Below, piece after piece: positions 1 to 62,359 of a stretch of DNA of 62,359 nt. This DNA is from a virus (lineage: Duplodnaviria; Caudoviricetes). Below the pieces are notes generated by a model, which saw nothing but the letters and a program-made list of their open reading frames with translations, made no database searches and was not told the origin of the DNA. The DNA lies in IMG/VR virus record IMGVR_UViG_3300032290_000471, positions 1 to 62,359 of that record, one strand, 5' to 3'. The position numbers and the translations under genes were made by a program. Within the stretch, counting starts at the first letter, position 1. Each line of letters begins with the position of its first letter.

Positions 1-123
1 GATAGTGTCATCCTAACTAAGGGTGAGGAGACGCAGACAATACCATTAAAAGAATTACAACAACATATAACTGATACATATGCCGTTCAAAAACCTACAA
101 CAAATGAAAGCGTGTTACGCGCA
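1..123. repeat. Exact 123-bp terminal direct repeat, copy 1 (circular assembly overlap)
   Basis: Identical to 62237-62359 and lies in-frame within a continuous ORF. Confidence 0.95.
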
Positions 124-3100
124 AAACAATCCGAAATGGGATTGCAAGAAGTGGTCGAAGGAGACCAAGAACTTGATGTCGTTAAGACCGAAGAGCAAAA
201 GCGCAAAGAAGAAATAGAAACAGCTTTAGCTCAGCCTGATAATGGCAAAGGTACTGTTACCATTGGAGATCAATTAATAGAGAGAACGGCATTAGAAACT
301 GAATTGGCTGATATAAACAAGAAGATGGAAGATTCAACAAAAGCAGCCGAGCCTGAAAAGCCAAAAAATGAAATAGAAGATTTGTTGGATGCCGATACAA
401 GTCAGAAAGACAACTTAAAGAAGGTATATGACTTTTTGGATAGGATAGATAAAAATCTTACCGAAAAGACAAAATTTGGTGCAGCGGCTAATGAGTTTAT
501 GAGATTCTTTCCTCTTGAAACATTAAGGTTGGTTGTGAAAGGAGTAAAGGTATTGGTTGAAGGAGGTATGAAATTGCGTGATGCAATAAAAAAAGTATCT
601 GCTGAAAATAAGGTTTCAGAAGATGATGTCAAGTCAGCATTGTCTTACGCAAAAGAAAAAGGCGATTTGCTTGAATTGCCTGACTATGAAAAAACGATTA
701 ATGAAATTCAGGACTACGCTGATTTCGCTACTAACAAAAAGGAATATTGGTCAGAAGAGGTTAAAAGTAGGACAGAGTCGTACAATAAATACGAGAAAAG
801 CGAAAGGTATAGAAAAGGATCACTTACAGAGCAAAGACTAAAGGAAGATATACAAGAGGCCAAGAATGAGCTGAAGAAGTATACTGAAGGCAATCTTGAG
901 GAGGCAATGAAGATATTAGAGGAGAGTGAGACATATAAATCAGCTTCTGATGTTCAGCGTGAGTCTTTGGTAAGAGATATGAGAGAGAGATTTGAGTTAA
1001 AAGAAAAGAAAGCGCCCAAGCCTGAGGAGTTGTTCGGTGATGTTGCTGATATTAATAAGGCGATGGAAGAGATTAAGTTTGAGTTTGAGGATGCCGAAAA
1101 GTCGAAGATATATTTAGAAGACAAGTACGAGAAGGCAAAGGCTGCATATGACGAAAGTGTAAATAAAGGTAAGCCTAGTGAAGCTCTTAAGAGAAACATG
1201 GACAAAGCCAAGGCTGAGATTGAGGAGTATAAGACAAAGAACATAGAGGCGGCAAAAAAAGCATTAAGGAAAACTGAGACATACAAAAAGGCTTCTCCTG
1301 AGCGACAGCAGAAGATGGAGAAGTACTTGGAGGATAGGTTCTTAAGACGTAAAGAGGTGCTCCCAACAAAGCTATTCGAAGGGGCTAAAGAAGGTGGTAA
1401 GGTTACTACAACAAACAAAAGGATTTGGGCTGAAAAACTTAAGTCTTTTTTCAATGGTATAAAAAGCCATGCTAACGCATTGGCAAAAACAAGAAATGCC
1501 ATAAAAGAATCCATCAATGATTTGGCCAAGGGAGGTAAGATAACAGCCAAGCAGGCGGCTACACTCATAGAAAGAGCATCTAAGGTTAAGATATTCAATG
1601 AAGAATCAATAACAAAGTTTGTTGACTATGCATCTAAGCTGTTTGCTGATGCGGATTATGCTAGTAAACTTAACAACGCAAAGTCGCTTAGGAAGAGCGT
1701 TAGCAAGTTGTCAAGAAACAAAGAGACCAACTTGGACTTGAAAGAGATGGGCGAACGCTTCGCTGAGATTGACCCGTCAATGGTTGACAATATTGACCTG
1801 TACAATGAGAATGCAACAAAGATTGCAGACGCTATGAAGGCGTCGTTGGGTAGAAAGTTAGGCGAGACTGTTGTCATAGAGAAGATGTCTGACTACGTAA
1901 AAGAGACAATGGACGCTCAGATTGAGAAGATGACAGAGATAAAGCAGAAGCAGTTGGAGGAGCTTGGTATAGATGCCACCGATATGTCTTATAGTCAGAT
2001 TGTTGAACTGATGAAGGCGCTGAAAGAAGACAAGCCGTTAACTGACGAGCAGGAGAAAGCTGCTAGGGATATTGCAAAGAAGCAGTTTGAGATGAATGCG
2101 GCCATAATAAACGAAATGATTGAGTCGGGAAAGGACCCATTCACGGGCGACGATATTGAGTTTACCGATACTCAGAAAAGATTGGTTAAGGAGTTCATGG
2201 ATATGAACCTGTCTTATCTGTCTGTTAAAGAAGCCAATGCTGCTGCTGCTGCCTTAGACAACTTTATCACCAATGGTTCTACAGCAAAGATGTCTGTTAT
2301 GGCTGATAGGTACAAAGGATTGGTTGAAACTAAAGAATTGTACGACAAAGGAGTAAGGGCAAAGTCATTGAAATCTATTATGCTGCTTGGCTTATTTCCT
2401 AAAACACTCGGTAGGATTTGGGCAGAAAAGATTGGTAGCGTTACCAATGTCATTGATAGGATATTCAGAAGCCCGGGGATAGCAGCAGAAGTATCAAAAG
2501 TTATTGGACTTACTGACGTCATAAATGGACACGCTAAAGGTGTTAGGGTAGCCCAAGACAGGATAAAAGCGTTTATAGATAAATTCAACAAGGGCGACTT
2601 CAACACAGCAGAAAATGATGTGGAGAGAGGTATGTATGCTGATTTGCTTAGAAGTACAGAAGGTACGCCTGAGCAGATAGCAGCAGAGTTCAATGCAAAG
2701 AAAGAGTCTATTAAAGAAGATATTAAAAAACTCAAAGAATCAAAAGACGATGACTTAATAAAGAAAGGAGAGTTGCATCAGAAGGTTTATGATAAAATAG
2801 TAAAGGACTCGAATAATGCTAAAGAGGTTAAGAGTAAAATGAATGAAAAAAATGCTGAGGCTATTGATTGGTGGATTAACGAATGGAGCAGTCATTTTGG
2901 TCCATTGTCTGAGCTTTTGGAATCAGTTTATAACAGAAGATTGGGCAAGGATTTGAACTATACTCCTAGAACAATAAAGTATATAAAGTCAAAGCCAAGA
3001 GAGATTGGTGAGATCGAGTCGGTATTTATGGCTAATAGAGGTGGTATATACACAGGAGAGACGGGCGTAATTATGGAGGCCACAAAGAATAAGCCTCCGA

Positions 3101-5307
3101 GAGATATGTATGTTGACTACTCTTTCAATAAGAACATGTCAGAGTCTTTGTATGACGCCATGATTGATATAAACACAGCTTCCAAGGTAGCCCGCTTGAA
3201 ATCAGCCGTAGACTCTCCGTTCTTTCAGGCAATGTTTGAAGGTAGCAAAGACTATGACGTTTTAAGAAATGTAATCAGCTCTTATGTCAGAGATATGAGA
3301 CATAAAACCATTTACGACCAATCAGAGTTGTCAAGTGGTATAAGAGCCATGAATAACATTGCTACATTGGGCGTTAACATGTCATTGTCAGGAGTAACTC
3401 AGCCTGCAAAGCAGGTTGTACCAATGCTTGGTAATACAATGACAAACGCAGGTGTTGTAAATACCATGAGTGCGATAGCTGCACTTACAAGAGGTGGGTT
3501 GGATTTTGTAAACAGGTCAGGAAGGGATGTTGCCGTTAGAGGACAAGAGTCCATGGTCAATATCAAAGATGTTAACTCAATGATTAAAAATGCTTCTGAG
3601 TCATTAGGCGGAAAATCTATAGACGCTATAGAGAACGCAAATAAGGCTATGCTTAAGTATACACTTAAGAATCCCGACGTTTGGGTAGCTAAAGCATCTT
3701 GGTTGGCTTATTATGAGAAGTATCTAAGGGACAATAAGTTGTATGAAACTGAGGCGATGAAAATGACTGAGAATGAAAGTAAATTGCTTGAAAAATATAA
3801 TAAAGAAGCTGAGGAGATATTGAATGACCCCAATGCTCATGAAATAGATGTCGATTGGGCGGAAAGATGGAAGAAAAATCCATTTATTGAGCAAAGAGAA
3901 AGTGTTAAATTTTGGGAAAGAGAATATGAGCAAGACCCATCAGAATCAAATAAAAATGCAGTCTCTGAGTCAAAAGAATTGTACAGCGCTTTATTGAAAA
4001 GCAGAGGTATTCAAGTAGGTAAATTATCTATAGACTATACAACGCATAAGTTAAACGAAAAGGCTGCTGACTATGCCGACTCTCAAGTAAGAAGACAGCA
4101 GAACGTATCACTCAGAGAATTGCAAGGTGGTATGTTTAAAAGCCAAAATACTTTTGAGAAGTTGTTTGTTCAGACGCTCATGCCATTTTCAAACTTTAGG
4201 ATGAACCAAAAGTCAAGGATGGGCAACGACATGTTTACCATATTCAGCGATGTGGCTACAAAGCAAGAGAAGTTAGACGCTGCTAGGTCATTGGCAGGTA
4301 CAGGAGTAGAGGCTGCTATGTTCAATGGTCTAAGAGTTGCCATAGGTTATGGTCTTTGGCAGGTAGCAAATGCGCTTATTGGAAACGAGCCAACAGAAGA
4401 GCAGGAAGATAAGTACATGAACACCATGATTAAGAGTTCAGCAACAGGCGTTGTCAACGACTTCTTCTCACCACTGCCGCCATTTGACGCTGCAACATCT
4501 TACGGAGCTAACATGTTATTTGATATAACCCAAGACTTGGCTGACATAGAGGACAAGGACAAGCTGAATGTGTTTGATGGTATGTCAAAGCAAGACATAA
4601 CAAAGGCATTTGGTCTGCTAGGTGTTGTGCCTTCAAGGATTGGTCAGACAGCAGAAGCTATCAATCTTTGGTCTACAGGAGACTTTAAAGACGACTTCGG
4701 AAGAGTCAAGAAGTTAAATGATGAGTCTAGAGACGCTATGGGTAACATGGCATTGATATCACTGTTGTCTTTGTCAGGGCTTGGTCTTGCTGAGACTAAT
4801 ACCATAGTTAAAGACGCCATCAAGATAATAAAGAAAGGCGCTAAGGTAGAATCAAAACTGACTCCTCAAGAGCAGAAGGATAAGGCCGAAGGTAAAAAAG
4901 AAAGACAAGAAACAAAGAAAGAAAAGATTAAATCAATAAATGTACTGATAGACCAACAAAACGACCCTGACGTGATAAGGGAACTCCTTAAAATAAGAAA
5001 GGAACTTGAAAAAGGAATGGATAAAAAAGAGAGGAGAAACGAAAAGAAGAAGATGGAAGAGCTGTTGCAGGGGTACGACTCTAAGTCAGACATGAAGCGT
5101 TATGACCCTGATTTATATGAAAGAACATTTGGCGAAGGAACTAAGTACTACATGGAGAACAGGGGAGAGATTGAGGCTGAAAAGAAATTGAGGGAGTATA
5201 TGAGAGAGCAGGAAGATATAGAGCGTAATTACACTCCTAAACCGAAAAGACAGAGACTTAGATTTGAAAACAAGCGTACGCTTAGATTCAGAAGGACAGG
5301 TCCTTAA
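1..5307 (+). CDS. C-terminal part of giant (~2,698 aa) putative internal virion/ejection protein that starts at 59447
   Basis: Frame is open from base 1 and continuous with 59447-62236 across the junction; helical and charged; last gene of the structural arm. Confidence 0.75.
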   Translation, partial: DSVILTKGEETQTIPLKELQQHITDTYAVQKPTTNESVLRAKQSEMGLQEVVEGDQELDVVKTEEQKRKEEIETALAQPDNGKGTVTIGDQLIERTALETELADINKKMEDSTKAAEPEKPKNEIEDLLDADTSQKDNLKKVYDFLDRIDKNLTEKTKFGAAANEFMRFFPLETLRLVVKGVKVLVEGGMKLRDAIKKVSAENKVSEDDVKSALSYAKEKGDLLELPDYEKTINEIQDYADFATNKKEYWSEEVKSRTESYNKYEKSERYRKGSLTEQRLKEDIQEAKNELKKYTEGNLEEAMKILEESETYKSASDVQRESLVRDMRERFELKEKKAPKPEELFGDVADINKAMEEIKFEFEDAEKSKIYLEDKYEKAKAAYDESVNKGKPSEALKRNMDKAKAEIEEYKTKNIEAAKKALRKTETYKKASPERQQKMEKYLEDRFLRRKEVLPTKLFEGAKEGGKVTTTNKRIWAEKLKSFFNGIKSHANALAKTRNAIKESINDLAKGGKITAKQAATLIERASKVKIFNEESITKFVDYASKLFADADYASKLNNAKSLRKSVSKLSRNKETNLDLKEMGERFAEIDPSMVDNIDLYNENATKIADAMKASLGRKLGETVVIEKMSDYVKETMDAQIEKMTEIKQKQLEELGIDATDMSYSQIVELMKALKEDKPLTDEQEKAARDIAKKQFEMNAAIINEMIESGKDPFTGDDIEFTDTQKRLVKEFMDMNLSYLSVKEANAAAAALDNFITNGSTAKMSVMADRYKGLVETKELYDKGVRAKSLKSIMLLGLFPKTLGRIWAEKIGSVTNVIDRIFRSPGIAAEVSKVIGLTDVINGHAKGVRVAQDRIKAFIDKFNKGDFNTAENDVERGMYADLLRSTEGTPEQIAAEFNAKKESIKEDIKKLKESKDDDLIKKGELHQKVYDKIVKDSNNAKEVKSKMNEKNAEAIDWWINEWSSHFGPLSELLESVYNRRLGKDLNYTPRTIKYIKSKPREIGEIESVFMANRGGIYTGETGVIMEATKNKPPRDMYVDYSFNKNMSESLYDAMIDINTASKVARLKSAVDSPFFQAMFEGSKDYDVLRNVISSYVRDMRHKTIYDQSELSSGIRAMNNIATLGVNMSLSGVTQPAKQVVPMLGNTMTNAGVVNTMSAIAALTRGGLDFVNRSGRDVAVRGQESMVNIKDVNSMIKNASESLGGKSIDAIENANKAMLKYTLKNPDVWVAKASWLAYYEKYLRDNKLYETEAMKMTENESKLLEKYNKEAEEILNDPNAHEIDVDWAERWKKNPFIEQRESVKFWEREYEQDPSESNKNAVSESKELYSALLKSRGIQVGKLSIDYTTHKLNEKAADYADSQVRRQQNVSLRELQGGMFKSQNTFEKLFVQTLMPFSNFRMNQKSRMGNDMFTIFSDVATKQEKLDAARSLAGTGVEAAMFNGLRVAIGYGLWQVANALIGNEPTEEQEDKYMNTMIKSSATGVVNDFFSPLPPFDAATSYGANMLFDITQDLADIEDKDKLNVFDGMSKQDITKAFGLLGVVPSRIGQTAEAINLWSTGDFKDDFGRVKKLNDESRDAMGNMALISLLSLSGLGLAETNTIVKDAIKIIKKGAKVESKLTPQEQKDKAEGKKERQETKKEKIKSINVLIDQQNDPDVIRELLKIRKELEKGMDKKERRNEKKKMEELLQGYDSKSDMKRYDPDLYERTFGEGTKYYMENRGEIEAEKKLREYMREQEDIERNYTPKPKRQRLRFENKRTLRFRRTGP

Positions 5308-5717
5308 TACCTTACATATCTGAGCGCCTTCTGCTTATGGTAATATGCCATTAGTTCAAGGTCATTATAGCTACCGGGGCGTGGAGTAGTCCCGCCCCAC
5401 CTAACCTCTCCTACTAACTCTTTGGGGTCGCCGTATATGATACCATCATCGCAGGCCCATATAAGCCAACAGTCTGTGCGCTTGGCTAACAACTTCACAA
5501 CCTTTGCTACTGACACAGGGAGTGGGTAGGCGTCCCGCATAAAGCGTATCCTACCCTTAACCTCTGCGTAACCAACGTGGGAGCCGTCAGTATCCAATAT
5601 CTTGTAGTCTATGTCAAACTTATCCAACTTTTGGAATCGGTATGACTTCATCTCAGTAAACTTCTCAATAGCTTTCTTCTCCCTGACCAAGTCCTGCTCT
5701 GTCTCAAAAATCTTCAT
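5304..5717 (-). CDS. PD-(D/E)XK-like nuclease
   Basis: FDIDY...YAEVKGR motif pattern. Confidence 0.55.
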   Translation of the reverse strand: MKIFETEQDLVREKKAIEKFTEMKSYRFQKLDKFDIDYKILDTDGSHVGYAEVKGRIRFMRDAYPLPVSVAKVVKLLAKRTDCWLIWACDDGIIYGDPKELVGEVRWGGTTPRPGSYNDLELMAYYHKQKALRYVRY

Positions 5718-5898
5718 CCTCTATTAGTTTTTGAATGAATCTTATCTCCCTTATCAACGCCTTGGCGTCTACCATTGCCCTGTCATATTCAGAGTCTACT
5801 AGATGCTCGTAGAGTTTACTTACGATTAAATGCATATCGTTTGTCATATTCAATATGCGTACTGCTCTTTGATTATCTAGCTCTCTTTGGCTTTGCAT
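5704..5898 (-). CDS. Hypothetical protein
   Basis: 64-aa ORF tightly packed in the operon. Confidence 0.6.
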   Translation of the reverse strand: MQSQRELDNQRAVRILNMTNDMHLIVSKLYEHLVDSEYDRAMVDAKALIREIRFIQKLIEDEDF

Positions 5899-5908
5899 GT
5901 CAGTTGCT

Positions 5909-6412
5909 TTAATAGCAATTGAACATCTCGTTTATTCGCCGCTCAATGAGTTTCTCTTCTCCCATCTTCGTTCGGCTGTCGATAAGTTCAATTATGTTTT
6001 GAAGTCTTTTATACTTGGTTCTATTGTGTTCAACATAATCTCTTATCGCCTCCAACTTAGCCACCTGCTCTTCCAATGCTACCAACTTCTTTGTCAGGTA
6101 AGAATCTTTGGCAGTTCTAAGAGGTCCCCTGTCCTTCATAAACTCATCCTTGCAGGTTATGTACTTGTCCTTGATGGCAGGGAATTGATAGAATATGTCG
6201 TCTACTATTGACATGTAATATACTATGGTCGTATGGTCCTTGTTTATAGACTGCGATATGTTTGTCACTGTATACCCTCTCTCTCTGAGTATCTTTGCGT
6301 ATATCATCCTTGCATCCACAATCTCTCTAGACCGCTTCCTTTCCATTACATTAATCTTCATTTTTCTTTTGATAATTTCTTTAAGTTGTTCTGCTTCCAA
6401 TTCGATTGACAT
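5909..6412 (-). CDS. DnaA C-terminal (domain IV)-like HTH protein with coiled-coil tail
   Basis: RKRSREIVDARMIY...ISQSINKDHTTIVY resembles the DnaA domain IV R.R.....AR...RDHTTV pattern. Confidence 0.65.
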   Translation of the reverse strand: MSIELEAEQLKEIIKRKMKINVMERKRSREIVDARMIYAKILRERGYTVTNISQSINKDHTTIVYYMSIVDDIFYQFPAIKDKYITCKDEFMKDRGPLRTAKDSYLTKKLVALEEQVAKLEAIRDYVEHNRTKYKRLQNIIELIDSRTKMGEEKLIERRINEMFNCY

Positions 6413-6427
6413 TTTATTTAATTTAAG

Positions 6428-7327
6428 TTACAACAATCCTTTATAATAACCGCCGAATTTAACCTGTAATAATTTATTTAGCACCTCATCGTCCTCCAAT
6501 ATTTTCTGAGCGTACACAGGCACGGCGTATTTTGTGTACTCTGATGCATGAATTTTCCTGAATTTTCCATTCACCATAAACCCTATCAACGCCCCACTGC
6601 CATATTCGTTTATGGCATATACAGGGTATCCGTTGACTACTTTTCCTCCATACTCTACCTTATATTCCCGCTTCACAGCGAACCTCCTTGGGGTATCCTT
6701 TTTCTTCACACTGTCTATCTTAGGTATTATGTGAAGTATCTGATTCCTTAGTAACAGCTCGTCTGCGGTAAGCAACATGTATGGCTTTACAGTAACAGGA
6801 ACATACAGCGGAAGATTTACTATGTCTCCGTAGTACTCACTACTGCTATCTATACACTTGTACTCGTTTACGACTATCGGGCATATCCTGACGTCATATA
6901 TCGGCACAGGTGCATTTGAGTTAACTATCTGATTCTCCAACTCTCTTTGGTAGAACCTGTACTCGTCTATGTACTGATAATACTGAGCGTATGTTATATC
7001 CTTATACTTCTTATTGGTTTTACCAACAGAGAACTTTGATGCTTCAATCTTGGCAACCTCCCTTCGTATTACCGAAAACATTCTTCGTGCCTCATAAAGC
7101 ATGTCAAACACACCCTCCCTTTCGCTGTTGCTGAGTACCTCCTGCGACCTTGTCTTGATGTATGCCCTGTTATTCTCATAAAAATTAAACACCTTCAACG
7201 CATTGTCATAAAGAGCTAAGCTGTCGTTTTCTGTCGGACACTCTACGTTGTTTCCGTAGGCGTCTCTACATTGAGAAAATGACAGGAATGACCATAGGAT
7301 AAGGATTAGGGTTAGGGGTGTTTTCAT
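6428..7327 (-). CDS. Secreted hypothetical protein
   Basis: N-terminal signal peptide MKTPLTLILILWSFLSFS followed by Q; 299 aa. Confidence 0.7.
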   Translation of the reverse strand: MKTPLTLILILWSFLSFSQCRDAYGNNVECPTENDSLALYDNALKVFNFYENNRAYIKTRSQEVLSNSEREGVFDMLYEARRMFSVIRREVAKIEASKFSVGKTNKKYKDITYAQYYQYIDEYRFYQRELENQIVNSNAPVPIYDVRICPIVVNEYKCIDSSSEYYGDIVNLPLYVPVTVKPYMLLTADELLLRNQILHIIPKIDSVKKKDTPRRFAVKREYKVEYGGKVVNGYPVYAINEYGSGALIGFMVNGKFRKIHASEYTKYAVPVYAQKILEDDEVLNKLLQVKFGGYYKGLL

Positions 7328-7331
7328 ACCC

Positions 7332-7339
7332 CAAAAATA
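7332..7339 (-). promoter_or_regulatory. Bacteroidota -7 promoter box TATTTTTG
   Basis: Matches TAnnTTTG, 4 nt upstream of the ATG at 7327. Confidence 0.5.
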
Positions 7340-7447
7340 CTAATTCATTTTCTTTATTTCTTTGTACAGGTCGAACAGCGTCCAAGCGGAAATCGATATG
7401 CAAAGTATTGATATAGAAGACAATAGGAATAATATCATTTCTTTCAT
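7340..7447 (-). CDS. Small membrane peptide (35 aa)
   Basis: MKEMILFLLSSISILCISISAWTLFDLYKEIKKMN; start overlaps the VRR-NUC stop; not in ORF track. Confidence 0.5.
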   Translation of the reverse strand: MKEMILFLLSSISILCISISAWTLFDLYKEIKKMN

Positions 7448-7683
7448 GGTTTATGTATTTCTGTCTTGATGCCGTGGTCATTTAACTCCCTCATTCTGAA
7501 CTCCTGCAACTTGGATACCTTACCATTTGCTGCCTTCACCTCTACAAACAAAACGTCAGCGTCTTTAGGTATCGCCAAAAGGTCAGGTATGCCGTTTTTA
7601 TTGGTCCTAATCAGCTTGATGACATAGTAACCCTGAGCCTCTAGCTCCTTTATCTTCTTGGTTTGTATCTGCTGCTCGGTCAT
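7444..7683 (-). CDS. VRR-NUC domain nuclease
   Basis: EQQIQ...GIPDL...FVEVK...SKLQ. Confidence 0.85.
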   Translation of the reverse strand: MTEQQIQTKKIKELEAQGYYVIKLIRTNKNGIPDLLAIPKDADVLFVEVKAANGKVSKLQEFRMRELNDHGIKTEIHKP

Positions 7684-7967
7684 TTCTTACTTGATTTGCC
7701 GTTGTGTCCGTTGCGTGCCCTGTTGGCCTTCTGACGCTCGGCAACCAATCTGCCTGACTTGGTATGGCTCATATCCTTGCCGTCACCATTGCCATATGTT
7801 CCCGCCTCTCTATTGGCCTTATTCAGCCTTGCACGATAGCGCTTTCTCTCAGGAGACGCTTGGTACTCCTTGTCGTACTCCAACTTGCGCTTCTTTGAAG
7901 CCTCCGACATGTTTAGTCTGTCATATGACGGGTGATTGCCCGCCAATCCGTTACGTTTACTTTTCAT
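7680..7967 (-). CDS. Basic protein, degenerate HNH-like
   Basis: GDGKDMSH...ANRARN resembles the tail of small phage HNH proteins. Confidence 0.45.
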   Translation of the reverse strand: MKSKRNGLAGNHPSYDRLNMSEASKKRKLEYDKEYQASPERKRYRARLNKANREAGTYGNGDGKDMSHTKSGRLVAERQKANRARNGHNGKSSKK

Positions 7968-9415
7968 ATTAATTTTTTGAAGTGAGAAAGCGTAAAGTCC
8001 TTCTTTTTAGTTACGGTCTTGTATATATCCATCTCAATGCCACCCTTTGAGAACACCCAAAAAACCTCGTTCTCTGCACGCTCCTTGGTAGTCATCCTAT
8101 CCTTAGACTGCCAATAACTAGTGGCGCTGAAATCTATATTGTAATATACAAGATATTTCGCCATTTTCAAAGAGATACCCTCACGCCCCGAAACTATCTG
8201 CAAAGCTATGTTCTTTTTCGTTTCGTTAAATTCGTCTATGTCTGTGGTCAGGTCGTCGCCGAACACTGACTGAAGTGCTGACAGCTCCTCCTTGAACTTG
8301 TAGAAGATTCCTATTTTGCAGTTCGCAAACCGCGAACGGATGAACTCAGCCTTGGTGGTATCCAATACCATTGACTTTCCGCTCTCAAACTTTATCGTTC
8401 CCGAGCATAGCTGATGCACCTTCATCATCAGCTTTACAGGCGTGTCAGCGAGTATCAGCTCGTCCTTGCCCTCAATGACCAAGTCTCTTTTAAGCCTGTC
8501 TACGAGAGCCATAGTCGATGGCTTCATCTCAACCTCAAGCACATGCTCCTGTACCGACGATACGAATCCCGCTTGCGCCTGTGTGTATGAGATGGTGTAC
8601 GTCTCCATAGCCTTCAAGATGGTATCCAATCCGTTTGAGTAGTCATTCATCAGCATGCCGTTTACTTTCTTCTGCTTTACCTTTACGAAGGTGTCAGCGA
8701 AGCGGTAGAAGTTGCTGAACGACCTGAATGGATTGTTACGTATGCCATATACCTGATGGTACATCTGAGAGTACGACTCAGGCGTTGGTGTTCCCGACAG
8801 CAAGATGACCTTGCACCCTAAGTTACGTACAAGATCATGCACGAGCTTGGCTCTTGCGCTTGGCTTGGGGAAGGCCCCCATGCTGTGCGCCTCATCGCAA
8901 ATGATGAGGTCCCAAATTTCGCTGTCCATAACCGTGTGCAGAGACTCATAGTTGATGATAGTCAGCTTAAAGTTCGGACTCAGCTTGTCATAGTCATCCT
9001 GTATAGTTGATAAGGCTTTCTTTTTTGTTATAAACAGGGCGTTATTGATGCCTATTTTTTCTACTATACCAAATGATGTGAGAGTTTTCCCGGTGCGAAC
9101 CTCCATGGCGAGGTAGAGAAATCCGTGGTCCATGATGATTTTGTACCCACGATTGATGATGTCCAACTGATAGGGCCTGTAGTCGAAACTCGGCTTGCTA
9201 TAGTATTCAATGCTTTCTTTGATTTTGGCTTTTGTAGCTTCATCTGATTTGTATTTTGGCTTTTTCACAATCTGTATTTTTGGTGCCCTTCCTGTCTTCA
9301 CGTCAACAGTCTTGCCGACAACAGCGTCTAGCATATTGCAGTAGTCCAACATCATTTCGTTGGTATATCCTATCTTTCGTTCGATTATCATTTTATGCTG
9401 TACAAGCGCAGTCAA
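7964..9415 (-). CDS. SF2 (SNF2-like) helicase
   Basis: RPYQ, MEVRTGKT (Walker A), DEAH, SGTP, GREGISL, QSKDR. Confidence 0.9.
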   Translation of the reverse strand: MTALVQHKMIIERKIGYTNEMMLDYCNMLDAVVGKTVDVKTGRAPKIQIVKKPKYKSDEATKAKIKESIEYYSKPSFDYRPYQLDIINRGYKIIMDHGFLYLAMEVRTGKTLTSFGIVEKIGINNALFITKKKALSTIQDDYDKLSPNFKLTIINYESLHTVMDSEIWDLIICDEAHSMGAFPKPSARAKLVHDLVRNLGCKVILLSGTPTPESYSQMYHQVYGIRNNPFRSFSNFYRFADTFVKVKQKKVNGMLMNDYSNGLDTILKAMETYTISYTQAQAGFVSSVQEHVLEVEMKPSTMALVDRLKRDLVIEGKDELILADTPVKLMMKVHQLCSGTIKFESGKSMVLDTTKAEFIRSRFANCKIGIFYKFKEELSALQSVFGDDLTTDIDEFNETKKNIALQIVSGREGISLKMAKYLVYYNIDFSATSYWQSKDRMTTKERAENEVFWVFSKGGIEMDIYKTVTKKKDFTLSHFKKLI

Positions 9416-10133
9416 ACGCAGGTTTAATCGATTCTAAATCTTGATTCTTAAATAAATTATTTTGAGCTAAGTCCCTTAGTTGTCTATATGTAATATCAGG
9501 GAAGTAAGTATGACCGCCAAAAGCGCCATGTTTTTGAGCTTCATCTTCATCGGCTATCCATTTGTCTGCTAACTCAGGAAATGAAGATAGTATATTGATT
9601 ATGGCATTTTTACCTTTCATAAAGCATAGGTCACAATTTCCAAGTATAGAAGGTATCTCAAGTGTGTATGGCTTCTTTGACCAATAGTCATTTATCATAT
9701 CCTTGGTTATACCTTTATCGTATAGCGGGAATCTATCTATTACTTTCTTGTATTTCTGAACTCTTCTCTTTACCCTTAGTGGCTCATCTGCCCTGAATCC
9801 AATGAAGTTTTCAAATCTTAATATGCCCAATGTTTTTAGGTATCTTTTTGTGGTCTTTATTTTAAGTTCATCAGTGCAAATTCTTTTAACCCTATTAGGT
9901 ATCACCTTGTGGTTTTTCTTTATAAGCAATGCCTTGAATGGGTCTTCTGCATCCATATACTTTAATCTTATTACAGGTATGCCTTCATGAGCCTCAAAGT
10001 CATTTATAAATTTGTAAGTCTTTGGATGTTCTCTACCTGTGTCGCAGAATATAACTAAATCACCTTCTTTGTATTCGTGTATAGTCATATATGCAGATGT
10101 TTTACCTCCGCTGAATAAAATTACTCTTTGCAT
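9393..10133 (-). CDS. PAPS-reductase-family (PP-loop) protein
   Basis: FSGGKTS PP-loop, DTGREHP, RICTDELK, GFRADE, GNCDLCF. Confidence 0.85.
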   Translation of the reverse strand: MQRVILFSGGKTSAYMTIHEYKEGDLVIFCDTGREHPKTYKFINDFEAHEGIPVIRLKYMDAEDPFKALLIKKNHKVIPNRVKRICTDELKIKTTKRYLKTLGILRFENFIGFRADEPLRVKRRVQKYKKVIDRFPLYDKGITKDMINDYWSKKPYTLEIPSILGNCDLCFMKGKNAIINILSSFPELADKWIADEDEAQKHGAFGGHTYFPDITYRQLRDLAQNNLFKNQDLESIKPAFDCACTA

Positions 10134-10147
10134 TATTTAATTTTTTA

Positions 10148-10378
10148 TCATTTTATATCGTGTTGCTCTATTAAAATCATGAACTTGTTTGCACACTCAG
10201 GGTTTTCATCTATGAAGTCGCCCATAGCCCTTTGGTAGTTGTGAAGTATTGCTGAGTCCATTTTCAGCATATCATCCATTTCTGAAGTTTTCTTTTCAAA
10301 TTCAGCCTTCTGTCTGAAGTTAATTGTAATCAGTACCGCAAATATCATTACAGTTACTGCGTAATAAATGTATTTCAT
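10148..10378 (-). CDS. Small membrane-anchored protein
   Basis: N-terminal hydrophobic helix. Confidence 0.6.
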   Translation of the reverse strand: MKYIYYAVTVMIFAVLITINFRQKAEFEKKTSEMDDMLKMDSAILHNYQRAMGDFIDENPECANKFMILIEQHDIK

Positions 10379-10399
10379 TTGTCAAGTTTTTTGTGTCAT

Positions 10400-10585
10400 T
10401 TACTCGTCACCTTCGTTGTCAGGGACTTCCCAATACCTGCAATAGAAATGTTCACCTAGACTATCTATAGCTTCTTTAGGATATCCCTGCTCTATAAGCC
10501 AAGGTATAGGGTCGTATCTTCTGTCTTCAGGTATAGGTTTAGGGAAGCCGTACTTCCATCCTGATGGTGGGTCAATCATTAGCAT
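10400..10585 (-). CDS. Hypothetical phage protein
   Basis: IDPPSGWKYGFPK motif typical of small phage proteins. Confidence 0.65.
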   Translation of the reverse strand: MLMIDPPSGWKYGFPKPIPEDRRYDPIPWLIEQGYPKEAIDSLGEHFYCRYWEVPDNEGDE

Positions 10586-11130
10586 TGTCTTTGTTTTAAT
10601 TGTTCTCTATACCATTTAGCACCTAACTTCCAAGCAGAACTTGCTGTATGTTCTTTAAATTCCCAAAATGTATATGATGCTTTCTCTATCTCCTTATCTG
10701 ATATTTCTGTTTGGGAAGATGTAACTAACTGCATAAACTCATCAAATCTTTGTGAATTAGTTTTTTCTTCATCACTTCCCTTACAAATACATTCTTCCAT
10801 ACCACAACATTCCCATACTTTATAAGTATCTTCTACCATTTCGTTGGTGTCAACAATATGGTTATCACTTCCCTTACTTCCATAAGTTTCAGCATAATAC
10901 TTCTCTGCAAAATCTGTCCCTTTCCATCTTTCTGCTGCATCTATTATCTGTTGCTTTTCCATTTCTTTGGCTTGTTCAAGTATGGCATACCAAGTAAACT
11001 TATCCTTTGGTGTGTCCCATAGTTTCTGGAATAACCATTCTGTTGATGTTTGGGAATTGTTACTTCCCTTAGGAAGATTCATCTCCCTTGACTTGATGGT
11101 CTTTCCGCCATCGGGTGATTCGTGTATCAT
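10579..11130 (-). CDS. Mosaic hypothetical protein with repeated KGS junctions
   Basis: 183 aa; internal DNA micro-repeats. Confidence 0.65.
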   Translation of the reverse strand: MIHESPDGGKTIKSREMNLPKGSNNSQTSTEWLFQKLWDTPKDKFTWYAILEQAKEMEKQQIIDAAERWKGTDFAEKYYAETYGSKGSDNHIVDTNEMVEDTYKVWECCGMEECICKGSDEEKTNSQRFDEFMQLVTSSQTEISDKEIEKASYTFWEFKEHTASSAWKLGAKWYREQLKQRQC

Positions 11131-11260
11131 GTTTGATTTTGTTTTTAGGTGGTTCGTAATTTCTTTTAAGCCATTGGAAAAAGTCTATAAGCTCAGATGT
11201 CTTCAGTCCCTCATCATATTGCCTATAGACTTTGTCCCAATCATCTGTCAACAAGTTCAT
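11069..11260 (-). CDS. Hypothetical protein
   Basis: 63-aa ORF in operon. Confidence 0.5.
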   Translation of the reverse strand: MNLLTDDWDKVYRQYDEGLKTSELIDFFQWLKRNYEPPKNKIKHDTRITRWRKDHQVKGDESS

Positions 11261-11555
11261 ACTTACATTGATTAATTAGATCATTAACTGATTCGTCAGA
11301 CTCGCTGCAATCTTTTATCATCTGATGCAGTTTCTCTAAGTCATCCTTGGTGAACGCAAACCTGCTAGCAGCAAAGTACTCATATGGATACTCGTTCTCT
11401 GTCAACTCAATCTCTGACAAGTGAAATGCCAAGATACGCTGAGGCAAAACTGTAATGGTGTATATCACATGGTACTTCTCAAACTTCTTAACCCACTTGC
11501 TGTTGGGTATCTCGTTAGGCTTGTGCGAATCGTCTATGCATATACATGGTATCAT
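11241..11555 (-). CDS. Hypothetical protein
   Basis: 104 aa, CICIDD start, coupled to neighbours. Confidence 0.65.
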   Translation of the reverse strand: MIPCICIDDSHKPNEIPNSKWVKKFEKYHVIYTITVLPQRILAFHLSEIELTENEYPYEYFAASRFAFTKDDLEKLHQMIKDCSESDESVNDLINQCKYELVDR

Positions 11556-11743
11556 TAGTCTGATATTTTTTCGTAAAAAGATTCGAAGTCAAACATCTCC
11601 TTGTCGGCGTCCCTATGCGCCCTCTCGTAGGCTATCTCAAGGATTGTGCGTTCGGCTTCCAAGTATCTGTCAACATCTATCTCGAAATTTTCGTCGTCTT
11701 TTGAGTTTCTTATCTCCTCAAATAGTTGTTGCATCGGTGTCAT
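11555..11743 (-). CDS. Hypothetical protein
   Basis: Likely start MTPMQQ at 11743. Confidence 0.55.
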   Translation of the reverse strand: MTPMQQLFEEIRNSKDDENFEIDVDRYLEAERTILEIAYERAHRDADKEMFDFESFYEKISD

Positions 11744-11936
11744 GTCTTTCAATTTCAAATGATTTCTGAAGTATTGTGTCGTTGATGGTGTCCTCATGGA
11801 ACCCTAATGATTTAGAGGCTCTTATAAACATGTCGAATACCTCTGAATAAGTCAAGTCTGACCTGTCTCTTTTGATTGCTACTTTTTCGTCGTAGTGTTT
11901 CATCACAATGATGAATGGTGTGTTGATGTTGCTCAT
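11718..11936 (-). CDS. Hypothetical protein
   Basis: 72 aa, coupled stop/start. Confidence 0.55.
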   Translation of the reverse strand: MSNINTPFIIVMKHYDEKVAIKRDRSDLTYSEVFDMFIRASKSLGFHEDTINDTILQKSFEIERHDTDATTI

Positions 11937-12274
11937 TTTTTGATTGTTTTTTTACATTTATAACATTTAATTTCTCCTGTGTATGAGTTAAACTCAGGGT
12001 AGTCACATTCGCATGATACTACCTTTATTGTACCGTCTTCGTTGAACAAACTCTCTTTAAGTTGGGTTAGTGTCACACACTTCTCGTACATCTCAACATC
12101 CTGAAAGTAATCTATCAGCATATCGTATACGTTTGGTGTCAACTCTTCCGTAGGTACATGTGCCGTTATGTTCAACTCAGAATCTATAACCTCTTCTATC
12201 GTGGCCAAGTTGGTCAGGATATTAAAAGAGTTCATCATCGCTATGTGCAGAATCTGCTTTGTATTCATGGTCAT
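11933..12274 (-). CDS. Hypothetical protein with C-terminal Cys cluster
   Basis: CEC...CYKC. Confidence 0.6.
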   Translation of the reverse strand: MTMNTKQILHIAMMNSFNILTNLATIEEVIDSELNITAHVPTEELTPNVYDMLIDYFQDVEMYEKCVTLTQLKESLFNEDGTIKVVSCECDYPEFNSYTGEIKCYKCKKTIKK

Positions 12275-14663
12275 TCTTTTTTCTTATTATTATCCATCTG
12301 CCTACTTGGTCACGTCCCTCCTCAGGCACAGTGCCCTCCTTAAATATAGCGTAAGATACTAACCATTTATAAAACTTTGTCCTGCTTATTGTCATCTTTG
12401 ACTTTGGTCCATAGTCAGGATACTCGTTGATAAACTCATAGTACAAGTCGTTCTTGTATAGCCTTACTCCTGTCTGCAATATTGAGTGATTGGCGCCATT
12501 CTCAATAAGCCCACACCACTCTATAAATTCGTGGCACGTCTCTGCTGATAACTGCCTGATATTCAAGTTAACAAACTTACTCTTGACAAGTCCCGTATTA
12601 AGATATCCGCATAAACAACCAATCATGTAGTTGTCAAACTCGCACCAATCGTCATCGTTCCAATCGCCAAACATCAGCTTACCAAACTCATCAAGAGGAG
12701 TAAACTCCTTGCTGTAGTATTGGTGTAACTCCAATTCCCACTTGCGACGAGCAAACGAGTTGCCCGCTCCCTTGATGGCGTAGTTGGTGGTGATGGCAAT
12801 CTTAGGAGACTTGCTGAACGGAATTTTGATGGCGTCCTTGTTCTTCTTCTCAAGCGTCAGCCCCTCGGTAACTACGCTGAACAAGCGCTCAAAGTCAAAG
12901 TGTTTCTTCACGTCATCAAAGACAAGTATCTGCGTGTCTGCTGATACCAACTGATAGGCGAACGACCGCTCAAAGGTGAACGACTTTCCGTCAATGGTTA
13001 CTACCTTCTTCATCTTACTCAGCGCATTCATGAAAAGACCCTTCCCGGTGCCTCCCTCAGGATTGTCGCTGATGACCTCGTCATTGAGTATAACTGCGGG
13101 GCAAAAGGAAAGGTTCTTGTGTGCGTGAAGCATAAACCCAATAGTCGACTCCATTGATTTTATACGACCTTCATCGCCTCCGCATATGTTTGATATGAAC
13201 TTACGATAGTCGCAGTCATCGGTTACGCTGCACATAGTGAAGTTTCGGTCTATGACATGGTCTTTCCACACATAGCCACCCAAGTCCAAGTAGTCTATAG
13301 GCTTTACCTCGTCATTGGTAATCTTTACAGCACAGTTCTTATAGTATAGATAAGCTGCGTCTTTAGTATCTTCAATGAAATAAATATCAATGGTAGATAG
13401 CATCGAAAGGAACTCCTCCTTAAAAAATCTAGTATTGTCAGCGAAGTAATTATAGATTGATATGTCGTCAAGCTCATATAAATGGTTGAGGACAAAGTCT
13501 TTGATTTCCTTCTCGGAAGTATGGTCTACCAAGTTGTTTGTAACCTTTACGAAGATATAACTCTTGCCTCCTTCGGGATAGAACTTGTAGAACCCATTGT
13601 CCTCTAGGAATTGCTTAAGCAATATGTGTACCACTCTTATGACTCCCCTGTCGTTTATGGTCCAAAATATCTGCTTAGAGTTCTCCTCCTCTACTTTATT
13701 GAGCACTGCGTCTATAATCTCGGGCTCTAAGTCACTCTCCTGCAATTGCAGTCGCACCTCCTTTTTTGATACACCCCTGCGTAGTTTCGCCTTTATGTGA
13801 TTGATGCGTTCCTCGTCCTCGTAGTACTTAGTACCGAAGTTCATCGTGTTCTTGTACGCAGAATCTATCGTGGTAGATATCTCTCTAGAGGTAAAGTCAG
13901 ATGATGAGTATTGGTTCAGCACATATGAGGCGAGCCCCTTGTTGACACCAAAATCATTGAATGCCATAGCAAGTATGTAACAGTTCTGATTGCGTTGGCC
14001 CTCGCTCATCGGATACTTTTTAGACCACCACTTAACAAGTATCTCGGCAATCTTATTCTCGTCGGTAATAGGTATGGTAGGTTGGTCTTTGAACTTGTTA
14101 ACCTCAGTGTACTCGTGCTCCTCAATTAGGTCCCATATTGACGAGTTCTCGTTGATGTATATCAGTGGGTCGTATGACTCGTAGCATACACGGCTTAGGT
14201 TCTTGCTTGTCTTGTCAAAGTATGGAGAGTTAAAGTACTTCTCTAGACTATTGAAGTAGTTGGAGTGGTTCTCAGGGTCCTTAGGTATCCTTACCAATGC
14301 CTTTAGGCCATTCCCTGAAGGAGATATGAACACTGAATAGACATAGTTATTTTTGCTCAGCCTCTCCTTCTCCTGCAACAACTCCTTCTGCTTCTCATAC
14401 CCATCGAAGTCCAAGCATATGAGCCCGCTGTGGTCTATCAGTGAGTTGTCCGCCCTCTTGTTGAAAGTACCGCTGAAGCATATTGCAGGCAAACTCTTTT
14501 TTAGTTCGTTCTTCTCAGCCTTCCTCTTCTCCAATCTAATCTTGTTTACAAGATCCTTGGTGGCTCCGTCCTTTATCCTCTCTAAGATATCGTTGACATC
14601 TCTGAAGAATGGAGTCGAAGTCTCCCTTATATTTTGGAATATAGTGACATTATGTGTCGGCAT
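12222..14663 (-). CDS. Primase-helicase (BT4734/VirE-N AEP-like primase, PriCT, SF3 helicase)
   Basis: LPAICFSGTF, GLICLDFD, FISPSGNGLK, EGQRN, GGTGKG Walker A, VFDD Walker B, ITTN motif C. Confidence 0.88.
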   Translation of the reverse strand: MPTHNVTIFQNIRETSTPFFRDVNDILERIKDGATKDLVNKIRLEKRKAEKNELKKSLPAICFSGTFNKRADNSLIDHSGLICLDFDGYEKQKELLQEKERLSKNNYVYSVFISPSGNGLKALVRIPKDPENHSNYFNSLEKYFNSPYFDKTSKNLSRVCYESYDPLIYINENSSIWDLIEEHEYTEVNKFKDQPTIPITDENKIAEILVKWWSKKYPMSEGQRNQNCYILAMAFNDFGVNKGLASYVLNQYSSSDFTSREISTTIDSAYKNTMNFGTKYYEDEERINHIKAKLRRGVSKKEVRLQLQESDLEPEIIDAVLNKVEEENSKQIFWTINDRGVIRVVHILLKQFLEDNGFYKFYPEGGKSYIFVKVTNNLVDHTSEKEIKDFVLNHLYELDDISIYNYFADNTRFFKEEFLSMLSTIDIYFIEDTKDAAYLYYKNCAVKITNDEVKPIDYLDLGGYVWKDHVIDRNFTMCSVTDDCDYRKFISNICGGDEGRIKSMESTIGFMLHAHKNLSFCPAVILNDEVISDNPEGGTGKGLFMNALSKMKKVVTIDGKSFTFERSFAYQLVSADTQILVFDDVKKHFDFERLFSVVTEGLTLEKKNKDAIKIPFSKSPKIAITTNYAIKGAGNSFARRKWELELHQYYSKEFTPLDEFGKLMFGDWNDDDWCEFDNYMIGCLCGYLNTGLVKSKFVNLNIRQLSAETCHEFIEWCGLIENGANHSILQTGVRLYKNDLYYEFINEYPDYGPKSKMTISRTKFYKWLVSYAIFKEGTVPEEGRDQVGRWIIIRKKNDHEYKADSAHSDDELF

Positions 14664-14664
14664 T

Positions 14665-14818
14665 GTGTCGGTTTTATGTCGGAATTATTTTACTAACTAT
14701 TTGATAATCAATTACTATGTCAATAATGTTAATTTTATCTTTCTTTTATAGCCATAAAAATAATAATAATAATAAGAGAATAATAAAAAAAGTATAGAAG
14801 AAGAAAATTGACATTTCG
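14665..14818. repeat. 154-bp imperfect direct repeat, copy 1 (origin-like element)
   Basis: Aligns with 26046-26199. Confidence 0.85.
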
Positions 14819-14826
14819 ACATGAAT

Positions 14827-14851
14827 AAAAAAGGGGAGCGAACTCCCCTTT
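14827..14851 (-). terminator. Intrinsic terminator after ssb
   Basis: AAAGGGGAG-UUCG-CUCCCCUUU plus U-tract. Confidence 0.8.
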
Positions 14852-14871
14852 GCTTTGGGTTTTTCTGATAC

Positions 14872-15153
14872 TTAGAACGGCAAGTCGGCGTCCTCTTGTA
14901 CCTTTTTGGATTTAGAAGCGGGCGCTGTCTTGGCATCAGCCTTAGGCTTGGCTTCAAAAGTGTCCAACTCAGAGTAGTAGTTGCCACTACGTGCCTGCTT
15001 GATGTTAATGTTTACCCAACCGCCTTTGTCATGCTTCTTCATGAAGGCAATGGCTTCATCAACTTTCATTGATAATCTGCCCACGACAAAGTCAGGGGCG
15101 TTTTCGTTCCTCTTGAAGAGGAATCCGTCTGCGAAGATTTTTTCTTCTGTCAT
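14872..15153 (-). CDS. Single-stranded DNA-binding protein (putative)
   Basis: Small beta-rich protein with acidic DADLPF tail, in the Sak/exonuclease module. Confidence 0.65.
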   Translation of the reverse strand: MTEEKIFADGFLFKRNENAPDFVVGRLSMKVDEAIAFMKKHDKGGWVNINIKQARSGNYYSELDTFEAKPKADAKTAPASKSKKVQEDADLPF

Positions 15154-15230
15154 CTTAAATGGTTTAAATATTGGCGCAATCTGTTAATCTTCGTACCGAA
15201 TCCTTGCGCCTGAACGCAGTACAAAGTATC

Positions 15231-15965
15231 TTAGTCGAGCGTGTCCTCGATGTAGTAATTCAAGATGTCGTCGGTGGCATTTTGACTGAAATACCTGCGG
15301 TATACATCAACAGCCCTCTCAACCTTAGCCTCTCCGCCTCGTAGGAAGCTCTCTGTTGGCCTATAAATACCCAACTGATGTGATTCCTTGTCTATGACAA
15401 AAAAGACCAAAGGTTTGCCAAATAATCGCTCGTAGATAAAACACTGCGAATCGTAGTTGTACGACTTGGCTGAGTACCTGAACTTGTTGATGTCACTTGT
15501 CGTCTTGAGGTCAATGAGCATGGTGTCTGTCTCGATATCGCACTTGCCCTTCCACATCTCACCCTTAATCTCACCGATACCGGGCTTCTCGTAGTTGTTG
15601 CCGTGCTTGTATATCTCATCAAAGAAAACAATATTGCTCTTGATAACCGACACCATTTTATACACATCGTCAACCTCCTTCTTCAGTAGGGCGAACTTTA
15701 TGTTGTTGTCCTCGCAGAAGTTCTTGTACTCCTTGGTGGTGCGTGTACTCACGTCAACCATCTTGAAGTCGACGGCCTTGTGTGGCTCCAACAATAACTG
15801 ATGGAACAGACGGCCCTCGGCAAAAGACTTGTTGTCCTCCCTCGGCTTTCTGAAGTCTTGTGGGTTAGTAAGCAAGGCCCCGATGTCAGAATTGGAGAGG
15901 TAGTTCTTGCCGAGTCCGCTGTAGTACTCTGCGTCGTTTTTAAGCGTCTCAATTATTTGGCTCAT
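15231..15965 (-). CDS. RecE/DUF3799-like PD-(D/E)XK exonuclease
   Basis: LSNSDI, GRLFHQLLLEP, KGKCD, IDLKTT, YDSQ. Confidence 0.8.
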   Translation of the reverse strand: MSQIIETLKNDAEYYSGLGKNYLSNSDIGALLTNPQDFRKPREDNKSFAEGRLFHQLLLEPHKAVDFKMVDVSTRTTKEYKNFCEDNNIKFALLKKEVDDVYKMVSVIKSNIVFFDEIYKHGNNYEKPGIGEIKGEMWKGKCDIETDTMLIDLKTTSDINKFRYSAKSYNYDSQCFIYERLFGKPLVFFVIDKESHQLGIYRPTESFLRGGEAKVERAVDVYRRYFSQNATDDILNYYIEDTLD

Positions 15966-16540
15966 TTTACAAGCAGGTTAATCTCCTTTTGAACAGGAGC
16001 GGTGATTTTATACTTTCGTGATAGTTGGGCAACAATCTTGTCTACGCCCAAAGCCTTGTTGGCTTGTATGTATACCTTCACCTTCTCCCAATTGTCAGAC
16101 TTGGGTGACAACACCTCAAGTTCTTTTGGCTCGGCTACAGGCGTGTCGGCGTCAGGTATATCTTCTCCTGTCCAAAGGAATATACCAAGTCCGTGCATAG
16201 CGATAGCCTTTGCTGTGCTACGCTGAATGGTCTTGTTCACATCCATAGAGGTGACCTTGTCTACGCCAATGGCGTTGTTTCTGAAGTCCATGACGGGCAG
16301 GAAGTCAATGTGTTCTAAGTCGTTGACTGTGATGCCCACCTTTACCCAACAGGTACGCCCATCGGTGAAGTAGTTGAATCCTGTTTGATCGCATTCGTAC
16401 ACCTTACGCTGTGCGTCAGGGTAGTGGGCTTTCAACACGGCCCATGCGTTGGCCCAAGAAATGTAGTCGAGCTGACCTTTGCGCTCAACCTTGTCCTTCA
16501 TGTTGACGGAGGACAGCGTCTGAAAAACTGAATTGCTCAT
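15962..16540 (-). CDS. sak: Sak/Rad52-like single-strand annealing protein (DUF1071-like)
   Basis: LDYISWANAW, LPVMDFRN, KTIQRSTAKAIAMHGLG. Confidence 0.85.
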   Translation of the reverse strand: MSNSVFQTLSSVNMKDKVERKGQLDYISWANAWAVLKAHYPDAQRKVYECDQTGFNYFTDGRTCWVKVGITVNDLEHIDFLPVMDFRNNAIGVDKVTSMDVNKTIQRSTAKAIAMHGLGIFLWTGEDIPDADTPVAEPKELEVLSPKSDNWEKVKVYIQANKALGVDKIVAQLSRKYKITAPVQKEINLLVK

Positions 16541-16553
16541 GTTTGATTTGATT

Positions 16554-16862
16554 TTATGAAGTTAATGATAATCCATCCTGAATCTTGTGAACCATGTTGG
16601 AATAGTCTGCGTCCGCTCTCATCTTCTCATCCATGGCTATTATGCCACGCATGATGGTGGTGTGCGCCGTCTCATACCCGTTGTCAGCCATGCACCTATT
16701 GATGAAGTTGACCTGCATAGGTCGGTGGTAGCATAGGTAGTACAGCGTCTGTCTTGCGTCTACGATATCAGACTTCTTTGACTTGGAGAAAAGCTCTTCC
16801 CTCGTTATGTGGTACTTGCGAATGATGATGTCCACATACTCGTTAAATACATCTCGTTTCAT
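16554..16862 (-). CDS. DnaA C-terminal (domain IV)-like HTH protein
   Basis: LFSKSKKSDIVDARQTLYYLC...AHTTIMRG. Confidence 0.7.
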   Translation of the reverse strand: MKRDVFNEYVDIIIRKYHITREELFSKSKKSDIVDARQTLYYLCYHRPMQVNFINRCMADNGYETAHTTIMRGIIAMDEKMRADADYSNMVHKIQDGLSLTS

Positions 16863-16883
16863 TTGATTGATTGTTAATTAGTG

Positions 16884-16891
16884 CAAAGATA
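16884..16891 (-). promoter_or_regulatory. Bacteroidota -7 box TATCTTTG for the recombination/replication operon
   Basis: TAnnTTTG about 20 nt upstream of ATG 16862. Confidence 0.6.
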
Positions 16892-16897
16892 GTGAGT

Positions 16898-17176
16898 TTA
16901 GTTATCTTTACCAAAAAGTTTATCTATTTGTTTTGTAGCCAATTTAGTGGCGTCAGCAATCTTTTCATATGAAACTACTGTAGCCATGAAAAGTATCTCG
17001 TTATAGTCGAAGTTTTTGTGTATATATTCAGCAATCATGCTCATCCTAGGCGACTCCTTCCCAAAGAAAGCGTCTTTAATTACGAAGGAAACTAAGTCTT
17101 CGTTATGCTTACTAAAATCAGATTGGTTTATACCCAAGGCTTCTGTTGTTGAATCCACATCGTGATTGAATGTCAT
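16898..17176 (-). CDS. Hypothetical protein
   Basis: Likely start MTFNHD at 17176 after an A-rich leader. Confidence 0.6.
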   Translation of the reverse strand: MTFNHDVDSTTEALGINQSDFSKHNEDLVSFVIKDAFFGKESPRMSMIAEYIHKNFDYNEILFMATVVSYEKIADATKLATKQIDKLFGKDN

Positions 17177-17204
17177 TGTATTTGTTTTTTTGATTGTTAA
17201 TAAA

Positions 17205-17335
17205 AGTGGCACTCTCGCAGTTCCCGCGCACCTGCTGTCCTTATGGTATGAAGAACCTAGCGGAACCAAAGTCAGGACAACTATGTCTGAGCCAACCCCG
17301 ATGCAAGGGTACAAGGCAAAGTACTCTCCGCTGTT
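17205..17335 (-). ncRNA. Candidate structured non-coding RNA (pseudoknot potential)
   Basis: GC-rich intergenic stretch with two crossing helices of 7 and 8 bp. Confidence 0.35.
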
Positions 17336-17341
17336 AATTAA

Positions 17342-18310
17342 TCATTTCTGTTTTTTATTCCTATTATTATTGCTACTACTGCGTAGCATACTGATATTAT
17401 TAGAAGTATCGTCATGTAAATCGTTTATTGTTTTGAATATTTTATAGGCCACTTGCGGTACAATCGCATTGCCGTAACCCATTATTGACTCTTTGCGCCA
17501 CCTTGAAAAGGTAATTCCGTCCAATTCGGTGGGAAGCCCATCATCTCCGCCACAAAGCGGGGGTTGAGTTGGGAACTCTTCCCACCATCTTTTGATGCCA
17601 ACCGACTCAGCGTCATGCTGTGCATACTGCCATCCTTCACTTGCGTTGACTTCATTGTCCCTACTGACGATGAACTGTCGAAAGCTGTCGGTGTCGGAAG
17701 CATACGAAACTTCGCCATCTGCTTGAGTGGCATCTGAAGGTTGACCCCCTTGTCCTTGTACTTCTGCTTGTCTGCGTCCCACTTCTCCTGACTCCTCGCC
17801 GTGTTGTAGTCGAAGCGACATGGAGTCGGTAGCAACGAACCAACATCGCTCTCTGCGATGCGGCGCACCGACACTTGCAGCTGCAAGTAATATCGGTTGT
17901 ACTTCGTAGCCGCAACCTTCCAAGTCAGCACACACCTCTTCGAATACCAACCCTCCTGACCAATTAAAGATGCCACGAACGTTTTCGCCCACGACGTAGG
18001 TTGGTCTAATTTCTTGAACAGCTCTAAGCATGTGAGGCCACAAGTGGCGCTCATCGTTTTTGCCGAGTCGTTTTCCTGCGAGTGAGTAGGGTTGGCAGGG
18101 GAAGCCACCTGTAAGGATGTCAATACATCCTCTGTGAATAGTGAAGTCTGTTTGAGTAATGTCATGATAAGAGATTGCGTTTGGCCAATAATGTTTTAAT
18201 ATCTGTCGGGGGAATGGCATCCACTCACAATGGAATACGTTCTGCCAACCCATCCACTCGGCAGCCAAGTCAAAGCCGCCTATACCGCTGAATAAGGATC
18301 CGTGTCTCAT
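17342..18310 (-). CDS. DNA cytosine-5 methyltransferase, alpha polypeptide
   Basis: Motif I FSGIGG, IV GGFPCQ, VI ENVRG, VIII HRRER, X GNAIVPQVA; motif IX not seen in this frame. Confidence 0.92.
   Translation of the reverse strand: MRHGSLFSGIGGFDLAAEWMGWQNVFHCEWMPFPRQILKHYWPNAISYHDITQTDFTIHRGCIDILTGGFPCQPYSLAGKRLGKNDERHLWPHMLRAVQEIRPTYVVGENVRGIFNWSGGLVFEEVCADLEGCGYEVQPILLAAASVGAPHRRERCWFVATDSMSLRLQHGEESGEVGRRQAEVQGQGGQPSDATQADGEVSYASDTDSFRQFIVSRDNEVNASEGWQYAQHDAESVGIKRWWEEFPTQPPLCGGDDGLPTELDGITFSRWRKESIMGYGNAIVPQVAYKIFKTINDLHDDTSNNISMLRSSSNNNRNKKQK
17482..18165 (-). CDS. Nested alternative-frame methyltransferase beta polypeptide (target-recognition region plus motif IX)
   Basis: 227-aa +1-frame ORF with LLPTP/MLPTP and LNPRFVAEMMGFPPNWT. 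Confidence 0.75.
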   Translation of the reverse strand: MTLLKQTSLFTEDVLTSLQVASPANPTHSQENDSAKTMSATCGLTCLELFKKLDQPTSWAKTFVASLIGQEGWYSKRCVLTWKVAATKYNRYYLQLQVSVRRIAESDVGSLLPTPCRFDYNTARSQEKWDADKQKYKDKGVNLQMPLKQMAKFRMLPTPTAFDSSSSVGTMKSTQVKDGSMHSMTLSRLASKDGGKSSQLNPRFVAEMMGFPPNWTELPFQGGAKSQ

Positions 18311-18751
18311 TTAAGTTGAATAGTTTAGTTTATATTTTACGTTGTACACGGGACTGCATAGCCCGCATGATGAGTTGGCTCTAGGTCGTCGGTGCTTGTA
18401 GTGGGTGTGTCCCGCAGGACACACTGCCACCCACTTGCCCTTGATGGTCGCATCGTTTGAACAGCGCTGTCCGTTGCACCCAATATCAATGGCCTTGCTA
18501 CGCCATACGCTGTCGTGACCATGCCCCCTGCCTACCAAGGCGTGAGCAATCTCGTGCAATATAGTGTTTCGTACGTTGTCAGGCTCCCTGATTTTTGTCA
18601 GCGGTGCTGACAAGCCAATGCGTTTCTTGGTGTAGTTACACACGCCGAACCTGCGACGGGCATTGTCAAACTTGAACGTCCAACCGATGTCTATGAGACC
18701 ATGCTCAAGCATCAGCTCAAACGCCAAGTCCTCAGCATCTTGTAGTGTCAT
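18311..18751 (-). CDS. SprT-like zinc metalloprotease
   Basis: RRFGVC, HEIAH, GHGHDSVW, C-terminal Cys/His cluster. Confidence 0.85.
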   Translation of the reverse strand: MTLQDAEDLAFELMLEHGLIDIGWTFKFDNARRRFGVCNYTKKRIGLSAPLTKIREPDNVRNTILHEIAHALVGRGHGHDSVWRSKAIDIGCNGQRCSNDATIKGKWVAVCPAGHTHYKHRRPRANSSCGLCSPVYNVKYKLNYST

Positions 18752-19071
18752 ATGAATGTGATTTGGTTTTTAATTTCATTGATATCTGACTTGGCGCTTA
18801 CGCTGTCACCCTCGTCATCAGCGCCTATGATGACCGCATTGTTGTAGATGGGATATGACCAATAGGGCATTATGAACCCGCCCACAATGTCGTTGGGGCG
18901 AAGAAGTATCTCGTCATCCGAGAACATGGTGTCGTCATTGTCAAACCTTATAGGTGCGCAGAAGCAGGTGCAGTTGTTGCCGATAACACCATACAGTTCT
19001 CTGAAGTCGCCACCCTTCATTTCAATTTCGTAGACGTCTCGTTTCTGTACGTCAATTTTAATTGCTCTCAT
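18748..19071 (-). CDS. DUF3846-like hypothetical protein
   Basis: MRAIKID...LYGVIG...DDE...IIGADDEG. Confidence 0.6.
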   Translation of the reverse strand: MRAIKIDVQKRDVYEIEMKGGDFRELYGVIGNNCTCFCAPIRFDNDDTMFSDDEILLRPNDIVGGFIMPYWSYPIYNNAVIIGADDEGDSVSAKSDINEIKNQITFI

Positions 19072-19258
19072 GTCGTTTGATTTTATAGATTCGTATTCCA
19101 TCGACTACCTCCACGTCGATGTTGTAGTTAAGGAAAAGATTGTTGAGGTTTTCCAAAAATGTTTTGCGGTCATTGTCCGATAGGTATAGGAGTCTGTCAA
19201 TTACTGACTGAAGAATCTCCTTTCTCTCTATCTCAATGTGGTCTGTGTACTTTGTCAT
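19058..19258 (-). CDS. Hypothetical protein
   Basis: 66-aa ORF in operon. Confidence 0.5.
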   Translation of the reverse strand: MTKYTDHIEIERKEILQSVIDRLLYLSDNDRKTFLENLNNLFLNYNIDVEVVDGIRIYKIKRHESN

Positions 19259-19262
19259 ATGT

Positions 19263-19511
19263 TTAGATTGTTAATGTTGGTATTACACCATTGCGCCCAT
19301 AAAATAATACACCTCCGTCATTGCCCTCATCGTCCGATGACAACACACACATCTCGCTGTTGTCTAACATAAAACAGATTGGTCGCTTATACCAACCCAT
19401 CATCTCCATCTCCTCGTCGGTGAGGTATCTGACTTCAGTAATTGTTCTGCCCGCCAATACTTTGTTGGCTACATCGCACCAATGCGATAAGATTTTCATT
19501 TTTTCTTTCAT
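19263..19511 (-). CDS. Hypothetical protein
   Basis: SDDEGNDGGVLF motif. Confidence 0.65.
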   Translation of the reverse strand: MKEKMKILSHWCDVANKVLAGRTITEVRYLTDEEMEMMGWYKRPICFMLDNSEMCVLSSDDEGNDGGVLFYGRNGVIPTLTI

Positions 19512-19522
19512 TGTAATTTGAT

Positions 19523-19768
19523 TTAGTTTTTAATTGTTTTGAAATCATCTTCTGTTATTACCATAAGCACATCCAACTTCTCGCCATAATCTTTGGTTAT
19601 GAAGTGGACGAGATTGCCATCATCTTGCAAGTCATCTATAGTCATCTCCGTCTCCCACCCGTCCTCAATTCTGCTGATGCCAAACTCACGCAAATCTTCT
19701 ATCCCTTTGAAGTAGTATGTAGTTCCATCGTCGCTAAAAATTAATCTGTATATTACTATCTGTTTCAT
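19523..19768 (-). CDS. Acidic hypothetical protein
   Basis: Likely start MKQIVIY at 19768. Confidence 0.55.
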   Translation of the reverse strand: MKQIVIYRLIFSDDGTTYYFKGIEDLREFGISRIEDGWETEMTIDDLQDDGNLVHFITKDYGEKLDVLMVITEDDFKTIKN

Positions 19769-19779
19769 GTTGTTTGGTT

Positions 19780-20139
19780 TTATAGTTCTGCGTTGAATGA
19801 GCAAGAGCCTTGTGCCTCTACACAATCCTTAATCTTGTTGCCCAATATGTAATCGGCATAGTCAGATAGGTCCGTCTCAAGTATGCCATTCTCCTTGAGA
19901 ATTTGGTCGTTGTAGCCTCTGCTACTACCAAAGAAGTCGTCCATTTTCTTCATCCTATCTCCTAACTTATCCTCAATCCTCTTCAGCTCGTCCTTAATAT
20001 CTTGTAGATGACTCTCGTCAAAGTAAAAGTCAACTGATTGTGGCTCGATCATCTCTCCGCCGAATCTTTCTGCGGCTACTGATGATTGCACAGCGAACCA
20101 AAACTTTCCTTCAATGTCTCCGTTGTAATAGCGTCCCAT
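19780..20139 (-). CDS. Hypothetical phage protein
   Basis: MGRYYNGDIEGKFWFAVQSS N-terminus. Confidence 0.7.
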   Translation of the reverse strand: MGRYYNGDIEGKFWFAVQSSVAAERFGGEMIEPQSVDFYFDESHLQDIKDELKRIEDKLGDRMKKMDDFFGSSRGYNDQILKENGILETDLSDYADYILGNKIKDCVEAQGSCSFNAEL

Positions 20140-20184
20140 AATACTTGTACAGTTTTTTATGTGGTGGCTCCACGTTTTTTTTAT

Positions 20185-20505
20185 TTAGAATTGTGTCCAA
20201 TACATGAACTCATCATTATACGCCTCAGATAAGTCCTTGTATCCTTTAAGATTTGCATATAGAAGTGCGTCCTTCTCGTACTTGAAATATTCATCGCCGT
20301 CGCCAACAACCCACCCCTCGTCCATCTCCTCCTTCGTGGCTGAACAGGTCCTGCCATGGCACTCAACAATGTAGCGCTCACTCGGTACTTGCGGTACCTC
20401 CCTAAGCATATCAATAGGCACCTTGTCCATTGCCTCTTGGTCGTCTGCTGCGTCCACCTCAACCGATACAGTTGAAGTCGTGACTAATGTTATTGTGTAT
20501 CTCAT
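20185..20505 (-). CDS. Acidic hypothetical protein
   Basis: Likely start MRYTITL at 20505 overlapping the upstream stop. Confidence 0.55.
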   Translation of the reverse strand: MRYTITLVTTSTVSVEVDAADDQEAMDKVPIDMLREVPQVPSERYIVECHGRTCSATKEEMDEGWVVGDGDEYFKYEKDALLYANLKGYKDLSEAYNDEFMYWTQF

Positions 20506-21032
20506 TTGTATTGGTATAAACTCATTAAACATTTCTTTATATTCTTATCAGCAAACACCTCCTCAATAGATTCGAATCTGCCTGAGCAGTTGCTGCCATT
20601 TACCATGTACGTGACGTAGATGTACGAAAACACACCCTTGTATGAATGCGTAGTACCATCGGGTAGCGTCAGATACTTTGACTCACACACATACTCCCAC
20701 CTTATGTTGTAGCTGTCGTATGGTGAGTTCGGTTTCTTTATCCTGCCCTTAGCGTAATAGATGTCCGACTCATCTGTCGCTATTATCCCCATCCCCTCTA
20801 AGTCCTCGTTGAGCCGTTTCACATCGTCACTGACCTTCGCCTTCATCGCCTTCAGTAAACTCTCGCTGATGGCTTGATGCTCCGCAAGTATCCTTGCTGA
20901 TTCGCCGATGGCGTTGTCAATCTCGTTTCGGTTGATGAGACCATGGCGCGTTGACGCGCCCTCTGTTTTGTTTAGTTTTGCGAACTCGTCTCTGAGGTCG
21001 CTGATAATCTTGTTTTGCTTTGTTGTCAACAT
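20502..21032 (-). CDS. Hypothetical protein
   Basis: 176-aa ORF. Confidence 0.65.
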   Translation of the reverse strand: MLTTKQNKIISDLRDEFAKLNKTEGASTRHGLINRNEIDNAIGESARILAEHQAISESLLKAMKAKVSDDVKRLNEDLEGMGIIATDESDIYYAKGRIKKPNSPYDSYNIRWEYVCESKYLTLPDGTTHSYKGVFSYIYVTYMVNGSNCSGRFESIEEVFADKNIKKCLMSLYQYK

Positions 21033-21050
21033 ACTTTGTTTGTTTATTGG

Positions 21051-22067
21051 TTATATATAATTTGCCTTCTTGTACCACGAGTGGCAGGACTTGCACAGCT
21101 TGGTTTTCTCATCGTGTATCACGTCGCCCCAACAATCTTGACACACACTGCCGTATGGCTCCTTCGGCACGTCCTTGTCCCAATCCCAATCATCCCACCC
21201 GAAGTAGTAGTCGTCCTCAATCTTTTTGGCTTGCTTCACCTCCACGTAGTCATCGTCCCAAAGTGTCTTGACGGCATACTTGCCGTTGGGAGCGGGTGGC
21301 GCTTTGGTATATGACGGCGCTTTGTACCGGTACTTGTGCGAGTACACCGCAGTGCACTGAGAGATGATAGTCATGCACATCTGTAAGCAATCCTCTACGT
21401 CCCACACATTGACATACTCGTCAGCCATGTGAGGTCGGTAGTAGCCACACGACATATTGGCGACTGAACACTTGATACCATTCTGCTTCAACGCCATAAC
21501 ATCGGTCATCATCCCCTGAGCAAACTTGTACCCATGCCTGCTGATGATGGGCTTCACCGCCTCTTGAAAGTCACAGGAGCTGAGGTCGACACCACTTGCC
21601 ACCGTCACGAAGTCATCATTACCCTTGCGGTCACACTGCAACACAAACCTGCAATCCTCAAAGAAGGTCATGTCAGCCACATACGAGCCGTTACACCCCA
21701 CCTCCTCGTCGCGAAAGAACGCCACCTTCATCACGTCAAACCGCTCCAACATCTCAAGGGTGATGTATACACCGACCTTGTCGTCGCCACCGATACCCGT
21801 CTGCTCCATCCTCACCCTATTGAAGCCCGTAATCAGCCCATCAAACTCAATAGGATGCAGGTCCTCAACAATGTCATGAACTGTGTCCATGTGTGACACC
21901 ATGCATGGATATGTGATGGCGTCGCCCTTGGTCACGTAGATATTGCCGTTATGTGTGTATATTGTTGTGTTTGGTATCGCCTTGACACGCCTTACGATGT
22001 ACGCAAACATTCTCCATTGGTCGTAGCTCTCTGATTGTATAGAGAGTACCTCTTTTAGTCGTTCCAT
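21051..22067 (-). CDS. M20/M28-like zinc peptidase with C-terminal Zn-ribbon
   Basis: SHMDTVH, GGDDKVG, DEEVG, QCDRKG, YYRPH, CQDC...CKSC. Confidence 0.85.
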   Translation of the reverse strand: MERLKEVLSIQSESYDQWRMFAYIVRRVKAIPNTTIYTHNGNIYVTKGDAITYPCMVSHMDTVHDIVEDLHPIEFDGLITGFNRVRMEQTGIGGDDKVGVYITLEMLERFDVMKVAFFRDEEVGCNGSYVADMTFFEDCRFVLQCDRKGNDDFVTVASGVDLSSCDFQEAVKPIISRHGYKFAQGMMTDVMALKQNGIKCSVANMSCGYYRPHMADEYVNVWDVEDCLQMCMTIISQCTAVYSHKYRYKAPSYTKAPPAPNGKYAVKTLWDDDYVEVKQAKKIEDDYYFGWDDWDWDKDVPKEPYGSVCQDCWGDVIHDEKTKLCKSCHSWYKKANYI

Positions 22068-22069
22068 AA

Positions 22070-23341
22070 TTATGCTACTTTATTTACGATTGATTCATGA
22101 TAATAGTCCCCATTTACTTCATACGCCTCAGTTCTTAGTATCCAATTGCCCTCGTAGTCCTCTACGCAATCCTCGGTCCTGTAATACTTCTCGTCTCTCT
22201 CGCAGTACACAGCGTCATCGGCAAGTACCCACTCGCCCTCATCGTCAAGGTATCTGATATCGTCATCGTCCTTCTCATACCAATCCCCACTGACCTGCAC
22301 GATATGAGTATCCTCGTCATGAGTGGTCCACACATTACCTCCCACATGTATAGCGTGATTGTCACACACATACTCACCCCGATACTGACCTCTGTCAACA
22401 TAGTACATCTCATCCTCGGGATACTCACGCCCACACACACAGCACTCCATCCACCTTGTGTCACCCTCTCTGCTACCGCCCGTATCATTGTAGGTGTATT
22501 CGCCACTGCCGTAATTATTGAGGGAGTTGTAGTCACCATTTGAGAACGTGTCTATGTATGGGTAGTAGTCCCACTCTGCTTCTCCCTTGTTCTTCGTCCA
22601 CACAATCAGCTTCTTCTCAAACTCACCCTCGTTAGACATGAACATACGCTTGTCGTCATAGGACTTGTAGTTCTTCTTCCAAAACCAATTCTCTTGGTCC
22701 CGAGCATAGTCAATGAACATCTCATAGTAATGCTCCCGAGCCACATACACCCTGTCCATAAACGTCTTGCCCTCAGGCAGTCGCCACAGCAATGCCCGAC
22801 CCGATAGCAATCCCTCGTTGTTGTACATACATAGGATGTCAACGTCAAAGAGGTGGTAGAATGTGAGGTAGTCCCTGTCCCCATTCATACACGAGCCGTT
22901 GAGCGAGGCACCTCCGTCCTCCCTTTTCTCGCAGTACACATCGGGGATGGCTGTGTTCGGCTTGATGACAAATGTCTTCGCCTCAGCCTCACACTTGGCT
23001 TGGTAGAACCTTGCGAACACCTCGTAGTCAGTGTCCTTGAACCGCTTCTGTGCCTTAGGTGTGAGGACCTTACGGATAACACGAGAGGGGCGACCATTTT
23101 GGCGACCTTCTCTTGACCAATCACCTTGGTCATTGACCTTGTGCTCCTTACCTGCGGGTAGGAAACTGATTGTTCCGTCATTTCTGAACGTGAGGTAGTC
23201 AATTTCCTTGTCAGTCACAGCCAACTTGTAGGCATTGTATTGACTCCTTTTAAGCCATACGCACTCATGCAGTAGGCTTGCAATCTTGCTCTCCTCTCGC
23301 TTCTCGCAGAGGAAAGCCCTGAAACTTTCAGAGTAGTTCAT
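22070..23341 (-). CDS. Conserved phage protein (SCM/GRALLW/MDRVY/PYxDT) with acidic Cys-containing C-terminal repeats
   Basis: Motifs visible; likely start MNYSES at 23341. Confidence 0.7.
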   Translation of the reverse strand: MNYSESFRAFLCEKREESKIASLLHECVWLKRSQYNAYKLAVTDKEIDYLTFRNDGTISFLPAGKEHKVNDQGDWSREGRQNGRPSRVIRKVLTPKAQKRFKDTDYEVFARFYQAKCEAEAKTFVIKPNTAIPDVYCEKREDGGASLNGSCMNGDRDYLTFYHLFDVDILCMYNNEGLLSGRALLWRLPEGKTFMDRVYVAREHYYEMFIDYARDQENWFWKKNYKSYDDKRMFMSNEGEFEKKLIVWTKNKGEAEWDYYPYIDTFSNGDYNSLNNYGSGEYTYNDTGGSREGDTRWMECCVCGREYPEDEMYYVDRGQYRGEYVCDNHAIHVGGNVWTTHDEDTHIVQVSGDWYEKDDDDIRYLDDEGEWVLADDAVYCERDEKYYRTEDCVEDYEGNWILRTEAYEVNGDYYHESIVNKVA

Positions 23342-23357
23342 AACTGTTTGATTTGTT

Positions 23358-23380
23358 AGTGTCTTCAAAGACACTCGGTT
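23358..23380 (-). promoter_or_regulatory. Palindromic AGTGTCTT-nn-AAGACACT element, copy 3
   Basis: About 16 nt upstream of ATG 23341; matches copies at 24380 and 25063. Confidence 0.75.
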
Positions 23381-23418
23381 AAGGAATAGAAAATGTGTGG
23401 TTAATTACTAATAATACA

Positions 23419-23426
23419 CAAATATA
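23419..23426 (-). promoter_or_regulatory. Bacteroidota -7 box TATATTTG
   Basis: Consensus match upstream of the palindrome and ATG. Confidence 0.65.
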
Positions 23427-23472
23427 GCACATATTAAGATAACATCCAAATTTATTTGGGTGTTATTTTGTT

Positions 23473-23649
23473 CTACGCCACTATATTTTGTTCCAAAAGT
23501 TGCTCTGCCTTTTGGATGGTGGCATGATACCTTAAATCGTACATGTCCTCATCGTCATAGTCGTAGTAGTTCAAGTTTAGGTATTCACACACCTGCTTGT
23601 CAGTCCAATCCCTGACGATGTTGATGGCTAATTGATACGCGTCTTGCAT
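23473..23649 (-). CDS. Small acidic hypothetical protein (58 aa)
   Basis: MQDAYQLAINIVRDW...; AAATCAAATCAA leader; not in ORF track. Confidence 0.6.
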   Translation of the reverse strand: MQDAYQLAINIVRDWTDKQVCEYLNLNYYDYDDEDMYDLRYHATIQKAEQLLEQNIVA

Positions 23650-23692
23650 TTGATTTGATTTTATGGTTTCGTAGTACGCTAAAGCGTACTAT

Positions 23693-23929
23693 TCAATTAT
23701 GTTTCATCCCACTGCATACGCCGTACCCTTTGCGTTGGGATAATCTGATTATATTGTCAGCCACATCCCGAGGCACCACCTGTATCGTGTTGCCTGTTTT
23801 GTGGTTCGTGATGGGTACGCCACCGACACGCTGAACATTTGAGCAGTTCACGCAGTTCTTGTAGCCGTACCTCGTGAGGCGGAGCAACGGCATAGCCCCG
23901 CCACATTTTACGCAGTTTGTCGTTTCCAT
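23693..23929 (-). CDS. DksA/TraR C4-type zinc-finger protein
   Basis: CVKCGGAMPLLRLTRYGYKNCVNC matches CxxCG..IP..RL......CxxC. Confidence 0.7.
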   Translation of the reverse strand: METTNCVKCGGAMPLLRLTRYGYKNCVNCSNVQRVGGVPITNHKTGNTIQVVPRDVADNIIRLSQRKGYGVCSGMKHN

Positions 23930-24099
23930 TAGTATCCAATTAATCCCGATCTTTTGGAACCAAAGCACGCATTGTTTGGGCAGCCTTTGGCATTTCGGCA
24001 GTTTTTAATGTAGCCGCACGATGATAGTGCGACCATCATGGCGATGCAGGCAATTAGCAATAGGGTTAAGTTGTGGCTGATTTTCTCGTTGTTTGACAT
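23929..24099 (-). CDS. Small Cys-rich lipoprotein (56 aa)
   Basis: MSNNEKISHNLTLLLIACIAMMVALSSC-GYIKNCRNAKGCPNNAC...; lipobox LSSC; TAATG coupling to next gene. Confidence 0.6.
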   Translation of the reverse strand: MSNNEKISHNLTLLLIACIAMMVALSSCGYIKNCRNAKGCPNNACFGSKRSGLIGY

Positions 24100-24110
24100 T
24101 TTACTTGAAA

Positions 24111-24365
24111 TTAAAGGTTATGAAATATGTATAAGATGCTCATAAAGAAGCACATGACTCCACCAACGAAGATGGCAGTCATGTATTTTTCTCTTATCCA
24201 CCCAATACTATGAGCAGATACTCCAAATAACATTGCCGACATTGACCATGTCATTTGAAGGAATAGCATTTGAAAGGGTGTGTTATCCCACGACACGATG
24301 GCGTAGGATGAAATGGTCATGTAGAAGATACTGACCACTGCAAAGAAGATTGATAATGTACGCAT
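24111..24365 (-). CDS. Three-TM membrane protein
   Basis: Likely start MRTLSIFF at 24365; three hydrophobic segments. Confidence 0.65.
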   Translation of the reverse strand: MRTLSIFFAVVSIFYMTISSYAIVSWDNTPFQMLFLQMTWSMSAMLFGVSAHSIGWIREKYMTAIFVGGVMCFFMSILYIFHNL

Positions 24366-24379
24366 TTGATTTGATTTGT

Positions 24380-24403
24380 GAGTGTCTTCAAAGACACTCG
24401 GTT
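24380..24403 (-). promoter_or_regulatory. Palindromic GAGTGTCTT-nn-AAGACACTC element, copy 2
   Basis: About 14 nt upstream of ATG 24365. Confidence 0.75.
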
Positions 24404-24492
24404 TGAAATTAATTGTAGCCGCATCCCACCACAGCACGCCACCACACCCGACCTCATCCGACCACAGCCCGCCATGATAGTATGATAGTGCG

Positions 24493-24521
24493 AAAAAAAA
24501 ATTAGGGGCCGTAGCCCCTAA
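24493..24521 (-). terminator. Intrinsic terminator after first early gene
   Basis: UUAGGGGC-UACG-GCCCCUAA plus U9. Confidence 0.85.
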
Positions 24522-24523
24522 GA

Positions 24524-25048
24524 TTATTTGATTGCTTTTTTGATTTCTTCAATCAGCATGGTGGCGAATTCTTTGGATATTGTACCCGATATTTTTATAT
24601 CGCCCTTCGCACTGCATGAGGCTTTGAACATTTGAGGCTTCGCCTTTGGTTCCTTCACTTCGCCTTCGCCTTCGCCTTCGCCTTCACTTTCTCCGCCCTC
24701 CGCAAATTTTATGAACTTTGCGATTGAGCAAGTATTGCCTTGTGCGTTCTCCATTGCCTCATAATTTTTGCGGGTTTGGGTGTCAATTTTCGCCGCCTTC
24801 ATTATTTTGTAAGCCCATGATTTCTCAATCTTATATTCACCCTTTATAAACTCCTCAATAGTTGGGTAAGGATTGCCTTGCGTCTTGTAGTATTCCTTGC
24901 CTTCATCAGTTTTGAACTTTGGGATATCAACATTTAGAACTTCACCCATTTCAATGGAAATTGCAAATTTTGTTTCTTCGCACTGCTTTAATTTTGCATT
25001 TAATTGTGCGAACTTTGCGAACTGAAAAATTGTTTTTTTGTTGCTCAT
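24524..25048 (-). CDS. First early-arm protein with EG-repeat linker
   Basis: Likely start MSNKKT at 25048; (TTCGCC)4 at 24659-24682 encodes EGEGEGEG. Confidence 0.7.
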   Translation of the reverse strand: MSNKKTIFQFAKFAQLNAKLKQCEETKFAISIEMGEVLNVDIPKFKTDEGKEYYKTQGNPYPTIEEFIKGEYKIEKSWAYKIMKAAKIDTQTRKNYEAMENAQGNTCSIAKFIKFAEGGESEGEGEGEGEVKEPKAKPQMFKASCSAKGDIKISGTISKEFATMLIEEIKKAIK

Positions 25049-25062
25049 GACTTTTGTTTTGT

Positions 25063-25087
25063 GAGTGTCTTTGAAGACACTCGGTTT
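25063..25087 (-). promoter_or_regulatory. Palindromic GAGTGTCTT-nn-AAGACACTC element, copy 1
   Basis: About 14 nt upstream of ATG 25048; an extra half-site GAGTGTCT at 25101-25108. Confidence 0.75.
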
Positions 25088-25127
25088 GTTAATTTTTGGG
25101 GAGTGTCTACTTCCCCGATTGACAATA

Positions 25128-25135
25128 CAAATATA
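25128..25135 (-). promoter_or_regulatory. Bacteroidota -7 box TATATTTG (leftward early promoter)
   Basis: Consensus match next to an AT-rich upstream tract. Confidence 0.7.
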
Positions 25136-25433
25136 AGACACTATTTTAACACTACAAAATTTTTTTTGTGTTTTTTTTGTTTTTTATTAAAAATTTCGTT
25201 TTTATTCAATGAAATGACTATTTTGTTAGATGCCATCTAAAAAACTAACTATTTCATTTGAAATAATTTAATGAATAGGCGAAAAAATTAGAAATGAAAA
25301 TGTAATGGCTAGTAACGGATAGGGATAGACGAAAAATAAAGAACCTAAATTTTGGGAGGGGGTATTGCCCCTATGCGAAAACTAACTAACATTTGTTAGT
25401 TTTTTATTTTTTTCGTGTATGCGAAGCCGTTAT

Positions 25434-25580
25434 ACTAACGGGGATGAACACACGAAACGGGCTGACTAACGGGGACGCGTAGACGAAAGGGGACTAACGG
25501 GGACGGATAGGTGAAACGAATGTACTAACGCACACCCGTACACGAAAACGCCAAAATATCGGTGACGCGTACACGAAAGG
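25434..25580. repeat. Iteron-like ~30-bp imperfect tandem repeats (ACTAACGGGGA...ACGAAA)
   Basis: Units begin at 25434, 25465, 25493 and 25524; partial unit at 25564. Confidence 0.75.
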
Positions 25581-25712
25581 ATCCCCCACCCCCTAATTTT
25601 TTTTTCGGTTTCCATTTCGGGTGCCGAATCGCAAAACGGGTATATTACCCCCACATTCATGGCATCTGATATAAAATGAGTCTTTCATCGGAAACCATCC
25701 GATAAAAGGGTG

Positions 25713-25720
25713 TATATTTG
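25713..25720 (+). promoter_or_regulatory. Bacteroidota -7 box TATATTTG (rightward promoter)
   Basis: Consensus match 20 nt before ATG 25741. Confidence 0.7.
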
Positions 25721-25740
25721 ACTAACTAAAATATTTTACT

Positions 25741-25959
25741 ATGCCAAGATTAAATTTGTCTAACAGCATTTATCAGCAAAAGGGTTCGGGATACGGTTTG
25801 ACTGTTAAGGACGGGATGTTGATTAATAATCGTCCATGTGGTCAGACAGGAATCAAGCAAATTTCCGACATGAAGAAGGAAATCAGACGCCAAGAAAAGA
25901 TCGAAATCGTCGCTCAGGGCATCAACAGAGCAGAGGATATGAAAAAATTTGTGTTTTAA
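25741..25959 (+). CDS. Hypothetical protein
   Basis: 72 aa, own promoter and terminator. Confidence 0.7.
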   Translation: MPRLNLSNSIYQQKGSGYGLTVKDGMLINNRPCGQTGIKQISDMKKEIRRQEKIEIVAQGINRAEDMKKFVF

Positions 25960-25986
25960 TTGTGTGGTTTTACTCGTTTGATTTGG

Positions 25987-26017
25987 GCGGGACTTTTCTA
26001 AGTCCTGCTTTTTTTTT
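25987..26017 (+). terminator. Intrinsic terminator
   Basis: GCGGGACUU-loop-AAGUCCUGC plus U9. Confidence 0.8.
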
Positions 26018-26045
26018 GCAATTATGTATAAATTCGTCGTTAGTG

Positions 26046-26199
26046 GTGTCGTTTTTACGACGATTATTTTTCACTAACTAATTGATTATCAATACTAATG
26101 TCAATAATGTTGATTTTTTCTTTCTTTTATAGTCATAAAAAAATAATAATAATAATAGAGAGAGAGAGAGAGATAGGGAAGAAAAAATTCGACATTTCG
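26046..26199. repeat. 154-bp imperfect direct repeat, copy 2 (origin-like element)
   Basis: Aligns with 14665-14818. Confidence 0.85.
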
Positions 26200-26214
26200 G
26201 TATAAATTTGGTTT

Positions 26215-26496
26215 ATGGCAAGAAATCGCATCAAAGTGGTTTACACAAAATTGGGTAGGGAGAAGGTTTGGGGGCTTGCTCACATTGGTGATAATTTGAT
26301 TGAGTTGGATGCGAGGTTGAAGGGGAAGAAGCATTTGGAGATATTGGTTCACGAGGCGGTGCATCTTCTTCTGCCTGAGGCAGACGAGGAGGAGGTGGTG
26401 AGGGTGTCAGTTGCTTTGACTTTGCTTTTATGGGCTGAGGGGTATAGGCGTGTAGATGGCGATGAGGAAATTTTTTTGCAGGATGGTATGCAATGA
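26215..26496 (+). CDS. Small HExxH metallopeptidase-like protein
   Basis: WGLA...IELD...ILVHEAVH...EEEVV; TAAATTTG box at 26203-26210. Confidence 0.7.
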   Translation: MARNRIKVVYTKLGREKVWGLAHIGDNLIELDARLKGKKHLEILVHEAVHLLLPEADEEEVVRVSVALTLLLWAEGYRRVDGDEEIFLQDGMQ

Positions 26497-26524
26497 CTAA
26501 ATTTGTTTTACAAAATCGAATCAA

Positions 26525-28129
26525 ATGGAATATTCTCCCAAAGAATTAGAGTTTGCCTCTCAGGCGCAGAAGCGCTTGGCAGATGGCATAGACAAGATGG
26601 CCCGTGCTGTGAAGAGCACTTTGGGCCCTAACGGTAACACGGTGTTGATTGAGTCTCCTCAGCACACGCATGGCATCACGGTCACCAAGGATGGTGTGAC
26701 GGTGGCCAAGGCTATTGAGCTGTTGGACCCGATTGAGAACTTGGCGGTGAAGATGATGAAGGAGGCGGCAGACAAGACGGCGACGAGTGCGGGTGACGGG
26801 ACGACTACAGCGATTGTGCTGACAGAGGCGTTGGTAAAGAGTGGGATGGCTTTGATAGAGCCGAGCATGAACAGGACGGCGGTGTTGAGGTCGTTGGTGG
26901 AGATGAGTGAGATGGTGGTGGACAATCTCAAGGACAGGGCACGCAAGTTGACGAACAAGATGTTGGTGGACGTAGCGACGATTAGTGCGAACAATGACAA
27001 GTCGATAGGCAAGATAATTGGCGAGGTTTACAAGGATGTGGGGCGTAGTGGTATTGTGACGGTTGAGAAGAGTCAGACGAGTGAGACGTATGCTGAGACG
27101 ACCAAGGGTATGAAATTTGACAGGGGGTATTTGAGCCCGTTGTTCATAAACGACCACAAGAAGGACGAGTGTGTTTTTGAGGATGTGATGGTGTTGGTGG
27201 CTGACACTGAGATAGCGAACATATTGCAGATTGAGATGGTTTTGAAACCAATCATCACTGAGGGCAAGAAGCTGCTGATTATCTCTCCTTGCGGAACGAA
27301 CGTGGTGAACACGTTGGCTGCGAATGTGGTGAAGGGGAACCTGAAGGTGGTGGCTGTCGCTCCGCCCAACTTTGGGTACAAGCAACACGAGCTGATGCAG
27401 GACATTGCGCTTAGCGTGGGTGCCAAGTACTTCAGCGAGAAGACGGGTGACGACTTGAGCTTGATTAACTACGGTGACTTGGGCCATGCGGCCAAGGTCA
27501 TCGTGAGCAGGGATAAGACCATAGTTCTTAAATCCTCGCTGCGTAGTAGTGAGGATAAAATTAATGAGCGCATCAAACAACTTTGGGAGGCCCATGCACA
27601 AGCCACCAAGAAGAACGACAAAGACTTTTTACTTGAACGTATCGCCTCACTCTCAGGTGGCATCGGGGTGATTTATGTTGGTGGCAACACTGACCTTGAG
27701 CAGAAGGAGCTGTACGATAGGGTTGAGGATGCGGTGATGGCGGTAAGGTCGGCTCTTGAGGAAGGGATACTTCCCGGGGCAGGCAAGGCACTCGCCGAGA
27801 TAAGTGCATTATCGCTTAAGCCGAATGACAATCCTGAGACAGTTGTAGCGATGAATATGCTCCACGCTGCATTACAGGCTCCTAGAGCGCAGATATTAGA
27901 AAATGCAGGGTTAGATGCCAAAAACATCTACGATGGCACAGAGAGCCTCGGAGAGGGCTATAATTTGAAAACGGGTTTGAAGGGTGACTTGATTGAGATG
28001 GGAGTGATTGACCCTGTGAAGGTGACGAGGTCGGCTTTGCAGAATGCTGTGAGTGTGGCGGTGACGATACTGAGCACAAATGCAATAATCACAATGGCAC
28101 GTTCATATGAGAGTAGGAGTAGTATATGA
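26525..28129 (+). CDS. groEL: Chaperonin GroEL (Cpn60)
   Basis: TLGPNG, TKDGVTVAK, GDGTTT, GMKFDRGY, DRVEDA, GVIDPVKVTRSALQNA; TAAATTTG box at 26498-26505. Confidence 0.97.
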   Translation: MEYSPKELEFASQAQKRLADGIDKMARAVKSTLGPNGNTVLIESPQHTHGITVTKDGVTVAKAIELLDPIENLAVKMMKEAADKTATSAGDGTTTAIVLTEALVKSGMALIEPSMNRTAVLRSLVEMSEMVVDNLKDRARKLTNKMLVDVATISANNDKSIGKIIGEVYKDVGRSGIVTVEKSQTSETYAETTKGMKFDRGYLSPLFINDHKKDECVFEDVMVLVADTEIANILQIEMVLKPIITEGKKLLIISPCGTNVVNTLAANVVKGNLKVVAVAPPNFGYKQHELMQDIALSVGAKYFSEKTGDDLSLINYGDLGHAAKVIVSRDKTIVLKSSLRSSEDKINERIKQLWEAHAQATKKNDKDFLLERIASLSGGIGVIYVGGNTDLEQKELYDRVEDAVMAVRSALEEGILPGAGKALAEISALSLKPNDNPETVVAMNMLHAALQAPRAQILENAGLDAKNIYDGTESLGEGYNLKTGLKGDLIEMGVIDPVKVTRSALQNAVSVAVTILSTNAIITMARSYESRSSI

Positions 28130-28538
28130 GGTGGTGCCGCACGCTGAGTGCTTGATATGTGGTCACAAGTGGGTGGCCATCATAGAGAGTGACCAAATTG
28201 TGTGGCCCGACGGAAAGGTTGACATCAAGTATGTCGACAGGGTTGAGTGTCCGTCATGTCACAAGATGACGACGGTCAAAAGAGATACTGACAAGATGCT
28301 GAAAAAGATTATTGAGGAGTTTCCTGAAGAGAAGATTATCAGGGTAAACAAATTTGACGAGGCTATAATTGGTATCGACGAGGAGAGTATGCGGTTGGTA
28401 TATTCAATTGCAAAGTGCATTAAGATTCTCATGAAAGAAGGGTTAGATGAGGAGACGGCTTATGGGCATTTGTACTTTGATGTAATTGGCGAGAACTTTG
28501 GAGCGCCATACCCTATATGGGTTACCGACAACCTATGA
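28107..28538 (+). CDS. Zn-ribbon plus conserved phage domain fusion
   Basis: CLIC...CPSC followed by FDEAIIG...VYS...PIW. Confidence 0.6.
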   Translation: MRVGVVYEVVPHAECLICGHKWVAIIESDQIVWPDGKVDIKYVDRVECPSCHKMTTVKRDTDKMLKKIIEEFPEEKIIRVNKFDEAIIGIDEESMRLVYSIAKCIKILMKEGLDEETAYGHLYFDVIGENFGAPYPIWVTDNL

Positions 28539-28922
28539 TTGACTAACAACGGAAATATAGCCGAGATTAAATTTGCTTTGCTTTGTATGGAGCAGGGCAT
28601 AGCCGTCTCAAAGCCTTTGTTTGACATTGCCAAGTATGACATGATAATAGACATCAAAGGTTGTCTGATACGGATTCAGGTAAAGTCTACGCAGTATCTG
28701 AACAAGGCGAATCCTAATCACTACTACAACTGCATCGTGTCTTCGGGCACAAAAGGGAAGGTTAAGTATAGCAAGGAGAGCATTGACTTTATAGCAGCAT
28801 ATGTGATACCTGAGGATGCATGGTATATCATACCGATAGAGGATATAACCGCTCAGTCAATAAAACTATACCCGCACAGGGAAAATTGCAATCACAGATA
28901 CGAAAAATACAGGATACAATGA
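28539..28922 (+). CDS. PD-(D/E)XK endonuclease, group-I-intron-associated type
   Basis: GNIAE...VSKP...YDMIID...IQVKS...IDFIAAY. Confidence 0.8.
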   Translation: MTNNGNIAEIKFALLCMEQGIAVSKPLFDIAKYDMIIDIKGCLIRIQVKSTQYLNKANPNHYYNCIVSSGTKGKVKYSKESIDFIAAYVIPEDAWYIIPIEDITAQSIKLYPHRENCNHRYEKYRIQ

Positions 28923-29176
28923 AAGCGATAGGAAAAAACATCATCATCAAGTCAATAGACGAAGAGGTAAAGACGGCGTCAGGATTGTTGCTGTCGGGCA
29001 AGGATGCCGACCAACTGAGATACAAAAAAGGGGTTGTTGTCAACCCCGGTACCGACGTGTTGGTAATTCACGAAGGCGATGTCATCTACTACGATAAGGC
29101 GCATGGCTTTACGATGATGATAAACGACGAGCAGTATACCATCATTCAAGAGCATCATATCGTCGTTGTCTTGTAG
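28919..29176 (+). CDS. groES: Co-chaperonin GroES (Cpn10)
   Basis: MKAIGKNIII...KTASGLLL mobile loop...GVVVNPG...EGDVIYY; start 28919. Confidence 0.88.
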   Translation: MKAIGKNIIIKSIDEEVKTASGLLLSGKDADQLRYKKGVVVNPGTDVLVIHEGDVIYYDKAHGFTMMINDEQYTIIQEHHIVVVL

Positions 29177-29576
29177 CCTCGTTCATCTTCATGATATAGT
29201 TCTTGTAGAGCATGTCCCTGTGGTTGCCTCCCTTGAGGAACATGGGGTTATTCTCTCCTGTCTCAGGGATTTCTTCTCCTTCCAACCTTTTATACAGGTC
29301 GCCAATTACACGTCTGCACTTGTATGTGATGGTGTATAGTGCTTTCTTTCTACCATTCTTTTCTCTGAACTTTTCAATCCACTTTTCTTTCATTAGGTCG
29401 TAGAACCGCTTTTTGTTCCAAGTGAGCAACTTGTTGAATCTCGTGAAGTCGTCGTGACTGAAGTACTCTTCGGAGTAGAGGAACAGGAGCATGTCTAGGT
29501 CCGCCTGAGAGATATTGTACTTCTTTTTGGTAAATTCACGGATGACTTTCCAATACTTTAGGTAGTCCTTTTTCAT
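29142..29576 (-). CDS. Winged-helix (MarR-like) DNA-binding protein
   Basis: ISQADLDMLLFL...LMKEKWIEK...LYTITYK; lone minus-strand gene in the late arm. Confidence 0.55.
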   Translation of the reverse strand: MKKDYLKYWKVIREFTKKKYNISQADLDMLLFLYSEEYFSHDDFTRFNKLLTWNKKRFYDLMKEKWIEKFREKNGRKKALYTITYKCRRVIGDLYKRLEGEEIPETGENNPMFLKGGNHRDMLYKNYIMKMNEATRQRRYDALE

Positions 29577-29617
29577 TTAATTTAATTTATTATTTTTGTT
29601 TTGTAAAAATACTCAAT

Positions 29618-29920
29618 ATGTCGGATATACTGAAAGACTTAGGTATAAACATTGGCCTAGCTGTGGCAGGGTTTTTTGGTAGTCTTTTGCTTGTAGGTAA
29701 AACATCAGCAGATAATCTAAAGCAAACACTGACCTCAATTATTGCGGGTATTGCTTCAGCTAATTACCTTACACCTATCGTAGCAGATTTACTTAGCATA
29801 AATAAATCAAACTATAAATTTTCGATAGCCTTTATCCTTGGTTTTTTGGGATTAAAAGGGGTAGAATTGATTACTTTTAAAATCTTTAAAAATGGCCACA
29901 GCAATAAACCTAATAGCTAA
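29618..29920 (+). CDS. Holin-like membrane protein
   Basis: Three hydrophobic helices; TATTTTTG box at 29591-29598. Confidence 0.65.
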   Translation: MSDILKDLGINIGLAVAGFFGSLLLVGKTSADNLKQTLTSIIAGIASANYLTPIVADLLSINKSNYKFSIAFILGFLGLKGVELITFKIFKNGHSNKPNS

Positions 29921-30194
29921 TCTTATCATGCTTTTCAGCATGATTATGTTCATCATAGGGGTCTTTGGAAGACACAATGAGATTATAAATAGACTGAACT
30001 TATTGGAGCATTGGATGATAAAAATAGCCTTATGCGCTACTGCCGCAGGTGCATTTTTTGACATATTAACTCTATACACTCCAACTTTCTCAGATATTTT
30101 GCTTAATATTGGTCTCGGATTGCTGTTCCTTTGGGCCGCAATCTTCCATTGGAAATATTTTATAAACAACAAAAAAGATAACAATGAAAAGTAA
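29892..30194 (+). CDS. Three-TM membrane protein (lysis accessory candidate)
   Basis: Hydrophobic helices, overlaps the holin-like gene. Confidence 0.6.
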   Translation: MATAINLIANLIMLFSMIMFIIGVFGRHNEIINRLNLLEHWMIKIALCATAAGAFFDILTLYTPTFSDILLNIGLGLLFLWAAIFHWKYFINNKKDNNEK

Positions 30195-30357
30195 ATCTTC
30201 TCCGAATTTGCCCGCATCATCTCGCATGCAAATGCCTAGTGGTGGTACAAAGACATCTAAAATGGTTAAGGAAACCGCAGGAATGAAAGGCGGTAAAGGC
30301 ACTACTAAGAAAGTAATGACTGCTGCAAAGAAAAAATCAGTAAAACCTAAATACTAA
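30184..30357 (+). CDS. Small Lys-rich protein (57 aa)
   Basis: MKSKSSPN...KKKSVKPKY; not in ORF track. Confidence 0.6.
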   Translation: MKSKSSPNLPASSRMQMPSGGTKTSKMVKETAGMKGGKGTTKKVMTAAKKKSVKPKY

Positions 30358-30361
30358 TAAG

Positions 30362-30535
30362 ATGGGAGTACTGAAAAGAAAAAAGAAAGAAGAAGAAGCT
30401 CCTGTTGAAGTAGAAGTGAAGGTTACCAACCAAACAGTTCCTACTAACTTACCAAATGCTAACAAGGCTAAGCCTGTTGTAAAGCAAATTGGTCATCAGA
30501 GCAGAGATTTTCGCAGACCTTTAAAAGGTATCTGA
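30362..30535 (+). CDS. Small basic protein (57 aa)
   Basis: MGVLKRKKKEEE...RRPLKGI; not in ORF track. Confidence 0.55.
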   Translation: MGVLKRKKKEEEAPVEVEVKVTNQTVPTNLPNANKAKPVVKQIGHQSRDFRRPLKGI

Positions 30536-30536
30536 T

Positions 30537-30827
30537 ATGGCTGACAAGTCAAAAATGAAATGCAACCGTCCTGTCCCTTCTGATAAAGCAGGTAAGAAGA
30601 AGATGGTTAAGGCCTGTAGTGGGGGAGAAGAAAAACTCCTCCACTTCGGAGCTAAAGGTTACGGCAACAACTATAGCGCTGCTGCTCGCAAGAGCTTCAA
30701 GGCTAGACATGGTTGCGACACAGCAAACGACAAACTGACACCAAGATATTGGGCTTGTAAGAACCTATGGGCAGGACCCGGAGGTTCAACAACATCTAAT
30801 CCTAAAGGTAGAAAAGGAAAATACTAA
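30537..30827 (+). CDS. Basic conserved phage protein
   Basis: HFGAKGY...RKSFKARHGC...RYWAC. Confidence 0.75.
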   Translation: MADKSKMKCNRPVPSDKAGKKKMVKACSGGEEKLLHFGAKGYGNNYSAAARKSFKARHGCDTANDKLTPRYWACKNLWAGPGGSTTSNPKGRKGKY

Positions 30828-30831
30828 TACT

Positions 30832-30954
30832 ATGGCAACATCAATGAAGAAAATAGTAAAGAAAGCTGCTAAGTTTGAATCTAAGAAATCATTAGATGGA
30901 CCTATGAAGTTTTTAAAGGGTAACGCAAGTATGCCTGTAAAAAAGAAAAAGTAA
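30832..30954 (+). CDS. Small Lys-rich protein (40 aa)
   Basis: MATSMKKIVKKAAK...PVKKKK; TAATG coupling. Confidence 0.55.
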   Translation: MATSMKKIVKKAAKFESKKSLDGPMKFLKGNASMPVKKKK

Positions 30955-31292
30955 TGCCAAAAGACGCCTGTTATAGAAAAGTAAAAGCACAGTATGACGT
31001 GTTCCCTTCGGCGAGGGCGTCACAGGCTATTGCTAAATGCAGGAAGTCATCAGGTAGTGTCAGGAAAACAGAGGAGGGAACGTCATTAAAAAGGTGGCAG
31101 AACGAGAAGTGGGTAGACACAAGAACAGGTAAGGCATGTGGTGCAGGAGGGAAGAATGAGTATTGCAGGCCGACAAAAAGGGTTTCATCTCAGACGCCCA
31201 AGACAAAGTCTGAGATATCACCATCAAAACTCAAGGCTAAGAAGGCAGAGAAGTCAAGGGTTGGTATGGGCAAAAGAGTATCTAAAGTATAA
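30954..31292 (+). CDS. Basic conserved phage protein (DUF5872-like)
   Basis: DACYRKVK...PSARAS...LKRWQNEKWVD...CRPTKRVS. Confidence 0.7.
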   Translation: MPKDACYRKVKAQYDVFPSARASQAIAKCRKSSGSVRKTEEGTSLKRWQNEKWVDTRTGKACGAGGKNEYCRPTKRVSSQTPKTKSEISPSKLKAKKAEKSRVGMGKRVSKV

Positions 31293-31296
31293 TCAT

Positions 31297-31449
31297 ATGA
31301 GCAAGTTCACTCAGTTGGCTAACAAGTTAGACAAGAAAAAAGGCGTGAGCAAAGAAGGGGCGAATGCTCTTGCTGCTTATATTGGCCGTAAAAAATATGG
31401 CAAGGCCCAATTTACTAAAATGGCCGTTGCAGGTAAAAAGAAAAAATAA
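31297..31449 (+). CDS. Small basic protein (50 aa)
   Basis: ALAAYIGRKKYGK; start 31297. Confidence 0.65.
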   Translation: MSKFTQLANKLDKKKGVSKEGANALAAYIGRKKYGKAQFTKMAVAGKKKK

Positions 31450-31455
31450 AATAAT

Positions 31456-31638
31456 ATGCAACAGAATCAACCAAGCAAAGGACTCGGTGATACCATTGAA
31501 AAAATCACCACTGCCACAGGAATCAAAAAAGTAGTACATGCCGTTAGCAAAGCTACGGGTAAGGACTGCGGATGCAACAAAAGAAAAGATGCTCTGAACA
31601 GGGCATTCCCATATAATAACCAACAAAACAATAAATAA
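31456..31638 (+). CDS. Small basic protein
   Basis: SKGLGDTIEKIT...DCGCNKRKDALN. Confidence 0.7.
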   Translation: MQQNQPSKGLGDTIEKITTATGIKKVVHAVSKATGKDCGCNKRKDALNRAFPYNNQQNNK

Positions 31639-32144
31639 TGGTACAGCAATTAACTTATACAAATGCTATAAAAGTATTCCCTAGCGATTACTGCAATATA
31701 CCTAATCCATCATTGGTAATTGTATCAGATACGATTACATCTGTATCTACCAATCAATTAGTTTGCACTAATGTTGACTTTATAGCATTAGGCGTTCAGG
31801 TAGGAGATATCGTTTACAATACAGCAGCAGGTGGTCTTGTTGATGGAGGAGCTACTATTTTGGCTGTAGTAGATGCAAATACATTGGAGTTAAATAACGA
31901 TGCGTTTTCAACACCTGCCGATACATTTAGTGTATTTGCGGGAGATCAAAATGATGCTAGTAAATCGGGATGCGTTCTTTTGTTTCCAATAGGTACAACT
32001 CCATCGGGTACTATTACAACAAAGGGAGGTCAGGCTATAAGTTTAGGTGCTTTTACTACTCTTGCATTTACCCCATTTGTACTTCCAATACAAGTTATTA
32101 AATATAATTTTGGCGGAGATAGAGAAGCAATTGCACTTTGGTAA
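31638..32144 (+). CDS. Putative virion structural protein
   Basis: Beta-rich, GVQVGDIVYN motif. Confidence 0.55.
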   Translation: MVQQLTYTNAIKVFPSDYCNIPNPSLVIVSDTITSVSTNQLVCTNVDFIALGVQVGDIVYNTAAGGLVDGGATILAVVDANTLELNNDAFSTPADTFSVFAGDQNDASKSGCVLLFPIGTTPSGTITTKGGQAISLGAFTTLAFTPFVLPIQVIKYNFGGDREAIALW

Positions 32145-32145
32145 T

Positions 32146-32610
32146 ATGACAACACAACAGATAATTAAGAAGTACGGAGTACCTAATGAGACGGGTTCGG
32201 GATATTTAGAGAAGATTCAGCTTCCGTACAAGATGAGATTGGCTTGGGATACCGATTCGGAAGTTAGAAGTATGATGTGCCATAGGTTGGTAAAGGATAA
32301 TTTTACAAATGTGTTCAACTCAATTCTTATCCATTATGGATATGATAAGATTAAAGAGTTGGGCATAGACTTGTTTGGAGGATGCTTTAACTATAGGAAG
32401 ATGAGGGGAGGCAATGCATGGTCAACTCACGCTTGGGGTATAGCTATCGATTTGGACCCTGCAAGAAACACCTTGAAGGAGACGGCTAAGACTGCTAGGT
32501 TTGCGAGGCCCGAGTACAAAGAGATGATTGACATATTCTACGAAAACGGCTTTGAGAGTTTGGGCAGAGAGAAGGGGTACGATTGGATGCACTTTAACAT
32601 AAAGGAATAA
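32146..32610 (+). CDS. Endolysin, M15-family peptidase
   Basis: FNYRKMRGG..WSTHAWGIAIDL...YDWMHF; start 32146. Confidence 0.88.
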   Translation: MTTQQIIKKYGVPNETGSGYLEKIQLPYKMRLAWDTDSEVRSMMCHRLVKDNFTNVFNSILIHYGYDKIKELGIDLFGGCFNYRKMRGGNAWSTHAWGIAIDLDPARNTLKETAKTARFARPEYKEMIDIFYENGFESLGREKGYDWMHFNIKE

Positions 32611-33068
32611 TGGAAGAGAAAAAGAAGTTTAAAGACACCAAGGTTGGTAAGTTCCTAAAAGACAAGGCGCCTAAGATATTGGATACTGTAGGCGATGTAC
32701 TCCCTGACAAGGGAGTTTTAGGTATTGTAAAGAACCTGATTTCATCTTCAGAGGAGATGAGTGAAGAGGACAAGCAATTGGCTTTTAGTCAGATGAAAGA
32801 GTTGTATGAATTGGAGGTTCAAGATAGAGATTCTGCAAGAAACAGAGAGATTGAGGTGGCAAAGATTCACAAGTTTGACGGATTATTTTATCTGACGGGG
32901 TTGATTGGTTTAGGTGTATTTTGCTTTATTGTTTATGCGATTGCTTATTTGCAGATACCACAAGAAAACAAGGAAATATGGATACATCTTATTGGAATCT
33001 CAGAAGGCGTTGTGTTATCTATTTTTGGTTATTACTTTGGAAGCTCAATAAAAAGAAACATTCAATAA
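32610..33068 (+). CDS. Holin
   Basis: DRDSARNRE followed by two TM helices and YYFGSS. Confidence 0.7.
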   Translation: MEEKKKFKDTKVGKFLKDKAPKILDTVGDVLPDKGVLGIVKNLISSSEEMSEEDKQLAFSQMKELYELEVQDRDSARNREIEVAKIHKFDGLFYLTGLIGLGVFCFIVYAIAYLQIPQENKEIWIHLIGISEGVVLSIFGYYFGSSIKRNIQ

Positions 33069-33103
33069 AAAACAATAACTTTGCTTAAATAAAATCAACT
33101 AAA

Positions 33104-33343
33104 ATGACAGAACAAGTATTTATCACACAGGACGAACTGTCCGTGATTCAGACAATGAACGCAGATTTCAACAAGGCTAAAATTAACCTTGGAGACATTG
33201 AGATGGAAAAGCACAACATCCTGCGTGCTATTGATGGTTTAAAGGCGGCCTTTGCTGACCATGAAAAGACACTAATTTCTAAATACGGAGCTGATGCTGT
33301 AATCAATTTGCAGACAGGTGAAGTAACCAAAAAACAACAATAA
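33104..33343 (+). CDS. Hypothetical coiled-coil protein
   Basis: KYG...INLQTGE ending; TAACTTTG box at 33076-33083. Confidence 0.65.
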   Translation: MTEQVFITQDELSVIQTMNADFNKAKINLGDIEMEKHNILRAIDGLKAAFADHEKTLISKYGADAVINLQTGEVTKKQQ

Positions 33344-33344
33344 T

Positions 33345-33686
33345 ATGGCACCGGGAAAATTCATCGGCATGCTGTTTCAGTCTAGAGACACCATGCACAT
33401 TCAGCATCTGCAAACAACATCTTTTGCCGAGCACAAAGCATTGAACATGTACTATAATGAGATTCTTGAACTTACAGACAAGTTTACAGAGTCTTATTTT
33501 GGTTTTGCAAAAAGAGTTGAGATTGTTATTCCTGAATCCAAAGTAATGGATTCAATGAATCATATGAAAGAGATGAGGGCTGTTCTTGAAACCGAAAGGA
33601 ATAATTATCCTTCTGAGCTTCAGAATATAATTGACGAGATGCTTGCCTTGGTTGACAAGGTATTGTATTTGCTCACCTTAAATTAA
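33345..33686 (+). CDS. Dps/ferritin-like four-helix protein
   Basis: HIQH...EHKAL..YY...D.F.E pattern. Confidence 0.7.
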   Translation: MAPGKFIGMLFQSRDTMHIQHLQTTSFAEHKALNMYYNEILELTDKFTESYFGFAKRVEIVIPESKVMDSMNHMKEMRAVLETERNNYPSELQNIIDEMLALVDKVLYLLTLN

Positions 33687-33697
33687 AGCCCTACTAA

Positions 33698-35305
33698 TTG
33701 GCCAAAATAAGTACATATGTAATAGACGGTACAATAGTAGATGGAGACAAGGTTATTGGTAGCGATGCCAATAATGACATGGTCACCAAAAACTATACCG
33801 TAGGAGATTTAGTAGCATACTTTGCCGCCTCTATTGGCGGCAATTATCTTGTCCCATATGTCGGCGCTAATAATGATGTAGACTTAGGGGCATTTAATAT
33901 CACTGCTAATAATCTTATTACTACCAATAGCATTTTTGCGGGTGGTACTGAGGGGTTGGCGGGTCAGGTATTAGTTAGTCAAGGCCCGGGACTACCTACG
34001 ATATGGTCATATAATATTGGCACGCAAAATCTTCAAGGTGTTCTTTCTTATGGCAATACTGCCAATAATTCTATAACTTTAAATAGCCCAACCTACTCTA
34101 TTGGTTTGTTACCTGCTACAGGCACAATGTCTATAACAGATACGACTAATAGCAGGGTTGGGTATTTGAATGTAGACAGGGTTCATGTTGAAGGTGCTAC
34201 AGTAACAGCGGACTACTACCAAAATGGTGTTGTTTATACATCAGGCGGCAATACAATATCGGTCCTTTCAAATGTATTTAGTAATCAGATACTAAGATAT
34301 CCATCTTCAGGTGGTGTTTTTGTAATGTCTGTAAATGGTGTTACGGCAGACATAACGGGTGCCGTTACTATTCCTGTAGGACCGGGAACTACACCTACGC
34401 TGCAACAAGTTACTGACCAAGGTAATACTACAACCAATTCGATACAGGTAACTCAGTATTTAAATATAAAAGACCCAACGACAGGATTCGTAGGTACATT
34501 TACAACATTTGGCAATGGCCTTTCAAACACCGTTGATTGGGATTTGCCTGATGGGAATGGTACTCTTGTATTAGCTGTAAATGGAGTTGGGGCAGACAGC
34601 ACAGGTAATGTTACAATACCTACAGGTGGCATATCGGGTAGCGGTACAACAAACTATGTTCCTAAGTGGAGTAGTTCCACATCGCTTGCCGATTCTTTGA
34701 TATTTGACGATGGCACTTCTGTAGGTATAGGTACAGCAACGCCAAATGCTACATATAAACTTGATGTTTCAGGCATAATTCATACTTCATCAGGAATAAA
34801 TCTTTCTACTAGCCCAACTGTAAAGACAGGAATATACTCAGGTTCCAATCAATTTACTTTTTGGGCAGGCAACAATCAGTTATCTACTTATAGGTTAAAT
34901 GGTCAGGCTGCGGGTTCATTCTTTGAGCATACGGCAGGATTTACAAATACAGGCCTTACTACAGGCACACAAAATGTTTGGAGACTAGCGGGTTCAGTTA
35001 CGGCTACAACGGCTGTAAATACAATGAACACTACGCAGTTGCTTATTGACCCTACATATAACCAACAAACTTTTGGTACAGGAACATTAAGAGGTGTTTA
35101 TTACAATCCTACAGTAAGCACTCTTAATTCATCTCAGAATGTTGCTTGGGAGAATACAAGTGGTGATATTATACATGGTAATCTAGCTACAGGTGGTGCA
35201 GATGAAATGGTCACTGTTGATACAAGTGGTAAGCTTAAGAAACAAACTATTCCAACAGGATCATCTGTAGGATTTGAAATGAATTTTTTATTAATGGGAG
35301 CATAA
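33698..35305 (+). CDS. Tail fibre protein 1
   Basis: G/T-rich, SVNG repeats, TLQQVT, VGIGTATP, FLLMGA C-terminus. Confidence 0.75.
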   Translation: MAKISTYVIDGTIVDGDKVIGSDANNDMVTKNYTVGDLVAYFAASIGGNYLVPYVGANNDVDLGAFNITANNLITTNSIFAGGTEGLAGQVLVSQGPGLPTIWSYNIGTQNLQGVLSYGNTANNSITLNSPTYSIGLLPATGTMSITDTTNSRVGYLNVDRVHVEGATVTADYYQNGVVYTSGGNTISVLSNVFSNQILRYPSSGGVFVMSVNGVTADITGAVTIPVGPGTTPTLQQVTDQGNTTTNSIQVTQYLNIKDPTTGFVGTFTTFGNGLSNTVDWDLPDGNGTLVLAVNGVGADSTGNVTIPTGGISGSGTTNYVPKWSSSTSLADSLIFDDGTSVGIGTATPNATYKLDVSGIIHTSSGINLSTSPTVKTGIYSGSNQFTFWAGNNQLSTYRLNGQAAGSFFEHTAGFTNTGLTTGTQNVWRLAGSVTATTAVNTMNTTQLLIDPTYNQQTFGTGTLRGVYYNPTVSTLNSSQNVAWENTSGDIIHGNLATGGADEMVTVDTSGKLKKQTIPTGSSVGFEMNFLLMGA

Positions 35306-35306
35306 T

Positions 35307-35636
35307 ATGGCAAACGTATATAAAATATTAGGACAGAATAGTCCATCAGCAACAACAGAAACAGCATTGTACACTGTTCCTGCTTCTACATCTGCAGTGT
35401 GTAGTTCTATTTCTATATGCAATAGAGGTGGAACACAGACAACATTTAGAGTCTCTATATCACAAGGAGGAGCTGCTACAACAAATAAAGACTACCTTTA
35501 TTATGATGTTACATTAGCAGGTAATGATACATTCATTGCTACAATAGGTATATCTCTTGCAACAACAGATGTAGTAAGGGTATATTCAGGAAACGCTAGT
35601 CTTTCATTTCAATTGTTTGGAACAGAAATAAGTTAA
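35307..35636 (+). CDS. Tail-fibre-associated structural protein
   Basis: YKILGQNSPSATT.T.LYTVP. Confidence 0.65.
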   Translation: MANVYKILGQNSPSATTETALYTVPASTSAVCSSISICNRGGTQTTFRVSISQGGAATTNKDYLYYDVTLAGNDTFIATIGISLATTDVVRVYSGNASLSFQLFGTEIS

Positions 35637-35640
35637 AATT

Positions 35641-36894
35641 ATGCAAGGATATTCAGGATATAGTATAATAGACCCCGATGTAGCTATCAGAGATAGCGCA
35701 AACTTGGATGCATTCAGTAGATTAAGAGTATCTAATCCGCTTATTTTATTTAACGCTCAACTTACATACGACCTTGCTCCTATTATTATGGAGCAAATTA
35801 CTAATGGAACAGGTGCTACAGTTACGCATGATACTACAAATAGACAGGCTTTAATGACATTTAGCTCAACGCCTACAGGCGGTAAAGCTTATATGCAGAG
35901 TTATGAGTATTTGCCCTATCAACCCGGTAGGTCACAACTTATATTTGTTACATTCAACATGATTGCAGCTGTAGCTAATACATTAAAGTTTGCAGGATAT
36001 TCAGATGGGGTGAATGGTATTGAGTTTCAATTAAGTGGAACAACCAAGCAATTTATAGTTTATTCGGCTAGTTCAGCAGGCAATGAAACTGTTACGCAGT
36101 CTTCTTGGAATTTAGATAAGTTGGATGGTACAGGTGCTAGTGGAATAACACTTGATATAACTAAGACGCAAATTCTTGTTATAGACATTCAGGCTCTTTA
36201 TGTAGGTAGGGTAAGAGTTGGATTTGATATAGGTGGTCAGATTATATACTGCCATGAGTTTTTACATGCAAACTTATTTGCTTCACCATATGTACAAACA
36301 GCTAACCTTCCTGTAAGATGTGGCATGACTTGTACAGGTACAGTAAGTACAACAATGAACTTTATATGTTCTGCTGTCATATCTGAAGGAGGTTCTGAAG
36401 ATATTAATGTTTATGGATACACATTTCAGCAGGATACAGGTGCTGTAAGTGTTGTAGATACAGGAGTCGGAACACATCTCTTAAGTTTAAGACCAAGAAC
36501 TACATTTAATAGTATCACAAACAGAACAAGGGTAGCATATATAGATGTAGAGATTTATAATGCAGGTAACCAACCTATTCAGTGGCAGTTATGTGTTGGT
36601 CAAGCTATATCAGGAACCACTACATACAACAATGTAAACTCAACATATAGTTCAAGTGAGTATAATGTATTGGGAACACTTAGTGGTAGTCCAACAATTG
36701 TAATAGATGGTGGGTATGTAGCTTCGTCAGGAGGAGCTAAGGGTGTAACAAACACTGCTATTATTTCTCGTTATCCTATTACACTTGATGCAGCAGGATT
36801 ACAAAGAGCAATGGGAACTTTAACTCTTAAGGCTACATCATTAAGTGGTACACAAACATGTTATGCTTCAATAAAATTTAGAGAAATCAGATAA
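35641..36894 (+). CDS. Structural/receptor-binding beta-sandwich protein
   Basis: DAFSRLRVSNP, YQPGRSQ, WNLDKLDGTG. Confidence 0.6.
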   Translation: MQGYSGYSIIDPDVAIRDSANLDAFSRLRVSNPLILFNAQLTYDLAPIIMEQITNGTGATVTHDTTNRQALMTFSSTPTGGKAYMQSYEYLPYQPGRSQLIFVTFNMIAAVANTLKFAGYSDGVNGIEFQLSGTTKQFIVYSASSAGNETVTQSSWNLDKLDGTGASGITLDITKTQILVIDIQALYVGRVRVGFDIGGQIIYCHEFLHANLFASPYVQTANLPVRCGMTCTGTVSTTMNFICSAVISEGGSEDINVYGYTFQQDTGAVSVVDTGVGTHLLSLRPRTTFNSITNRTRVAYIDVEIYNAGNQPIQWQLCVGQAISGTTTYNNVNSTYSSSEYNVLGTLSGSPTIVIDGGYVASSGGAKGVTNTAIISRYPITLDAAGLQRAMGTLTLKATSLSGTQTCYASIKFREIR

Positions 36895-36897
36895 AGT

Positions 36898-37572
36898 ATG
36901 GCACAAGGAACAACCAAAGGAGTACCAATAGATATAGACCCTCTGTTAGCAGCAGATAGTGATTTACTTGTTCCTTCACAGAAGGCTATAAAGACGTATG
37001 TAGATACAGGACTTCTTACTAAACAAGCAGTTCTTACTAACCCTGTAACAGGTACAGGTACTAATAATGAGATAGCTTATTTTAATACAACAGGAAGTAC
37101 AATAGCTAGTCTTCCAACTGCAACATATCCATCCCTCACTGAACTTAGTTATGTAAAGGGTGTTACATCTGCAATACAAACTCAGATTAGTAGTAAACTA
37201 ACAAATAATGCTTGGGTGGATTATTCGGCAACTTCTACTATAACAGGGTTTACAAATTATGCTAATAAGAAATTACAGTATAAGATATTGTCATCAGACA
37301 CTATGCTTGTTCAGTTTCAGATTGAGTCTACTGCAAACAATGGTTCAGGAACGACAACTTCGTTTACTCTTCCATCTAACGCATCTGCTTGGGGAACTCA
37401 GTATTTCATGTGTCAGGTTCAAAATGGAACCACGCAGACAGCTGCTGTTGCTTATATCAATGCTTCTTCAAACGTAGTAACATTCTCTACGAGTGCGTCT
37501 ACGACAAACATAAATGCTTGGACAAATGCTGCCACTAGATATATCAGAGGGCAGTTTACAATAAACACTTAA
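36898..37572 (+). CDS. Tail fibre/spike protein
   Basis: PSQKAIKTYVD, ELSYVKGVTSAIQTQ, FTLP. Confidence 0.65.
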   Translation: MAQGTTKGVPIDIDPLLAADSDLLVPSQKAIKTYVDTGLLTKQAVLTNPVTGTGTNNEIAYFNTTGSTIASLPTATYPSLTELSYVKGVTSAIQTQISSKLTNNAWVDYSATSTITGFTNYANKKLQYKILSSDTMLVQFQIESTANNGSGTTTSFTLPSNASAWGTQYFMCQVQNGTTQTAAVAYINASSNVVTFSTSASTTNINAWTNAATRYIRGQFTINT

Positions 37573-37573
37573 T

Positions 37574-37831
37574 ATGAAACAGATACAGCCAATTCAGATA
37601 TGGTCCCCTAATGGATTTATTGAAATAAGTTTTTTTTCACTATTGGATTTCTGTGGGTATAAATTTGACGACGGAGTTGGGTATGTAACCTACGAACTGA
37701 TAGGTACAGACTCGCTTCCTTATTACACAAATAGCATAGAGGTCCCATCAAATGTTATTCAACAATGGGGAGAAGACGATGGCATTATTTGGGACTATGT
37801 TGCAGGTGCTTTGGGTTTGGTTATTCTGTAA
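37574..37831 (+). CDS. Tail fibre chaperone-like small protein
   Basis: MKQIQPIQIW...WGEDD...WDYVA. Confidence 0.55.
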   Translation: MKQIQPIQIWSPNGFIEISFFSLLDFCGYKFDDGVGYVTYELIGTDSLPYYTNSIEVPSNVIQQWGEDDGIIWDYVAGALGLVIL

Positions 37832-37865
37832 GGTAAAAAACGATAAATTTGTAAAAAACAAGAAA

Positions 37866-39263
37866 ATGGCAAAGATAGAATCATATGTATTGGCTAACGC
37901 TCCTTTATCAGGAAGTGATAAGCTGATTGGTACTGACACGGCGCATAACAATGCTACCAAGAACTTCAGTATCAATGAGTTGATAACATTTATAACAAAT
38001 ACGGATACATACGTTCCATATACGGGAGCAACAGGAAATGTAGACTTAAATTTTAAGTCCTTAAATAGTGTTGGCGGGATATCTAGTCAATACATGCAGA
38101 ATAGTGGAAGTATTTCTACAGCCTTATTGGATGTTACATTTGGAGCTTTATATATAAGCGGCACACAAGGAGCATTAGGACAAGTATTGACAAGTCAAGG
38201 ACCTAGCTCTCCTGCAATATGGAGTTCAGCATCTACAGGGCCTCAAGGCATACAAGGTCCTGCGGGTCCACAGGGTCCTGTTGGTCCTGTTGGTCCTGCG
38301 GGATTGAATTGGCAGGGGGTTTGGGTGTCAGGCACTTCCTATATTGTTGATGACGCTGTGGGGTATGCAGGTGCTTCTTGGTTCTGTATCAATCCAACTT
38401 CAGGGACAACACCTCCCGATTTAGATACAACAAATTGGGCTTTATTGGCTGCTCAAGGTGCTCAAGGTCCTGCGGGCCCTGCGGGCGCTCAAGGTCCAAC
38501 GGGCGCTACAGGTCCTCAAGGAGCATCAGGTAACAATACTTTGCAACAGGTATTAAATAACTCTAGCTCGCTTAGTAACGGACGTAATTTTCAAGGAACA
38601 GGTTCAGGTACAGGTAATTTAGGATTTAATGTAAATGGATTTGGTACAAACTGCGCAACAAACAATTCAGGTTCAGATGTAAATGCATTTGGTGTAGATG
38701 CTGCGGATAACAATACAGGTGGAAATGTAAATGCCTTTGGCAATCAGGCAGGAAACAATAATACATATAATTATGTAAATTTATTCGGAGCTTCAGCCGT
38801 TGCAAGTGCTGACAATCAGTTGGTATTTTCAAATGTAGGTGGATTTAGCGCTCAGTTATCTAATACAAATATTACTGCCGATAGATTATATGAACTTCCT
38901 GACCAATCGGGTACAATAGCTCTTGAAGATTATTTGGTTTATACTGCTTTGATAAGTGCACCGGGAGGAAGTCCTACGGCTACTGTATTAAAGAATACAT
39001 TAGGAGTTGTGTTGAATTGGACTAACCCATCTAATGGAGTATTAAGAGCTACCGCAGCATCAGGGACACCATTTACAGCAAGCAAAACTTGGATTACAAG
39101 CGGTGGATTTAATAATGCAGGTCAGCCATATATAGTTACATCTCAAAGAGCTAACTTGTCTCCTACAACAATGGTTGACTTTTATTTTTTCCTTTATGAT
39201 GGAACAATAACAGGTACGCCAAACGTAAATGACTTTTCTATAGAAATTAGAGTTTACCCATAA
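37866..39263 (+). CDS. Tail fibre protein 2 with collagen-like repeats
   Basis: Gly-X-Y runs, N-terminus paralogous to fibre 1; start MAKIES at 37866 after TAAATTTG at 37844-37851. Confidence 0.8.
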   Translation: MAKIESYVLANAPLSGSDKLIGTDTAHNNATKNFSINELITFITNTDTYVPYTGATGNVDLNFKSLNSVGGISSQYMQNSGSISTALLDVTFGALYISGTQGALGQVLTSQGPSSPAIWSSASTGPQGIQGPAGPQGPVGPVGPAGLNWQGVWVSGTSYIVDDAVGYAGASWFCINPTSGTTPPDLDTTNWALLAAQGAQGPAGPAGAQGPTGATGPQGASGNNTLQQVLNNSSSLSNGRNFQGTGSGTGNLGFNVNGFGTNCATNNSGSDVNAFGVDAADNNTGGNVNAFGNQAGNNNTYNYVNLFGASAVASADNQLVFSNVGGFSAQLSNTNITADRLYELPDQSGTIALEDYLVYTALISAPGGSPTATVLKNTLGVVLNWTNPSNGVLRATAASGTPFTASKTWITSGGFNNAGQPYIVTSQRANLSPTTMVDFYFFLYDGTITGTPNVNDFSIEIRVYP

Positions 39264-39490
39264 TGGACATTAGAAAAATATCGATAGGGTTAGATTACAA
39301 GAATGGGGCTATGCATTACATTGTAGGGCAGAGGGTTCTGTCTGATACTTGCGAGATTCATATTATAAGACATGACCACGGGACTAATTCTGTTAAGATT
39401 TATGTCATTAATGACAAGGGAGAGATAATACTTTGGAAGGAGTTTAATTCAAATGTGCCAATTTCAATAGAATATAATATAAATTTTTAA
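39263..39490 (+). CDS. Hypothetical protein
   Basis: IRKISIG.DYK..AMHY.VGQ. Confidence 0.7.
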   Translation: MDIRKISIGLDYKNGAMHYIVGQRVLSDTCEIHIIRHDHGTNSVKIYVINDKGEIILWKEFNSNVPISIEYNINF

Positions 39491-40054
39491 ATGCGTTCAC
39501 CGTTTTACTTCATAGCAAGGCCGCTAAAAGGTAAACGATACGACAACACAAAAGAGGTAGGAGGGATTGAACTTATTGTAAGTACGTCTGAGGAGGACCA
39601 CAAGTTCTCTAACAGGCATGCTGAAGTCGTAGAGTTACCATTGGGCTACACAGGACCTGTCGCAGTTGGCGACACGTTACTCGTGCATCATAACACATTC
39701 AAGTACTATAACGACATGAGAGGTCGTCAAAAAAGTGGCAAAAGCTTCTTTAAGGATGACTTATTTTTTATTGAGACCGACCAATTCTTTATGTACAAGC
39801 ATGATGATGAGTGGCATTCTTATGACAAGTATTGCTTTATAAAGCCAATCCCTGTGGAGGATTCGTATATCAAAAAGCCTATTTCTGAAGAGCCTCTTAT
39901 TGGTATTGTCAAATATTCAAATGAATACTTGATGAGTAAAGGCATTTTTCCAAACGATAAAGTGTGCTTTAAGCCTGACAGCGAGTACGAGTTCAATGTT
40001 GACGGAGAGAAACTATATAGAATGTTTGACCATCAAATTGTAATTAAATTATGA
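39491..40054 (+). CDS. Tandem GroES-like protein
   Basis: Two halves each with FI.P...(G/A).V...(G/N)D.V pattern of the Cpn10 fold. Confidence 0.55.
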   Translation: MRSPFYFIARPLKGKRYDNTKEVGGIELIVSTSEEDHKFSNRHAEVVELPLGYTGPVAVGDTLLVHHNTFKYYNDMRGRQKSGKSFFKDDLFFIETDQFFMYKHDDEWHSYDKYCFIKPIPVEDSYIKKPISEEPLIGIVKYSNEYLMSKGIFPNDKVCFKPDSEYEFNVDGEKLYRMFDHQIVIKL

Positions 40055-40335
40055 ACGACGTAAAAAGTATAAAATTAAAGATAATAGAGGCGGGCAGGGT
40101 AGCCGTCAATCAACTTATAAAAGTTGCGCAAGAAGACATTATTAAACCTAATGCTGACGATGAGTTGGCGGCAGACAAACTTAAGAATGCGGCAGCAACA
40201 AAGAAGTTGGCTATATTTGACGCATTTGAAATATTGAACAGGATAGAATTGGAGAGAGAGAACTTGGATGCTATAGACAAGGGAATAAGTAAAACAGATA
40301 CAAAACAAGGATTTGCAGAACGAAGGTCAAAATAA
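40051..40335 (+). CDS. Putative terminase small subunit
   Basis: Helical 94-aa protein directly upstream of and overlapping terL. Confidence 0.45.
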   Translation: MNDVKSIKLKIIEAGRVAVNQLIKVAQEDIIKPNADDELAADKLKNAAATKKLAIFDAFEILNRIELERENLDAIDKGISKTDTKQGFAERRSK

Positions 40336-42562
40336 TTACCTATACAGGATTATTGATGGCGTCATACCTCAATCGGTACTGACAAGGAAGAATAATGCCA
40401 AGTCTTGGAGCTATGGGTATAATGACGAGTATGACATTGTGGTTATATCAAAGTCGGGTACCATAGGAGATATATATAATATTAATGGCTTAATGATTGC
40501 ACTTCCTGCGGCTCCTAAGAATTGCTATTCAAGGAGCAAGAAAGCAAATGAGCAGTATTGGGATAGAGAAGAGATGCCAAAAGACTTGACGAAGATTCAG
40601 TCTATATTTCATTGGAACGAAAAGCCAAGAGAGTTTAAAGACAAGTGGGTAGACTATATAGAGCAGCAGTTTGACTATAGGGAGGAAGGTTTTTGGTTTA
40701 TGAACAACGGGAAGCCAACATACATTACGGGCTCTCACTTCATGTACTTGCAATGGTCTAGCATTGATATTGGGTATCCCGACTTCAGGGAAGCCAACAG
40801 AATATTTTACATCTATTGGGAGGCGTGCAAGGCTGACAGCAGGAGTTTTGGTATGGTGTATCTGAAGATACGTCGCTCGGGTTTCTCGTTCATGTCATCA
40901 TCAGAGTGTATCAACATAGGCACATTGGCTAGGGATTCAAGGATAGGTATCCTATCAAAGACGGGTACTGACGCCAAGAAAATGTTCACAGACAAAGTAG
41001 TTCCAATCAATAACAGGCTTCCTTTCTTCTTCAGGCCAATTATGGATGGTATGGACAAGCCAAAGACAGAGTTAGCTTTTAGGATACCTGCTTCAAAGAT
41101 TACCAAGAAGAACATGTACAATACTGAGGCGGAGGAGATGGAGGGGTTGGATACATCAATAGATTGGCGAAACACAGAGGAGAACTCTTACGATGGTGAG
41201 AAGTTGTTGTTTTTGGCTCATGACGAGAGTGCTAAGTGGGTTGCTCCAAATAATATTCTAAATAATTGGCGTGTAACCAAGACGTGTCTTCGTTTGGGTA
41301 GCAAGATTATAGGCAAGTGCATGATGGGCTCTACGTCAAATGCACTTAGTAAGGGTGGTGGTAATTACAAGAAGCTATACGAAGACTCAAGGTTAGATAC
41401 AAGAAATGCAAATGGACAGACTAAAAGCGGCCTTTATTCGTTATTCATTCCGATGGAGTGGAACATGGAAGGTTTTATAGACAGGTATGGTATGCCTGTT
41501 TTCTATAAACCTGAGGGGCCAATTGTTGGTGTTGACGGCGCCAAGATAACAAACGGAGCTATCGACTATTGGGAGAACGAGGTGAAGTCTTTAAAGAATG
41601 ACCCTGACGCGCTGAACGAGTTTTATCGTCAGTTCCCAAGAACAGAGTCTCATGCTTTCAGAGACGAGAGTAAGCAGTCGCTATTTAACCTAACTAAAAT
41701 ATATCAGCAGATTGACTATAACGATTCTTTTATCAAAGAGCATTATGTTACACGTGGAACCTTTAGTTGGAAGGATGGTGAGAAAGATACGAAGGTTATA
41801 TGGAGCCCCGACCCAAGGGGAAGGTTTTTAATCAGTTGGTTTCCGCCACCACATTTACAAAATAGAAAAGTTGAGAAGAATGGCGTCAAATATCCCGCCA
41901 ATGAACATATTGGCTCATTTGGATGCGATAGCTATGACATATCGGCTGTTGTTGGAGGCAGAGGTTCTAATGGTGCGCTACATGGAATGACTAAGTTCCA
42001 TATGGACGAGGGTCCTGTAAACGAGTTCTTCTTAGAGTATATAGCTCGCCCGCAGACTGCAGAGGTGTTCTTTGAAGAGGTGCTTATGGCTTGCGTGTTT
42101 TATGGTATGCCGATACTTATAGAGAATAACAAGCCAAGGTTGCTGTATCACTTTAAGAACAGGGGATATAGAGGATTTTCAATGAACAGGCCCGACAGGC
42201 ATTATAGCAAGTTGACAAAGACAGAGCGTGAGATTGGTGGCATACCTAACTCATCTGAAGATGTCAAGCAGGCGCACGCTTCGGCAATAGAGACTTATAT
42301 TGAAAAGTATGTAGGATTTGATATGTCAGGTGTTTATAGGACTCCTGACGAGATGGGTTCAATGCCATTCAGCAGGACTTTGGAGGATTGGGCTAAGTTT
42401 GACATATCAGACAGAACCAAGTTTGACGCCTGTATAAGTTCGGGATTAGCTATTATGGCAAATCAGAAAGGACTTTACACTCCTGAGAAAAAAGAATCAA
42501 AAATAACTATTAACTTTGCTAGGTACACAAATGACGGCAGCACAAGCAAATTGATTAGATGA
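40313..42562 (+). CDS. terL: Terminase large subunit
   Basis: LKIRRSGFS Walker A, LAHDE Walker B, MGST, FGCDSYD nuclease. Confidence 0.9.
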   Translation: MQNEGQNNYLYRIIDGVIPQSVLTRKNNAKSWSYGYNDEYDIVVISKSGTIGDIYNINGLMIALPAAPKNCYSRSKKANEQYWDREEMPKDLTKIQSIFHWNEKPREFKDKWVDYIEQQFDYREEGFWFMNNGKPTYITGSHFMYLQWSSIDIGYPDFREANRIFYIYWEACKADSRSFGMVYLKIRRSGFSFMSSSECINIGTLARDSRIGILSKTGTDAKKMFTDKVVPINNRLPFFFRPIMDGMDKPKTELAFRIPASKITKKNMYNTEAEEMEGLDTSIDWRNTEENSYDGEKLLFLAHDESAKWVAPNNILNNWRVTKTCLRLGSKIIGKCMMGSTSNALSKGGGNYKKLYEDSRLDTRNANGQTKSGLYSLFIPMEWNMEGFIDRYGMPVFYKPEGPIVGVDGAKITNGAIDYWENEVKSLKNDPDALNEFYRQFPRTESHAFRDESKQSLFNLTKIYQQIDYNDSFIKEHYVTRGTFSWKDGEKDTKVIWSPDPRGRFLISWFPPPHLQNRKVEKNGVKYPANEHIGSFGCDSYDISAVVGGRGSNGALHGMTKFHMDEGPVNEFFLEYIARPQTAEVFFEEVLMACVFYGMPILIENNKPRLLYHFKNRGYRGFSMNRPDRHYSKLTKTEREIGGIPNSSEDVKQAHASAIETYIEKYVGFDMSGVYRTPDEMGSMPFSRTLEDWAKFDISDRTKFDACISSGLAIMANQKGLYTPEKKESKITINFARYTNDGSTSKLIR

Positions 42563-45000
42563 AAGATGTAACAGTAAACATTGACATTTTAGCTACAGGG
42601 TTTCCAAGTCAGTTTGTATCTGACAAAGAAAAATCGTCTTATGAGTATGGTCTTCAAGTGGGACAAGCTATTCAGTACGAATGGTTTCGCAAAGACTCTC
42701 TACAATGTAGGTTCTACAACCAATGGAGAGACTTCCATAGATTAAGACTATATGCAAGAGGTGAGCAGTCTATAGCTAAATATAAAAACGAATTGGCTAT
42801 AGATGGCGATTTGTCTTATCTAAACTTAGATTGGACACCCGTCCCTATACTGCCAAAGTTTGTTGACATTGTTGTTAATGGCATGTCAGACAGACTATTT
42901 AAGGTCAAGGCGTATGCCCAAGATGGCATGTCTCAGGCTAAGAGAAATAAATACCAAGACCTTTTAGAAGGTCAGATGTTAGCCAAGGATATTCTTCAGA
43001 ATATGCAAGACCAAACAGGATTCAATCCGTTTGTTATCCCTCAAGAGCAGTTGCCAAATGATGATGAAGAGCTGAATCTTTATATGCAGTTGAATTATAA
43101 GCCTGCTATTGAAATTGCTGAGGAAGAGGCTATTAATACCATATTCGATGAAAACTTTTTTCAAGATACAAGAAGAAGGTTAGACTATGATATGACTGTG
43201 TTGGGTATAGCCGTGGCTAAACACGAGTTCTTACAAGGCACAGGAGTAAAGATATCTTATGTTGATCCTGCTAATATTGTTTATAGTTATACTGAAGACC
43301 CTTATTTCAGTGATTGCTTTTATTGGGGAGAGATAAAGACGATACCACTGACAGAGTTATATAAAATAGACCAATCAATTACCAAAGAACAGCTATACGA
43401 GATTTCTCTTTATAGTCAGGCGTGGTACAACTATTTTAATGTACAGCAGTTTTATCAAAATAGCATGTTCTTTAGAGATACATGCACATTGATGTATTTC
43501 AATTATAAGACCACCAAGAAAATAGTTTACAAAAAGAAAACTCTTGAGGGTGGCGGTTCTCGTGTTATTGAGAAGGACGATACATTCAATCCTCCTGAAG
43601 AGATGATGGAGGAAGGTAAGTTTGAGAAGATAGAAAAGACTATTGACGTATGGTATGAGGGTATTATGGTTATGGGCACCAACTTTATTTTGAAGTGGGA
43701 GATGTGCGAGAATATGGTAAGACCAAAGTCAGCTAGTCAACACGCTATACCAAATTATGTTGCTTGCGCTCCTCATATGTATAAGGGCGTTATTGAATCG
43801 TTGGTCAGAAGGATGATTCCTTTTGCCGACTTGATTCAGGTAACGCATCTGAAATTACAACAGGTTATTGCTAGGACAGTGCCTGATGGTGTATTCATTG
43901 ATGCCGATGGTCTTAATGAAGTTGATTTAGGCACAGGTAATGCCTATAATCCTGAGGATGCTCTTAGGCTTTACTTCCAAACAGGTAGTGTTATTGGCCG
44001 TAGCTTTACAGGTGATGGTGACTTTAACAATGCAAGAGTTCCAATCACTCAGCTAACATCTAACTCAGGGGCGTCTAAAACACAGATGCTGTTAGCCAAT
44101 TACAACCACTACCTTGATATGATTAGGGCGGTTACAGGACTTAATGAGGCTCGCGATGGCTCTATGCCTGACCCGAACTCATTGGTTGGTGTACAAAAGT
44201 TGGCTGCTCTCAACTCTAATACCGCCACTAGACATATACTTGAAGCAGGACTTTTCATTCATAGATCCCTTGCGCAGGCCATAACGTACAGAATAGCCGA
44301 CATTTTAGAGTATTCTGACTTTAAAGATGAGTTTGCCAATCAGATAGGAAAATACAATACTTCAATCTTGGAAGAGATTAAGGACTTGTACATATATGAC
44401 TTTGGTATTTTTATAGAAATCAGTCCCGATGAAGAACAAAAAGCTCAGCTTGAAGCTAATATACAAATGGCATTATCTAAAGGCGATATTAACCTTGAGG
44501 ATGCTATTGATATCAGAGAGATTAAAAACATCAAGTTGGCTAACCAACTTCTTAAAATGAAACGTGTTAAGAAGCAGGACAGAGAGGAGAAGATGGCTAT
44601 GAGTCAGCAGGCTATAACTGCTCAACAGCAATTGCAATCTCAGCAGATGGCTAGTCAAACTGCTATGCAGAAAATACAGATGGAGTCCGAGTCTAAGTTG
44701 CAATTAAAACAGGCTGAGATGCAGTTTGCCATTCAGCGTATGCAGGCTGAAGCTGAGCTGAAGTCTAAGTTGATGCAGGAGGAGTTTAACTACAATATGC
44801 AATTGGCAGGATTGGAATCTCAAGGAACCGAAGGTAGAGAAAAAATGAAAGAAGATGAGAAGGCCAAGCGTATTGCAATTCAAAATAGTCAGCAGTCTAA
44901 GTTGATTAATCAGAGAAAGAACAATCTGCCTCCAATCAATTTTGAATCTAACGAAGATAGCTTGGATGGTTTTGACTTAGCAGAGTTTGAGCCAAGATAA
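42559..45000 (+). CDS. Portal protein
   Basis: 813 aa after terL; PILPKFVDIVVNG; Q-rich helical C-terminal barrel. Confidence 0.85.
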   Translation: MKDVTVNIDILATGFPSQFVSDKEKSSYEYGLQVGQAIQYEWFRKDSLQCRFYNQWRDFHRLRLYARGEQSIAKYKNELAIDGDLSYLNLDWTPVPILPKFVDIVVNGMSDRLFKVKAYAQDGMSQAKRNKYQDLLEGQMLAKDILQNMQDQTGFNPFVIPQEQLPNDDEELNLYMQLNYKPAIEIAEEEAINTIFDENFFQDTRRRLDYDMTVLGIAVAKHEFLQGTGVKISYVDPANIVYSYTEDPYFSDCFYWGEIKTIPLTELYKIDQSITKEQLYEISLYSQAWYNYFNVQQFYQNSMFFRDTCTLMYFNYKTTKKIVYKKKTLEGGGSRVIEKDDTFNPPEEMMEEGKFEKIEKTIDVWYEGIMVMGTNFILKWEMCENMVRPKSASQHAIPNYVACAPHMYKGVIESLVRRMIPFADLIQVTHLKLQQVIARTVPDGVFIDADGLNEVDLGTGNAYNPEDALRLYFQTGSVIGRSFTGDGDFNNARVPITQLTSNSGASKTQMLLANYNHYLDMIRAVTGLNEARDGSMPDPNSLVGVQKLAALNSNTATRHILEAGLFIHRSLAQAITYRIADILEYSDFKDEFANQIGKYNTSILEEIKDLYIYDFGIFIEISPDEEQKAQLEANIQMALSKGDINLEDAIDIREIKNIKLANQLLKMKRVKKQDREEKMAMSQQAITAQQQLQSQQMASQTAMQKIQMESESKLQLKQAEMQFAIQRMQAEAELKSKLMQEEFNYNMQLAGLESQGTEGREKMKEDEKAKRIAIQNSQQSKLINQRKNNLPPINFESNEDSLDGFDLAEFEPR

Positions 45001-45051
45001 AAATCGTTTTGAAAAATTGCATATTTTTGTTACAAATAAAATTCAATTAAA

Positions 45052-46149
45052 ATGGAAATTAAGGTAAGAGCATTGGATGCTGCTGAACCAAAAGGCGTTC
45101 AGGAATTAGAAAAAGAGTTGCTTGATAAGCACGAGCAAGAGCAACAGGAATTAGAAAGTGCACAGCAGTCTGTGCAAAACGAATCTGAATCAGCACAACA
45201 TAATGTGCAAAATGAAGATGAGTTAAGTGAAGATAAAGTTCTTTCATATATTGGAAAGCGATACAATAAGCAAATCAATTCATTTGATGAGTTGATGTCT
45301 GAGAGGAAAGAGTCCGAAGACTTACCTGAAGATGTAGCGGCTTATTTTAAGTATAAAAAAGAAACAGGTCGTGGTATTGATGACTTTGTCAAGTTAAGAA
45401 AGAACTATGACGAAGTAACCCAAGACGATTTACTTAGAGATTACATAGCAGCTACAAATCAAGGATTGGACGCGGACGATGTAGAGGTAATGATGGAAGA
45501 TTATAGTTATGATGAGAATCTTGACGATGACTCCCACATTAAGAAGGTAAAAATCGCTAAGAAAAAAGCAGTTGCAGAAGCTAAAAAATTCTTTACTGAG
45601 CAGCAGGAAAAGTATAAGCTCCCACTTGAGTCAAGGCAGGGGTTTGTTCCTGATGAGGAGAAAGAAGAATACGAGGCTTATAAGCAATATACCAAACAGG
45701 CAAAGACCTATCAGGAGGAAGAAAATCGCAGGCGCGATTGGTTTCAGAAGAAGACTGATGATTTGTTTAGCGGAGAATTTAAAGGTTTTGAGTTCGAGCT
45801 TAACAATAAGAAAGTCAAATTCACTCCCGGTGACTCTGCTGAATTGAAAAAGATGCAATCTAACCCTGCAAACTTTGTATCAAAGTTTTTGGATGAGAAT
45901 GGTCTTATCAAGGATGCGGAAGGATATCATAGAGCTTTGTCTATAGCTATGAACCCCGACAAGTTTGCCAAGTTCTTCTACGAACAGGGACTTGCTGATG
46001 CTACGGATGATGTTACTAAAAAGATTAAGAACATCAATATGACGGAGCGAAAAGCAGTTCAGGTGACTAATAAGGGTGACTTTCAGGTAAAGGCTGTAAA
46101 TCCTGATTCAGGCAAAAACCTGAAGATTCGCAGCATAAAAAGAATTTAA
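45052..46149 (+). CDS. Capsid scaffolding protein
   Basis: Acidic, helical, between portal and capsid genes; TATTTTTG at 45022-45029. Confidence 0.7.
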   Translation: MEIKVRALDAAEPKGVQELEKELLDKHEQEQQELESAQQSVQNESESAQHNVQNEDELSEDKVLSYIGKRYNKQINSFDELMSERKESEDLPEDVAAYFKYKKETGRGIDDFVKLRKNYDEVTQDDLLRDYIAATNQGLDADDVEVMMEDYSYDENLDDDSHIKKVKIAKKKAVAEAKKFFTEQQEKYKLPLESRQGFVPDEEKEEYEAYKQYTKQAKTYQEEENRRRDWFQKKTDDLFSGEFKGFEFELNNKKVKFTPGDSAELKKMQSNPANFVSKFLDENGLIKDAEGYHRALSIAMNPDKFAKFFYEQGLADATDDVTKKIKNINMTERKAVQVTNKGDFQVKAVNPDSGKNLKIRSIKRI

Positions 46150-46169
46150 AAACTTAAAACAAAAAAACA

Positions 46170-47579
46170 ATGGCTATTTTAGGCACCCCCACTTACGCCC
46201 TGCAACCATCAGCGGAGCAGGTTGCGTTAAGTACAAACTACATTACTCAATTCGACTTCTTGAATCAGTATCTGCCTGATACTTATGAGAAAGAATTTGA
46301 GCGTTATGGTAACAGAACGGTATCTTCATTCCTCCGTATGGTAGGAGCTGAAATGCCTTCTAACTCAGACCAAATTAAATGGGCTGAACAAGGTCGTTTG
46401 CACATTAAGTATGTTAACTGTACTAGTGCTCAGGGAGCAGGTAGCGATACTGCTACTATTGCTGTAGCTGATGCAAATGTTACCTACATTGCAATCCGCG
46501 TTGGACAAACCGTATTGATTCAAGGACCTACAGGTCTTTACAACAAAGGTATTGTTACTGCCGTTCCTACTGCAACAACTTTTGATGTTGCTTACTACGA
46601 AGGTGGTGGTCAGACTTTTGCCGCAGGTGCTACTTGCTCTGTATTCATCTATGGTTCAGAGTTCAAGAAAGGTACTAACGGAATGGTTGGTTCTTTGGAA
46701 GCTGAAGACGATATCTACTCTAACAGCCCAATTATCATCAAAGATAAGTACGCTGTTAATGGTTCTGATATGGCTCAAATCGGTTGGGTTGAAGTGACTA
46801 CTGAGAACGGAGCTACAGGTTATCTGTGGTATCTGAAATCAGAGCACGAAACTCGTCTGCGTTTTGAAGACTATCTTGAAACCGCTATGATTGAAGCCGT
46901 ACCTGCTGAAGCTGCTTCAGGTGCTTTGGCCGCAGGATTGAAAGGTTCTGAAGGTATCTTCTACGTAGTAAACAACCGCGGTAACGTATGGGGCGGTGGT
47001 ACTCCTACAACTTTGGCAGATTGGGATACAATCGTATCTCGTTTGGATAAGCAGGGTGCTATCGAAGAGAACGTAGTGTTCGTAAATCGTGCTATGAGCT
47101 TCGATATCGACAACATGCTTGCTACCTTGAATGGTTGGAGTACAACAGGTGCTGCTAACGCTGCTTCTTATGGTTTGTTTGACAATGACGTTAACATGGC
47201 CTTGAACCTCGGTTTCAGCGGTTTCCGTCGTGGTTATGACTTCTATAAGTCAGATTGGAAATACCTGAACGACCCTACAATGCGTGGTGGTATGGTTACA
47301 GGATCTTTTGCAAATGGTACCGTTACAGGTTTGCTTGTACCTGCAGGTTCTACTTCAGTATACGACCAAATTATGGGTAAGAACGCTAAGCGTCCATTCT
47401 TGCACGTAAGATATCGCGCTTCTGAAGCTGAAGACCGCAGATACAAAACTTGGATTACAGGTTCTGCGGGCGGGGCTCAAACTAGCGACCTCGATGCAAT
47501 GGAAGTCAACTTCCTTTCTGAGCGTTGTGTTTGTACTCTTGGCGCAAACAACTTCGTATTGTTCCGTTACGGTTCATAA
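46170..47579 (+). CDS. Major capsid protein
   Basis: 469 aa, biased codon usage, followed by a strong terminator, position after scaffold. Confidence 0.85.
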   Translation: MAILGTPTYALQPSAEQVALSTNYITQFDFLNQYLPDTYEKEFERYGNRTVSSFLRMVGAEMPSNSDQIKWAEQGRLHIKYVNCTSAQGAGSDTATIAVADANVTYIAIRVGQTVLIQGPTGLYNKGIVTAVPTATTFDVAYYEGGGQTFAAGATCSVFIYGSEFKKGTNGMVGSLEAEDDIYSNSPIIIKDKYAVNGSDMAQIGWVEVTTENGATGYLWYLKSEHETRLRFEDYLETAMIEAVPAEAASGALAAGLKGSEGIFYVVNNRGNVWGGGTPTTLADWDTIVSRLDKQGAIEENVVFVNRAMSFDIDNMLATLNGWSTTGAANAASYGLFDNDVNMALNLGFSGFRRGYDFYKSDWKYLNDPTMRGGMVTGSFANGTVTGLLVPAGSTSVYDQIMGKNAKRPFLHVRYRASEAEDRRYKTWITGSAGGAQTSDLDAMEVNFLSERCVCTLGANNFVLFRYGS

Positions 47580-47596
47580 TCGGTTGGAATATAAAA

Positions 47597-47630
47597 AAGG
47601 GGCGCCCCACATGCGGCGCTCCTTCTTTTT
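47597..47630 (+). terminator. Intrinsic terminator after capsid gene
   Basis: AAGGGGCGCC-loop-GGCGCUCCUU plus U-tract. Confidence 0.8.
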
Positions 47631-47656
47631 CTTAATTAAATTAAATCTTAAATAAA

Positions 47657-48397
47657 ATGGCACAAAAAAACATATCTACAGATAAGATATACAGGCTTAA
47701 AAATGGCAGCCCACTTTCTTTCACTTTAGCATCAAGAAACCACGCGAGATTCCCTCTGCTTTGGTTTGACGAAAAGAACAACGTAAATAAACCTCTCAGA
47801 TACGCAGTAAACCAAAAGTCCCCATTTGAGGACGAGCAGGATGACAACGTAATCTTAGAGCCTATTGTATTTGAGGACGGACTATTAAGAGTCCCTAGAA
47901 CCAACCCCGTACTTCAGCAATTCTTGCACTACCACCCACAGAATGGTATTGTTTTCACTGAAATTGACAATGAAAGAGACGCTTCAGAGGAAATAAAAGA
48001 CATCAATATAGAAGTAGACGCTATGATTGAGGCGAGAAAGCTGACTATAGACCAATTAGAGATTGTCTACAGGGTATTGTTCTCTAGAGACCCATCTACA
48101 TTAACTACGGCAGAATTAAGGCGTGATATCTTGGTATATGCCAAGAAAGACCCTGAGCACTTTATCAATATAATTGAAGACCCTACATTGAAACATCAAT
48201 CAAAGGTTAGGGTATTCTTTGATAAGGGACTTTTAATATTAAAGAACAATAGCAAAGAGGTATGGTTTAATACCCATTCAAACAAGAAGAAGATGATGAA
48301 CATTCCATTTGGTGATGATCCATTCTTTGCGGTAGCCCAATACTTGCAATCTGACGATGGCATAGATTCGCTTAAATTATTGGATAGTTCACTTTAA
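47657..48397 (+). CDS. Conserved hypothetical protein downstream of capsid gene
   Basis: 246-aa ORF. Confidence 0.75.
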   Translation: MAQKNISTDKIYRLKNGSPLSFTLASRNHARFPLLWFDEKNNVNKPLRYAVNQKSPFEDEQDDNVILEPIVFEDGLLRVPRTNPVLQQFLHYHPQNGIVFTEIDNERDASEEIKDINIEVDAMIEARKLTIDQLEIVYRVLFSRDPSTLTTAELRRDILVYAKKDPEHFINIIEDPTLKHQSKVRVFFDKGLLILKNNSKEVWFNTHSNKKKMMNIPFGDDPFFAVAQYLQSDDGIDSLKLLDSSL

Positions 48398-48407
48398 ATA
48401 TACTGCT

Positions 48408-48439
48408 GAGAGGAGCCTAAAAAGTTCCTCTCTTTTTTT
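48408..48439 (+). terminator. Intrinsic terminator
   Basis: GAGAGGA...UCCUCUC plus U7, immediately followed by a TATCTTTG box at 48441-48448. Confidence 0.7.
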
Positions 48440-48463
48440 ATATCTTTGTATGAAAAGAAACTG

Positions 48464-49447
48464 ATGATAAATTCAGTAAGAAATACCGTATTGTCAGTAT
48501 TGAATAAGAACAATTACGGATACATATCTCCATCCGACTTTAATCTGTATGCCTTGCAGGCTCAGATGGAAGTGTACGAAGAGTATTTTAGCAATTATAA
48601 TAAGATTATAAATAGCGAAAATAATAGGATGTCAGGCACTGATTATGCCGATATTCGCAAGCAAATAATGGAGGTTATAGAGCAATTCTCTGTTACAGAT
48701 TTCCTGCATCCTTTTGACTACGACAACCCTGATATAAATAGAAATAGATTCTACTTGCCATCGCTTACTACTACAGGCAGCGAGGCATTTATGATTAATA
48801 AGATTGTAGGGTATCCAAATGTTACTGTTGTTGGCGTAAACGATAATGTTTTAACTAATTTTCTAATAGATTCTACCGCTTCTTTTGTTGGAGTTGTCAA
48901 TCAAGGTGATTTTGTAATCAATTGGACAACGCTTCAGTCTGCTATTGTATATACTATAGTTAGTAATACTGACTTAATTATAAGCGCAGATATATTCCAA
49001 AATGTGGGCGACGACTATTACATTGTGTCGGCACAACAGTATAAGGAATTGGAGAAGGTGAACCTGTCTAAGATAACTATGTTGAATCTGTCAAATCTGA
49101 CAGCGCCAAGCAGTTTGTTCCCTGTGTTCACGCAGGAGGACTATTTGATGCAGGCGTATCCTATATCTAGCACATATGTCCTAGGTAAGTTAGGTCAGAT
49201 TCAGGCGCAGTACTTTAGGTACCCTAAACCACCAAAATGGACATATATTACACTTGCAGGTGGCGAGCCGTCTTTTGACCAATCTCAGCTTGATTATCAA
49301 GACTTTGAGGTGCCACAAGAGGATGAGTATAAGATAGCTATGAAGATTCTTCAGTATTGTGGTATATCTATCAGAGAAGCAGAGGTTACTCAGTTTGGTA
49401 TGGCTCAGGAGCAACACGAACAACCAACATTCAGTCAACAACAATAA
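48464..49447 (+). CDS. Head-tail adaptor/tail tubular protein
   Basis: MINSVRNTVL..LNK...GYISP; YFRYPKPPKW. Confidence 0.6.
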   Translation: MINSVRNTVLSVLNKNNYGYISPSDFNLYALQAQMEVYEEYFSNYNKIINSENNRMSGTDYADIRKQIMEVIEQFSVTDFLHPFDYDNPDINRNRFYLPSLTTTGSEAFMINKIVGYPNVTVVGVNDNVLTNFLIDSTASFVGVVNQGDFVINWTTLQSAIVYTIVSNTDLIISADIFQNVGDDYYIVSAQQYKELEKVNLSKITMLNLSNLTAPSSLFPVFTQEDYLMQAYPISSTYVLGKLGQIQAQYFRYPKPPKWTYITLAGGEPSFDQSQLDYQDFEVPQEDEYKIAMKILQYCGISIREAEVTQFGMAQEQHEQPTFSQQQ

Positions 49448-49453
49448 TAACAG

Positions 49454-50377
49454 ATGGCATATATATCCCAATATCAGTACTATACTAACAATGGCAATAC
49501 GCCTCAGGATGCGAATTGGGGTTCGTATCAATATGTATCCCTGTATGATATAGTCAACAACTTCATGTTGATGCATACGGGCAACCACTCTCTTATTAAT
49601 AACGAGGAGAGGTATAAAGTATTGTTTCACGCAAAGAGAGCTGTTCAAGAATTAAATTACGATGCTTTTAAGGAGATAAAGGTTCTTGAGTTATCTGTTG
49701 TTGACAACTTAAGATTTGTATTGCCATCCGATTTTGTTAATTGGGTAAGGATTTCTCTTTATAAAGATGGATACCTTAGACCATTGACGGAGAACATTCA
49801 AACCCTTTCATCAAACGCATATCTTCAGGACAATAATGGCAACATCTTGTTTGACCAAAATGGGAATATTCTTCAGCCTCAAAATTCAAATATTGATTAT
49901 GACAGGATTATGAAGACCAAGAAGAGTATTTATCTGAATCAAAACAGCCCATACAATAATCAGTTGGGTTGGTGCGTAGATGGTCTTTGGTATTTTGATT
50001 ATACGATAGGCACTCCGTTTGGTCTTAATACAGAGACTGCCAACTTTAATCCTACTTTTAATATTGATAAGAAGGCGGGAGTTATTAACTTTGATTCGTC
50101 TATGGCGGGAGAGACATGTATTCTTGAGTACATCTCAGATGGAATGGAAAATGGGGACGACTCATTGGTAAGCGTAAATAAGCTATTTGAGAAATATATC
50201 TATGCATACATCCTATATGAAATCATAAGTTCAAAATTAGGAGTTCAAGAGTATATTGTAGCTCGTGCAAGAAAAGAGAAAAGTGCTTTGCTGCGTAATG
50301 CTAAAATTAGAATCAGTAATATCCATCCCGGTAGACTCTTGATGAATCTGCGTGGCATGGACAAGATTATAAAATAA
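49454..50377 (+). CDS. Tail tubular/structural protein
   Basis: LPSDFVNWVRIS, ILEYISDG. Confidence 0.6.
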   Translation: MAYISQYQYYTNNGNTPQDANWGSYQYVSLYDIVNNFMLMHTGNHSLINNEERYKVLFHAKRAVQELNYDAFKEIKVLELSVVDNLRFVLPSDFVNWVRISLYKDGYLRPLTENIQTLSSNAYLQDNNGNILFDQNGNILQPQNSNIDYDRIMKTKKSIYLNQNSPYNNQLGWCVDGLWYFDYTIGTPFGLNTETANFNPTFNIDKKAGVINFDSSMAGETCILEYISDGMENGDDSLVSVNKLFEKYIYAYILYEIISSKLGVQEYIVARARKEKSALLRNAKIRISNIHPGRLLMNLRGMDKIIK

Positions 50378-50380
50378 AAT

Positions 50381-53300
50381 ATGGCAGATATTACAAGGAA
50401 CTTTACGGCAGGTAGAATGAATAAGCTCATAGATGAGAGGCTTGTTCCTGATGGTGAGTATATAGATGCCATGAACATCAGAATGGGCTCTACCGAGCTG
50501 TCTGAGGTTGGTGTCATAGAAAACACCAAGGGTAATATCGCATTGACTGCATTGACCTATACAGACGGGACTCCATTGAGTATTGATGCTGTTTGTATTG
50601 GTTCTATAGCCGATAGCGCACATGAAACATTGTATTGGTTTGTTCACGACCCAAACTTTCCTGTTGGAGCAACGGGCAAGTTGGATTTGATTGTTTCATA
50701 CAATGTATTTACAAACATACTAACGTATCACGTAATTAGTATTGACGATGGGAATGGTGCAGTAACAACGCTGAACTTCAATCCAAAGTATTTGATTACG
50801 GGAGTCAACTTGATTGAGAATCTTTTATTCTTTACTGATAACTATAATCAACCAAGATTTATAGATATAAGAAATAATTATAGCAATCCTGTTGCTGACG
50901 TAGACCAATTCAGCGCAGAGTCTATTTTAGTTATAAAGAAGCCACCTACGCAGTCTCCTACAATACAGCCATTTATAACAGGCGGTCAGCAGAATTATCT
51001 TACAGAAAGGTTTATATGCTTTGCCTACAGATATAGATATGCCAATGGAGAGTACTCTGCTACTTCTCAATGGTCTGAGCCATCATTTGTACCAAACCCA
51101 TTCAACCTCAGCATTAGCAGTGTACTTAATGAGGGTATGGTAAACTTCTGTAACGCTTGTATTGTAACCTACAATTCAGGCGGTCCTCTTGTTGTTGGTG
51201 TCGACTTGCTTTTCAAGCAGTCATCAGGTGGTATCATTAAGATTATTGAGAAACTGAACAAGCAGGAGTTAGGATTGTCTGACAATACAGACTATACGTA
51301 TACATTCACCAATAGTAAGATATTTACTGTTCTGCCTGATTCAGAGATACTTAGATTGTATGACAATGTGCCTAGATTGGCTAAAGCCCAAACTATAATG
51401 GGTAACAGGCTGATGTATGGCAACTATGTTGAGGGGTATGATATGATTGACTTAAATGGCGACCCAACAAGATTAACTTATACAACGTCATTAGTATCGC
51501 AAGAAATAGGAACGACTAATGTACCTGACTCTACAAGCTCAGGAAACTATAGTATTGATGGTGCGGTTACTGTCGTTGATTCGGTGCTTGAGTTAGATTT
51601 GACAGACGCCAATTTGGTACAGGGTTCTGTATTGTCTTTTGATGTCACTCTTACTCACGCTCAGTTTTCAGGGCCTGTTACCCCAACTGATACTACAGCT
51701 AACTTCACCGTTAGCTTTGCTTTCTTCTTACCGCAGAACTACGCTTCTGTTTCCGACATGGTAAACAGCGTTCAGTTCCAAGATGCTATCGGTACGAATA
51801 CAAATACACAGACGGTGTATCCATCGTTTTTATCATGCGATGGTATAACATTCACCGACAACATAAATTGCGTAACGCCAATGACATTGGATACGTATAC
51901 CAAGTATGACTATGGTGTTACTCCATTGGCTAAGCATATTGTGGCTACTGCTACAGCAGGCAGTCCGATTGTGAAGATTCAGTTTGCTGCGACTAAATAT
52001 GCAGACACAGCTTCTCCTACAAACTATGCTTTTGAGTATTATAAAGTAGTATCTTCTGAGGCTACATTCCAAGAGATAGCGATGCCAAAGAGTTTGCATA
52101 GTAATAGAGACTATGAGATTGGTATCGTTTATATGGACGAGTTTAACAGGTCAAGTACAGCACTTGTAAGCCTTAACAATACCGAGCATATATCATGTAG
52201 TCTGTCTAGTTACAAGAACTCTATTCAGGTTACAATACCTACCTCACAGATTGCTCCTTATTGGGCTAAGAGATACAAGTTTGTGATAAAGCCTGACAGA
52301 GAGAATTATGAGACCATATATAGCAACTTATTCTTTGAGGACCCCGACAATAATAATGTATATTTTTACTTAGAGGGTGAGAATGCAAGAAAGGTAGAGC
52401 AAGGAGATAGATTGATTGTTAAGTCAGATAGTAATGGTCCTGTATTTAATTGCGCATACGCTACGGTTCTTGAGAAAGAAACAAAAGCAGAAGGTTTTAT
52501 AACTCCTCTATCAGGCTCAACTCCTCCCGCAGGAGTTTATATGAAGATTATTCCTAGCGAGTTTGCTGCTATAGAAGACCCTAATGCAATAATAGCTCCC
52601 GGTACTATACAAGTAGATGAGAATACGCCCAATGAGTGGCCATATATGGACTACCCAATGAACATTGAGGACCCATCTACACCGGGTATGTATATAGACT
52701 ATACTATACCTGCGGGCAGTAGGATAAAGCTATATATTAAATTCCAAAGAACAGGAACAGGTGGCGGTGCAGGACTTTGTGAAAAGAGAGTATATATACT
52801 AAATACTGTATTGGTTTCTTCTGCCAACTACGATAATATGGCCGATTGGTTTATCGGAGATAATGTAGAGTTGATATTAAACACAGGAGTTCAGGATGTT
52901 GGTGGCGGAGGATGTCCCATAAATAATACTTTTTATGGTGTACAAACTATTCCATCTGCTACATTCGGTCCTGTTACAGGTGAATTGTGTAATAATCATT
53001 TTTTCTTTAGAAGAAGTTCAGTCACAAATAGATTGGTTCTTACCATTACGGGTACCGAAAGATGCCCGGGATGGACAGCTCCTCCTAGAAGAAGATCAAG
53101 TATAATAACAGACATTGAGGTATTCAGAGCGGAAGGTGCTTTCATATTTGAGACAGAGCCTTCAGATGCTTTGCCTGATATATTCTACGAGAACAATCTT
53201 TCTTTTGAAATAGATAGCAATGGTCAGCATATGGGTAATGTACAGGACCAAAACTTTGGTCTTAACCAACCTGCTATAGTTGACACTAACTTTTTCAACT

Positions 53301-55417
53301 GCTTTGCTTTTGGTAACGGAGCAGAGAGTTATAAGATAAGAGACTCTATCGTAGGAAAACCATTGAGCTTGGGACTCAGAGTTACTTCAGTATCCGCTCA
53401 GGATTACAAGGAAGCCAATAGATTTGCGGATATCACATATAGTGGTATATACAACCCTGAGACCAATTTTAACAAGCTAAATGAGTTTAATCTTGGTCTG
53501 CTTGACTATAAGAACTTAGAGGTTTCTTTTGGACCGATATACGTATTGGACGGGAGAGAGACTGACGTATTAGTATTGCAGGAAGACAAGATATCGTATG
53601 TATTGGCGGGGAAAAACTTGTTATCAGATTCTGCGGCAGGCGGTGCAATCACATCAGTACCTGAGGTGTTGGGTACGCAAATAGCGAGAACTGAGAAGTA
53701 TGGCATCAGCTTTAACCCTGAGAGTTATGTTCAGTGGGGATACGACAGGTACTTTACTGATGCTAAAAGAGGGGCCGTCATTCAGTTGGTTGGCAACTCA
53801 TACTCTAACGAGCAGATAAAGGTGGTATCGGAACAGGGTATGCGTACTTGGTTTAGAGATGTGTTTAATGCGTCATTTAATACACAGAAACTAGGGGGCT
53901 TTGACCCTTATATGAACGAATATGTGCTTTGCGCTACAGATAGAGACTTGCCTGTAGATGACCAATGTTTGGAGTGTGGGGTGTCTCAGGTGTTTACATT
54001 GGCTAATGGCGGACCTAAGATGGAGTATTGTGTAGACTTGGGCCCATTGGTTGGAGACTCTACTATAACTTGGAATGTAATAAGCATAGACCCCGGTGCT
54101 AACTTTAGTTTTGATATAACTTATAATGGTACTACTGTTTCTACGCCGACTACTTCTTCTAGTGGTTCATTTACATTTACAAAAGACTTTAATTATGTAG
54201 AGATTGCTGATATTGGTATTTCATACACGGGGTCTGTTGTTTTAGATGTAACCGTAAGTTGTCCTGACCCTCAAGAGATGACAATCGTTCAGATTGTACT
54301 TACTAGAGATGCTGATTCAGGAGATACCATACATGCCGAATACTTTTATGCGGCAGGTACATATGTGTCACCAACGCAATCAAATTTGGTTCTTTTTGCT
54401 AGCGGCACATCCAATCCTTTGGTGTCTGCGTACAATATGTTTACAGGGTATGCGGGTGCAGGTGGATTCCCTCCTGATGGAGCTACAGTTCAAATACAAA
54501 CCAATAAGATTGGATTTGATACATATAATTTTGACATATTAAGCAATAAGCTGAGATACTATAGAAGTGGTACGCTATATACAAATACTCCTTCTAACAT
54601 GAGTACTTTGCTTGCGTTGTCTACAGAATCAACTCCTATATTAGGCGGTCCAAATACGTATTACTCTGTATTTGCTGTTCCTCCTTCAACGTCAGGTCAA
54701 TATCTTTATTTGATATATGACCTTAGAAGCTCTGTTTCATCAGAGTTGTGTTACCACCCCAATAGCATTGACGAAGTTTGTTGTAATTGCGCAGATTGTT
54801 TACCTGAAGATTGTGCTACTTATAATGTTACAGCTCCTGCGGGCGGAGGAGATGTGGAGATATTATTTAATAATGGGTTATGCGGAGAAGTTACTCCTTA
54901 TACACTTAACGTATTGGACGGAGAAACTATTCAACTTTGCGTGAACAACAAAACGTATGAAATAATTGAAGGTTCGCCAATTATACAGGCGTTGTCTTGC
55001 GACTGCACTCCATGCGAAGAGTCATGTTGGACTTTTGCAATAGAGGGAATAGTAGGTGCTAGCGTTTGGATTGACTACATTGATTGTTTTAGTGGAGAGA
55101 AAGTGATAAAACAATTCACTGCAAGTTCAAGTATATGTACTCCGATAGGATTGTATCCTATTTTATATGATGGATTTTGCAATATAATATTGTTTAACGA
55201 CTGCGGATGCTGTACAGATTCTACATGCTACACTTGGTACTTTACAAACAATAGTGCAACGGAAAGCGCTTCAATAAATTACACGGATTGTTCAGGCGCT
55301 CCTGCCACTGTGAATCTGCTTGGAGGCGCTAACTTTACTGTGTGCGGAACTCCTGAATACCCTGAGGTGACTTCGGGTAGTGTAACAATAACCTTTGAAT
55401 GCTATTGTATAGTTTAA
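50381..55417 (+). CDS. Tail nozzle/DNA-stabilisation protein with Cys-rich C-terminal repeats
   Basis: FTAGRMNK..DERLVPDGEYIDAMN start, LFFTDNYNQPR, GNRLMYGNY, GISFNPES, GGFDPY. Confidence 0.7.
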   Translation: MADITRNFTAGRMNKLIDERLVPDGEYIDAMNIRMGSTELSEVGVIENTKGNIALTALTYTDGTPLSIDAVCIGSIADSAHETLYWFVHDPNFPVGATGKLDLIVSYNVFTNILTYHVISIDDGNGAVTTLNFNPKYLITGVNLIENLLFFTDNYNQPRFIDIRNNYSNPVADVDQFSAESILVIKKPPTQSPTIQPFITGGQQNYLTERFICFAYRYRYANGEYSATSQWSEPSFVPNPFNLSISSVLNEGMVNFCNACIVTYNSGGPLVVGVDLLFKQSSGGIIKIIEKLNKQELGLSDNTDYTYTFTNSKIFTVLPDSEILRLYDNVPRLAKAQTIMGNRLMYGNYVEGYDMIDLNGDPTRLTYTTSLVSQEIGTTNVPDSTSSGNYSIDGAVTVVDSVLELDLTDANLVQGSVLSFDVTLTHAQFSGPVTPTDTTANFTVSFAFFLPQNYASVSDMVNSVQFQDAIGTNTNTQTVYPSFLSCDGITFTDNINCVTPMTLDTYTKYDYGVTPLAKHIVATATAGSPIVKIQFAATKYADTASPTNYAFEYYKVVSSEATFQEIAMPKSLHSNRDYEIGIVYMDEFNRSSTALVSLNNTEHISCSLSSYKNSIQVTIPTSQIAPYWAKRYKFVIKPDRENYETIYSNLFFEDPDNNNVYFYLEGENARKVEQGDRLIVKSDSNGPVFNCAYATVLEKETKAEGFITPLSGSTPPAGVYMKIIPSEFAAIEDPNAIIAPGTIQVDENTPNEWPYMDYPMNIEDPSTPGMYIDYTIPAGSRIKLYIKFQRTGTGGGAGLCEKRVYILNTVLVSSANYDNMADWFIGDNVELILNTGVQDVGGGGCPINNTFYGVQTIPSATFGPVTGELCNNHFFFRRSSVTNRLVLTITGTERCPGWTAPPRRRSSIITDIEVFRAEGAFIFETEPSDALPDIFYENNLSFEIDSNGQHMGNVQDQNFGLNQPAIVDTNFFNCFAFGNGAESYKIRDSIVGKPLSLGLRVTSVSAQDYKEANRFADITYSGIYNPETNFNKLNEFNLGLLDYKNLEVSFGPIYVLDGRETDVLVLQEDKISYVLAGKNLLSDSAAGGAITSVPEVLGTQIARTEKYGISFNPESYVQWGYDRYFTDAKRGAVIQLVGNSYSNEQIKVVSEQGMRTWFRDVFNASFNTQKLGGFDPYMNEYVLCATDRDLPVDDQCLECGVSQVFTLANGGPKMEYCVDLGPLVGDSTITWNVISIDPGANFSFDITYNGTTVSTPTTSSSGSFTFTKDFNYVEIADIGISYTGSVVLDVTVSCPDPQEMTIVQIVLTRDADSGDTIHAEYFYAAGTYVSPTQSNLVLFASGTSNPLVSAYNMFTGYAGAGGFPPDGATVQIQTNKIGFDTYNFDILSNKLRYYRSGTLYTNTPSNMSTLLALSTESTPILGGPNTYYSVFAVPPSTSGQYLYLIYDLRSSVSSELCYHPNSIDEVCCNCADCLPEDCATYNVTAPAGGGDVEILFNNGLCGEVTPYTLNVLDGETIQLCVNNKTYEIIEGSPIIQALSCDCTPCEESCWTFAIEGIVGASVWIDYIDCFSGEKVIKQFTASSSICTPIGLYPILYDGFCNIILFNDCGCCTDSTCYTWYFTNNSATESASINYTDCSGAPATVNLLGGANFTVCGTPEYPEVTSGSVTITFECYCIV

Positions 55418-55421
55418 TTAT

Positions 55422-55997
55422 ATGCCAATACCACAAACATACTACCTTAATGGTAACGACTTGCAGTCGTCGACTGCTGTATTTTTAGATGCCGCATTGA
55501 CAATATGTGCTCCTGATGGATATTACTCTGACGGGACTGTGACAAGAAAGCAAATTTCTTGTGTTTTATCTACGGAATCTACGTGCCCATCGTGTTGCCA
55601 CGACACATGCTCTCTTTGGAACTTCAAAAGTATCGTAGGTGCGTTCACGGTGAGTTATACCGAATGCTCGACAGGAGATGTTATTGAGGTGACATATCCT
55701 GACCCGACAGACGTGGATATTTGTGTGGTATATGGTACAACACCGACATTAGTATCAGGAGATGCTGACTTGACGCTTAAGAAAGAGTGCGGATGCTGCT
55801 TGACAACCTGCTCATCTTGGCAGCTTCAATCTTACGTGGGGTCTCCCGCTTCTTTTTTCTATAAAGACTGCGATGGTAATCCTGTAACGATATCTATAAT
55901 CGAAAACGATTCTACAACTGTATGTGCTATAGACGGATACAGGCCTGAATTGATTGCAGGTGTAGGTACAGTATCTTTGTTTTCTTGTGAATGCTAA
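55422..55997 (+). CDS. Cys-rich structural protein
   Basis: Two copies of the Cys repeat seen in the upstream gene. Confidence 0.7.
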   Translation: MPIPQTYYLNGNDLQSSTAVFLDAALTICAPDGYYSDGTVTRKQISCVLSTESTCPSCCHDTCSLWNFKSIVGAFTVSYTECSTGDVIEVTYPDPTDVDICVVYGTTPTLVSGDADLTLKKECGCCLTTCSSWQLQSYVGSPASFFYKDCDGNPVTISIIENDSTTVCAIDGYRPELIAGVGTVSLFSCEC

Positions 55998-56007
55998 AAA
56001 AATATAA

Positions 56008-56826
56008 ATGAGTTATACACTGACATATAGTAATGCTGTTGAGGGGTGGCCCTCGTTCTATTCATATTATCCTGATTGGATTATAGGGATGAATAACTAC
56101 TTGTACACATTTAAAGGTGGCGACCTGTACAAGCACAATGTAAATAATACTAGGAACACATTCTATGAGCAGTGGTGGACTAAGTATGGCTCTCCAAGTA
56201 ATGCATTTACACCTAGCAGGATAAAGAGTGTTATGAACGCCTCTGCATTGGATAATAAGCTATTTAAGACCATTACACTGCAAGGAGACAGCGTTTGGAG
56301 CGGAACATTTACAACTGATTTGCAATCATCAGGATTCATTCAGTCAAATTGGTTTGAGAAGAAGGAGCAGGCTTATTTTGCGTTCATACGAAACCAAGAT
56401 GTGGGTGTGGCGGGATATGCCCTGAGGAGTCTGAATGGTATAGGCAATACGCTTACCGTTACAGGTGGTGGCACTGAGTTGAATTTCTCTATCAATCCGC
56501 TTATTGCGATAGGTGGTATCGTAAGCATTGGGGACTACATATATTTCGCTGTACCTCCTACTTACAACGTCACTTACTTGGCAGGTAAGGTGACCAATAT
56601 CATACAGAACTACCCATTAGGTACCAATCAGATAGTAATAGATACAAGTATCTCAGGGACAACGCCTATACCGGGGAATGTGGTGTACATATTCTACATT
56701 AAGAACTCAGTAGCAGAGTCTCATGGCGTACTTGGTCACTATTGCGTTTTTGAGATGGAGAACAGCAGTTCTAGTAAGATAGAATTGTTTGCGGTCGAGT
56801 CAAACGTGATGAAAAGTTTTCCTTAA
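56008..56826 (+). CDS. Tail nozzle C-terminal-like protein
   Basis: TLTYS..VEGWPSFYSY.PD; KLFKTITL. Confidence 0.6.
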   Translation: MSYTLTYSNAVEGWPSFYSYYPDWIIGMNNYLYTFKGGDLYKHNVNNTRNTFYEQWWTKYGSPSNAFTPSRIKSVMNASALDNKLFKTITLQGDSVWSGTFTTDLQSSGFIQSNWFEKKEQAYFAFIRNQDVGVAGYALRSLNGIGNTLTVTGGGTELNFSINPLIAIGGIVSIGDYIYFAVPPTYNVTYLAGKVTNIIQNYPLGTNQIVIDTSISGTTPIPGNVVYIFYIKNSVAESHGVLGHYCVFEMENSSSSKIELFAVESNVMKSFP

Positions 56827-56850
56827 ATTTGTAATATAAAACATAAACAA

Positions 56851-57669
56851 ATGCAAGAAGCATTTTTGCCATTTTTATCAGCAGCGGTTTCTATTGGAGG
56901 AGCGGCTATGTCATTTTTTCAAGCTTCAAAACAAAGTAGATTAATGTCAGAAGCAGAAACTGCTGCGGCAGAGGCTATGGCTCAGGCTCGTAAGGACTTG
57001 GGTAAGAATTTCTATGCGGGATTGTCTATACAAAAAGAGCCATATGAGCTTCAAAGAGAGGCTATGATGGGTACGGCAGCTCAGGCTATTGAGGCAGGTA
57101 GAGAAAGTGAAAGGGGTACTGCTGCTACAGCAGGAAGGATATATGAAGCTGCGCAACAAGGGCAAGGCGACATAAGAACTCAGATGGGGCAAGAGTTGAT
57201 GGGATTAGAGAAGTTGACGGCTCAAGAAGAGAGCAGACTTCGTGATATAAATGCTAATATAAGTTTACAGGAAGCTCAAGGTTATCAACAGATGGCTGCT
57301 GACGCTCAAGAGGCTTCGGCCAAATCAATTCAACAAGGATTCGGTGCGCTTCAGACAGGCATACAACAAGGCATTCAAATGATACCATTGTACCCTAAAA
57401 AGGGGGAGAAGAAAACAACACCTACTACCGATACAAATAATTTTGTTATGCAGAACAGACAAAATCAACCTGCATATGACCCATTTGGAGTAGGTACACT
57501 TGGAAGTTCTAATCAAGGTGGTATGTTGGCTCAACCATTTTACACATACCCTGCCAATCAGTACAGTTCAAATCCGTTGTCGCCAAATCAACCACCATAC
57601 AATCCATTGACTCCAAACATGCCATCATACGCATCAAGTTTCTATAACCCATTTAATATAGGAAGATAA
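56851..57669 (+). CDS. Putative ejection protein
   Basis: Hydrophobic A/G N-terminus, A/Q-rich helices, P/N-rich tail; TAAATTTG at 56824-56831. Confidence 0.6.
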   Translation: MQEAFLPFLSAAVSIGGAAMSFFQASKQSRLMSEAETAAAEAMAQARKDLGKNFYAGLSIQKEPYELQREAMMGTAAQAIEAGRESERGTAATAGRIYEAAQQGQGDIRTQMGQELMGLEKLTAQEESRLRDINANISLQEAQGYQQMAADAQEASAKSIQQGFGALQTGIQQGIQMIPLYPKKGEKKTTPTTDTNNFVMQNRQNQPAYDPFGVGTLGSSNQGGMLAQPFYTYPANQYSSNPLSPNQPPYNPLTPNMPSYASSFYNPFNIGR

Positions 57670-57671
57670 CC

Positions 57672-59435
57672 ATGCCAATAGGATATAAATACGCAGAGCG
57701 TTCAGCGGACAATTATGTGAATTGGGCCAAGATTGGTACCGATATGTCTACAATGCTTGCCGATGAGAATAAGGCAAGAGAAGATAAGAAAGAAGCGTAT
57801 AATCAGGCTACGAGAAAAGTGCTTAATGATTTGGCAAATGCGCCTATGGGCGAGAACCAAGATGCAAATGGTGTTTTGGCAAAGGCATCTAGAGATTTGA
57901 CTGAATATGTAAAGATGCAGGACAAGTTGTTTAAGGCAGGAAAGCTGAAGGAGATGGATTATGTGCATACTAGACAAAACGTCTCTGATGGATACAATAA
58001 TCTTTTTGGCTTAGCTAAAGAACTTCAAGCTGATTATTCATCAAAGATGGAGAGATACAGGAAAGGAGATTCGTCCATTTCTGAAGCTGATGTTATGGCC
58101 ATGATTGAATCATTGGGCAACATAGCCGACAGTCAGATATATATCAACCCGATGAATGGAATGGTGAGCGTGGCAAAAACAAAGAAAGAGGTTATTAATG
58201 GCAAGGAGGTTACTACAATGGATAACGACCCGAGCAAGATGTTTGCCGTTAATGAGCTTAGGAACTATATAAAGCAAAAGTTTGACAAGTTTAACTTAGG
58301 TGTTGTTGATGCTGACGTAAAGACTGTAGGAAAGAAAACTATGTCTATACTTACTCAGGGAACATTGACAAAAATTGGTTCTGTATTGTCTATAAACGAC
58401 CCTGTTGTAATGTCAAAGTTGAATACTGACCCCGAGAAGAAACAAGTCACAGATTTTAAGAAATATGTGACAGACTTGGCAAATGTTCGTGTAGAAGGAA
58501 ATCCATTTAATGCTCAGTCGATACTCAGGGATTTTGTTGGCTCTAACCCTGCTACAAATAAACCTTACGAGGTTAAACTTACCAATAAGTTTGACGCTGC
58601 TGAGGCTGCCAAGAACCCTAACGTAATTTACCTTCAAAAGCAGAGTAACGGCTCTCTTATGCCTGTCTTATCTGACGAGCAGAAGAAAGTAGCTAGAGAC
58701 TTTATTGAAGAAAGAATCTACGCAGGTGTAGACCAAGAACAGAAGATACAGGCTACGGCATATAGACCGCAACCACAACAGCAAACTCAAGTTGGATACC
58801 AAAAAGAAATTGACATAAAAGATGCTCGAAACTTAGCTAAAAATATAGCTAATTTGCTTACGGGTAATGAATCTGAGGTGAAAAACTCAGCGGGATATTT
58901 TAAATTGGGAGATAGGCCTTCTTATGTTGAAAAAGAAAAACAAATAATTACTATATATGACAAAGCAGGAAATCCTATTGAATTTAATCCATCATCTGAA
59001 AGGCAAAGAAAAGATGCAGTAAGAAGAATGGTTAGGGGTCTTAATACAATGGGATTAAATGAAGATGATGTAGTTAATTTCGCAATGGATGAAATAGGCA
59101 ATAAACCATTCACAGAGTCTTCTAAAAAAGTAGGATACCCATACGAGGCTCCTGCGGTTGTACAAGAAGGTTTGCAAGATGCTATATCAACATTGCCTAC
59201 TGATTTATTCAATGAAGAGCAAGGATATGTTGCTACTGAAATAAATAAGGCGTTGGGTAAATACGGAGTAACAGCTAAAGCTATAGGAACGGGAACAGAT
59301 GATATCGTTAGAGTTAGATACAAGGACGCAAAAGGTAAACCTATGAAAGTAGATTTATTAGCTGATAGATATGGAGGAGATGCCTCTGCCGAAAGAATAA
59401 GTATATTAATGAATGCATTAATTCCTGCTCCATAA
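57672..59435 (+). CDS. Putative ejection/internal virion protein
   Basis: 587 aa between the small and giant internal-protein genes. Confidence 0.55.
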   Translation: MPIGYKYAERSADNYVNWAKIGTDMSTMLADENKAREDKKEAYNQATRKVLNDLANAPMGENQDANGVLAKASRDLTEYVKMQDKLFKAGKLKEMDYVHTRQNVSDGYNNLFGLAKELQADYSSKMERYRKGDSSISEADVMAMIESLGNIADSQIYINPMNGMVSVAKTKKEVINGKEVTTMDNDPSKMFAVNELRNYIKQKFDKFNLGVVDADVKTVGKKTMSILTQGTLTKIGSVLSINDPVVMSKLNTDPEKKQVTDFKKYVTDLANVRVEGNPFNAQSILRDFVGSNPATNKPYEVKLTNKFDAAEAAKNPNVIYLQKQSNGSLMPVLSDEQKKVARDFIEERIYAGVDQEQKIQATAYRPQPQQQTQVGYQKEIDIKDARNLAKNIANLLTGNESEVKNSAGYFKLGDRPSYVEKEKQIITIYDKAGNPIEFNPSSERQRKDAVRRMVRGLNTMGLNEDDVVNFAMDEIGNKPFTESSKKVGYPYEAPAVVQEGLQDAISTLPTDLFNEEQGYVATEINKALGKYGVTAKAIGTGTDDIVRVRYKDAKGKPMKVDLLADRYGGDASAERISILMNALIPAP

Positions 59436-59446
59436 AATATAAATAA

Positions 59447-62359
59447 ATGAACGAGAATCAATTACAAGAGCTTTACAACAGAATATCTGCTGCTGATGCT
59501 ACATACAGCAAGAGATACACATTTGACCAATTCAAGACCAATATGCAGGACCAAGCATATGTTGGTAAACTTAGTAGTTGGGCATCAAGCAGAGGTATTG
59601 ATATACCAACAGAACAACCACCTGTTCAGCAACCACCCGTACAGCAACGCCCTGTTGCTAACGCATACAATGCCGAGGACCTTTTAAAAAAAAAGTCCAT
59701 TCAATCGGTTTCGTCATCGGACCAATCTTCATCGGCATCAACATCAGAACAAAATGAAGAGGAGCCTAAGCCATTATACAATGTAGACTCTAAAAGATAC
59801 GAGACTAAACTACCTCAGCAAAAAGAGCAAGAGTTTCAAAAATGGCTTGATTCGCAAGTTAAATTGGGCAGAATATCCCAAGGCGACTATGATTTTTATA
59901 AAAGAAATGGATATGGGTATAACTACGACTTTAGAGCTGCGTTTTTAAATAAAGATTCAGGAGGAATAAGTCCCGTAGATAATCAATGGCATTGGAGCGA
60001 TTATGGTAAAAAACCAAATCACCCTACATTTTCAGTTGAGTCCGTCTATAATATGAGGGATGGGTTGCAAGGCGGTGTTTGGGGAGGAAAAGAAGGAGAA
60101 GATTTTATGGCTCCTTTTAAGCCGCAACCTGCCGTAAGCGAAGGCACACGGGCAGGCGTACCCCCAATCCAACAACAACAAAAAGTACAACAACAGATAC
60201 AACAAAGAGAGCAGAAGCGTAATCTGCCTCAATTTGTCACTGAGCAAGTTGAAGGCGTTACGCCTGAATTGATGTCTAAGGAAGAGGAGTTTGTTGTGCC
60301 TCAGCTTAACTACAAGTTTGGCCCTCTTGGTTTCAAGTTTGAAGAGTCAGGTATAACCAACAACGTGACTGTTACAGCGCCAAACGGCAAAAAGAAAGAC
60401 ATACCAATCCCAACAAATTTATACCAAGACTTGACAACAGGGAACCCTGTACTTAGTGTATTAGGAAAGTTGTTTGGTTATGAAGAAGGACTTGAAAAGG
60501 AAGGTGCAGAGCCTGCCTCTGAACTGAAGATGTTCATCAGAGAGAACGCACAAAATATCAAAGACTTGGCTAAGTACGAGTCGATGTACAGAGGAGAGAA
60601 AGTCAAGTACGAAACAACAAAGCAAGCGGAAGATTCAATAAAATCAGCTTCTGACGAATACAATGCTATAAATGCAAAAATAAACTCTTATTCAAAAGAG
60701 TCTGCAATGGCAGACAAAATGTTTGAGGAACTAAATAAAGTACCCGAAGACCAAAGGGACGATGCGTACAATAAAAGATATGACGAAGCTATTGATATGA
60801 AACAGAGAGCAATAGCAAACGCCAACTCTATAGATGCTGACAGGTACTATGCATCTTCAGTAAAGTATAAGGATGTAGAAAAGTCAGTTGGTGATTACTT
60901 CATGATGAAAAGCGAGCAAGGCACATGGATAGGCGCATTGACTAGAGGCGAATTAAGAGGCACAGGAAGCCTGTTGGCAGGTGCTGTTGACCTAGGAGTA
61001 ATGGCGGGTAATGTGGCTATGTATCCATATATGGCAGGTCAGCCTGAGATGGTAAGACAGAGAGACGAATTGAGAAGGGGCATAATTAATTTCTTCGTAG
61101 ATAACTTTGGCGACAAGTCAACGACAGAACAGTGGACTGCTGCCATGAGCGAAAAGAATGTTGCCAATGCTGCTGTGTTGGGATTGGGTAGTATGGCCCC
61201 CGCATTAGCGGCAGGGGCCATCGCAGGTCCTATAGCAGGAGGTGCTGTGTTTGCTGCTCAGGGATATAACGATACTATGATTGAGGCAGAAGATGCAGGA
61301 ATCCCTCCCGGTGAAAGAGAATTAGTTGCTGTGCCTGTTGGTATAACAATGGGCGTTGTAAGTGAGCTTGGCCTTGGCAAGGTTCCCGGTGTGAAGCAGT
61401 TTGCAAACAGAGTGACGGCTAAAGCGATGGGTGCCTTAGGGGCTGACTTTACAGCCACTACATTTAGGAACTTTGTACAAAACGAAGTTAAGAGTAGAAT
61501 CGCAAGAGGTGCTCTTGTGGCAGGTAAAGGTTTTGTGCATGGTTTTGAAACGGGTGTAAAGATGGAGGCGGGTACAATTGGTATAAAGGAATTGTACAAT
61601 CAAGTAAAAGACAGAAAGGATGAAGGCGGAAACTACATGAAGTCTTTCAATACTCCCGAAAGCATCGGGGACTTCTTTTCTCATTTAGTTGAATCGGGAA
61701 TATCAATGGGTATAGGCGGAACTATATTGGCTTCCCCTGAGGTGTTGAAGTCAGCCGCAGCCAAAAACAACTTCAATGGAATAAGCGACTCGCATTTAGA
61801 GATGTTTGACCTTATGAGTAAGGACGATATGTTCAACTCATTGACTACACTCAAGGTAAAACAGGATATTATAGACGGAAAGATAACAAAAGAACAGGGA
61901 GAGTTGCAGTTAAGGTCCTATCAGGAGTTGGCTTCACTAATGAAGTCGCTGCCTGATGGTCTTACAAATGCGCAGAAGAGAAAATCTCTTGGGCTCCTTC
62001 AAGAGAAGGTGTTGTTGAAAAGTCAGATTGAAAAAGGCGACCCTGCTCTTACAAAGAAGCAGAGAGATAGAGTTACCGAAATAGATAACTTCTTGGGGCA
62101 GATATCAGAAGGGAAGTACTCAGAGGTGTCTGAGATTAAGCCTGAAGATGTAAAGGTTACCATCGGAGACAAGGTGATGTGGAACCCTGACGCTGCAAAA
62201 GAGATGGAGCAGTGGGACGTGGCAGAGGTAAAAGATGATAGTGTCATCCTAACTAAGGGTGAGGAGACGCAGACAATACCATTAAAAGAATTACAACAAC
62301 ATATAACTGATACATATGCCGTTCAAAAACCTACAACAAATGAAAGCGTGTTACGCGCA
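59447..62359 (+). CDS. N-terminal part of giant putative ejection protein (continues at 1-5307)
   Basis: ATG at 59447; I read the frame to the end without a stop; missing from ORF track because it runs off the window. Confidence 0.85.
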   Translation, partial: MNENQLQELYNRISAADATYSKRYTFDQFKTNMQDQAYVGKLSSWASSRGIDIPTEQPPVQQPPVQQRPVANAYNAEDLLKKKSIQSVSSSDQSSSASTSEQNEEEPKPLYNVDSKRYETKLPQQKEQEFQKWLDSQVKLGRISQGDYDFYKRNGYGYNYDFRAAFLNKDSGGISPVDNQWHWSDYGKKPNHPTFSVESVYNMRDGLQGGVWGGKEGEDFMAPFKPQPAVSEGTRAGVPPIQQQQKVQQQIQQREQKRNLPQFVTEQVEGVTPELMSKEEEFVVPQLNYKFGPLGFKFEESGITNNVTVTAPNGKKKDIPIPTNLYQDLTTGNPVLSVLGKLFGYEEGLEKEGAEPASELKMFIRENAQNIKDLAKYESMYRGEKVKYETTKQAEDSIKSASDEYNAINAKINSYSKESAMADKMFEELNKVPEDQRDDAYNKRYDEAIDMKQRAIANANSIDADRYYASSVKYKDVEKSVGDYFMMKSEQGTWIGALTRGELRGTGSLLAGAVDLGVMAGNVAMYPYMAGQPEMVRQRDELRRGIINFFVDNFGDKSTTEQWTAAMSEKNVANAAVLGLGSMAPALAAGAIAGPIAGGAVFAAQGYNDTMIEAEDAGIPPGERELVAVPVGITMGVVSELGLGKVPGVKQFANRVTAKAMGALGADFTATTFRNFVQNEVKSRIARGALVAGKGFVHGFETGVKMEAGTIGIKELYNQVKDRKDEGGNYMKSFNTPESIGDFFSHLVESGISMGIGGTILASPEVLKSAAAKNNFNGISDSHLEMFDLMSKDDMFNSLTTLKVKQDIIDGKITKEQGELQLRSYQELASLMKSLPDGLTNAQKRKSLGLLQEKVLLKSQIEKGDPALTKKQRDRVTEIDNFLGQISEGKYSEVSEIKPEDVKVTIGDKVMWNPDAAKEMEQWDVAEVKDDSVILTKGEETQTIPLKELQQHITDTYAVQKPTTNESVLRA
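62237..62359. repeat. Exact 123-bp terminal direct repeat, copy 2
   Basis: Identical to 1-123. Confidence 0.95.

What the first reader, a model, noticed from the sequence alone, without database searches (positions are those of the whole stretch)
1..62359. Near-total genome-wide avoidance of CCAG/CTGG, with GATC also scarce
Seen: by eye I found only one CTGG (11026-11029, in a mosaic AT-rich gene) and no CCAG on the + strand. Pro-Gly junctions are written CCC GG or CCG GG (e.g. near 2472, 27773, 29044, 33351, 45826, 52598, 56671, 61385) although Pro is otherwise usually CCT/CCA. Ala/Thr/Ser-Gly use NCA/NCG before GG, even in the collagen repeats, and Pro-Glu/Asp avoid CCA G. GATC also looks much rarer than expected. 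Inference: strong selection against an asymmetric 4-mer, which is broader than the CCWGG palindrome, points to a host defence that reads CCAG. An alternative is erosion of the phage's own m5C target by deamination.
Basis: partly seen in the sequence, partly recalled or inferred. Interest (0 to 1): 0.75.

Follow-up and report, generated by a model that had tools for sequence, protein, structure and literature searches.

The report
Phage genome purged of CCAG sites
This 62-kb phage genome, like most of its many uncultured relatives, spells its genes so that the four-letter word CCAG (and mostly GATC) never occurs, most likely to stay invisible to DNA-cutting defence enzymes of its bacterial hosts.

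Summary
CCAG+CTGG occurs once (11026) against 350 (Markov) or 299±13 (synonymous codon shuffle) expected. GATC occurs 19 times against 149-190. Every 5-mer extension of CCAG is absent, so the unit is the 4-mer, not CCWGG.

The window is a complete-looking podovirus genome. Its cultured relatives infect Flavobacteriia. In three overlapping samples of its uncultured clade, 39 of 73, 56 of 81 and 62 of 80 loci also lack CCAG. The state changed at least 11 times on the TerL tree and combines freely with elimination of GATC, CATG, CTAG and GGCC. Selection is ongoing: the nearest relative differs by 972 substitutions, which should have made 15-21 sites but made 1. One unrelated 35.7-kb phage also has 0 against 73 expected.

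The phage's own C5 methyltransferase is not the cause. Six clade relatives and 55 unrelated phage loci with homologues keep CCAG. No phage gene tracks the avoidance.

Best reading (about 0.8): restriction-type avoidance of a host defence that acts on single CCAG sites in either orientation. Neither host nor enzyme was identified. I recall no restriction enzyme with this specificity, but CCAG-specific methyltransferases are published.

The parts
1..62359 (.). Genome-wide elimination of CCAG/CTGG on both strands, in all three codon phases and in intergenic DNA
   Evidence: 1 site against 299-350 expected; intergenic 0 against 20.6; all six codon contexts that could spell the word are unused.
11026..11029 (-). 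The only residual site (CCAG on the gene strand, a TTC CAG Phe-Gln junction) in ORF 10579-11130
   Evidence: It lies in a run of low-GC ORFs (9393-11130, GC 0.34-0.36 against 0.41 for the genome). The PAPS-reductase-like gene in this run has its closest homologues in unrelated low-GC phages, which fits recently imported DNA not yet purged. The import is an inference.
268..53097 (.). 19 residual GATC sites, spread along the genome (about 8-fold depletion)
   Evidence: 19 against 149-190 expected; selection looks weaker than for CCAG (the nearest relative has 6 GATC in the aligned part against 12-14 simulated). Many relatives have 0 GATC.
17342..18310 (-). Phage C5 cytosine DNA methyltransferase (322 aa), tested as a possible cause and excluded
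   Evidence: PF00145, E = 1.6e-41; best solved match is M.HhaI, over the catalytic half only; homologue-bearing phages keep CCAG.
40313..45000 (+). Terminase large subunit and portal genes, used as markers to place the phage and collect relatives
   Evidence: phrog_6681 E = 1.7e-180 and phrog_6547 E = 4.3e-145..

Best explanation
The window is the genome of a lytic-type podovirus of Bacteroidota from a very large uncultured clade. Its lineage has removed every CCAG/CTGG, and most GATC, almost entirely by synonymous respelling, because each such site is a liability in its hosts.

The most likely agent is a restriction-type host defence that recognises the 4-bp asymmetric word CCAG on unmodified incoming DNA. 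It seems to act on single sites in either orientation, like the 4-bp Type IIS/IIA enzymes, so only total elimination gives escape. A genome with no site cannot be cut and needs no methylation.

Shown: the depletion, its synonymous nature, ongoing purifying selection, its spread and lability among relatives, independence from phage genes, and recurrence in an unrelated phage.

Inferred: that the selective agent is a host nuclease system, its type, and the host phylum.
For: (1) Magnitude: 1 site against 299 +/- 13 under synonymous shuffling. All eight 5-mer classes and intergenic DNA are empty.

(2) Mechanics: all six codon contexts that would spell the word are unused, while the same codons are common elsewhere.

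(3) Ongoing selection: locus L194 is 87% identical at nucleotide level, with 972 substitutions in 7,873 aligned columns. Simulations that keep the substitution types create 20.8 +/- 4.3 sites, and those that also keep the positions create 15.3 +/- 3.2. One site was observed, and 0 of 1000 simulations gave 1 or fewer.

(4) Clade-wide and labile: CCAG is below 0.15 of expectation in 39 of 73 TerL-centred loci, 56 of 81 primase-centred loci and 62 of 80 GroEL-centred loci. The three sets share some contigs. Pooled over the CCAG-free loci, 37 sites are seen against 3,496 expected. The state changes at least 11 times on the TerL tree.

(5) Same behaviour as classical restriction targets: of 136 4-mers, only nine are ever eliminated in the clade. 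Seven are palindromes (GATC 43/73, CATG 22/73, CTAG 12/73, GGCC 9/51, CGCG, GCGC, CCGG). The other two are CCAG (39/73) and CCCG (4/62). CCAG and GATC states occur in all combinations.

(6) Genome-wide in relatives: 0 sites over 47 kb of one 54-kb contig, and 4 against 288 in the complete genome MW202828.

(7) In a sister pair, 162 CCAG sites of the CCAG-keeping phage align to CCAA (43), CCTG (40), CCGG (20) and other words in the CCAG-free one. The amino acids are unchanged at 118 of 154 coding sites.

(8) Convergence: the unrelated record G006 (35.7 kb, GC 0.29) shares only four proteins with the window and has no TerL homologue. It has 0 sites against 73 expected.

(9) CCAG-specific methyltransferases exist. 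One was confirmed by knockout in H. pylori A45, and the motif was detected in T. phaeum (PMC10689673, passages read). It was also detected in Sporosarcina P32a, where it is listed as not unique to that strain (PMC5930826, table passage read).
Against: No host, R-M system or nuclease was identified, so nothing ties CCAG to a defence gene.

I recall no characterised restriction endonuclease with the bare site CCAG (recall, not a database check).

Published surveys find elimination almost only for orthodox palindromic Type II sites: 7.1% against under 0.5% for other types (PMC6286503, section 13 read). An asymmetric target is therefore atypical.

Outside the clade the trait is rare in what I sampled. 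It is eliminated in 0 of 55 methyltransferase-sharing loci and falls below half of expectation in 0 of 17 endolysin-sharing unrelated loci. There is one clear unrelated case (G006) and two partial ones (G008 27/126, L369 5/36). Cultured relatives keep CCAG: elemoA 140/161 and phi38:1 136/232.

The gene-association tests covered window coordinates of about 2-38 kb only.
Confidence: 0.8

Rival explanations
1. The host defence reads modified CCAG. Phage DNA is methylated at CCAG by a methyltransferase in one host, and a modification-dependent (Type IV / IIM) nuclease cuts it in the next. Having no site escapes both. This is still a host defence that reads CCAG, but with the opposite logic.
For: CCAG-specific methyltransferases are documented without a characterised cognate nuclease (PMC10689673 and PMC5930826, passages read). 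Modification-dependent enzymes with short m5C contexts exist; LpnPI, CCDG, is listed in a table of PMC6329791 (passage read). Total elimination in both orientations fits as well as it does for classical restriction.
Against: CCDG-type readers would also select against CCTG and CCGG. CAGG/CCTG is over-represented (O/E 1.3), and CCGG is not co-depleted in CCAG-free relatives (pooled 740/664). The scheme needs two host functions instead of one. Nothing here distinguishes it directly.
Confidence: 0.1
2. A Type III R-M system with a CCAG Mod specificity is the agent. It cuts only when two unmethylated sites lie in inverse orientation.
For: Type III Mod proteins can have 4-5 bp asymmetric sites (recalled, not checked). 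A Type III enzyme whose site contains CCAG (GmeII, TCCAGG) is listed in PMC6329791 (table passage read).
Against: Escape from Type III needs only one orientation to be removed, so a strand bias is expected. Here both orientations are gone. Residual sites in near-free relatives lie in both orientations: L003 3+3, L026 2+2, MW202828 1+3. Avoidance of Type III sites is very rare in phages (PMC6286503, abstract and section 13 read).
Confidence: 0.05
3. The phage itself makes a CCAG-specific endonuclease, for example to degrade host DNA, and its genome lacks the site so that it is not cut.
For: The window encodes small PD-(D/E)XK nucleases: PDDEXK_5 at 28539-28922 (E = 3e-20) and a weak PDDEXK_14 match at 5304-5717. 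In my samples the trait is concentrated in one clade.
Against: PDDEXK_5 is found in 1 of 62 CCAG-free GroEL-centred loci. PDDEXK_14 is in 41 of 43 CCAG-free loci and also in 6 of 8 CCAG-keeping loci. Among 638 ORF clusters in 81 primase-centred loci, none separates the two states. The best is a 64-aa ORF, present in 40 of 56 against 3 of 19. The same phages also eliminate up to four classical palindromes, which own nucleases would not explain. An unrelated phage sharing only four proteins with the window is also CCAG-free.
Confidence: 0.03
4. The phage's own C5 methyltransferase methylates CCAG (or CCWGG), and m5C deamination has eroded the sites.
For: A C5 methyltransferase is encoded at 17342-18310. 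The C-to-T products TCAG and TTGG/CCAA are over-represented.
Against: Only 1 of 56 CCAG-free primase-centred loci (the window itself) carries this gene. The 6 clade relatives with a 58%-identical homologue have 79/87, 119/147, 140/147, 72/85, 43/54 and 79/87 sites. None of 55 unrelated homologue-bearing loci falls below O/E 0.39. The complete relative MW202828 has 4/288 sites and no methyltransferase is annotated in its record. Mutation pressure cannot hold 300 potential sites at one while 972 substitutions accumulate. The commonest replacements include CCTG and CCGG, which are not deamination products; Pro before G is CCT 138 times.
Confidence: 0.01
5. Artefact or functional signal. Either CCAG is systematically miscalled at a modified motif, or the word is reserved for a unique phage signal such as a packaging or origin site.
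For: Basecalling errors at methylated motifs are known for nanopore assemblies (recalled). The window keeps exactly one site.
Against: The gaps are filled by in-frame, mostly synonymous alternatives, which miscalls would not respect. The pattern recurs with different motif sets in hundreds of contigs. Relatives have no site at all over 47 kb and over a whole 35.7-kb record. The window's one site lies in a non-conserved ORF and is not conserved in relatives' loci that cover that region.
Confidence: 0.01

Closest known systems
Restriction-site avoidance by non-temperate dsDNA phages (survey: Rusinov et al. 2018, PMC6286503)
   Same: Complete or near-complete loss of a short word from a phage genome, achieved without changing proteins, and differing between related phages.
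   Different: The survey found elimination almost only for orthodox, palindromic Type II sites and linked each site to a known enzyme of a known host. Here the main word is an asymmetric 4-mer, and no enzyme or host is known. It is also the second most often eliminated word in a whole clade, after GATC.
CCWGG (EcoRII / Dcm-type) and CCNGG avoidance
   Same: CCWGG contains CCAG/CTGG and is absent from the window.
   Different: Only about 46 of about 299 missing sites are CCWGG. CCAGA, CCAGC and CCAGT classes are equally absent. CCCGG/CCGGG occur 26 times.
4-bp asymmetric Type IIS/IIA restriction enzymes (MnlI CCTC, AciI CCGC, Sth132I CCCG; names and sites recalled, not checked)
   Same: They read a non-palindromic 4-bp word and cut at single sites in either orientation. 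That is the behaviour the sequence pattern implies. CCCG is also eliminated in 4 of 62 relatives.
   Different: No enzyme with the site CCAG is known to me, and none was found here.
CCAG-specific DNA methyltransferases (H. pylori A45 hp0944 by knockout; motif in T. phaeum DSM 12270: PMC10689673; Sporosarcina sp. P32a: PMC5930826)
   Same: They show that proteins with exactly this 4-bp specificity exist in bacteria, as the modification half of an R-M system would need.
   Different: They come from other phyla, no restriction partner is described in the passages read, and there is no link to these phages.
Orientation bias of Type III sites in phage genomes (T7 and EcoP15I; recalled)
   Same: The target word is asymmetric.
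   Different: There the sites persist in one orientation. Here both orientations are removed, and residual sites in relatives are mixed.

Membership tests
Restriction-site avoidance (anti-restriction by site elimination) | Word count far below expectation under nulls that keep composition and protein sequence | tested here: met
   1 against 350 (Markov) and 299 +/- 13 (codon shuffle, minimum 268 of 200 shuffles).
Restriction-site avoidance (anti-restriction by site elimination) | Loss on both strands, in all codon phases and in non-coding DNA, by synonymous respelling | tested here: met
Restriction-site avoidance (anti-restriction by site elimination) | Maintained by current purifying selection rather than being a relic | tested here: met
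   1 new site against 15-21 simulated; 0 of 1000 simulations gave 1 or fewer.
Restriction-site avoidance (anti-restriction by site elimination) | The host carries a nuclease system with that specificity | not testable with these tools
   The host is unknown. The window's genome record is the phage contig alone.
Restriction-site avoidance (anti-restriction by site elimination) | The trait varies among related phages and recurs in unrelated ones exposed to the same defence | tested here: met
   At least 11 state changes on the TerL tree. Unrelated record G006 has 0 against 73. That the same defence acts on G006 is an inference.
CCWGG (EcoRII/Dcm) avoidance | Depletion confined to CCAGG/CCTGG | tested here: not met
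   the other seven 5-mer classes are also 0-1 against 55-96 expected.
Type III R-M avoidance | Sites kept in one orientation only | tested here: not met
Decay of the phage's own m5C methylation target | Depletion goes with presence of the methyltransferase | tested here: not met
   homologue-bearing phages keep CCAG, and 55 of 56 CCAG-free loci lack the gene.
Elemovirus / Callevirus-like podoviruses of Flavobacteriia (placement of the phage) | Shared terminase, portal and gene order with cultured members | tested here: inconclusive
   Against Flavobacterium phages elemoA-F, TerL is 45% and portal 47% identical. Against Cellulophaga phi38:1, portal is 35% identical. GroEL/GroES and a giant structural gene are shared. 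So it is related but far outside those genera. The closest deposited record is an uncultured 60.9-kb podovirus at 79%.

The most novel reading that the evidence does not exclude
Uncultured aquatic Bacteroidota widely carry a still uncharacterised restriction specificity: a single-site cutter of unmodified CCAG, which would be a new 4-bp asymmetric prototype. Its imprint on this very abundant phage clade is second only to that of GATC-specific systems. It has also driven convergent purging in at least one unrelated phage. If so, the 'forbidden words' of uncultured phages (CCAG, CCCG and, in other contigs, CAGG) can serve as a culture-free read-out of host defence repertoires and as a way to find new enzymes.
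Probability: 0.5. Interest if true: 0.65.

Novelty: new variant of a known kind. Interest (0 to 1): 0.6.

Why it matters
Site avoidance is textbook. An asymmetric 4-mer that is purged as completely and as often as GATC across a clade is not. The clade returned more than 600 terminase matches, 407 primase matches and 478 chaperonin matches in IMG/VR.

The finding predicts a concrete, testable enzyme activity (cleavage at CCAG, methylation of CCAG) in hosts that have not been cultured or identified.

It shows that these phages rely on avoiding up to five words at once rather than on methyltransferases. It also gives a sequence-only marker that splits close relatives by the defences they face.

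New 4-bp specificities have practical value as reagents.

Tried and rejected

2. A megablast of 20 kb against deposited phages found nothing. Protein searches then placed the phage.

3. Counting CCAG across host genomes with the genome search is not possible because the pattern is too short. I did not pursue host-genome counts. I only counted words in six 20-kb pieces fetched to find a phage boundary.

4. Literature. Searches looked for CCAG with restriction, methylome, Bacteroidetes, REBASE, or phage under-representation. They found CCAG methyltransferase reports but no report of CCAG avoidance in phages. PMC7320823 has no mention of CCAG. PMC6329791, a lake metaepigenome, lists no CCAG motif in the passages found. 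Supplements were not seen and could hold motif tables.

5. Gene-content association in primase-centred and GroEL-centred loci found only clade-linked small ORFs. Pfam scans of ten associated clusters found no methyltransferase or restriction-like nuclease. A motif scan found methyltransferase-like ORFs in only 8 of 81 loci.

6. Orientation of residual sites showed no one-strand pattern.

7. Unrelated phages sharing the methyltransferase or the endolysin showed no CCAG elimination. Only the search seeded with the PAPS-reductase-like gene found one.

8. The methyltransferase's target was not determined. Its region between motif VIII and the C-terminal motifs is a poorly conserved low-complexity linker.

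9. MAG labels of contigs carrying clade members are mostly Bacteroidota but include evident mis-binnings such as Aliivibrio and archaea. They are hints only.
Full report
**1. The observation**

The window has 0 CCAG and 1 CTGG (11026-11029) on the + strand. Expected counts are 350 (second-order Markov) and 315 (base composition). GATC occurs 19 times against 190 and 227.

I called 64 ORFs covering 91% of the window and shuffled synonymous codons within each, 200 times. That gives 299.1 +/- 12.9 CCAG/CTGG (minimum 268) and 148.6 +/- 10.1 GATC (minimum 121). No other 4-mer comes near. The next are CGCG 18/65, TCGA 62/157 and CCGG 23/57.

The unit is the 4-mer. Each of the eight one-base extensions is seen 0-1 times against 46-96 expected. 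CCWGG would explain only about 46 of the roughly 299 missing sites. Intergenic DNA has 0 against 20.6.

- Pro CCA is used 208 times, but 0 of 191 times before a G.
- Leu CTG: 0 of 390 before G, against 143 of 963 elsewhere.
- Gln CAG: 1 of 83 after NNC, against 337 of 637 elsewhere.
- No NNC codon precedes any of 215 Trp codons.
- No NCT codon precedes GGN (0 of 250).
- No NCC codon precedes AGN (0 of 155).

Every possible site can be avoided synonymously, and every one has been.

**2. What the window is**

The genome record holds only this contig. It encodes:
- a large terminase (40313-42562) and portal (42559-45000);
- a GroEL-type chaperonin;
- a primase with a BT4734-like domain, an SNF2-type helicase, a Sak annealing protein with a PD-(D/E)XK exonuclease, a PAPS-reductase-like protein and a C5 DNA methyltransferase;
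- small PD-(D/E)XK nucleases, an SprT-like protein and an M15 peptidase.

The open frame at the 3' end (59447-62359, exactly 971 codons) continues in frame into the open frame at the 5' end (1-5307). This fits a complete, circularly closed assembly. That reading is an inference.

By terminase and portal protein, the nearest deposited record is an uncultured 60.9-kb podovirus (79% and 78%). The cultured relatives all infect Flavobacteriia: 68 Flavobacterium elemo phages (45-47%), 15 Cellulophaga phages, 2 Tenacibaculum phages and 1 Maribacter phage.

MAG bins that contain clade members are mostly labelled Bacteroidota, with some obvious mis-binnings. One clade member occupies roughly the first 64 kb of a 3.0-Mb contig labelled Saprospiraceae. 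A Bacteroidota host is therefore likely but not shown.

**3. Relatives**

The clade is very large in IMG/VR. I kept the best 80 of each, with up to 10 kb on either side. Some contigs appear in more than one set.

CCAG is below 0.15 of expectation in:
- 39 of 73 TerL-centred loci of at least 8 kb. Of the other 34, 11 are partial and 23 normal. Another 28 loci with a near-full TerL were dropped as shorter than 8 kb.
- 56 of 81 primase-centred loci; 19 are normal and 6 other.
- 62 of 80 GroEL-centred loci; 18 are normal.

Pooled over the CCAG-free TerL-set loci, 37 sites are seen against 3,496 expected. Different loci of one contig agree. One 54-kb contig has no site over the 47 kb covered. The complete genome MW202828 has 4 against 288, with GATC 0/193.

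On a FastTree of TerL proteins, the CCAG-free state needs at least 11 changes. GATC needs 13, CATG 13 and CTAG 9.

Of all 136 4-mers, only nine are ever eliminated (O/E < 0.1 with at least 10 expected):
- GATC 43/73
- CCAG 39/73
- CATG 22/73
- CTAG 12/73
- GGCC 9/51
- CGCG 4/22
- CCCG 4/62
- GCGC 2/46
- CCGG 1/43

CCAG and GATC states occur in every combination. Single loci have from none to all five of CCAG, GATC, CATG, CTAG and GGCC eliminated. CCGG is not co-depleted with CCAG, and CAGG/CCTG is over-represented. The word is therefore not part of a degenerate CCRG or CCDG site.

The cultured relatives eliminate other words and keep CCAG. ElemoA has GGCC 0/16 and CATG 2/94 with CCAG 140/161. 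Phi38:1 has CGCG 0/25 with CCAG 136/232.

**4. Selection is current**

The closest relative found, L194, is 87% identical in DNA. Over 7,873 aligned columns the two differ at 972 positions. I placed the same kinds of substitutions at random positions, or at the observed positions with permuted target bases. These simulations create 20.8 +/- 4.3 and 15.3 +/- 3.2 CCAG/CTGG sites. L194 has one, and none of 1000 simulations gave 1 or fewer.

For GATC the same test gives 12-14 simulated against 6 observed, so selection there is weaker or relaxed.

In a sister pair, L062/L152 keep CCAG and L042/L140 lack it, at about 80% DNA identity. The 162 aligned sites correspond in the CCAG-free phage to CCAA (43), CCTG (40), CCGG (20), TCAA (12), TCAG (7), CTAG (6) and others. 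The amino acids are unchanged at 118 sites, changed at 36, and 8 are non-coding.

Residual sites in nearly free relatives are either scattered or clustered in short blocks: 5 of 6 within 440 bp in L037, and 4 of 6 within 600 bp in L120. Clustering fits import by recombination. The window's single site lies in a low-GC run of ORFs. The PAPS-reductase-like gene of that run has its closest homologues (70-81%) in unrelated low-GC phages.

**5. Rivals tested**

*Own methyltransferase.* Its homologue is present in 7 of 81 primase-centred loci. Six of these are CCAG-keeping relatives (0.80-0.95 of expectation) and the seventh is the window. The window's enzyme is 58% identical to theirs. Of 80 unrelated phage loci with 49-65% identical homologues, I examined the 55 of at least 7 kb. 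None is below O/E 0.39. Deamination decay is rejected.

*Own nuclease.* PDDEXK_5 occurs in 1 of 62 CCAG-free loci. The PDDEXK_14-like ORF occurs in 41 of 43 CCAG-free loci and 6 of 8 CCAG-keeping loci. No ORF cluster separates the states. Window coordinates of about 38-62 kb, which are structural genes, were not tested this way.

*Type III logic.* Both orientations are removed, and residual sites are mixed.

*Unique signal or artefact.* Site-free relatives exist, and the replacements are in frame and synonymous.

**6. Outside the clade**

Record G006 is 35,703 bp, GC 0.286, with estimated completeness 92%. It shares with the window only the PAPS-reductase-like gene (73-78%), the endolysin (60%) and weak primase and methyltransferase matches. 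It has no terminase homologue. It has 0 CCAG/CTGG against 73 expected, and GGCC 0/18. G008 has 27/126 and L369 has 5/36.

So the purge has arisen in at least one unrelated phage. That argues for an external, host-side agent. It is not general, however. Seventeen unrelated loci that share the endolysin all stay above half of expectation.

**7. Mechanism and comparison**

The pattern is what restriction-site avoidance looks like. The type of target is unusual. A survey of almost 4,000 viruses found elimination for 7.1% of orthodox Type II sites and under 0.5% for other types. It saw no avoidance for Type I and IIG sites and very rare avoidance for Type III (PMC6286503, abstract and section 13 read).

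Total loss of an asymmetric word in both orientations implies an agent for which a single site in either orientation is enough. From memory, that is how the 4-bp Type IIS/IIA enzymes MnlI (CCTC), AciI (CCGC) and Sth132I (CCCG) behave. I recall no enzyme for CCAG.

Proteins with this specificity do exist. A CCAG methyltransferase was confirmed by knockout in H. pylori A45, and the motif was seen in T. phaeum (PMC10689673, passages read). It was also seen in Sporosarcina P32a, where it is marked as not unique (PMC5930826, table read). My searches found no report of CCAG avoidance in phages. Supplements were closed.

**8. Verdict**

The kind of phenomenon is known. The target, its prevalence and the multi-word purging in this uncultured clade are new as far as I could find.

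Noticed in passing
L127, L132, L154, L181, L190 and others (primase-centred loci): Many relatives eliminate four to six 4-mers at once. L127, for example, has CCAG 0/48, GATC 0/36, CATG 1/32, CTAG 0/24, GGCC 0/16 and CCGG 0/16. Across the three sets, 4-14 loci per set lack all five of CCAG, GATC, CATG, CTAG and GGCC.
   Followed up: partly
L059, L067, L083, L093 (TerL-centred loci): A second asymmetric 4-mer, CCCG/CGGG, is eliminated in 4 of 62 testable loci, for example L067 0/15 and L059 0/13. These loci keep CCAG.
   Followed up: no
L464, L465 (unrelated phages sharing the endolysin): These show the opposite pattern. CAGG/CCTG is strongly depleted (6/31, 6/48) and CCGG is 0/22 and 0/33, while CCAG is over-represented (84/43, 95/59).
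   Followed up: no
window, genome-wide: Other words are depleted beyond CCAG and GATC. CCGGC/GCCGG is 0 against 12.1, AGACCT/AGGTCT 4 against 22.1, GAGCTC 0 against 8.3 and CTGCAG 3 against 14.8. CGCG is 18 against 65-77.
   Followed up: no
window 59447-62359 and 1-5307: The 3'-open ORF (971 codons) runs in frame into the 5'-open ORF (1,768 aa). Together they would give a giant structural protein of about 2,740 aa, like those of MW202828 and the elemo phages. This suggests the contig is a complete circular assembly.
   Followed up: partly
window 9393-10133 (-): A PAPS-reductase-like gene (PF01507, E = 6.6e-9) lies in a low-GC block next to the SNF2 helicase gene. Its closest homologues (70-81% aa) are in unrelated low-GC phages, so it looks horizontally exchanged. 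A role in DNA modification is possible but untested.
   Followed up: partly
window 17342-18310 (-): In the C5 methyltransferase, about 85 residues between motif VIII and the conserved C-terminal block form a low-complexity, poorly conserved stretch. A recognisable target-recognition domain would normally sit there. Its target is unknown.
   Followed up: partly
G001:C33:1-64000 (L354, L355, L094): A clade member with normal CCAG content occupies the first ~64 kb of a 3.0-Mb contig labelled Saprospiraceae MAG. It is followed by DNA with no phage matches and different word usage (GATC about 0.4, CCAG about 0.65 of expectation). It may be a true link to a host or an assembly join.
   Followed up: partly
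G002 and G004 (MAGs labelled Flavobacteriaceae / Flavobacteriales): Single bins hold five and four terminase matches of this clade respectively, most on different contigs. The bins seem to have collected several phage genomes.
   Followed up: no
L112, L140, L178, L116 (primase-centred loci): CCGG is over-represented in some CCAG-free relatives (106/59, 67/33, 45/20, 48/31). This may be a by-product of respelling CCAG as CCGG (20 of 162 sites).
   Followed up: no

Follow-up and report, generated by a model that had tools for sequence, protein, structure and literature searches.

Two copies of an origin-like repeat element, possibly a pair of iteron-type origins, in a family of freshwater Bacteroidota podophages

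The window (the whole stretch of DNA that was analysed, 62,359 nucleotides) comes from a phage whose genome is circular and about 62.2 kb long. It contains two copies of a repeat-bearing element, here called element E, one beside the gene of a primase-helicase (copy A) and one upstream of GroEL (copy B). By analogy with oriL and oriR of phage SPP1, we read the two copies as a pair of iteron-type replication origins, and give this reading somewhat better than an even chance. With it, a large family of freshwater Bacteroidota podophages, uncultured and ~60 kb in genome size, gains an origin candidate that can be put to the test.

The duplicated element and its anatomy

The original observation of two imperfect copies in the same orientation was borne out. 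When copy A was compared with the window by blastn, positions 14665-14826 aligned with 26046-26207 (80.7% identity over 166 columns, E 8.6e-35), and the next best match in the window had an E value of 0.009. A repeat search of the window returned a 96-nt core at 14665-14760 and 26046-26141, the two stretches being 81% identical and 11381 nt apart, and a profile made from the copies and their relatives gave just two matches in the window, 14656-14817 and 26043-26198 (nhmmer). The duplication of element E is real and unique in the genome. The features of the element and the genes discussed below are collected in Table 1.

Table 1. Element E, its parts, and the surrounding signals and genes (window coordinates)
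Feature	Position	Strand	Basis or remark
D2, 167-aa protein	5909-6412	-	sub-threshold DnaA domain IV match
VRR-NUC / Hjc-like nuclease, possible junction resolvase	7444-7683	-	
Primase-helicase, 813 aa	12222-14663	-	BT4734-like AEP primase, PriCT_1, DUF5906 (SF3/D5-type helicase)
Element E copy A	14648-14826	+	blastn, repeat and profile searches; ortholog in 70/72 related contigs
Copy A left arm, TGTCGG x3, direct	14655, 14666, 14677 (14655-14682)	+	11-nt period
Copy A two-fold symmetric site TTGATAATCAA	14701-14711	.	conserved TAACT precedes
Copy A central repeat pair ATGTCAATA + ATGTTAATT	14717-14734	+	9-nt period
Copy A tract, first T-rich and then purine-rich, including (AAT)n	14735-14806	+	genome's least stable duplex
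Copy A right arm, inverted repeats ATGTCAAT + ATGTCGAA (minus-strand reading)	14807-14822	-	8-nt period
Intrinsic terminator of minus-strand gene 14872-15153	14830-14851	-	directly right of copy A
93-aa protein, acidic tail DADLPF	14872-15153	-	no family match
Exonuclease	15231-15965	-	domain search
Sak-type single-strand annealing protein	15962-16540	-	domain search
D1, 102-aa DnaA-domain-IV-like protein	16554-16862	-	Pfam Bac_DnaA_C 33.8 bits, cut-off 31.5
Intrinsic terminator	25985-26010	+	directly left of copy B
Element E copy B	26043-26207	+	blastn, repeat and profile searches; ortholog in 67/80 GroEL contigs
Copy B left arm (partly degenerate), GTGTCGT followed by TACGACGAT	26046-26065	+	
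Copy B two-fold symmetric site ATTGATTATCAAT	26081-26093	.	
Copy B central repeat pair ATGTCAATA + ATGTTGATT	26098-26115	+	
Copy B T-rich, then purine tract, (AAT)n + (AG)n	26116-26187	+	genome's second least stable duplex
Copy B right arm, inverted repeat ATGTCGAA	26188-26195	-	degenerate second copy after
Host-type -7 promoter box TAAATTTG	26203-26210	+	5 nt before ATG at 26215

It had also been noted that TGTC motifs on the left face GACA motifs on the right around an AT-rich core with a pyrimidine-to-purine switch, and this is seen in the sequence of both copies. Several short repeats in a defined arrangement, as known from iteron-type origins, are present in each copy: there are five to seven repeats of the ATGTCGA type (family consensus ATGTCGAWW), two or three of them direct in the left arm (family consensus of the arm taTGTCGATTTTATGTCGATTT), two in the centre and one to three inverted in the right arm. 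The central pair is the best conserved block of the family alignment, and the two motifs in the left arm of copy B form a small inverted repeat. In 13 of 15 pairs of repeat slots, agreement was greater within an element than from one element to another. Compensatory changes preserve the two-fold symmetry of the symmetric site in relatives (score 0.182 versus 0.143 shuffled, 0/500 as high). The shuffle controls take no account of relatedness.

The DNA between the facing repeat arrays is the least stable in the genome. An easily melted AT-rich stretch, the kind of unwinding element expected of an iteron-type origin, lies adjacent to the repeats: its tracts are of the (AAT)n/(AT)n/(AG)n type, and in nearest-neighbour calculations over 40, 60 and 100 bp copies A and B ranked first and second genome-wide for lowest duplex stability (for example, -100.6 and -103.7 for the two copies versus a genome mean of -130.4, sd 7.5).

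Position, conservation and transcription signals

On one side of copy A is the primase-helicase start codon (ATG 14663-14661, minus strand), and on the other is the terminator belonging to the minus-strand gene upstream. Copy B is flanked by the terminator of the plus-strand gene 25741-25959 and by the small HExxH gene at 26215-26496, which it directly precedes and which is followed by GroEL. The placements originally given to the copies needed small corrections. Copy A does adjoin the primase-helicase start, but its left array extends about 10-17 nt further left and reaches the first primase codons, the first TGTCGG falling in codons 2-4. Copy B is indeed near a divergence point, but the divergence itself is at 25049-25740, and copy B lies about 300 nt to its right, with a small gene and that gene's terminator in between. 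Element E has an inverted orientation to the gene downstream at one site and not at the other.

Element E was looked for in relatives, as had been suggested, and was found at the same two places in more than 100 related freshwater phages; one viral collection held 418 relatives by primase search and 478 by GroEL search. Copy A was directly upstream of the primase-helicase in 70 of the 72 related contigs with at least 200 nt upstream, and in these its orientation relative to the primase was always inverted. The two contigs missed by the search look E-like by eye. Copy B preceded the GroEL operon in 67/80 GroEL contigs, nine of the 13 misses being contigs with less than 400 nt upstream. At the eight loci containing both copies, these had the same orientation and were 8.2-10.9 kb apart. 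Similarity within genomes was uneven: the own partner copy was among the top 4 of 63 in six of twelve genomes with both copies, and in the other six such similarity was absent, which counts against the origin-pair reading.

The terminator hairpin to the right of copy A is kept in most relatives, and each copy, in the direction of transcription, comes right after a strong terminator and ahead of the next operon. This arrangement would also suit a transcription-control platform, at which a phage protein (e.g. a DnaA-domain-IV-like HTH protein) would bind the repeats and the symmetric site and would activate, or block read-through into, the delayed primase (minus) and GroEL (plus) operons, autoregulation of the primase included. 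DnaA-type domains can serve as transcription factors, and AT-rich repeat-bearing DNA is typical of promoter regions, too. No Bacteroidota housekeeping promoter, with a -7 box (TAnnTTTG) and a -33 TTTG, was detected inside element E or between copy A and the primase gene, in a search which, as a positive control, found boxes before many other genes of the window. As the primase lacks a host-type promoter of its own, it would be transcribed through element E or from within it. The -7 box near copy B is just outside of, and separate from, the repeated element and has no -33 element at the usual spacing, as expected of an activator-dependent promoter. On the other hand, no promoter box is conserved inside element E on either strand in the family, in relatives copy B is followed by the next promoter or gene at anything from ~80 to ~650 nt, only one of the two sites has the element in inverted orientation to the regulated gene, and the element's extreme helical instability and facing arrays exceed the needs of an operator. 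We consider such a platform rather unlikely; since origins often double as regulatory sites, it and the origin reading are not exclusive. A core promoter in element E was rejected on the lack of an inner TAnnTTTG box, the variable copy B distance and the opposite orientations at the two sites.

A Flavobacteriaceae genome was found to hold a solitary element E within an integrative island that has decayed, and such hitch-hikers retain cis sites of their helper phages, either ori or pac. In addition, assembly unitigs and several related contigs end within element E. These observations could point to a packaging (pac) or end-processing signal, or to a preferred recombination site of the exonuclease/annealing pair. 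The contig breaks are, however, explained by the microsatellites, the terminase gene (40493-42562) is 14-26 kb away, and in 70/72 contigs copy A keeps its place at the primase gene. Sequencing depth was flat from 12.5 to 28.5 kb and the inter-copy segment was not doubled (contig depth from the one run with the phage), which argues that no long terminal repeat is bounded by element E. A role of this kind appears very improbable.

A small non-coding RNA or structured leader would be compatible with the symmetric site's tolerance, on the plus strand, of G-U-type changes (68 G-U versus 35 G-C at one pair), and single-sequence folds of copy B reached z values of about -2. But the fold z-scores spanned +0.65 to -2.07, element E had 0 matches in Rfam, RNAalifold yielded 0 consensus pairs for 123 element E sequences, the centre of the symmetric site (1 nt) is too small for a hairpin loop, and no promoter box precedes either copy in element orientation. 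An RNA, to which we assign hardly any probability, is largely refuted by these results. The syntenic copies, the arrays facing each other at the least stable DNA, and an element free of promoter boxes and RNA structure speak for the origin-like character originally proposed.

Candidate initiator proteins and proposed mechanism

Iteron-type origins are expected in or beside the gene of their initiator. Copy A adjoins the start codon of the initiator candidate in the window and in 70/72 relatives, and copy B is away from that candidate's gene. The primase domain of this protein matched the BT4734-like_N and PrimPol (AEP) models, and its C-terminus (about residues 707-794) was predicted to form a winged helix (pLDDT 78.7). 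The tied top structural matches of the winged helix included the DNA-binding domain of RFX (Z 5.9) and, from P4, the origin-binding domain 1ka8. The match to 1ka8 is weak (Z 5.4, rmsd 3.1, 71 residues, rank 8 of 48161), many generic winged helices tying with it, and Foldseek gave no match for the winged helix at E <= 0.001. The originally suggested analogy with P4 does not extend to the primase, which is an AEP and not of P4's DnaG type. The winged helix is a candidate binder of the element E repeats. Its putative recognition helix is near-invariant while repeat positions 4-6 vary, which speaks against the origin reading.

D1 further matched TIGR00362 (positions 353-435) and aligned with Aquifex DnaA (225-312); it is a candidate repeat binder or regulator. 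A helix of D2, KDHTTIVYY, is close to the DnaA recognition helix. No clean correspondence was seen between repeat variants and the helices of D1 or D2, which also counts against the origin reading. Among the ORFs scanned (part of all ORFs) there was no match to a DNA polymerase family, and none to DnaB-type helicase, gp38 or gp39 families. The DADLPF tail of the 93-aa protein resembles the tip of bacterial SSB.

If the copies are a pair of origins, a phage protein would bind the repeats, candidates being the winged-helix end of the primase-helicase and possibly D1/D2. The bound protein would open the AT tract of element E and the helicase would then load, after which the primase would lay the first primers and a host polymerase would extend them. 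By analogy with SPP1 oriL/oriR, copy A, beside the initiator gene, would be the primary origin, and copy B, 11.4 kb off at the head of the late-strand genes, could be a second origin or a protein-bound fork barrier. Such a barrier, acting with the exonuclease, the annealing protein, the SSB-like protein and the VRR-NUC nuclease, might bring about a switch from circles to concatemers. The repeats, the winged-helix domain, D1 and D2 are defined enough for binding assays.

Comparison with known origins

Element E resembles a bacterial oriC in that the complement of its repeat, TTATCGACA, is one position off the DnaA box TTATnCACA, that a trinucleotide tract, (AAT)n or, in some relatives, (TAG)n instead, follows the central repeat pair, and that the phage encodes DnaA-domain-IV-like proteins. 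The repeats were rejected as DnaA boxes, the difference being at one fixed position, and the phage has no excess of canonical boxes (69 observed versus 83.8 +/- 8.1 expected). A box-plus-trio module was rejected as well: that model asks for three or more NAN trios no further than about 16 bp from a box, whereas the tracts begin ~25-30 nt past the central pair. Unlike bacterial DnaA, the phage DnaA-like proteins are without the trio-reading AAA+ domain. In a Flavobacteriaceae contig, canonical box clusters and E-type repeats occur at different places. Conceivably, the initiator is split, D1/D2 reading TTATCGACA-type 9-mers and recruiting the primase-helicase to the trinucleotide tract, in two concertedly evolving portable copies. 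Element E would then be a phage-made, re-coded bacterial box-plus-trio module whose two copies bracket the early gene block. The solitary copy, located in a tRNA-fMet island of the Flavobacteriaceae genome as if borrowed by a satellite, suggests that the module is portable; as a whole, we judge a split initiator improbable.

In SaPI and PICI origins, two repeat sets flank an AT-rich region and are bound by a Rep or a primase-helicase, an SF3-type helicase. Repeats around a melting region are a shared feature, but those are single origins on satellites, whereas here two copies are present on a lytic-type 62-kb phage genome.

The satellite phage P4 requires two separate sites, ori and crr, which its alpha primase-helicase binds; crr is a block of repeats that lacks its own AT-rich core. 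Here, too, two separate cis sites share their repeats, but both are complete duplicates. According to PMC2777425 and PMC4889955, P4 alpha and pRN1 ORF904 carry primase, SF3 helicase and a C-terminal winged-helix DNA-binding domain on one polypeptide. AEP, PriCT, DUF5906 and the predicted winged helix follow in the same order in the phage protein. The primase of alpha is of the DnaG (TOPRIM) type, whereas an AEP is found here, as in pRN1.

[quoted passage not shown] In the same portions, the second copy is proposed to stall forks and thereby to cause a circle-to-concatemer switch, in which an exonuclease, an annealing protein, an SSB and a junction resolvase take part (PMC6316719, PMC3485210). 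In the present phage, two like modules lie 11.4 kb apart (8.2-10.9 kb at eight loci of relatives), copy A abuts and overlaps the start of the putative initiator gene, copy B has a terminator on one side and a promoter on the other, and genes of these four kinds are found as well (exonuclease, annealing, SSB-like, resolvase-like). In contrast to SPP1, which uses gp38, the loader gp39 and the DnaB-type helicase gp40, the initiator here would be an unrelated protein, an AEP primase-SF3 helicase fusion; the repeat sequences are unlike, and the arrays face each other. SPP1 oriL/oriR is a closer precedent than P4 ori and crr, since each of the two copies here is a full duplicate that has an AT tract to itself.

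The two-copy origin-like layout itself is already known from SPP1 and P4, and a further, unrelated replication-protein family would join the phages that keep two such modules. That the layout recurs suggests a general role for the second copy, one candidate being a fork barrier or concatemer switch, as proposed for SPP1 oriR.

Placement and conservation of the two copies of E

It had been predicted that the origin-like element E occurs twice in the same orientation, and inspection of the sequence bore this out (Table). The copies are also alike on alignment: a repeat search gave a 96-nt core of 81% identity, with the copies 11381 nt apart. When copy A was compared with the window by blastn, 80.7% identity was obtained over 166 columns (E-value 8.6e-35), no other match had an E-value below 0.009, and a profile search of the window found exactly two copies. 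One copy was said to abut the start of the primase-helicase gene; this stands, with the correction that the left repeats of copy A extend into the first primase codons. The other had been placed near the divergence point, and it does lie nearby, but with some 300 nt between it and the divergent early region to its left, where a small gene and its terminator intervene.

The original prediction had proposed to look for the element in related genomes, and across relatives it is kept at both the primase and the GroEL site. Seventy-two related contigs extend 200 nt or more beyond the primase gene on its upstream side; in 70 of them E was found within 300 nt upstream of the gene, always inverted with respect to the primase, and both misses resemble E by eye. 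Upstream of GroEL, E was detected in 67 of the 80 GroEL contigs; of the 13 misses, nine have an upstream stretch shorter than 400 nt, and in the other four the stretch is long enough and gave no match. The orientation of E is that of GroEL in 66 of these 67, the exception being the inverted element of locus L106. Eight loci carry both copies, in the same orientation and 8.2-10.9 kb apart. Taken together, these counts show that a non-coding stretch of 155 nt has been kept at two syntenic places in genomes with primases that are 68-85% identical. In locus L126 an extra partial, inverted copy adjoins the full one.

In six of the 12 genomes with both copies, the genome's own partner copy was among the four most similar of 63, a pattern absent in the other six. 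By our own binomial arithmetic (per-genome chance about 0.06) such a result is unlikely by chance, and it fits either correction of one copy by the other or joint evolution of both with a single binding protein.

Anatomy and surroundings of E

The anatomy of E was derived from 123 distinct copies (59 primase-side and 64 GroEL-side), read in the plus orientation of the window. The left arm of E has two to three taTGTCGATTTTATGTCGATTT repeats at a period of 11 nt. TAACT precedes a two-fold symmetric site, ATTGATnATCAAT, after which comes the central pair ATGTCGAwwATGTCrATTTT, the block in which conservation is best. In the right arm there are one to three inverted repeats (TTCGACATTyCGACAT) at a period of 8 nt. 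A T-rich stretch lies between the central pair and a purine-rich microsatellite tract, which is (AAT)n, (AT)n, (AG)n or, in some relatives, (TAG)n and terminates in ATAGGGAA. In a shuffle test, which ignores relatedness, the repeat slots agreed more within than between elements in 13 of the 15 slot pairs; left repeats of the TGTTA type, for example, pair with right repeats of the TAACA type. A shuffle test, again ignoring relatedness, indicated that the symmetry of the symmetric site is kept via compensatory changes, and in some relatives the site is wholly different in sequence with its symmetry still kept. Duplex stability across the genome is lowest in copies A and B, which take the first two ranks whether the window size is 40, 60 or 100 bp. 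Judged from the sequence, the best-supported reading of E is that it would serve as a replication origin; this low stability, the place of copy A beside the primase-helicase gene and the predicted winged helix of that protein all point in this direction.

The microsatellites of E vary in length and type among relatives. Assembly unitigs end inside both copies, where the (AAT)n/(AT)n/(AG)n microsatellites lie, and contig ends lie inside E also in L015, L017, L047, L057, L073 and L086.

Six 25-nt GC-rich repeats (ACTAACGGGGACGCGTAGACGAAA-like, period about 31 nt) occupy the divergent early promoter region. They were rejected as the real origin because they are unconserved: of the 48 related upstream regions, tandem repeat search (TRF) found an array of any kind in only six, where the units were unrelated, and no comparable array in the other 42, the closest relative L082 included. 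A 34-nt element that contains a perfect hairpin or palindrome, GAGTGTCTTCAAAGACACTC, is present three times in the window. Each copy stops 4-5 nt short of the ATG with which a minus-strand early gene starts, and the element may act in leader RNA as an operator of translation or processing. Similar GTGTCTTnAAAGACAC palindromes are found in relatives, in one case replacing the terminator beside E (L070, L080, L081).

Coordinates of E and of other features in the window and in related loci
Feature	Sequence	Position	Strand
Primase-helicase gene	window	12222-14663	minus
E, copy A	window	14648-14826	
E, copy B	window	26043-26207	
Unitig ends inside E	window	14723-14792; 26128	
93-aa protein with DADLPF tail	window	14872-15153	
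D1	window	16554-16862	
D2	window	5909-6412	
34-nt elements	window	23347-23380; 24370-24403; 25053-25086	
ATGs following the 34-nt elements	window	23341; 24365; 25048	minus
Six 25-nt repeats	window	25310-25578	
Operon after copy B	window	26215-29176	
Tail-fibre gene	window	37752-39263	plus
Collagen-like repeats	window	38242-38506	
Junction-spanning frame	window	59447-62359 into 124-5307	
Repeat at both ends	window	1-123; 62237-62359	
Inverted E	L106	214-360	
Extra partial E	L126	3799-3889	
tRNA-fMet-like stretch	L002	7416-7493	
Locus with full E (L185)	G001:C1	586077-592481	

Rival readings and candidate binders of E

The serious rival is that E is a regulatory platform, a function that can coexist with that of an origin. 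A strong terminator directly precedes each copy and an operon follows it, and the primase is without a host-type promoter. The Bacteroidota -7 box TAnnTTTG was found upstream of many genes of the window; inside E there is none on either strand, and the -7 box after copy B is outside the repeated part, at a distance that is variable in relatives. The two operons preceded by E read it in opposite senses, thus a fixed-geometry promoter or leader is unlikely. On balance we consider a regulatory platform possible, with the odds clearly against it. Near the right arm, TATAGGGA resembles a T7-type promoter; this reading was dropped, as no single-subunit RNA polymerase family was matched among the ORFs scanned.

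That E acts as a non-coding RNA is nearly excluded: E had no match in Rfam, RNAalifold found no consensus pair in the 123 sequences, and single-sequence folds were unremarkable. E could also be a signal for packaging or for DNA ends, but we regard this as quite improbable, and less likely than a regulatory platform. Bases 1-123 of the window recur at its other end, therefore the window represents a contig of about 62.2 kb closed into a circle. A long terminal repeat bounded by the two copies was rejected, since contig depth in run X1, the one sequencing run containing the phage, stayed level (10.7-23.7) over 12.5-28.5 kb and did not double between the copies.

The protein encoded beside copy A (813 aa) has an AEP primase domain, PriCT_1 and DUF5906 (D5/SF3-type helicase). 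Its last 150 residues, folded with 50 relatives, form a predicted winged helix (pLDDT 78.7). In a structural search of 48161 chains the tied top rows included the RFX DNA-binding domain (Z 5.9) and, ranked eighth, the phage P4 origin-binding domain 1ka8 (Z 5.4, rmsd 3.1 over 71 residues), both with weak scores; Foldseek alone gave no match to the winged helix at an E-value of 0.001 or less. DNA polymerase families were not matched among the ORFs scanned, which were a subset of all ORFs.

Two further stand-alone proteins of the phage, both candidate binders of E, resemble DnaA domain IV. D1 is present in 52 of the 81 primase loci with a variable recognition helix; its fold, modelled without an alignment, was poor (pLDDT 62.7) and was left unused. 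D2 (167 aa) matches DnaA domain IV below the cut-off, and one of its helices, KDHTTIVYY, is DnaA-like. A single base separates TTATCGACA, the complement of the E repeat, from the DnaA box TTATnCACA. Canonical DnaA boxes are not enriched in the phage, and comparison of the repeat variants with the recognition helices of D1 and D2 gave no clean pattern; we infer only that D1 and D2 might act instead on the host origin or on transcription.

A 93-aa protein encoded near copy A has no family match and ends in DADLPF, a tail resembling the acidic tip of bacterial SSB. A stop context matching its gene, TTAGAAyGG, adjoins the terminator in most relatives.

Relatives, bacterial genomes and known replication systems

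The terminase, portal, virion and tail-fibre genes are on the plus strand of the window, and the replication and recombination genes are grouped in a minus-strand block. The N-terminal domain of the primase is BT4734-like; the nearest named relative is MW202828, an uncultured podophage from a freshwater spring (primase 78% identical), more distant ones being Flavobacterium, Nonlabens, Cellulophaga and Bacteroides phages. In one viral collection 418 stretches encode a relative of the primase and 478 a relative of GroEL. The operon after copy B encodes a 93-aa HEAVH (HExxH) protein, GroEL (534 aa), a PD-(D/E)XK nuclease and a GroES-like protein. The tail-fibre gene contains collagen-like 9-nt periodic repeats (Gly-X-Y codons). 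A single open frame of about 2700 aa spans the circular junction; the part scanned had no significant Pfam match and no PHROG match, and the product is probably a giant protein, either of the virion or internal.

Bacterial genomes were scanned with a 20-mer taken from the central pair; of the 37 loci obtained, four carry full E by profile. The short partial profile matches of L193 and L164, at the seed only, were taken for chance. One of the four (L184) is a phage contig binned into a genome, two others are short contigs, and the fourth (L185) is on a 685-kb contig of G001, a Flavobacteriaceae genome. E is present only once in G001, and no primase relative was found there with our query. It lies within a 6.3-kb ORF-poor stretch between a tRNA-fMet gene and its 70-of-74-nt pseudo-copy, next to which there is an 84-aa ORF with weak integrase matches; a SAM riboswitch and a DUF2200 gene are also part of the island, which resembles a decayed integrative element that retained E, or a satellite candidate. 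Among the 151 genomes of the family of G001 a clear E was found only in G001 itself, with two weaker matches (E-values about 6e-4 to 8e-4). A single case among the 151 genomes sampled, the solitary E fits a portable cis-acting site and hints at the phage host group. The reading of E as a copy of the host oriC was rejected for this one contig: E lies at 588 kb, compared with about 60-65 kb for the cumulative GC-skew minimum and the switch of gene strand and 175.6 kb for the densest cluster of canonical DnaA boxes; dnaA itself is carried by a different contig. In locus L002 a stretch about 2.5 kb upstream of the primase is 79-83% identical to Flavobacteriaceae tRNA-fMet and could be a tRNA gene of the phage or, alternatively, an attachment site.

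No near match to E was found among deposited phages and none in plasmids, and Flavobacterium phage elemoF has no E upstream of its primase. The original prediction took ori and crr of satellite phage P4 as its model. In the passages of PMC2777425 and PMC4889955 that deal with these proteins, P4 alpha and the D5-family helicases are said to have the primase first, then the SF3 helicase and then the winged helix, which binds the origin, and the winged helix of pRN1 ORF904 is described by the pair RFX and P4. In the primase-helicase of the window the order is AEP primase, SF3-type helicase and predicted C-terminal winged helix.

By analogy, oriL and oriR of SPP1 are a closer model for E than ori and crr of P4, and among known systems they form the precedent for paired copies that is documented best. 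According to the relevant sections of PMC6316719 and PMC3485210, SPP1 has two origins about 13 kb apart, each with direct repeats together with an unwinding element rich in AT and both bound by gp38; oriL is inside the initiator gene, and oriR is in a non-coding stretch between transcription signals. The same sections contain the proposal that a fork stalled at gp38-bound oriR triggers the switch to concatemer synthesis, the partners in which are an exonuclease, an annealing protein, SSB and a junction resolvase. The phage studied here is like SPP1 in having an exonuclease, a Sak annealing protein, the 93-aa protein with the SSB-like tail and a VRR-NUC/Hjc-like nuclease.

Follow-up and report, generated by a model that had tools for sequence, protein, structure and literature searches.

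A phage C5 DNA methyltransferase that appears to be divided between two nested reading frames

Introduction

The locus described here raises the question of whether a phage C5 DNA methyltransferase is made from one reading frame or from two. It lies in a 62,359 nucleotide stretch of viral DNA (IMG/VR record IMGVR_UViG_3300032290_000471), referred to below as the window. An earlier note on this DNA had proposed that a 322 amino acid methyltransferase frame, which we have designated alpha, works together with a 227 amino acid ORF nested inside it, designated beta, after the alternative-frame design of M.EcoHK31I. That precedent is as the note stated it. According to the available text of two reports (PMC2836561, PMC3404938), the coding region for beta of M.EcoHK31I lies entirely within that for alpha, in a different frame, and both polypeptides are needed for activity; alpha carries motifs I–VIII and X, beta carries motif IX, the N-terminal region of beta is important for association, and the predicted target-recognition domain is placed on alpha.

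Results and discussion

Organisation of the locus

The two ORFs were defined by ORF translation, the segments are those used for the dN/dS analysis and the motif positions were checked by translation. All features are on the minus strand.

17342..18310, minus strand: alpha, 322 aa C5 DNA methyltransferase frame, ATG start
17482..18165, minus strand: beta, 227 aa ORF nested in alpha in the +1 frame, ATG start
18166..18310, minus strand: alpha-only 5′ part, alpha aa 1–48, motif I
17828..18165, minus strand: overlap 1, alpha aa 49–161 (motifs IV–VIII) over beta aa 1–113 (a head under weak constraint, followed by the docking domain and the first LPTP)
17576..17827, minus strand: overlap 2, alpha aa 162–245 (linker or spacer) over beta aa 113–197 (variable LPTP-module region, putative target-recognition part)
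17482..17575, minus strand: overlap 3, alpha aa 246–277 (pre-X block, conserved, with FPTQPP at its start) over beta aa 197–227 and stop (motif IX-like block)
17342..17481, minus strand: alpha-only 3′ part, motif X, C-terminal helix and low-complexity tail
18275-18292, minus strand: alpha FSGIGG, motif I
18092-18100, minus strand: alpha PCQ, motif IV
17978-17986, minus strand: alpha ENV, motif VI
17846-17866, minus strand: alpha APHRRER, motif VIII
17450-17473, minus strand: alpha GNAIVPQV, motif X
17821-17835, minus strand: beta LLPTP
17689-17703, minus strand: beta MLPTP
17506-17574, minus strand: beta SQLNPRFVAEMMGFPPNWTELPF, motif IX-like

The coordinates in the earlier note were right; the strand was left unsaid there. 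Translation also bore out its description of the two chains, with motifs I, IV, VI, VIII and X on alpha and two LPTP repeats followed by a motif IX-like segment on beta. The approximately 680 nt of dual coding that it described for the nested +1 ORF came to 684 nt of same-strand overlap.

Alpha carries the catalytic domain and motif X

Pfam PF00145 (DNA_methylase) matched alpha with a score of 143 bits against a cut-off of 22 (E 1.6e-41), and the match covered residues 1–164 only, aligned to profile positions 1–164 of 324. Since the match ended at profile position 164, alpha has no recognisable small-domain or motif IX part. TIGR00675 (dcm superfamily) also matched alpha (E 1.4e-36), positions 54–321 of 327 of the phrog_363 profile matched residues 1–304 (E 7.1e-73), and residues 3–160 aligned with residues 14–170 of M.HhaI (E 3e-17). 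Alpha shares its motif order and large-domain fold with M.HhaI and other one-chain C5 methyltransferases, but those enzymes have both domains on one chain. A variable region together with motif IX, as found between motifs VIII and X of one-chain enzymes, was not present on alpha, and the motif IX-like block was on beta.

The sequence FSGIGG (aa 7–12; AdoMet-binding motif I, FxGxGG) was invariant across 58 sequences. P71-C72-Q73, E109-N110-V111 and R153/R155 (motifs IV, VI and VIII) were invariant in alignment A2, and G280-N281-A282 and P285 (motif X, GNAxxP) were likewise invariant. The region between VIII and X had been described as low-complexity and without motif IX; this agreed with the end of the PF00145 match at residue 164 and with a composition rich in S, E, Q and G at residues 162–245. 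In the AlphaFold2 model of alpha the catalytic domain was confident and the C-terminal helix had a pLDDT of 81–92, whereas pLDDT was below 50 at residues 185–255.

The nested frame is open beyond chance and conserved

Within alpha, the +1 frame ran for at most 237 codons without a stop. In 2000 synonymous-codon shuffles that kept the alpha protein, the +1 open run had a mean of 73 codons and a maximum of 200, and about 8 stops were expected over the span of beta. None of the 2000 shuffles reached 227 codons, which counts against a reading in which alpha functions without a partner and the nested frame, never expressed, is a by-product of the alpha sequence.

Stops in the nested frame of homologues, named in the earlier note as an observation that would count against its proposal, were looked for. 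Both frames were open, with beta in +1, at 88/88 sources (the window, 80 IMG/VR loci and 7 GenBank phage loci), and the dual layout was present in 79/80 loci retrieved with alpha-only peptide patterns and in 79/80 bacterial genome contigs, mostly of Bacteroidota; the loci in these counts are relatives, so the fractions do not represent independent events, and only the 28 pairs used for dN/dS were chosen as independent. Three exceptions were seen: one stop within beta in L018, one stop within alpha in L160, and a rearranged locus, L326. The nested design was also found in phages of Paenibacillus, Lactobacillus, Porphyromonas, E. coli and a cyanobacterium, with 25–32% identity between beta sequences.

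Selection on the two frames

Overlap-aware dN/dS, a comparison that the earlier note had suggested for both frames, was calculated from 28 independent pairs with 75–95% nucleotide identity and 1000 bootstraps. Alpha was constrained in its alpha-only 5′ part (0.07 [0.04–0.09]), where the +1 frame was near neutral (0.87 [0.71–1.10]), and in its alpha-only 3′ part (0.09 [0.05–0.13]; +1 frame 0.64 [0.45–1.02]). Within the overlap, dN/dS was 0.16 [0.12–0.18] for alpha and 0.51 [0.40–0.62] for beta in overlap 1, and 1.56 [1.20–2.10] for the alpha linker against 0.30 [0.22–0.39] for beta in overlap 2. Both frames were constrained in overlap 3 (alpha 0.27 [0.20–0.36], beta 0.20 [0.15–0.26]). The values for beta inside the overlap (0.51, 0.30 and 0.20) therefore stand against 0.87 and 0.64 for the same frame outside it, and both proteins were constrained over approximately 430 nt. 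By this measure beta is under purifying selection where the 84 aa middle of alpha is not.

The synonymous rate of alpha fell from 0.68–1.05 before the beta start to 0.33–0.45 and then 0.20–0.31 across overlap 1, and was 0.069 in the bin containing motif IX. The first ~50 codons of beta were weakly constrained; here the +1 frame had a dN/dS of 0.61–1.12 in 60 nt bins and the alpha synonymous rate was halved. Part of the conservation in the N-terminal region of beta is forced by alpha motifs, for example the block over the EDDR..LWP region, as would be expected if the nested frame were a by-product. That explanation is nevertheless exceedingly unlikely given that in overlap 2 selection acted on beta and not on alpha, that the +1 frame was near neutral outside the overlap, and that beta-only homologues appear thousands of times among annotated or called genes. 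Judged from the sequences, the nested frame is no product of chance but a genuine gene under selection.

The alpha linker was stop-free in 69/69 loci. Synonymous shuffles of beta left this linker open with a mean probability of 0.03 (median 0.003), and in 0/300 shuffles for the window. With no stop in the spacer, motif X remains on one chain with the catalytic motifs. This bears on a further explanation, in which a single polypeptide is made by a ribosome that shifts from alpha to beta after motif VIII and back before motif X, or in which paired sequencing frameshifts have divided an ordinary gene. A chain joined from the start of alpha, the middle of beta and the end of alpha does give the canonical order of motifs I–VIII, variable region, IX and X with ordinary IX–X spacing. 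A shifting ribosome, however, would have no need of a linker that is stop-free far above expectation, nor of a positionally conserved beta ATG, and both alpha and beta were constrained in overlaps 1 and 3. The dual architecture recurred in about 250 independently assembled loci and is thus not a sequencing error. Some metagenome calls were frame-fused (P0042, P0132, P0146, P0152 and P0153), in line with a single polypeptide. One of these, P0153, was considered as a natural fusion of alpha motifs I–VIII with the beta recognition region and was rejected: the IMG/VR loci nearest to it (L173, L176 and L177; 3/77 loci inspected) had the ordinary two-frame layout, and on reading the sequences P0153 differed by the loss of one base from a run of C. 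We consider the frameshift explanation very unlikely.

Homologues and start of beta

Positions 37–282 of 329 of the phrog_1008 profile matched beta residues 14–219 (E 3.3e-19). A tblastn search with beta returned 40 phage records, 3094 matches were found among called proteins at E<=1e-3, and profile A3, built on beta, matched 18475 cluster representatives at the same threshold. Beta had no match in Pfam or NCBIfam, neither beta alone nor profile A3 matched PDB sequences at E<=10, and the nearest beta clusters in the ESM Atlas were all named 'hypothetical protein'. The C-terminal block of beta is taken by us to be motif IX, from its likeness to the C5 methyltransferase consensus; this likeness and the predicted packing of the block on motif X (see below) make it a motif IX-like candidate.

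The beta ATG was 45–66 codons upstream of a marker motif in 72 of the 73 loci having that motif, and exactly 59 codons upstream in 41. Reading the letters upstream of the beta ATG (18165) in the window revealed no Shine-Dalgarno-like sequence; in Paenibacillus phage Shelly, GGAGG is present 12 nt upstream of the beta start. Beta is probably translated and probably required by alpha.

Predicted alpha–beta complex

Co-folding of alpha and beta, also suggested in the earlier note, gave a score of 0.87 against 0.01 for the best of three controls. The mark used for such scores was reached by 58/80 solved complexes and 2/110 mismatched pairs, rates that are only roughly valid here since our own alignments were used. 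The runs shared at least 94% of contacts, with a partner pLDDT of at least 64. The predicted interface included beta residues 56–98 and 111–120, the contacts of lowest predicted error were those of beta 202–216 with alpha 275–286, and no alpha residue between 167 and 239 was named at the interface. Beta modelled alone had a pLDDT of 56, and a poor fold is what would be expected of a subunit that needs its partner. The co-fold supports binding of alpha to beta with docking through the predicted motif IX-like helix of beta. As the pair would be two halves of a known fold, the score may in part reflect likeness to, or memory of, solved one-chain methyltransferases.

It is unlikely that beta is a real protein with a separate function, for instance in DNA-binding regulation or in counter-defence, and that alpha alone is the enzyme. 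The retention of every catalytic motif and of motif X on alpha would fit this, as would the lack of matches to beta in Pfam, NCBIfam and PDB and the 'hypothetical protein' names of its ESM Atlas neighbours. Against it, alpha lacks a small domain that is constrained or folded between VIII and X, the motif IX-like end of beta is predicted to pack on motif X, and beta was always found with this type of alpha. Two single-chain relatives, the in-frame fusion P0150 and the Maddy2 protein, in which the LPTP modules and motifs IX and X are in frame with the catalytic domain, argue in the same direction.

Fusions and other arrangements

P0150 is a natural in-frame fusion of a short-linker alpha (41% identity, E 2e-79) with a C-terminal beta (27% identity, E 1e-13). 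The methyltransferase of Mycobacterium phage Maddy2 (locus L089) shares its catalytic domain and LPTP modules with the pair in the window, and in it motif X comes after a motif IX-like block. It differs in that three LPTP modules and motifs IX and X are in frame with the catalytic domain, and a shorter +1 ORF, which lacks motif IX, still codes for the docking domain and two LPTP modules. In sequence, the Maddy2 layout looks like an intermediate. On both Maddy2 and P0150, PF00145 matched only up to profile positions 165–169, even though the LPTP small domain was in frame. An AP2 domain considered in P0145 was rejected at 18.6 bits, below the Pfam cut-off of 33.3. LPTP modules may occupy either frame (Maddy2, L326, and the fusions P0150 and P0153), in which case frameshifts or small deletions could redistribute or exchange specificity modules.

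Comparison with known systems

M.EcoHK31I, an E. coli enzyme that recognises YGGCCR, has the same nesting and motif split as the pair in the window, a likeness drawn from the available published description. Its association through the N-terminal part of beta is paralleled in the window by beta residues 56–98 at the predicted interface. The two differ in that the recognition domain of M.EcoHK31I is predicted to be on alpha, while in the window the variable LPTP region is on beta and the variable region of alpha is unconstrained and predicted to be disordered. M.EcoHK31I is also part of a restriction-modification system; in the window, none of the 10 neighbours was recognised as a restriction gene. 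By analogy, the design matches that of M.EcoHK31I except that the recognition region appears to be on beta.

M.AquI, encoded by two adjacent genes, is also a C5 methyltransferase in two chains, going by the available text of PMC3404938. It is split in the variable region, with IX and X on the small subunit and no overlap; in the window X is on alpha and the genes are nested.

Paenibacillus phage Shelly gp55/gp56, with the same pair in phage Leyra, is an annotated nested pair in a +1 relation. Shelly gp56 ('g55 internal gene'), one of the 40 phage records returned by tblastn, matched beta of the window over 95% of its length, with 26.8% identity and an E value of 3e-7. The Shelly pair differs in its Bacillota host, its distant sequences and the absence of a named function beyond 'DNA methyltransferase'. 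A 48-phage genome paper lists two cytosine methyltransferases, without comment in its available text (PMC6070908). No account of a family-wide nested methyltransferase was found in the available text of the literature searched, which included PMC11445585, PMC8227390, PMC6070908 and bioRxiv 10.1101/2024.07.15.603628 and which left subscription journals mostly outside.

Proposed organisation and role of the enzyme

The reading that we favour, with a probability of roughly 0.85, is that alpha provides the catalytic large domain and, by way of a spacer, motif X, and that beta provides the small domain with the LPTP region and motif IX. In this organisation alpha would form the AdoMet-binding and catalytic large domain with motifs I, IV, VI and VIII, the catalytic Cys being that in the PCQ of motif IV. 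That domain would be completed by the pre-X block and motif X helix, which follow an 84 aa spacer that is predicted to be disordered and whose amino acid sequence is apparently not under selection. Beta, translated from its own ATG (18165), would supply the small domain that one-chain enzymes place between VIII and X, its presumed parts being a docking portion (aa ~45–100), the variable LPTP modules and the motif IX-like helix. This helix is predicted to pack on alpha motifs X, I and VIII and would thereby rebuild the DNA-binding cleft. The recognition region appears to be on beta, where we infer the LPTP region to be the likely target-recognition part.

Comparison of ten neighbouring ORFs with PHROGs revealed a primase/helicase, an exonuclease VIII, a Sak-like protein and a peptidase; no restriction enzyme was among them and four had no match. 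Most likely, the orphan methyltransferase would methylate the phage genome and shield it from host restriction. This anti-restriction role is drawn from one circumstance, the presence of an orphan methyltransferase in the early replication/recombination module of the phage.

Annotation and wider implications

It had been claimed that annotation would drop beta, and in the nine dual GenBank phage loci inspected alpha alone was annotated in 5/9, beta alone in two, both in one, and beta with an alpha fragment in one. The accompanying claim in the earlier note, that the second gene is hidden and the architecture rarely annotated, holds in part: many records keep one frame, but beta-like proteins have been called by gene callers thousands of times. 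The design was known from one E. coli enzyme and is here common to a very large, poorly annotated family. More tentatively, with the chances slightly short of even, the nested layout could be standard in a very large clade of C5 methyltransferases from phages and prophages (in phages of at least five bacterial phyla), with the recognition domain out of frame and the variable region of alpha a neutral spacer that tethers motif X.

Where gene callers keep one frame, such an enzyme would routinely be described by half of itself, and a target-recognition domain read from the annotated methyltransferase would be an unconstrained spacer. If this is true, prediction of specificity from annotated alpha alone would be systematically blind. 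Should M.EcoHK31I prove to be a member of the clade, the assignment of its recognition domain to alpha in the literature would have to be revised. The 684 nt overlap, in a dsDNA phage, with segment-specific selection and hundreds of loci, may offer an unusually clean model of long-term dual coding, and also of a gene split by reading frame instead of by position. For the phages themselves, an orphan methyltransferase that is self-contained and whose recognition subunit can be exchanged would be relevant to escape from restriction.

Two reading frames in the window

The window is a complete 62,359-bp viral record with direct terminal repeats, and the closest relatives lie in Bacteroides phages and Bacteroidota genomes. 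Three of its ORFs are considered here:

18310..17342, minus strand: alpha, C5 DNA methyltransferase frame, 322 aa, ATG start
18165..17482, minus strand: beta, 227 aa, ATG start, in the +1 frame of alpha
18311-18751, minus strand: SprT-like ORF, 146 aa, HEIAH zinc-protease-like motif (phrog_1006, E 3e-45)

Beta was present at the coordinates given in the earlier note, entirely within alpha with an overlap of 684 nt, and a coordinate check located all of the motifs claimed for alpha: FSGIGG (I), PCQ (IV), ENV (VI), APHRRER (VIII) and GNAIVPQV (X). The Pfam DNA_methylase profile matched alpha at residues 1-164 only (profile positions 1-164 of 324, E 1.6e-41), TIGR00675 gave the same picture, and residues 3-160 aligned with M.HhaI residues 14-170 (E 3e-17); phrog_363 matched alpha end to end (E 7e-73). 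Beta, which contains two LPTP modules and the C-terminal, motif IX-like block SQLNPRFVAEMMGFPPNWTELPF, matched phrog_1008 ('DNA methyltransferase', E 3.3e-19) and had no match in Pfam, NCBIfam or PDB sequences. The C-terminal tail of alpha (17342-17400, minus strand) was low-complexity and S/N/K-rich, SSSNNNRNKKQK, and showed no conservation in the consensus of the homologues.

When the synonymous codons of alpha were shuffled 2000 times with the protein kept, the longest +1 open run had a mean length of 73 codons and a maximum of 200, against 237 observed. None of the 2000 shuffles reached 227 codons, and about 8 stops were expected across the beta span. The nested +1 frame exceeds chance.

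The minus-strand block around alpha encodes a primase/helicase, exonuclease VIII, a Sak-like annealing protein and the SprT-like protein. By blastn the SprT-like ORF resembled genes that Streptomyces phages carry under the name 'SprT-like protease' (70-72% identity, ~150 nt). It ends at 18311, one base before the alpha ATG, an arrangement suggestive of co-transcription or translational coupling. Of ten ORFs neighbouring alpha that were compared with PHROGs, four had no match and none was recognised as a restriction enzyme.

Conservation of the dual layout

A tblastn search with beta matched 40 phage records, 28 of which covered at least 80% of beta. Nine of the ten phage records inspected had the dual layout, with beta in the +1 frame inside an alpha frame; these were phages of Bacteroides (two), Paenibacillus, Lactobacillus, Porphyromonas, E. 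coli and a cyanobacterium, phage C72C1 and a marine phage. In IMG/VR, 565 of 585 matches to beta-derived patterns were confirmed; among the best 80, a motif script called 76 dual, and the remaining four, one truncated at a contig end, were dual by eye. Both ORFs were found in 88/88 sources by a second script. As beta-based retrieval could bias the count, the alpha-only patterns GGFPCQP and SLFSGIGG were also used on IMG/VR, giving a set that overlapped the first in some contigs. Here 74/80 loci passed the script and five more, with variant motifs or a +1 frame open from further upstream, were dual by eye, a total of 79/80. Among species-representative genomes (227/303 matches confirmed, 80 taken, mostly Bacteroidota), 79/80 were dual.

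Stops interrupting the nested frame in homologues, which the earlier note had named as evidence against it, were exceptional. Single in-frame stops were found in beta of locus L018 (1486-2262) and in alpha of locus L160 (2356-3381, from the species-representative genomes), both genes being otherwise conserved; sequencing error, decay or read-through could account for them. The sole non-dual locus of the alpha-pattern set, L326, was rearranged, through a deletion or as a differently placed split. In L326 (1058-1946) the alpha frame terminates right past the FPTQ block, and the +1 frame continues from the LPTP region directly into pre-X and motif X sequence, motif IX being absent.

A marker motif was recognised by pattern in 73/81 sources (the window and 80 loci), and an ATG lay 45-66 codons 5′ of it in 72 of the 73, at exactly 59 codons in 41. 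Paenibacillus phage Shelly carries GGAGG 12 nt upstream of the beta start. No Shine-Dalgarno-like sequence was found at the beta start in the window, which would be no exception in a Bacteroidota host.

Selection on each frame

Following the OLGenie approach, all possible and observed substitutions were classed by their effect in both frames. The analysis used 28 mutually independent locus pairs (75-95% nucleotide identity) drawn from 69 loci with recognisable segment boundaries, 19 loci without boundary motifs being left out.

dN/dS of each frame by segment, with intervals from 1000 bootstraps over pairs

Alpha-only 5′ part: alpha 0.07 (0.04-0.09); +1 frame 0.87 (0.71-1.10)
Overlap 1, alpha motifs IV-VIII / beta N-terminal part: alpha 0.16 (0.12-0.18); beta 0.51 (0.40-0.62)
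Overlap 2, alpha aa 162-245 / beta LPTP region: alpha 1.56 (1.20-2.10); beta 0.30 (0.22-0.39)
Overlap 3, alpha pre-X block / beta motif IX-like block: alpha 0.27 (0.20-0.36); beta 0.20 (0.15-0.26)
Alpha-only 3′ part: alpha 0.09 (0.05-0.13); +1 frame 0.64 (0.45-1.02)

In this comparison across homologues, which the earlier note had proposed, beta was under constraint in each overlap, weakly so in its first ~50 codons. The synonymous rate of alpha (60-nt bins) dropped from 0.68-1.05 to 0.33-0.45 precisely at the beta start, then to 0.20-0.31, and was 0.069 over motif IX. When beta synonymous codons were shuffled over the middle of alpha, alpha remained stop-free with a mean probability of 0.03 (median 0.003), and the window's own linker did so in 0/300 shuffles; the linker was open in 69/69 loci. 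The middle of alpha is without selection as protein, but is selected to remain open.

Predicted assembly

Alpha folded alone had pLDDT >90 across most of the catalytic domain, 81-92 in the motif X helix and <50 at residues 185-255; beta alone had a mean of 56. Co-folding of the two, also proposed earlier, supported binding, scoring 0.87 using alignments of alpha (A2) and beta (A3) homologues (runs 0.87, 0.89 and 0.87), against 0.01 for the best of three controls. The mark applied was passed by 58/80 solved complexes and 2/110 mismatched pairs, counts that apply only approximately because the co-fold here was run on custom alignments. Runs shared at least 94% of contacts, with partner pLDDT of at least 64. 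The lowest-error contacts were between beta 202-216 and alpha residues 275-286 (motif X), L15 (motif I region) and 149-151 (motif VIII); further contacts paired beta 93-95 with alpha 141 and beta 66-67 with alpha 294, and no alpha residue from 167-239 was named at the interface. Because both chains are halves of a fold solved as one chain, the pass may reflect that likeness, and the model shows a plausible assembly, not proof of binding.

Other layouts in the family

A natural one-frame protein, P0150, has an alpha whose linker is ~25 aa long (41% identity, E 2e-79) and, after it, a C-terminal beta (27% identity, E 1e-13); by its sequence it appears to link both functions and to make the long linker dispensable. 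In Mycobacterium phage Maddy2 (locus L089), one frame (1188-2582) encodes the catalytic domain, three LPTP modules, a motif IX-like block and also motif X, and a shorter nested +1 ORF (1357-2001) has two LPTP modules and the docking domain but lacks motif IX. LPTP modules are in both frames, and both ORFs are labelled 'hypothetical protein' only. In the 477-aa metagenome protein P0145, the alpha N-terminal and beta C-terminal halves are in one frame, separated by an insert with a weak AP2-domain match below the cut-off (E 0.0023) that is reminiscent of a homing-endonuclease insertion. As PF00145 covers the N-terminal half only, even in one-frame forms, the LPTP-type small domain is a distinct, uncatalogued module.

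Of the billions of predicted proteins, a few were frame-fused calls (P0042, P0132, P0146, P0152 and P0153). In P0153, on 13 contigs, alpha motifs I-VIII are followed in one frame by the LPTP region of beta. It was not counted as evidence of a natural fusion: its nearest loci (L173, L176 and L177) are ordinary dual genes, from which by reading it differs by one base in a C run, and it may be a pseudogene, a switchable form or simply an error.

LPTP module number differed among beta homologues (alignments A1 and A3) via block insertions, as if recognition units had been gained and lost as modules. One recurring inserted block resembles the window's MKSTQVKDGSMHSMTL segment.

Proposed mechanism and origin

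The nested layout is confirmed, and its interpretation as a two-polypeptide methyltransferase is supported. Alpha would provide the large domain, with motif X tethered via the spacer, and beta the small domain, the two rebuilding the usual two-lobed enzyme; with both chains on one mRNA, synthesis and inheritance would be coupled. A one-chain ancestor whose VIII-X segment was shifted out of frame is the likely origin, since motif order is canonical across the frames and one-frame relatives exist.

By its published description (PMC2836561, PMC3404938), M.EcoHK31I has the same nested two-polypeptide design, as the earlier note had held, and it and M.AquI are given there as exceptions among characterised C5 methyltransferases. 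The recognition region is predicted there on alpha in M.EcoHK31I, whereas here it is putatively on beta, and the enzyme here is an apparent orphan methyltransferase in a phage.

Family size and annotation

Among called proteins close to it in length, beta had 3094 matches at E<=1e-3, and the A3 profile matched 18475 cluster representatives (50% identity) at E<=1e-3, of which 6847 passed 1e-10 and 1574 passed 1e-30; these counts are of beta-like domains, with nesting proven for part. Annotation did tend to drop the hidden gene: the nine dual phage records gave alpha only in five, beta only in two, both in one, and beta with an alpha fragment in one. The pair is explicit in Paenibacillus phage Shelly, where gp56 is the 'g55 internal gene'. 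The beta frame alone is annotated in a Porphyromonas phage (L007), where it is called 'hypothetical protein', and in Cylindrospermopsis phage Cr-LKS3 (L090), where it is called 'methyltransferase'; in both, the full catalytic alpha frame is open and unannotated. No account of the nested design as a family-wide feature was found in the literature searched, from which subscription journals were mostly absent. The nested kind seems to be very common and largely mis-annotated.
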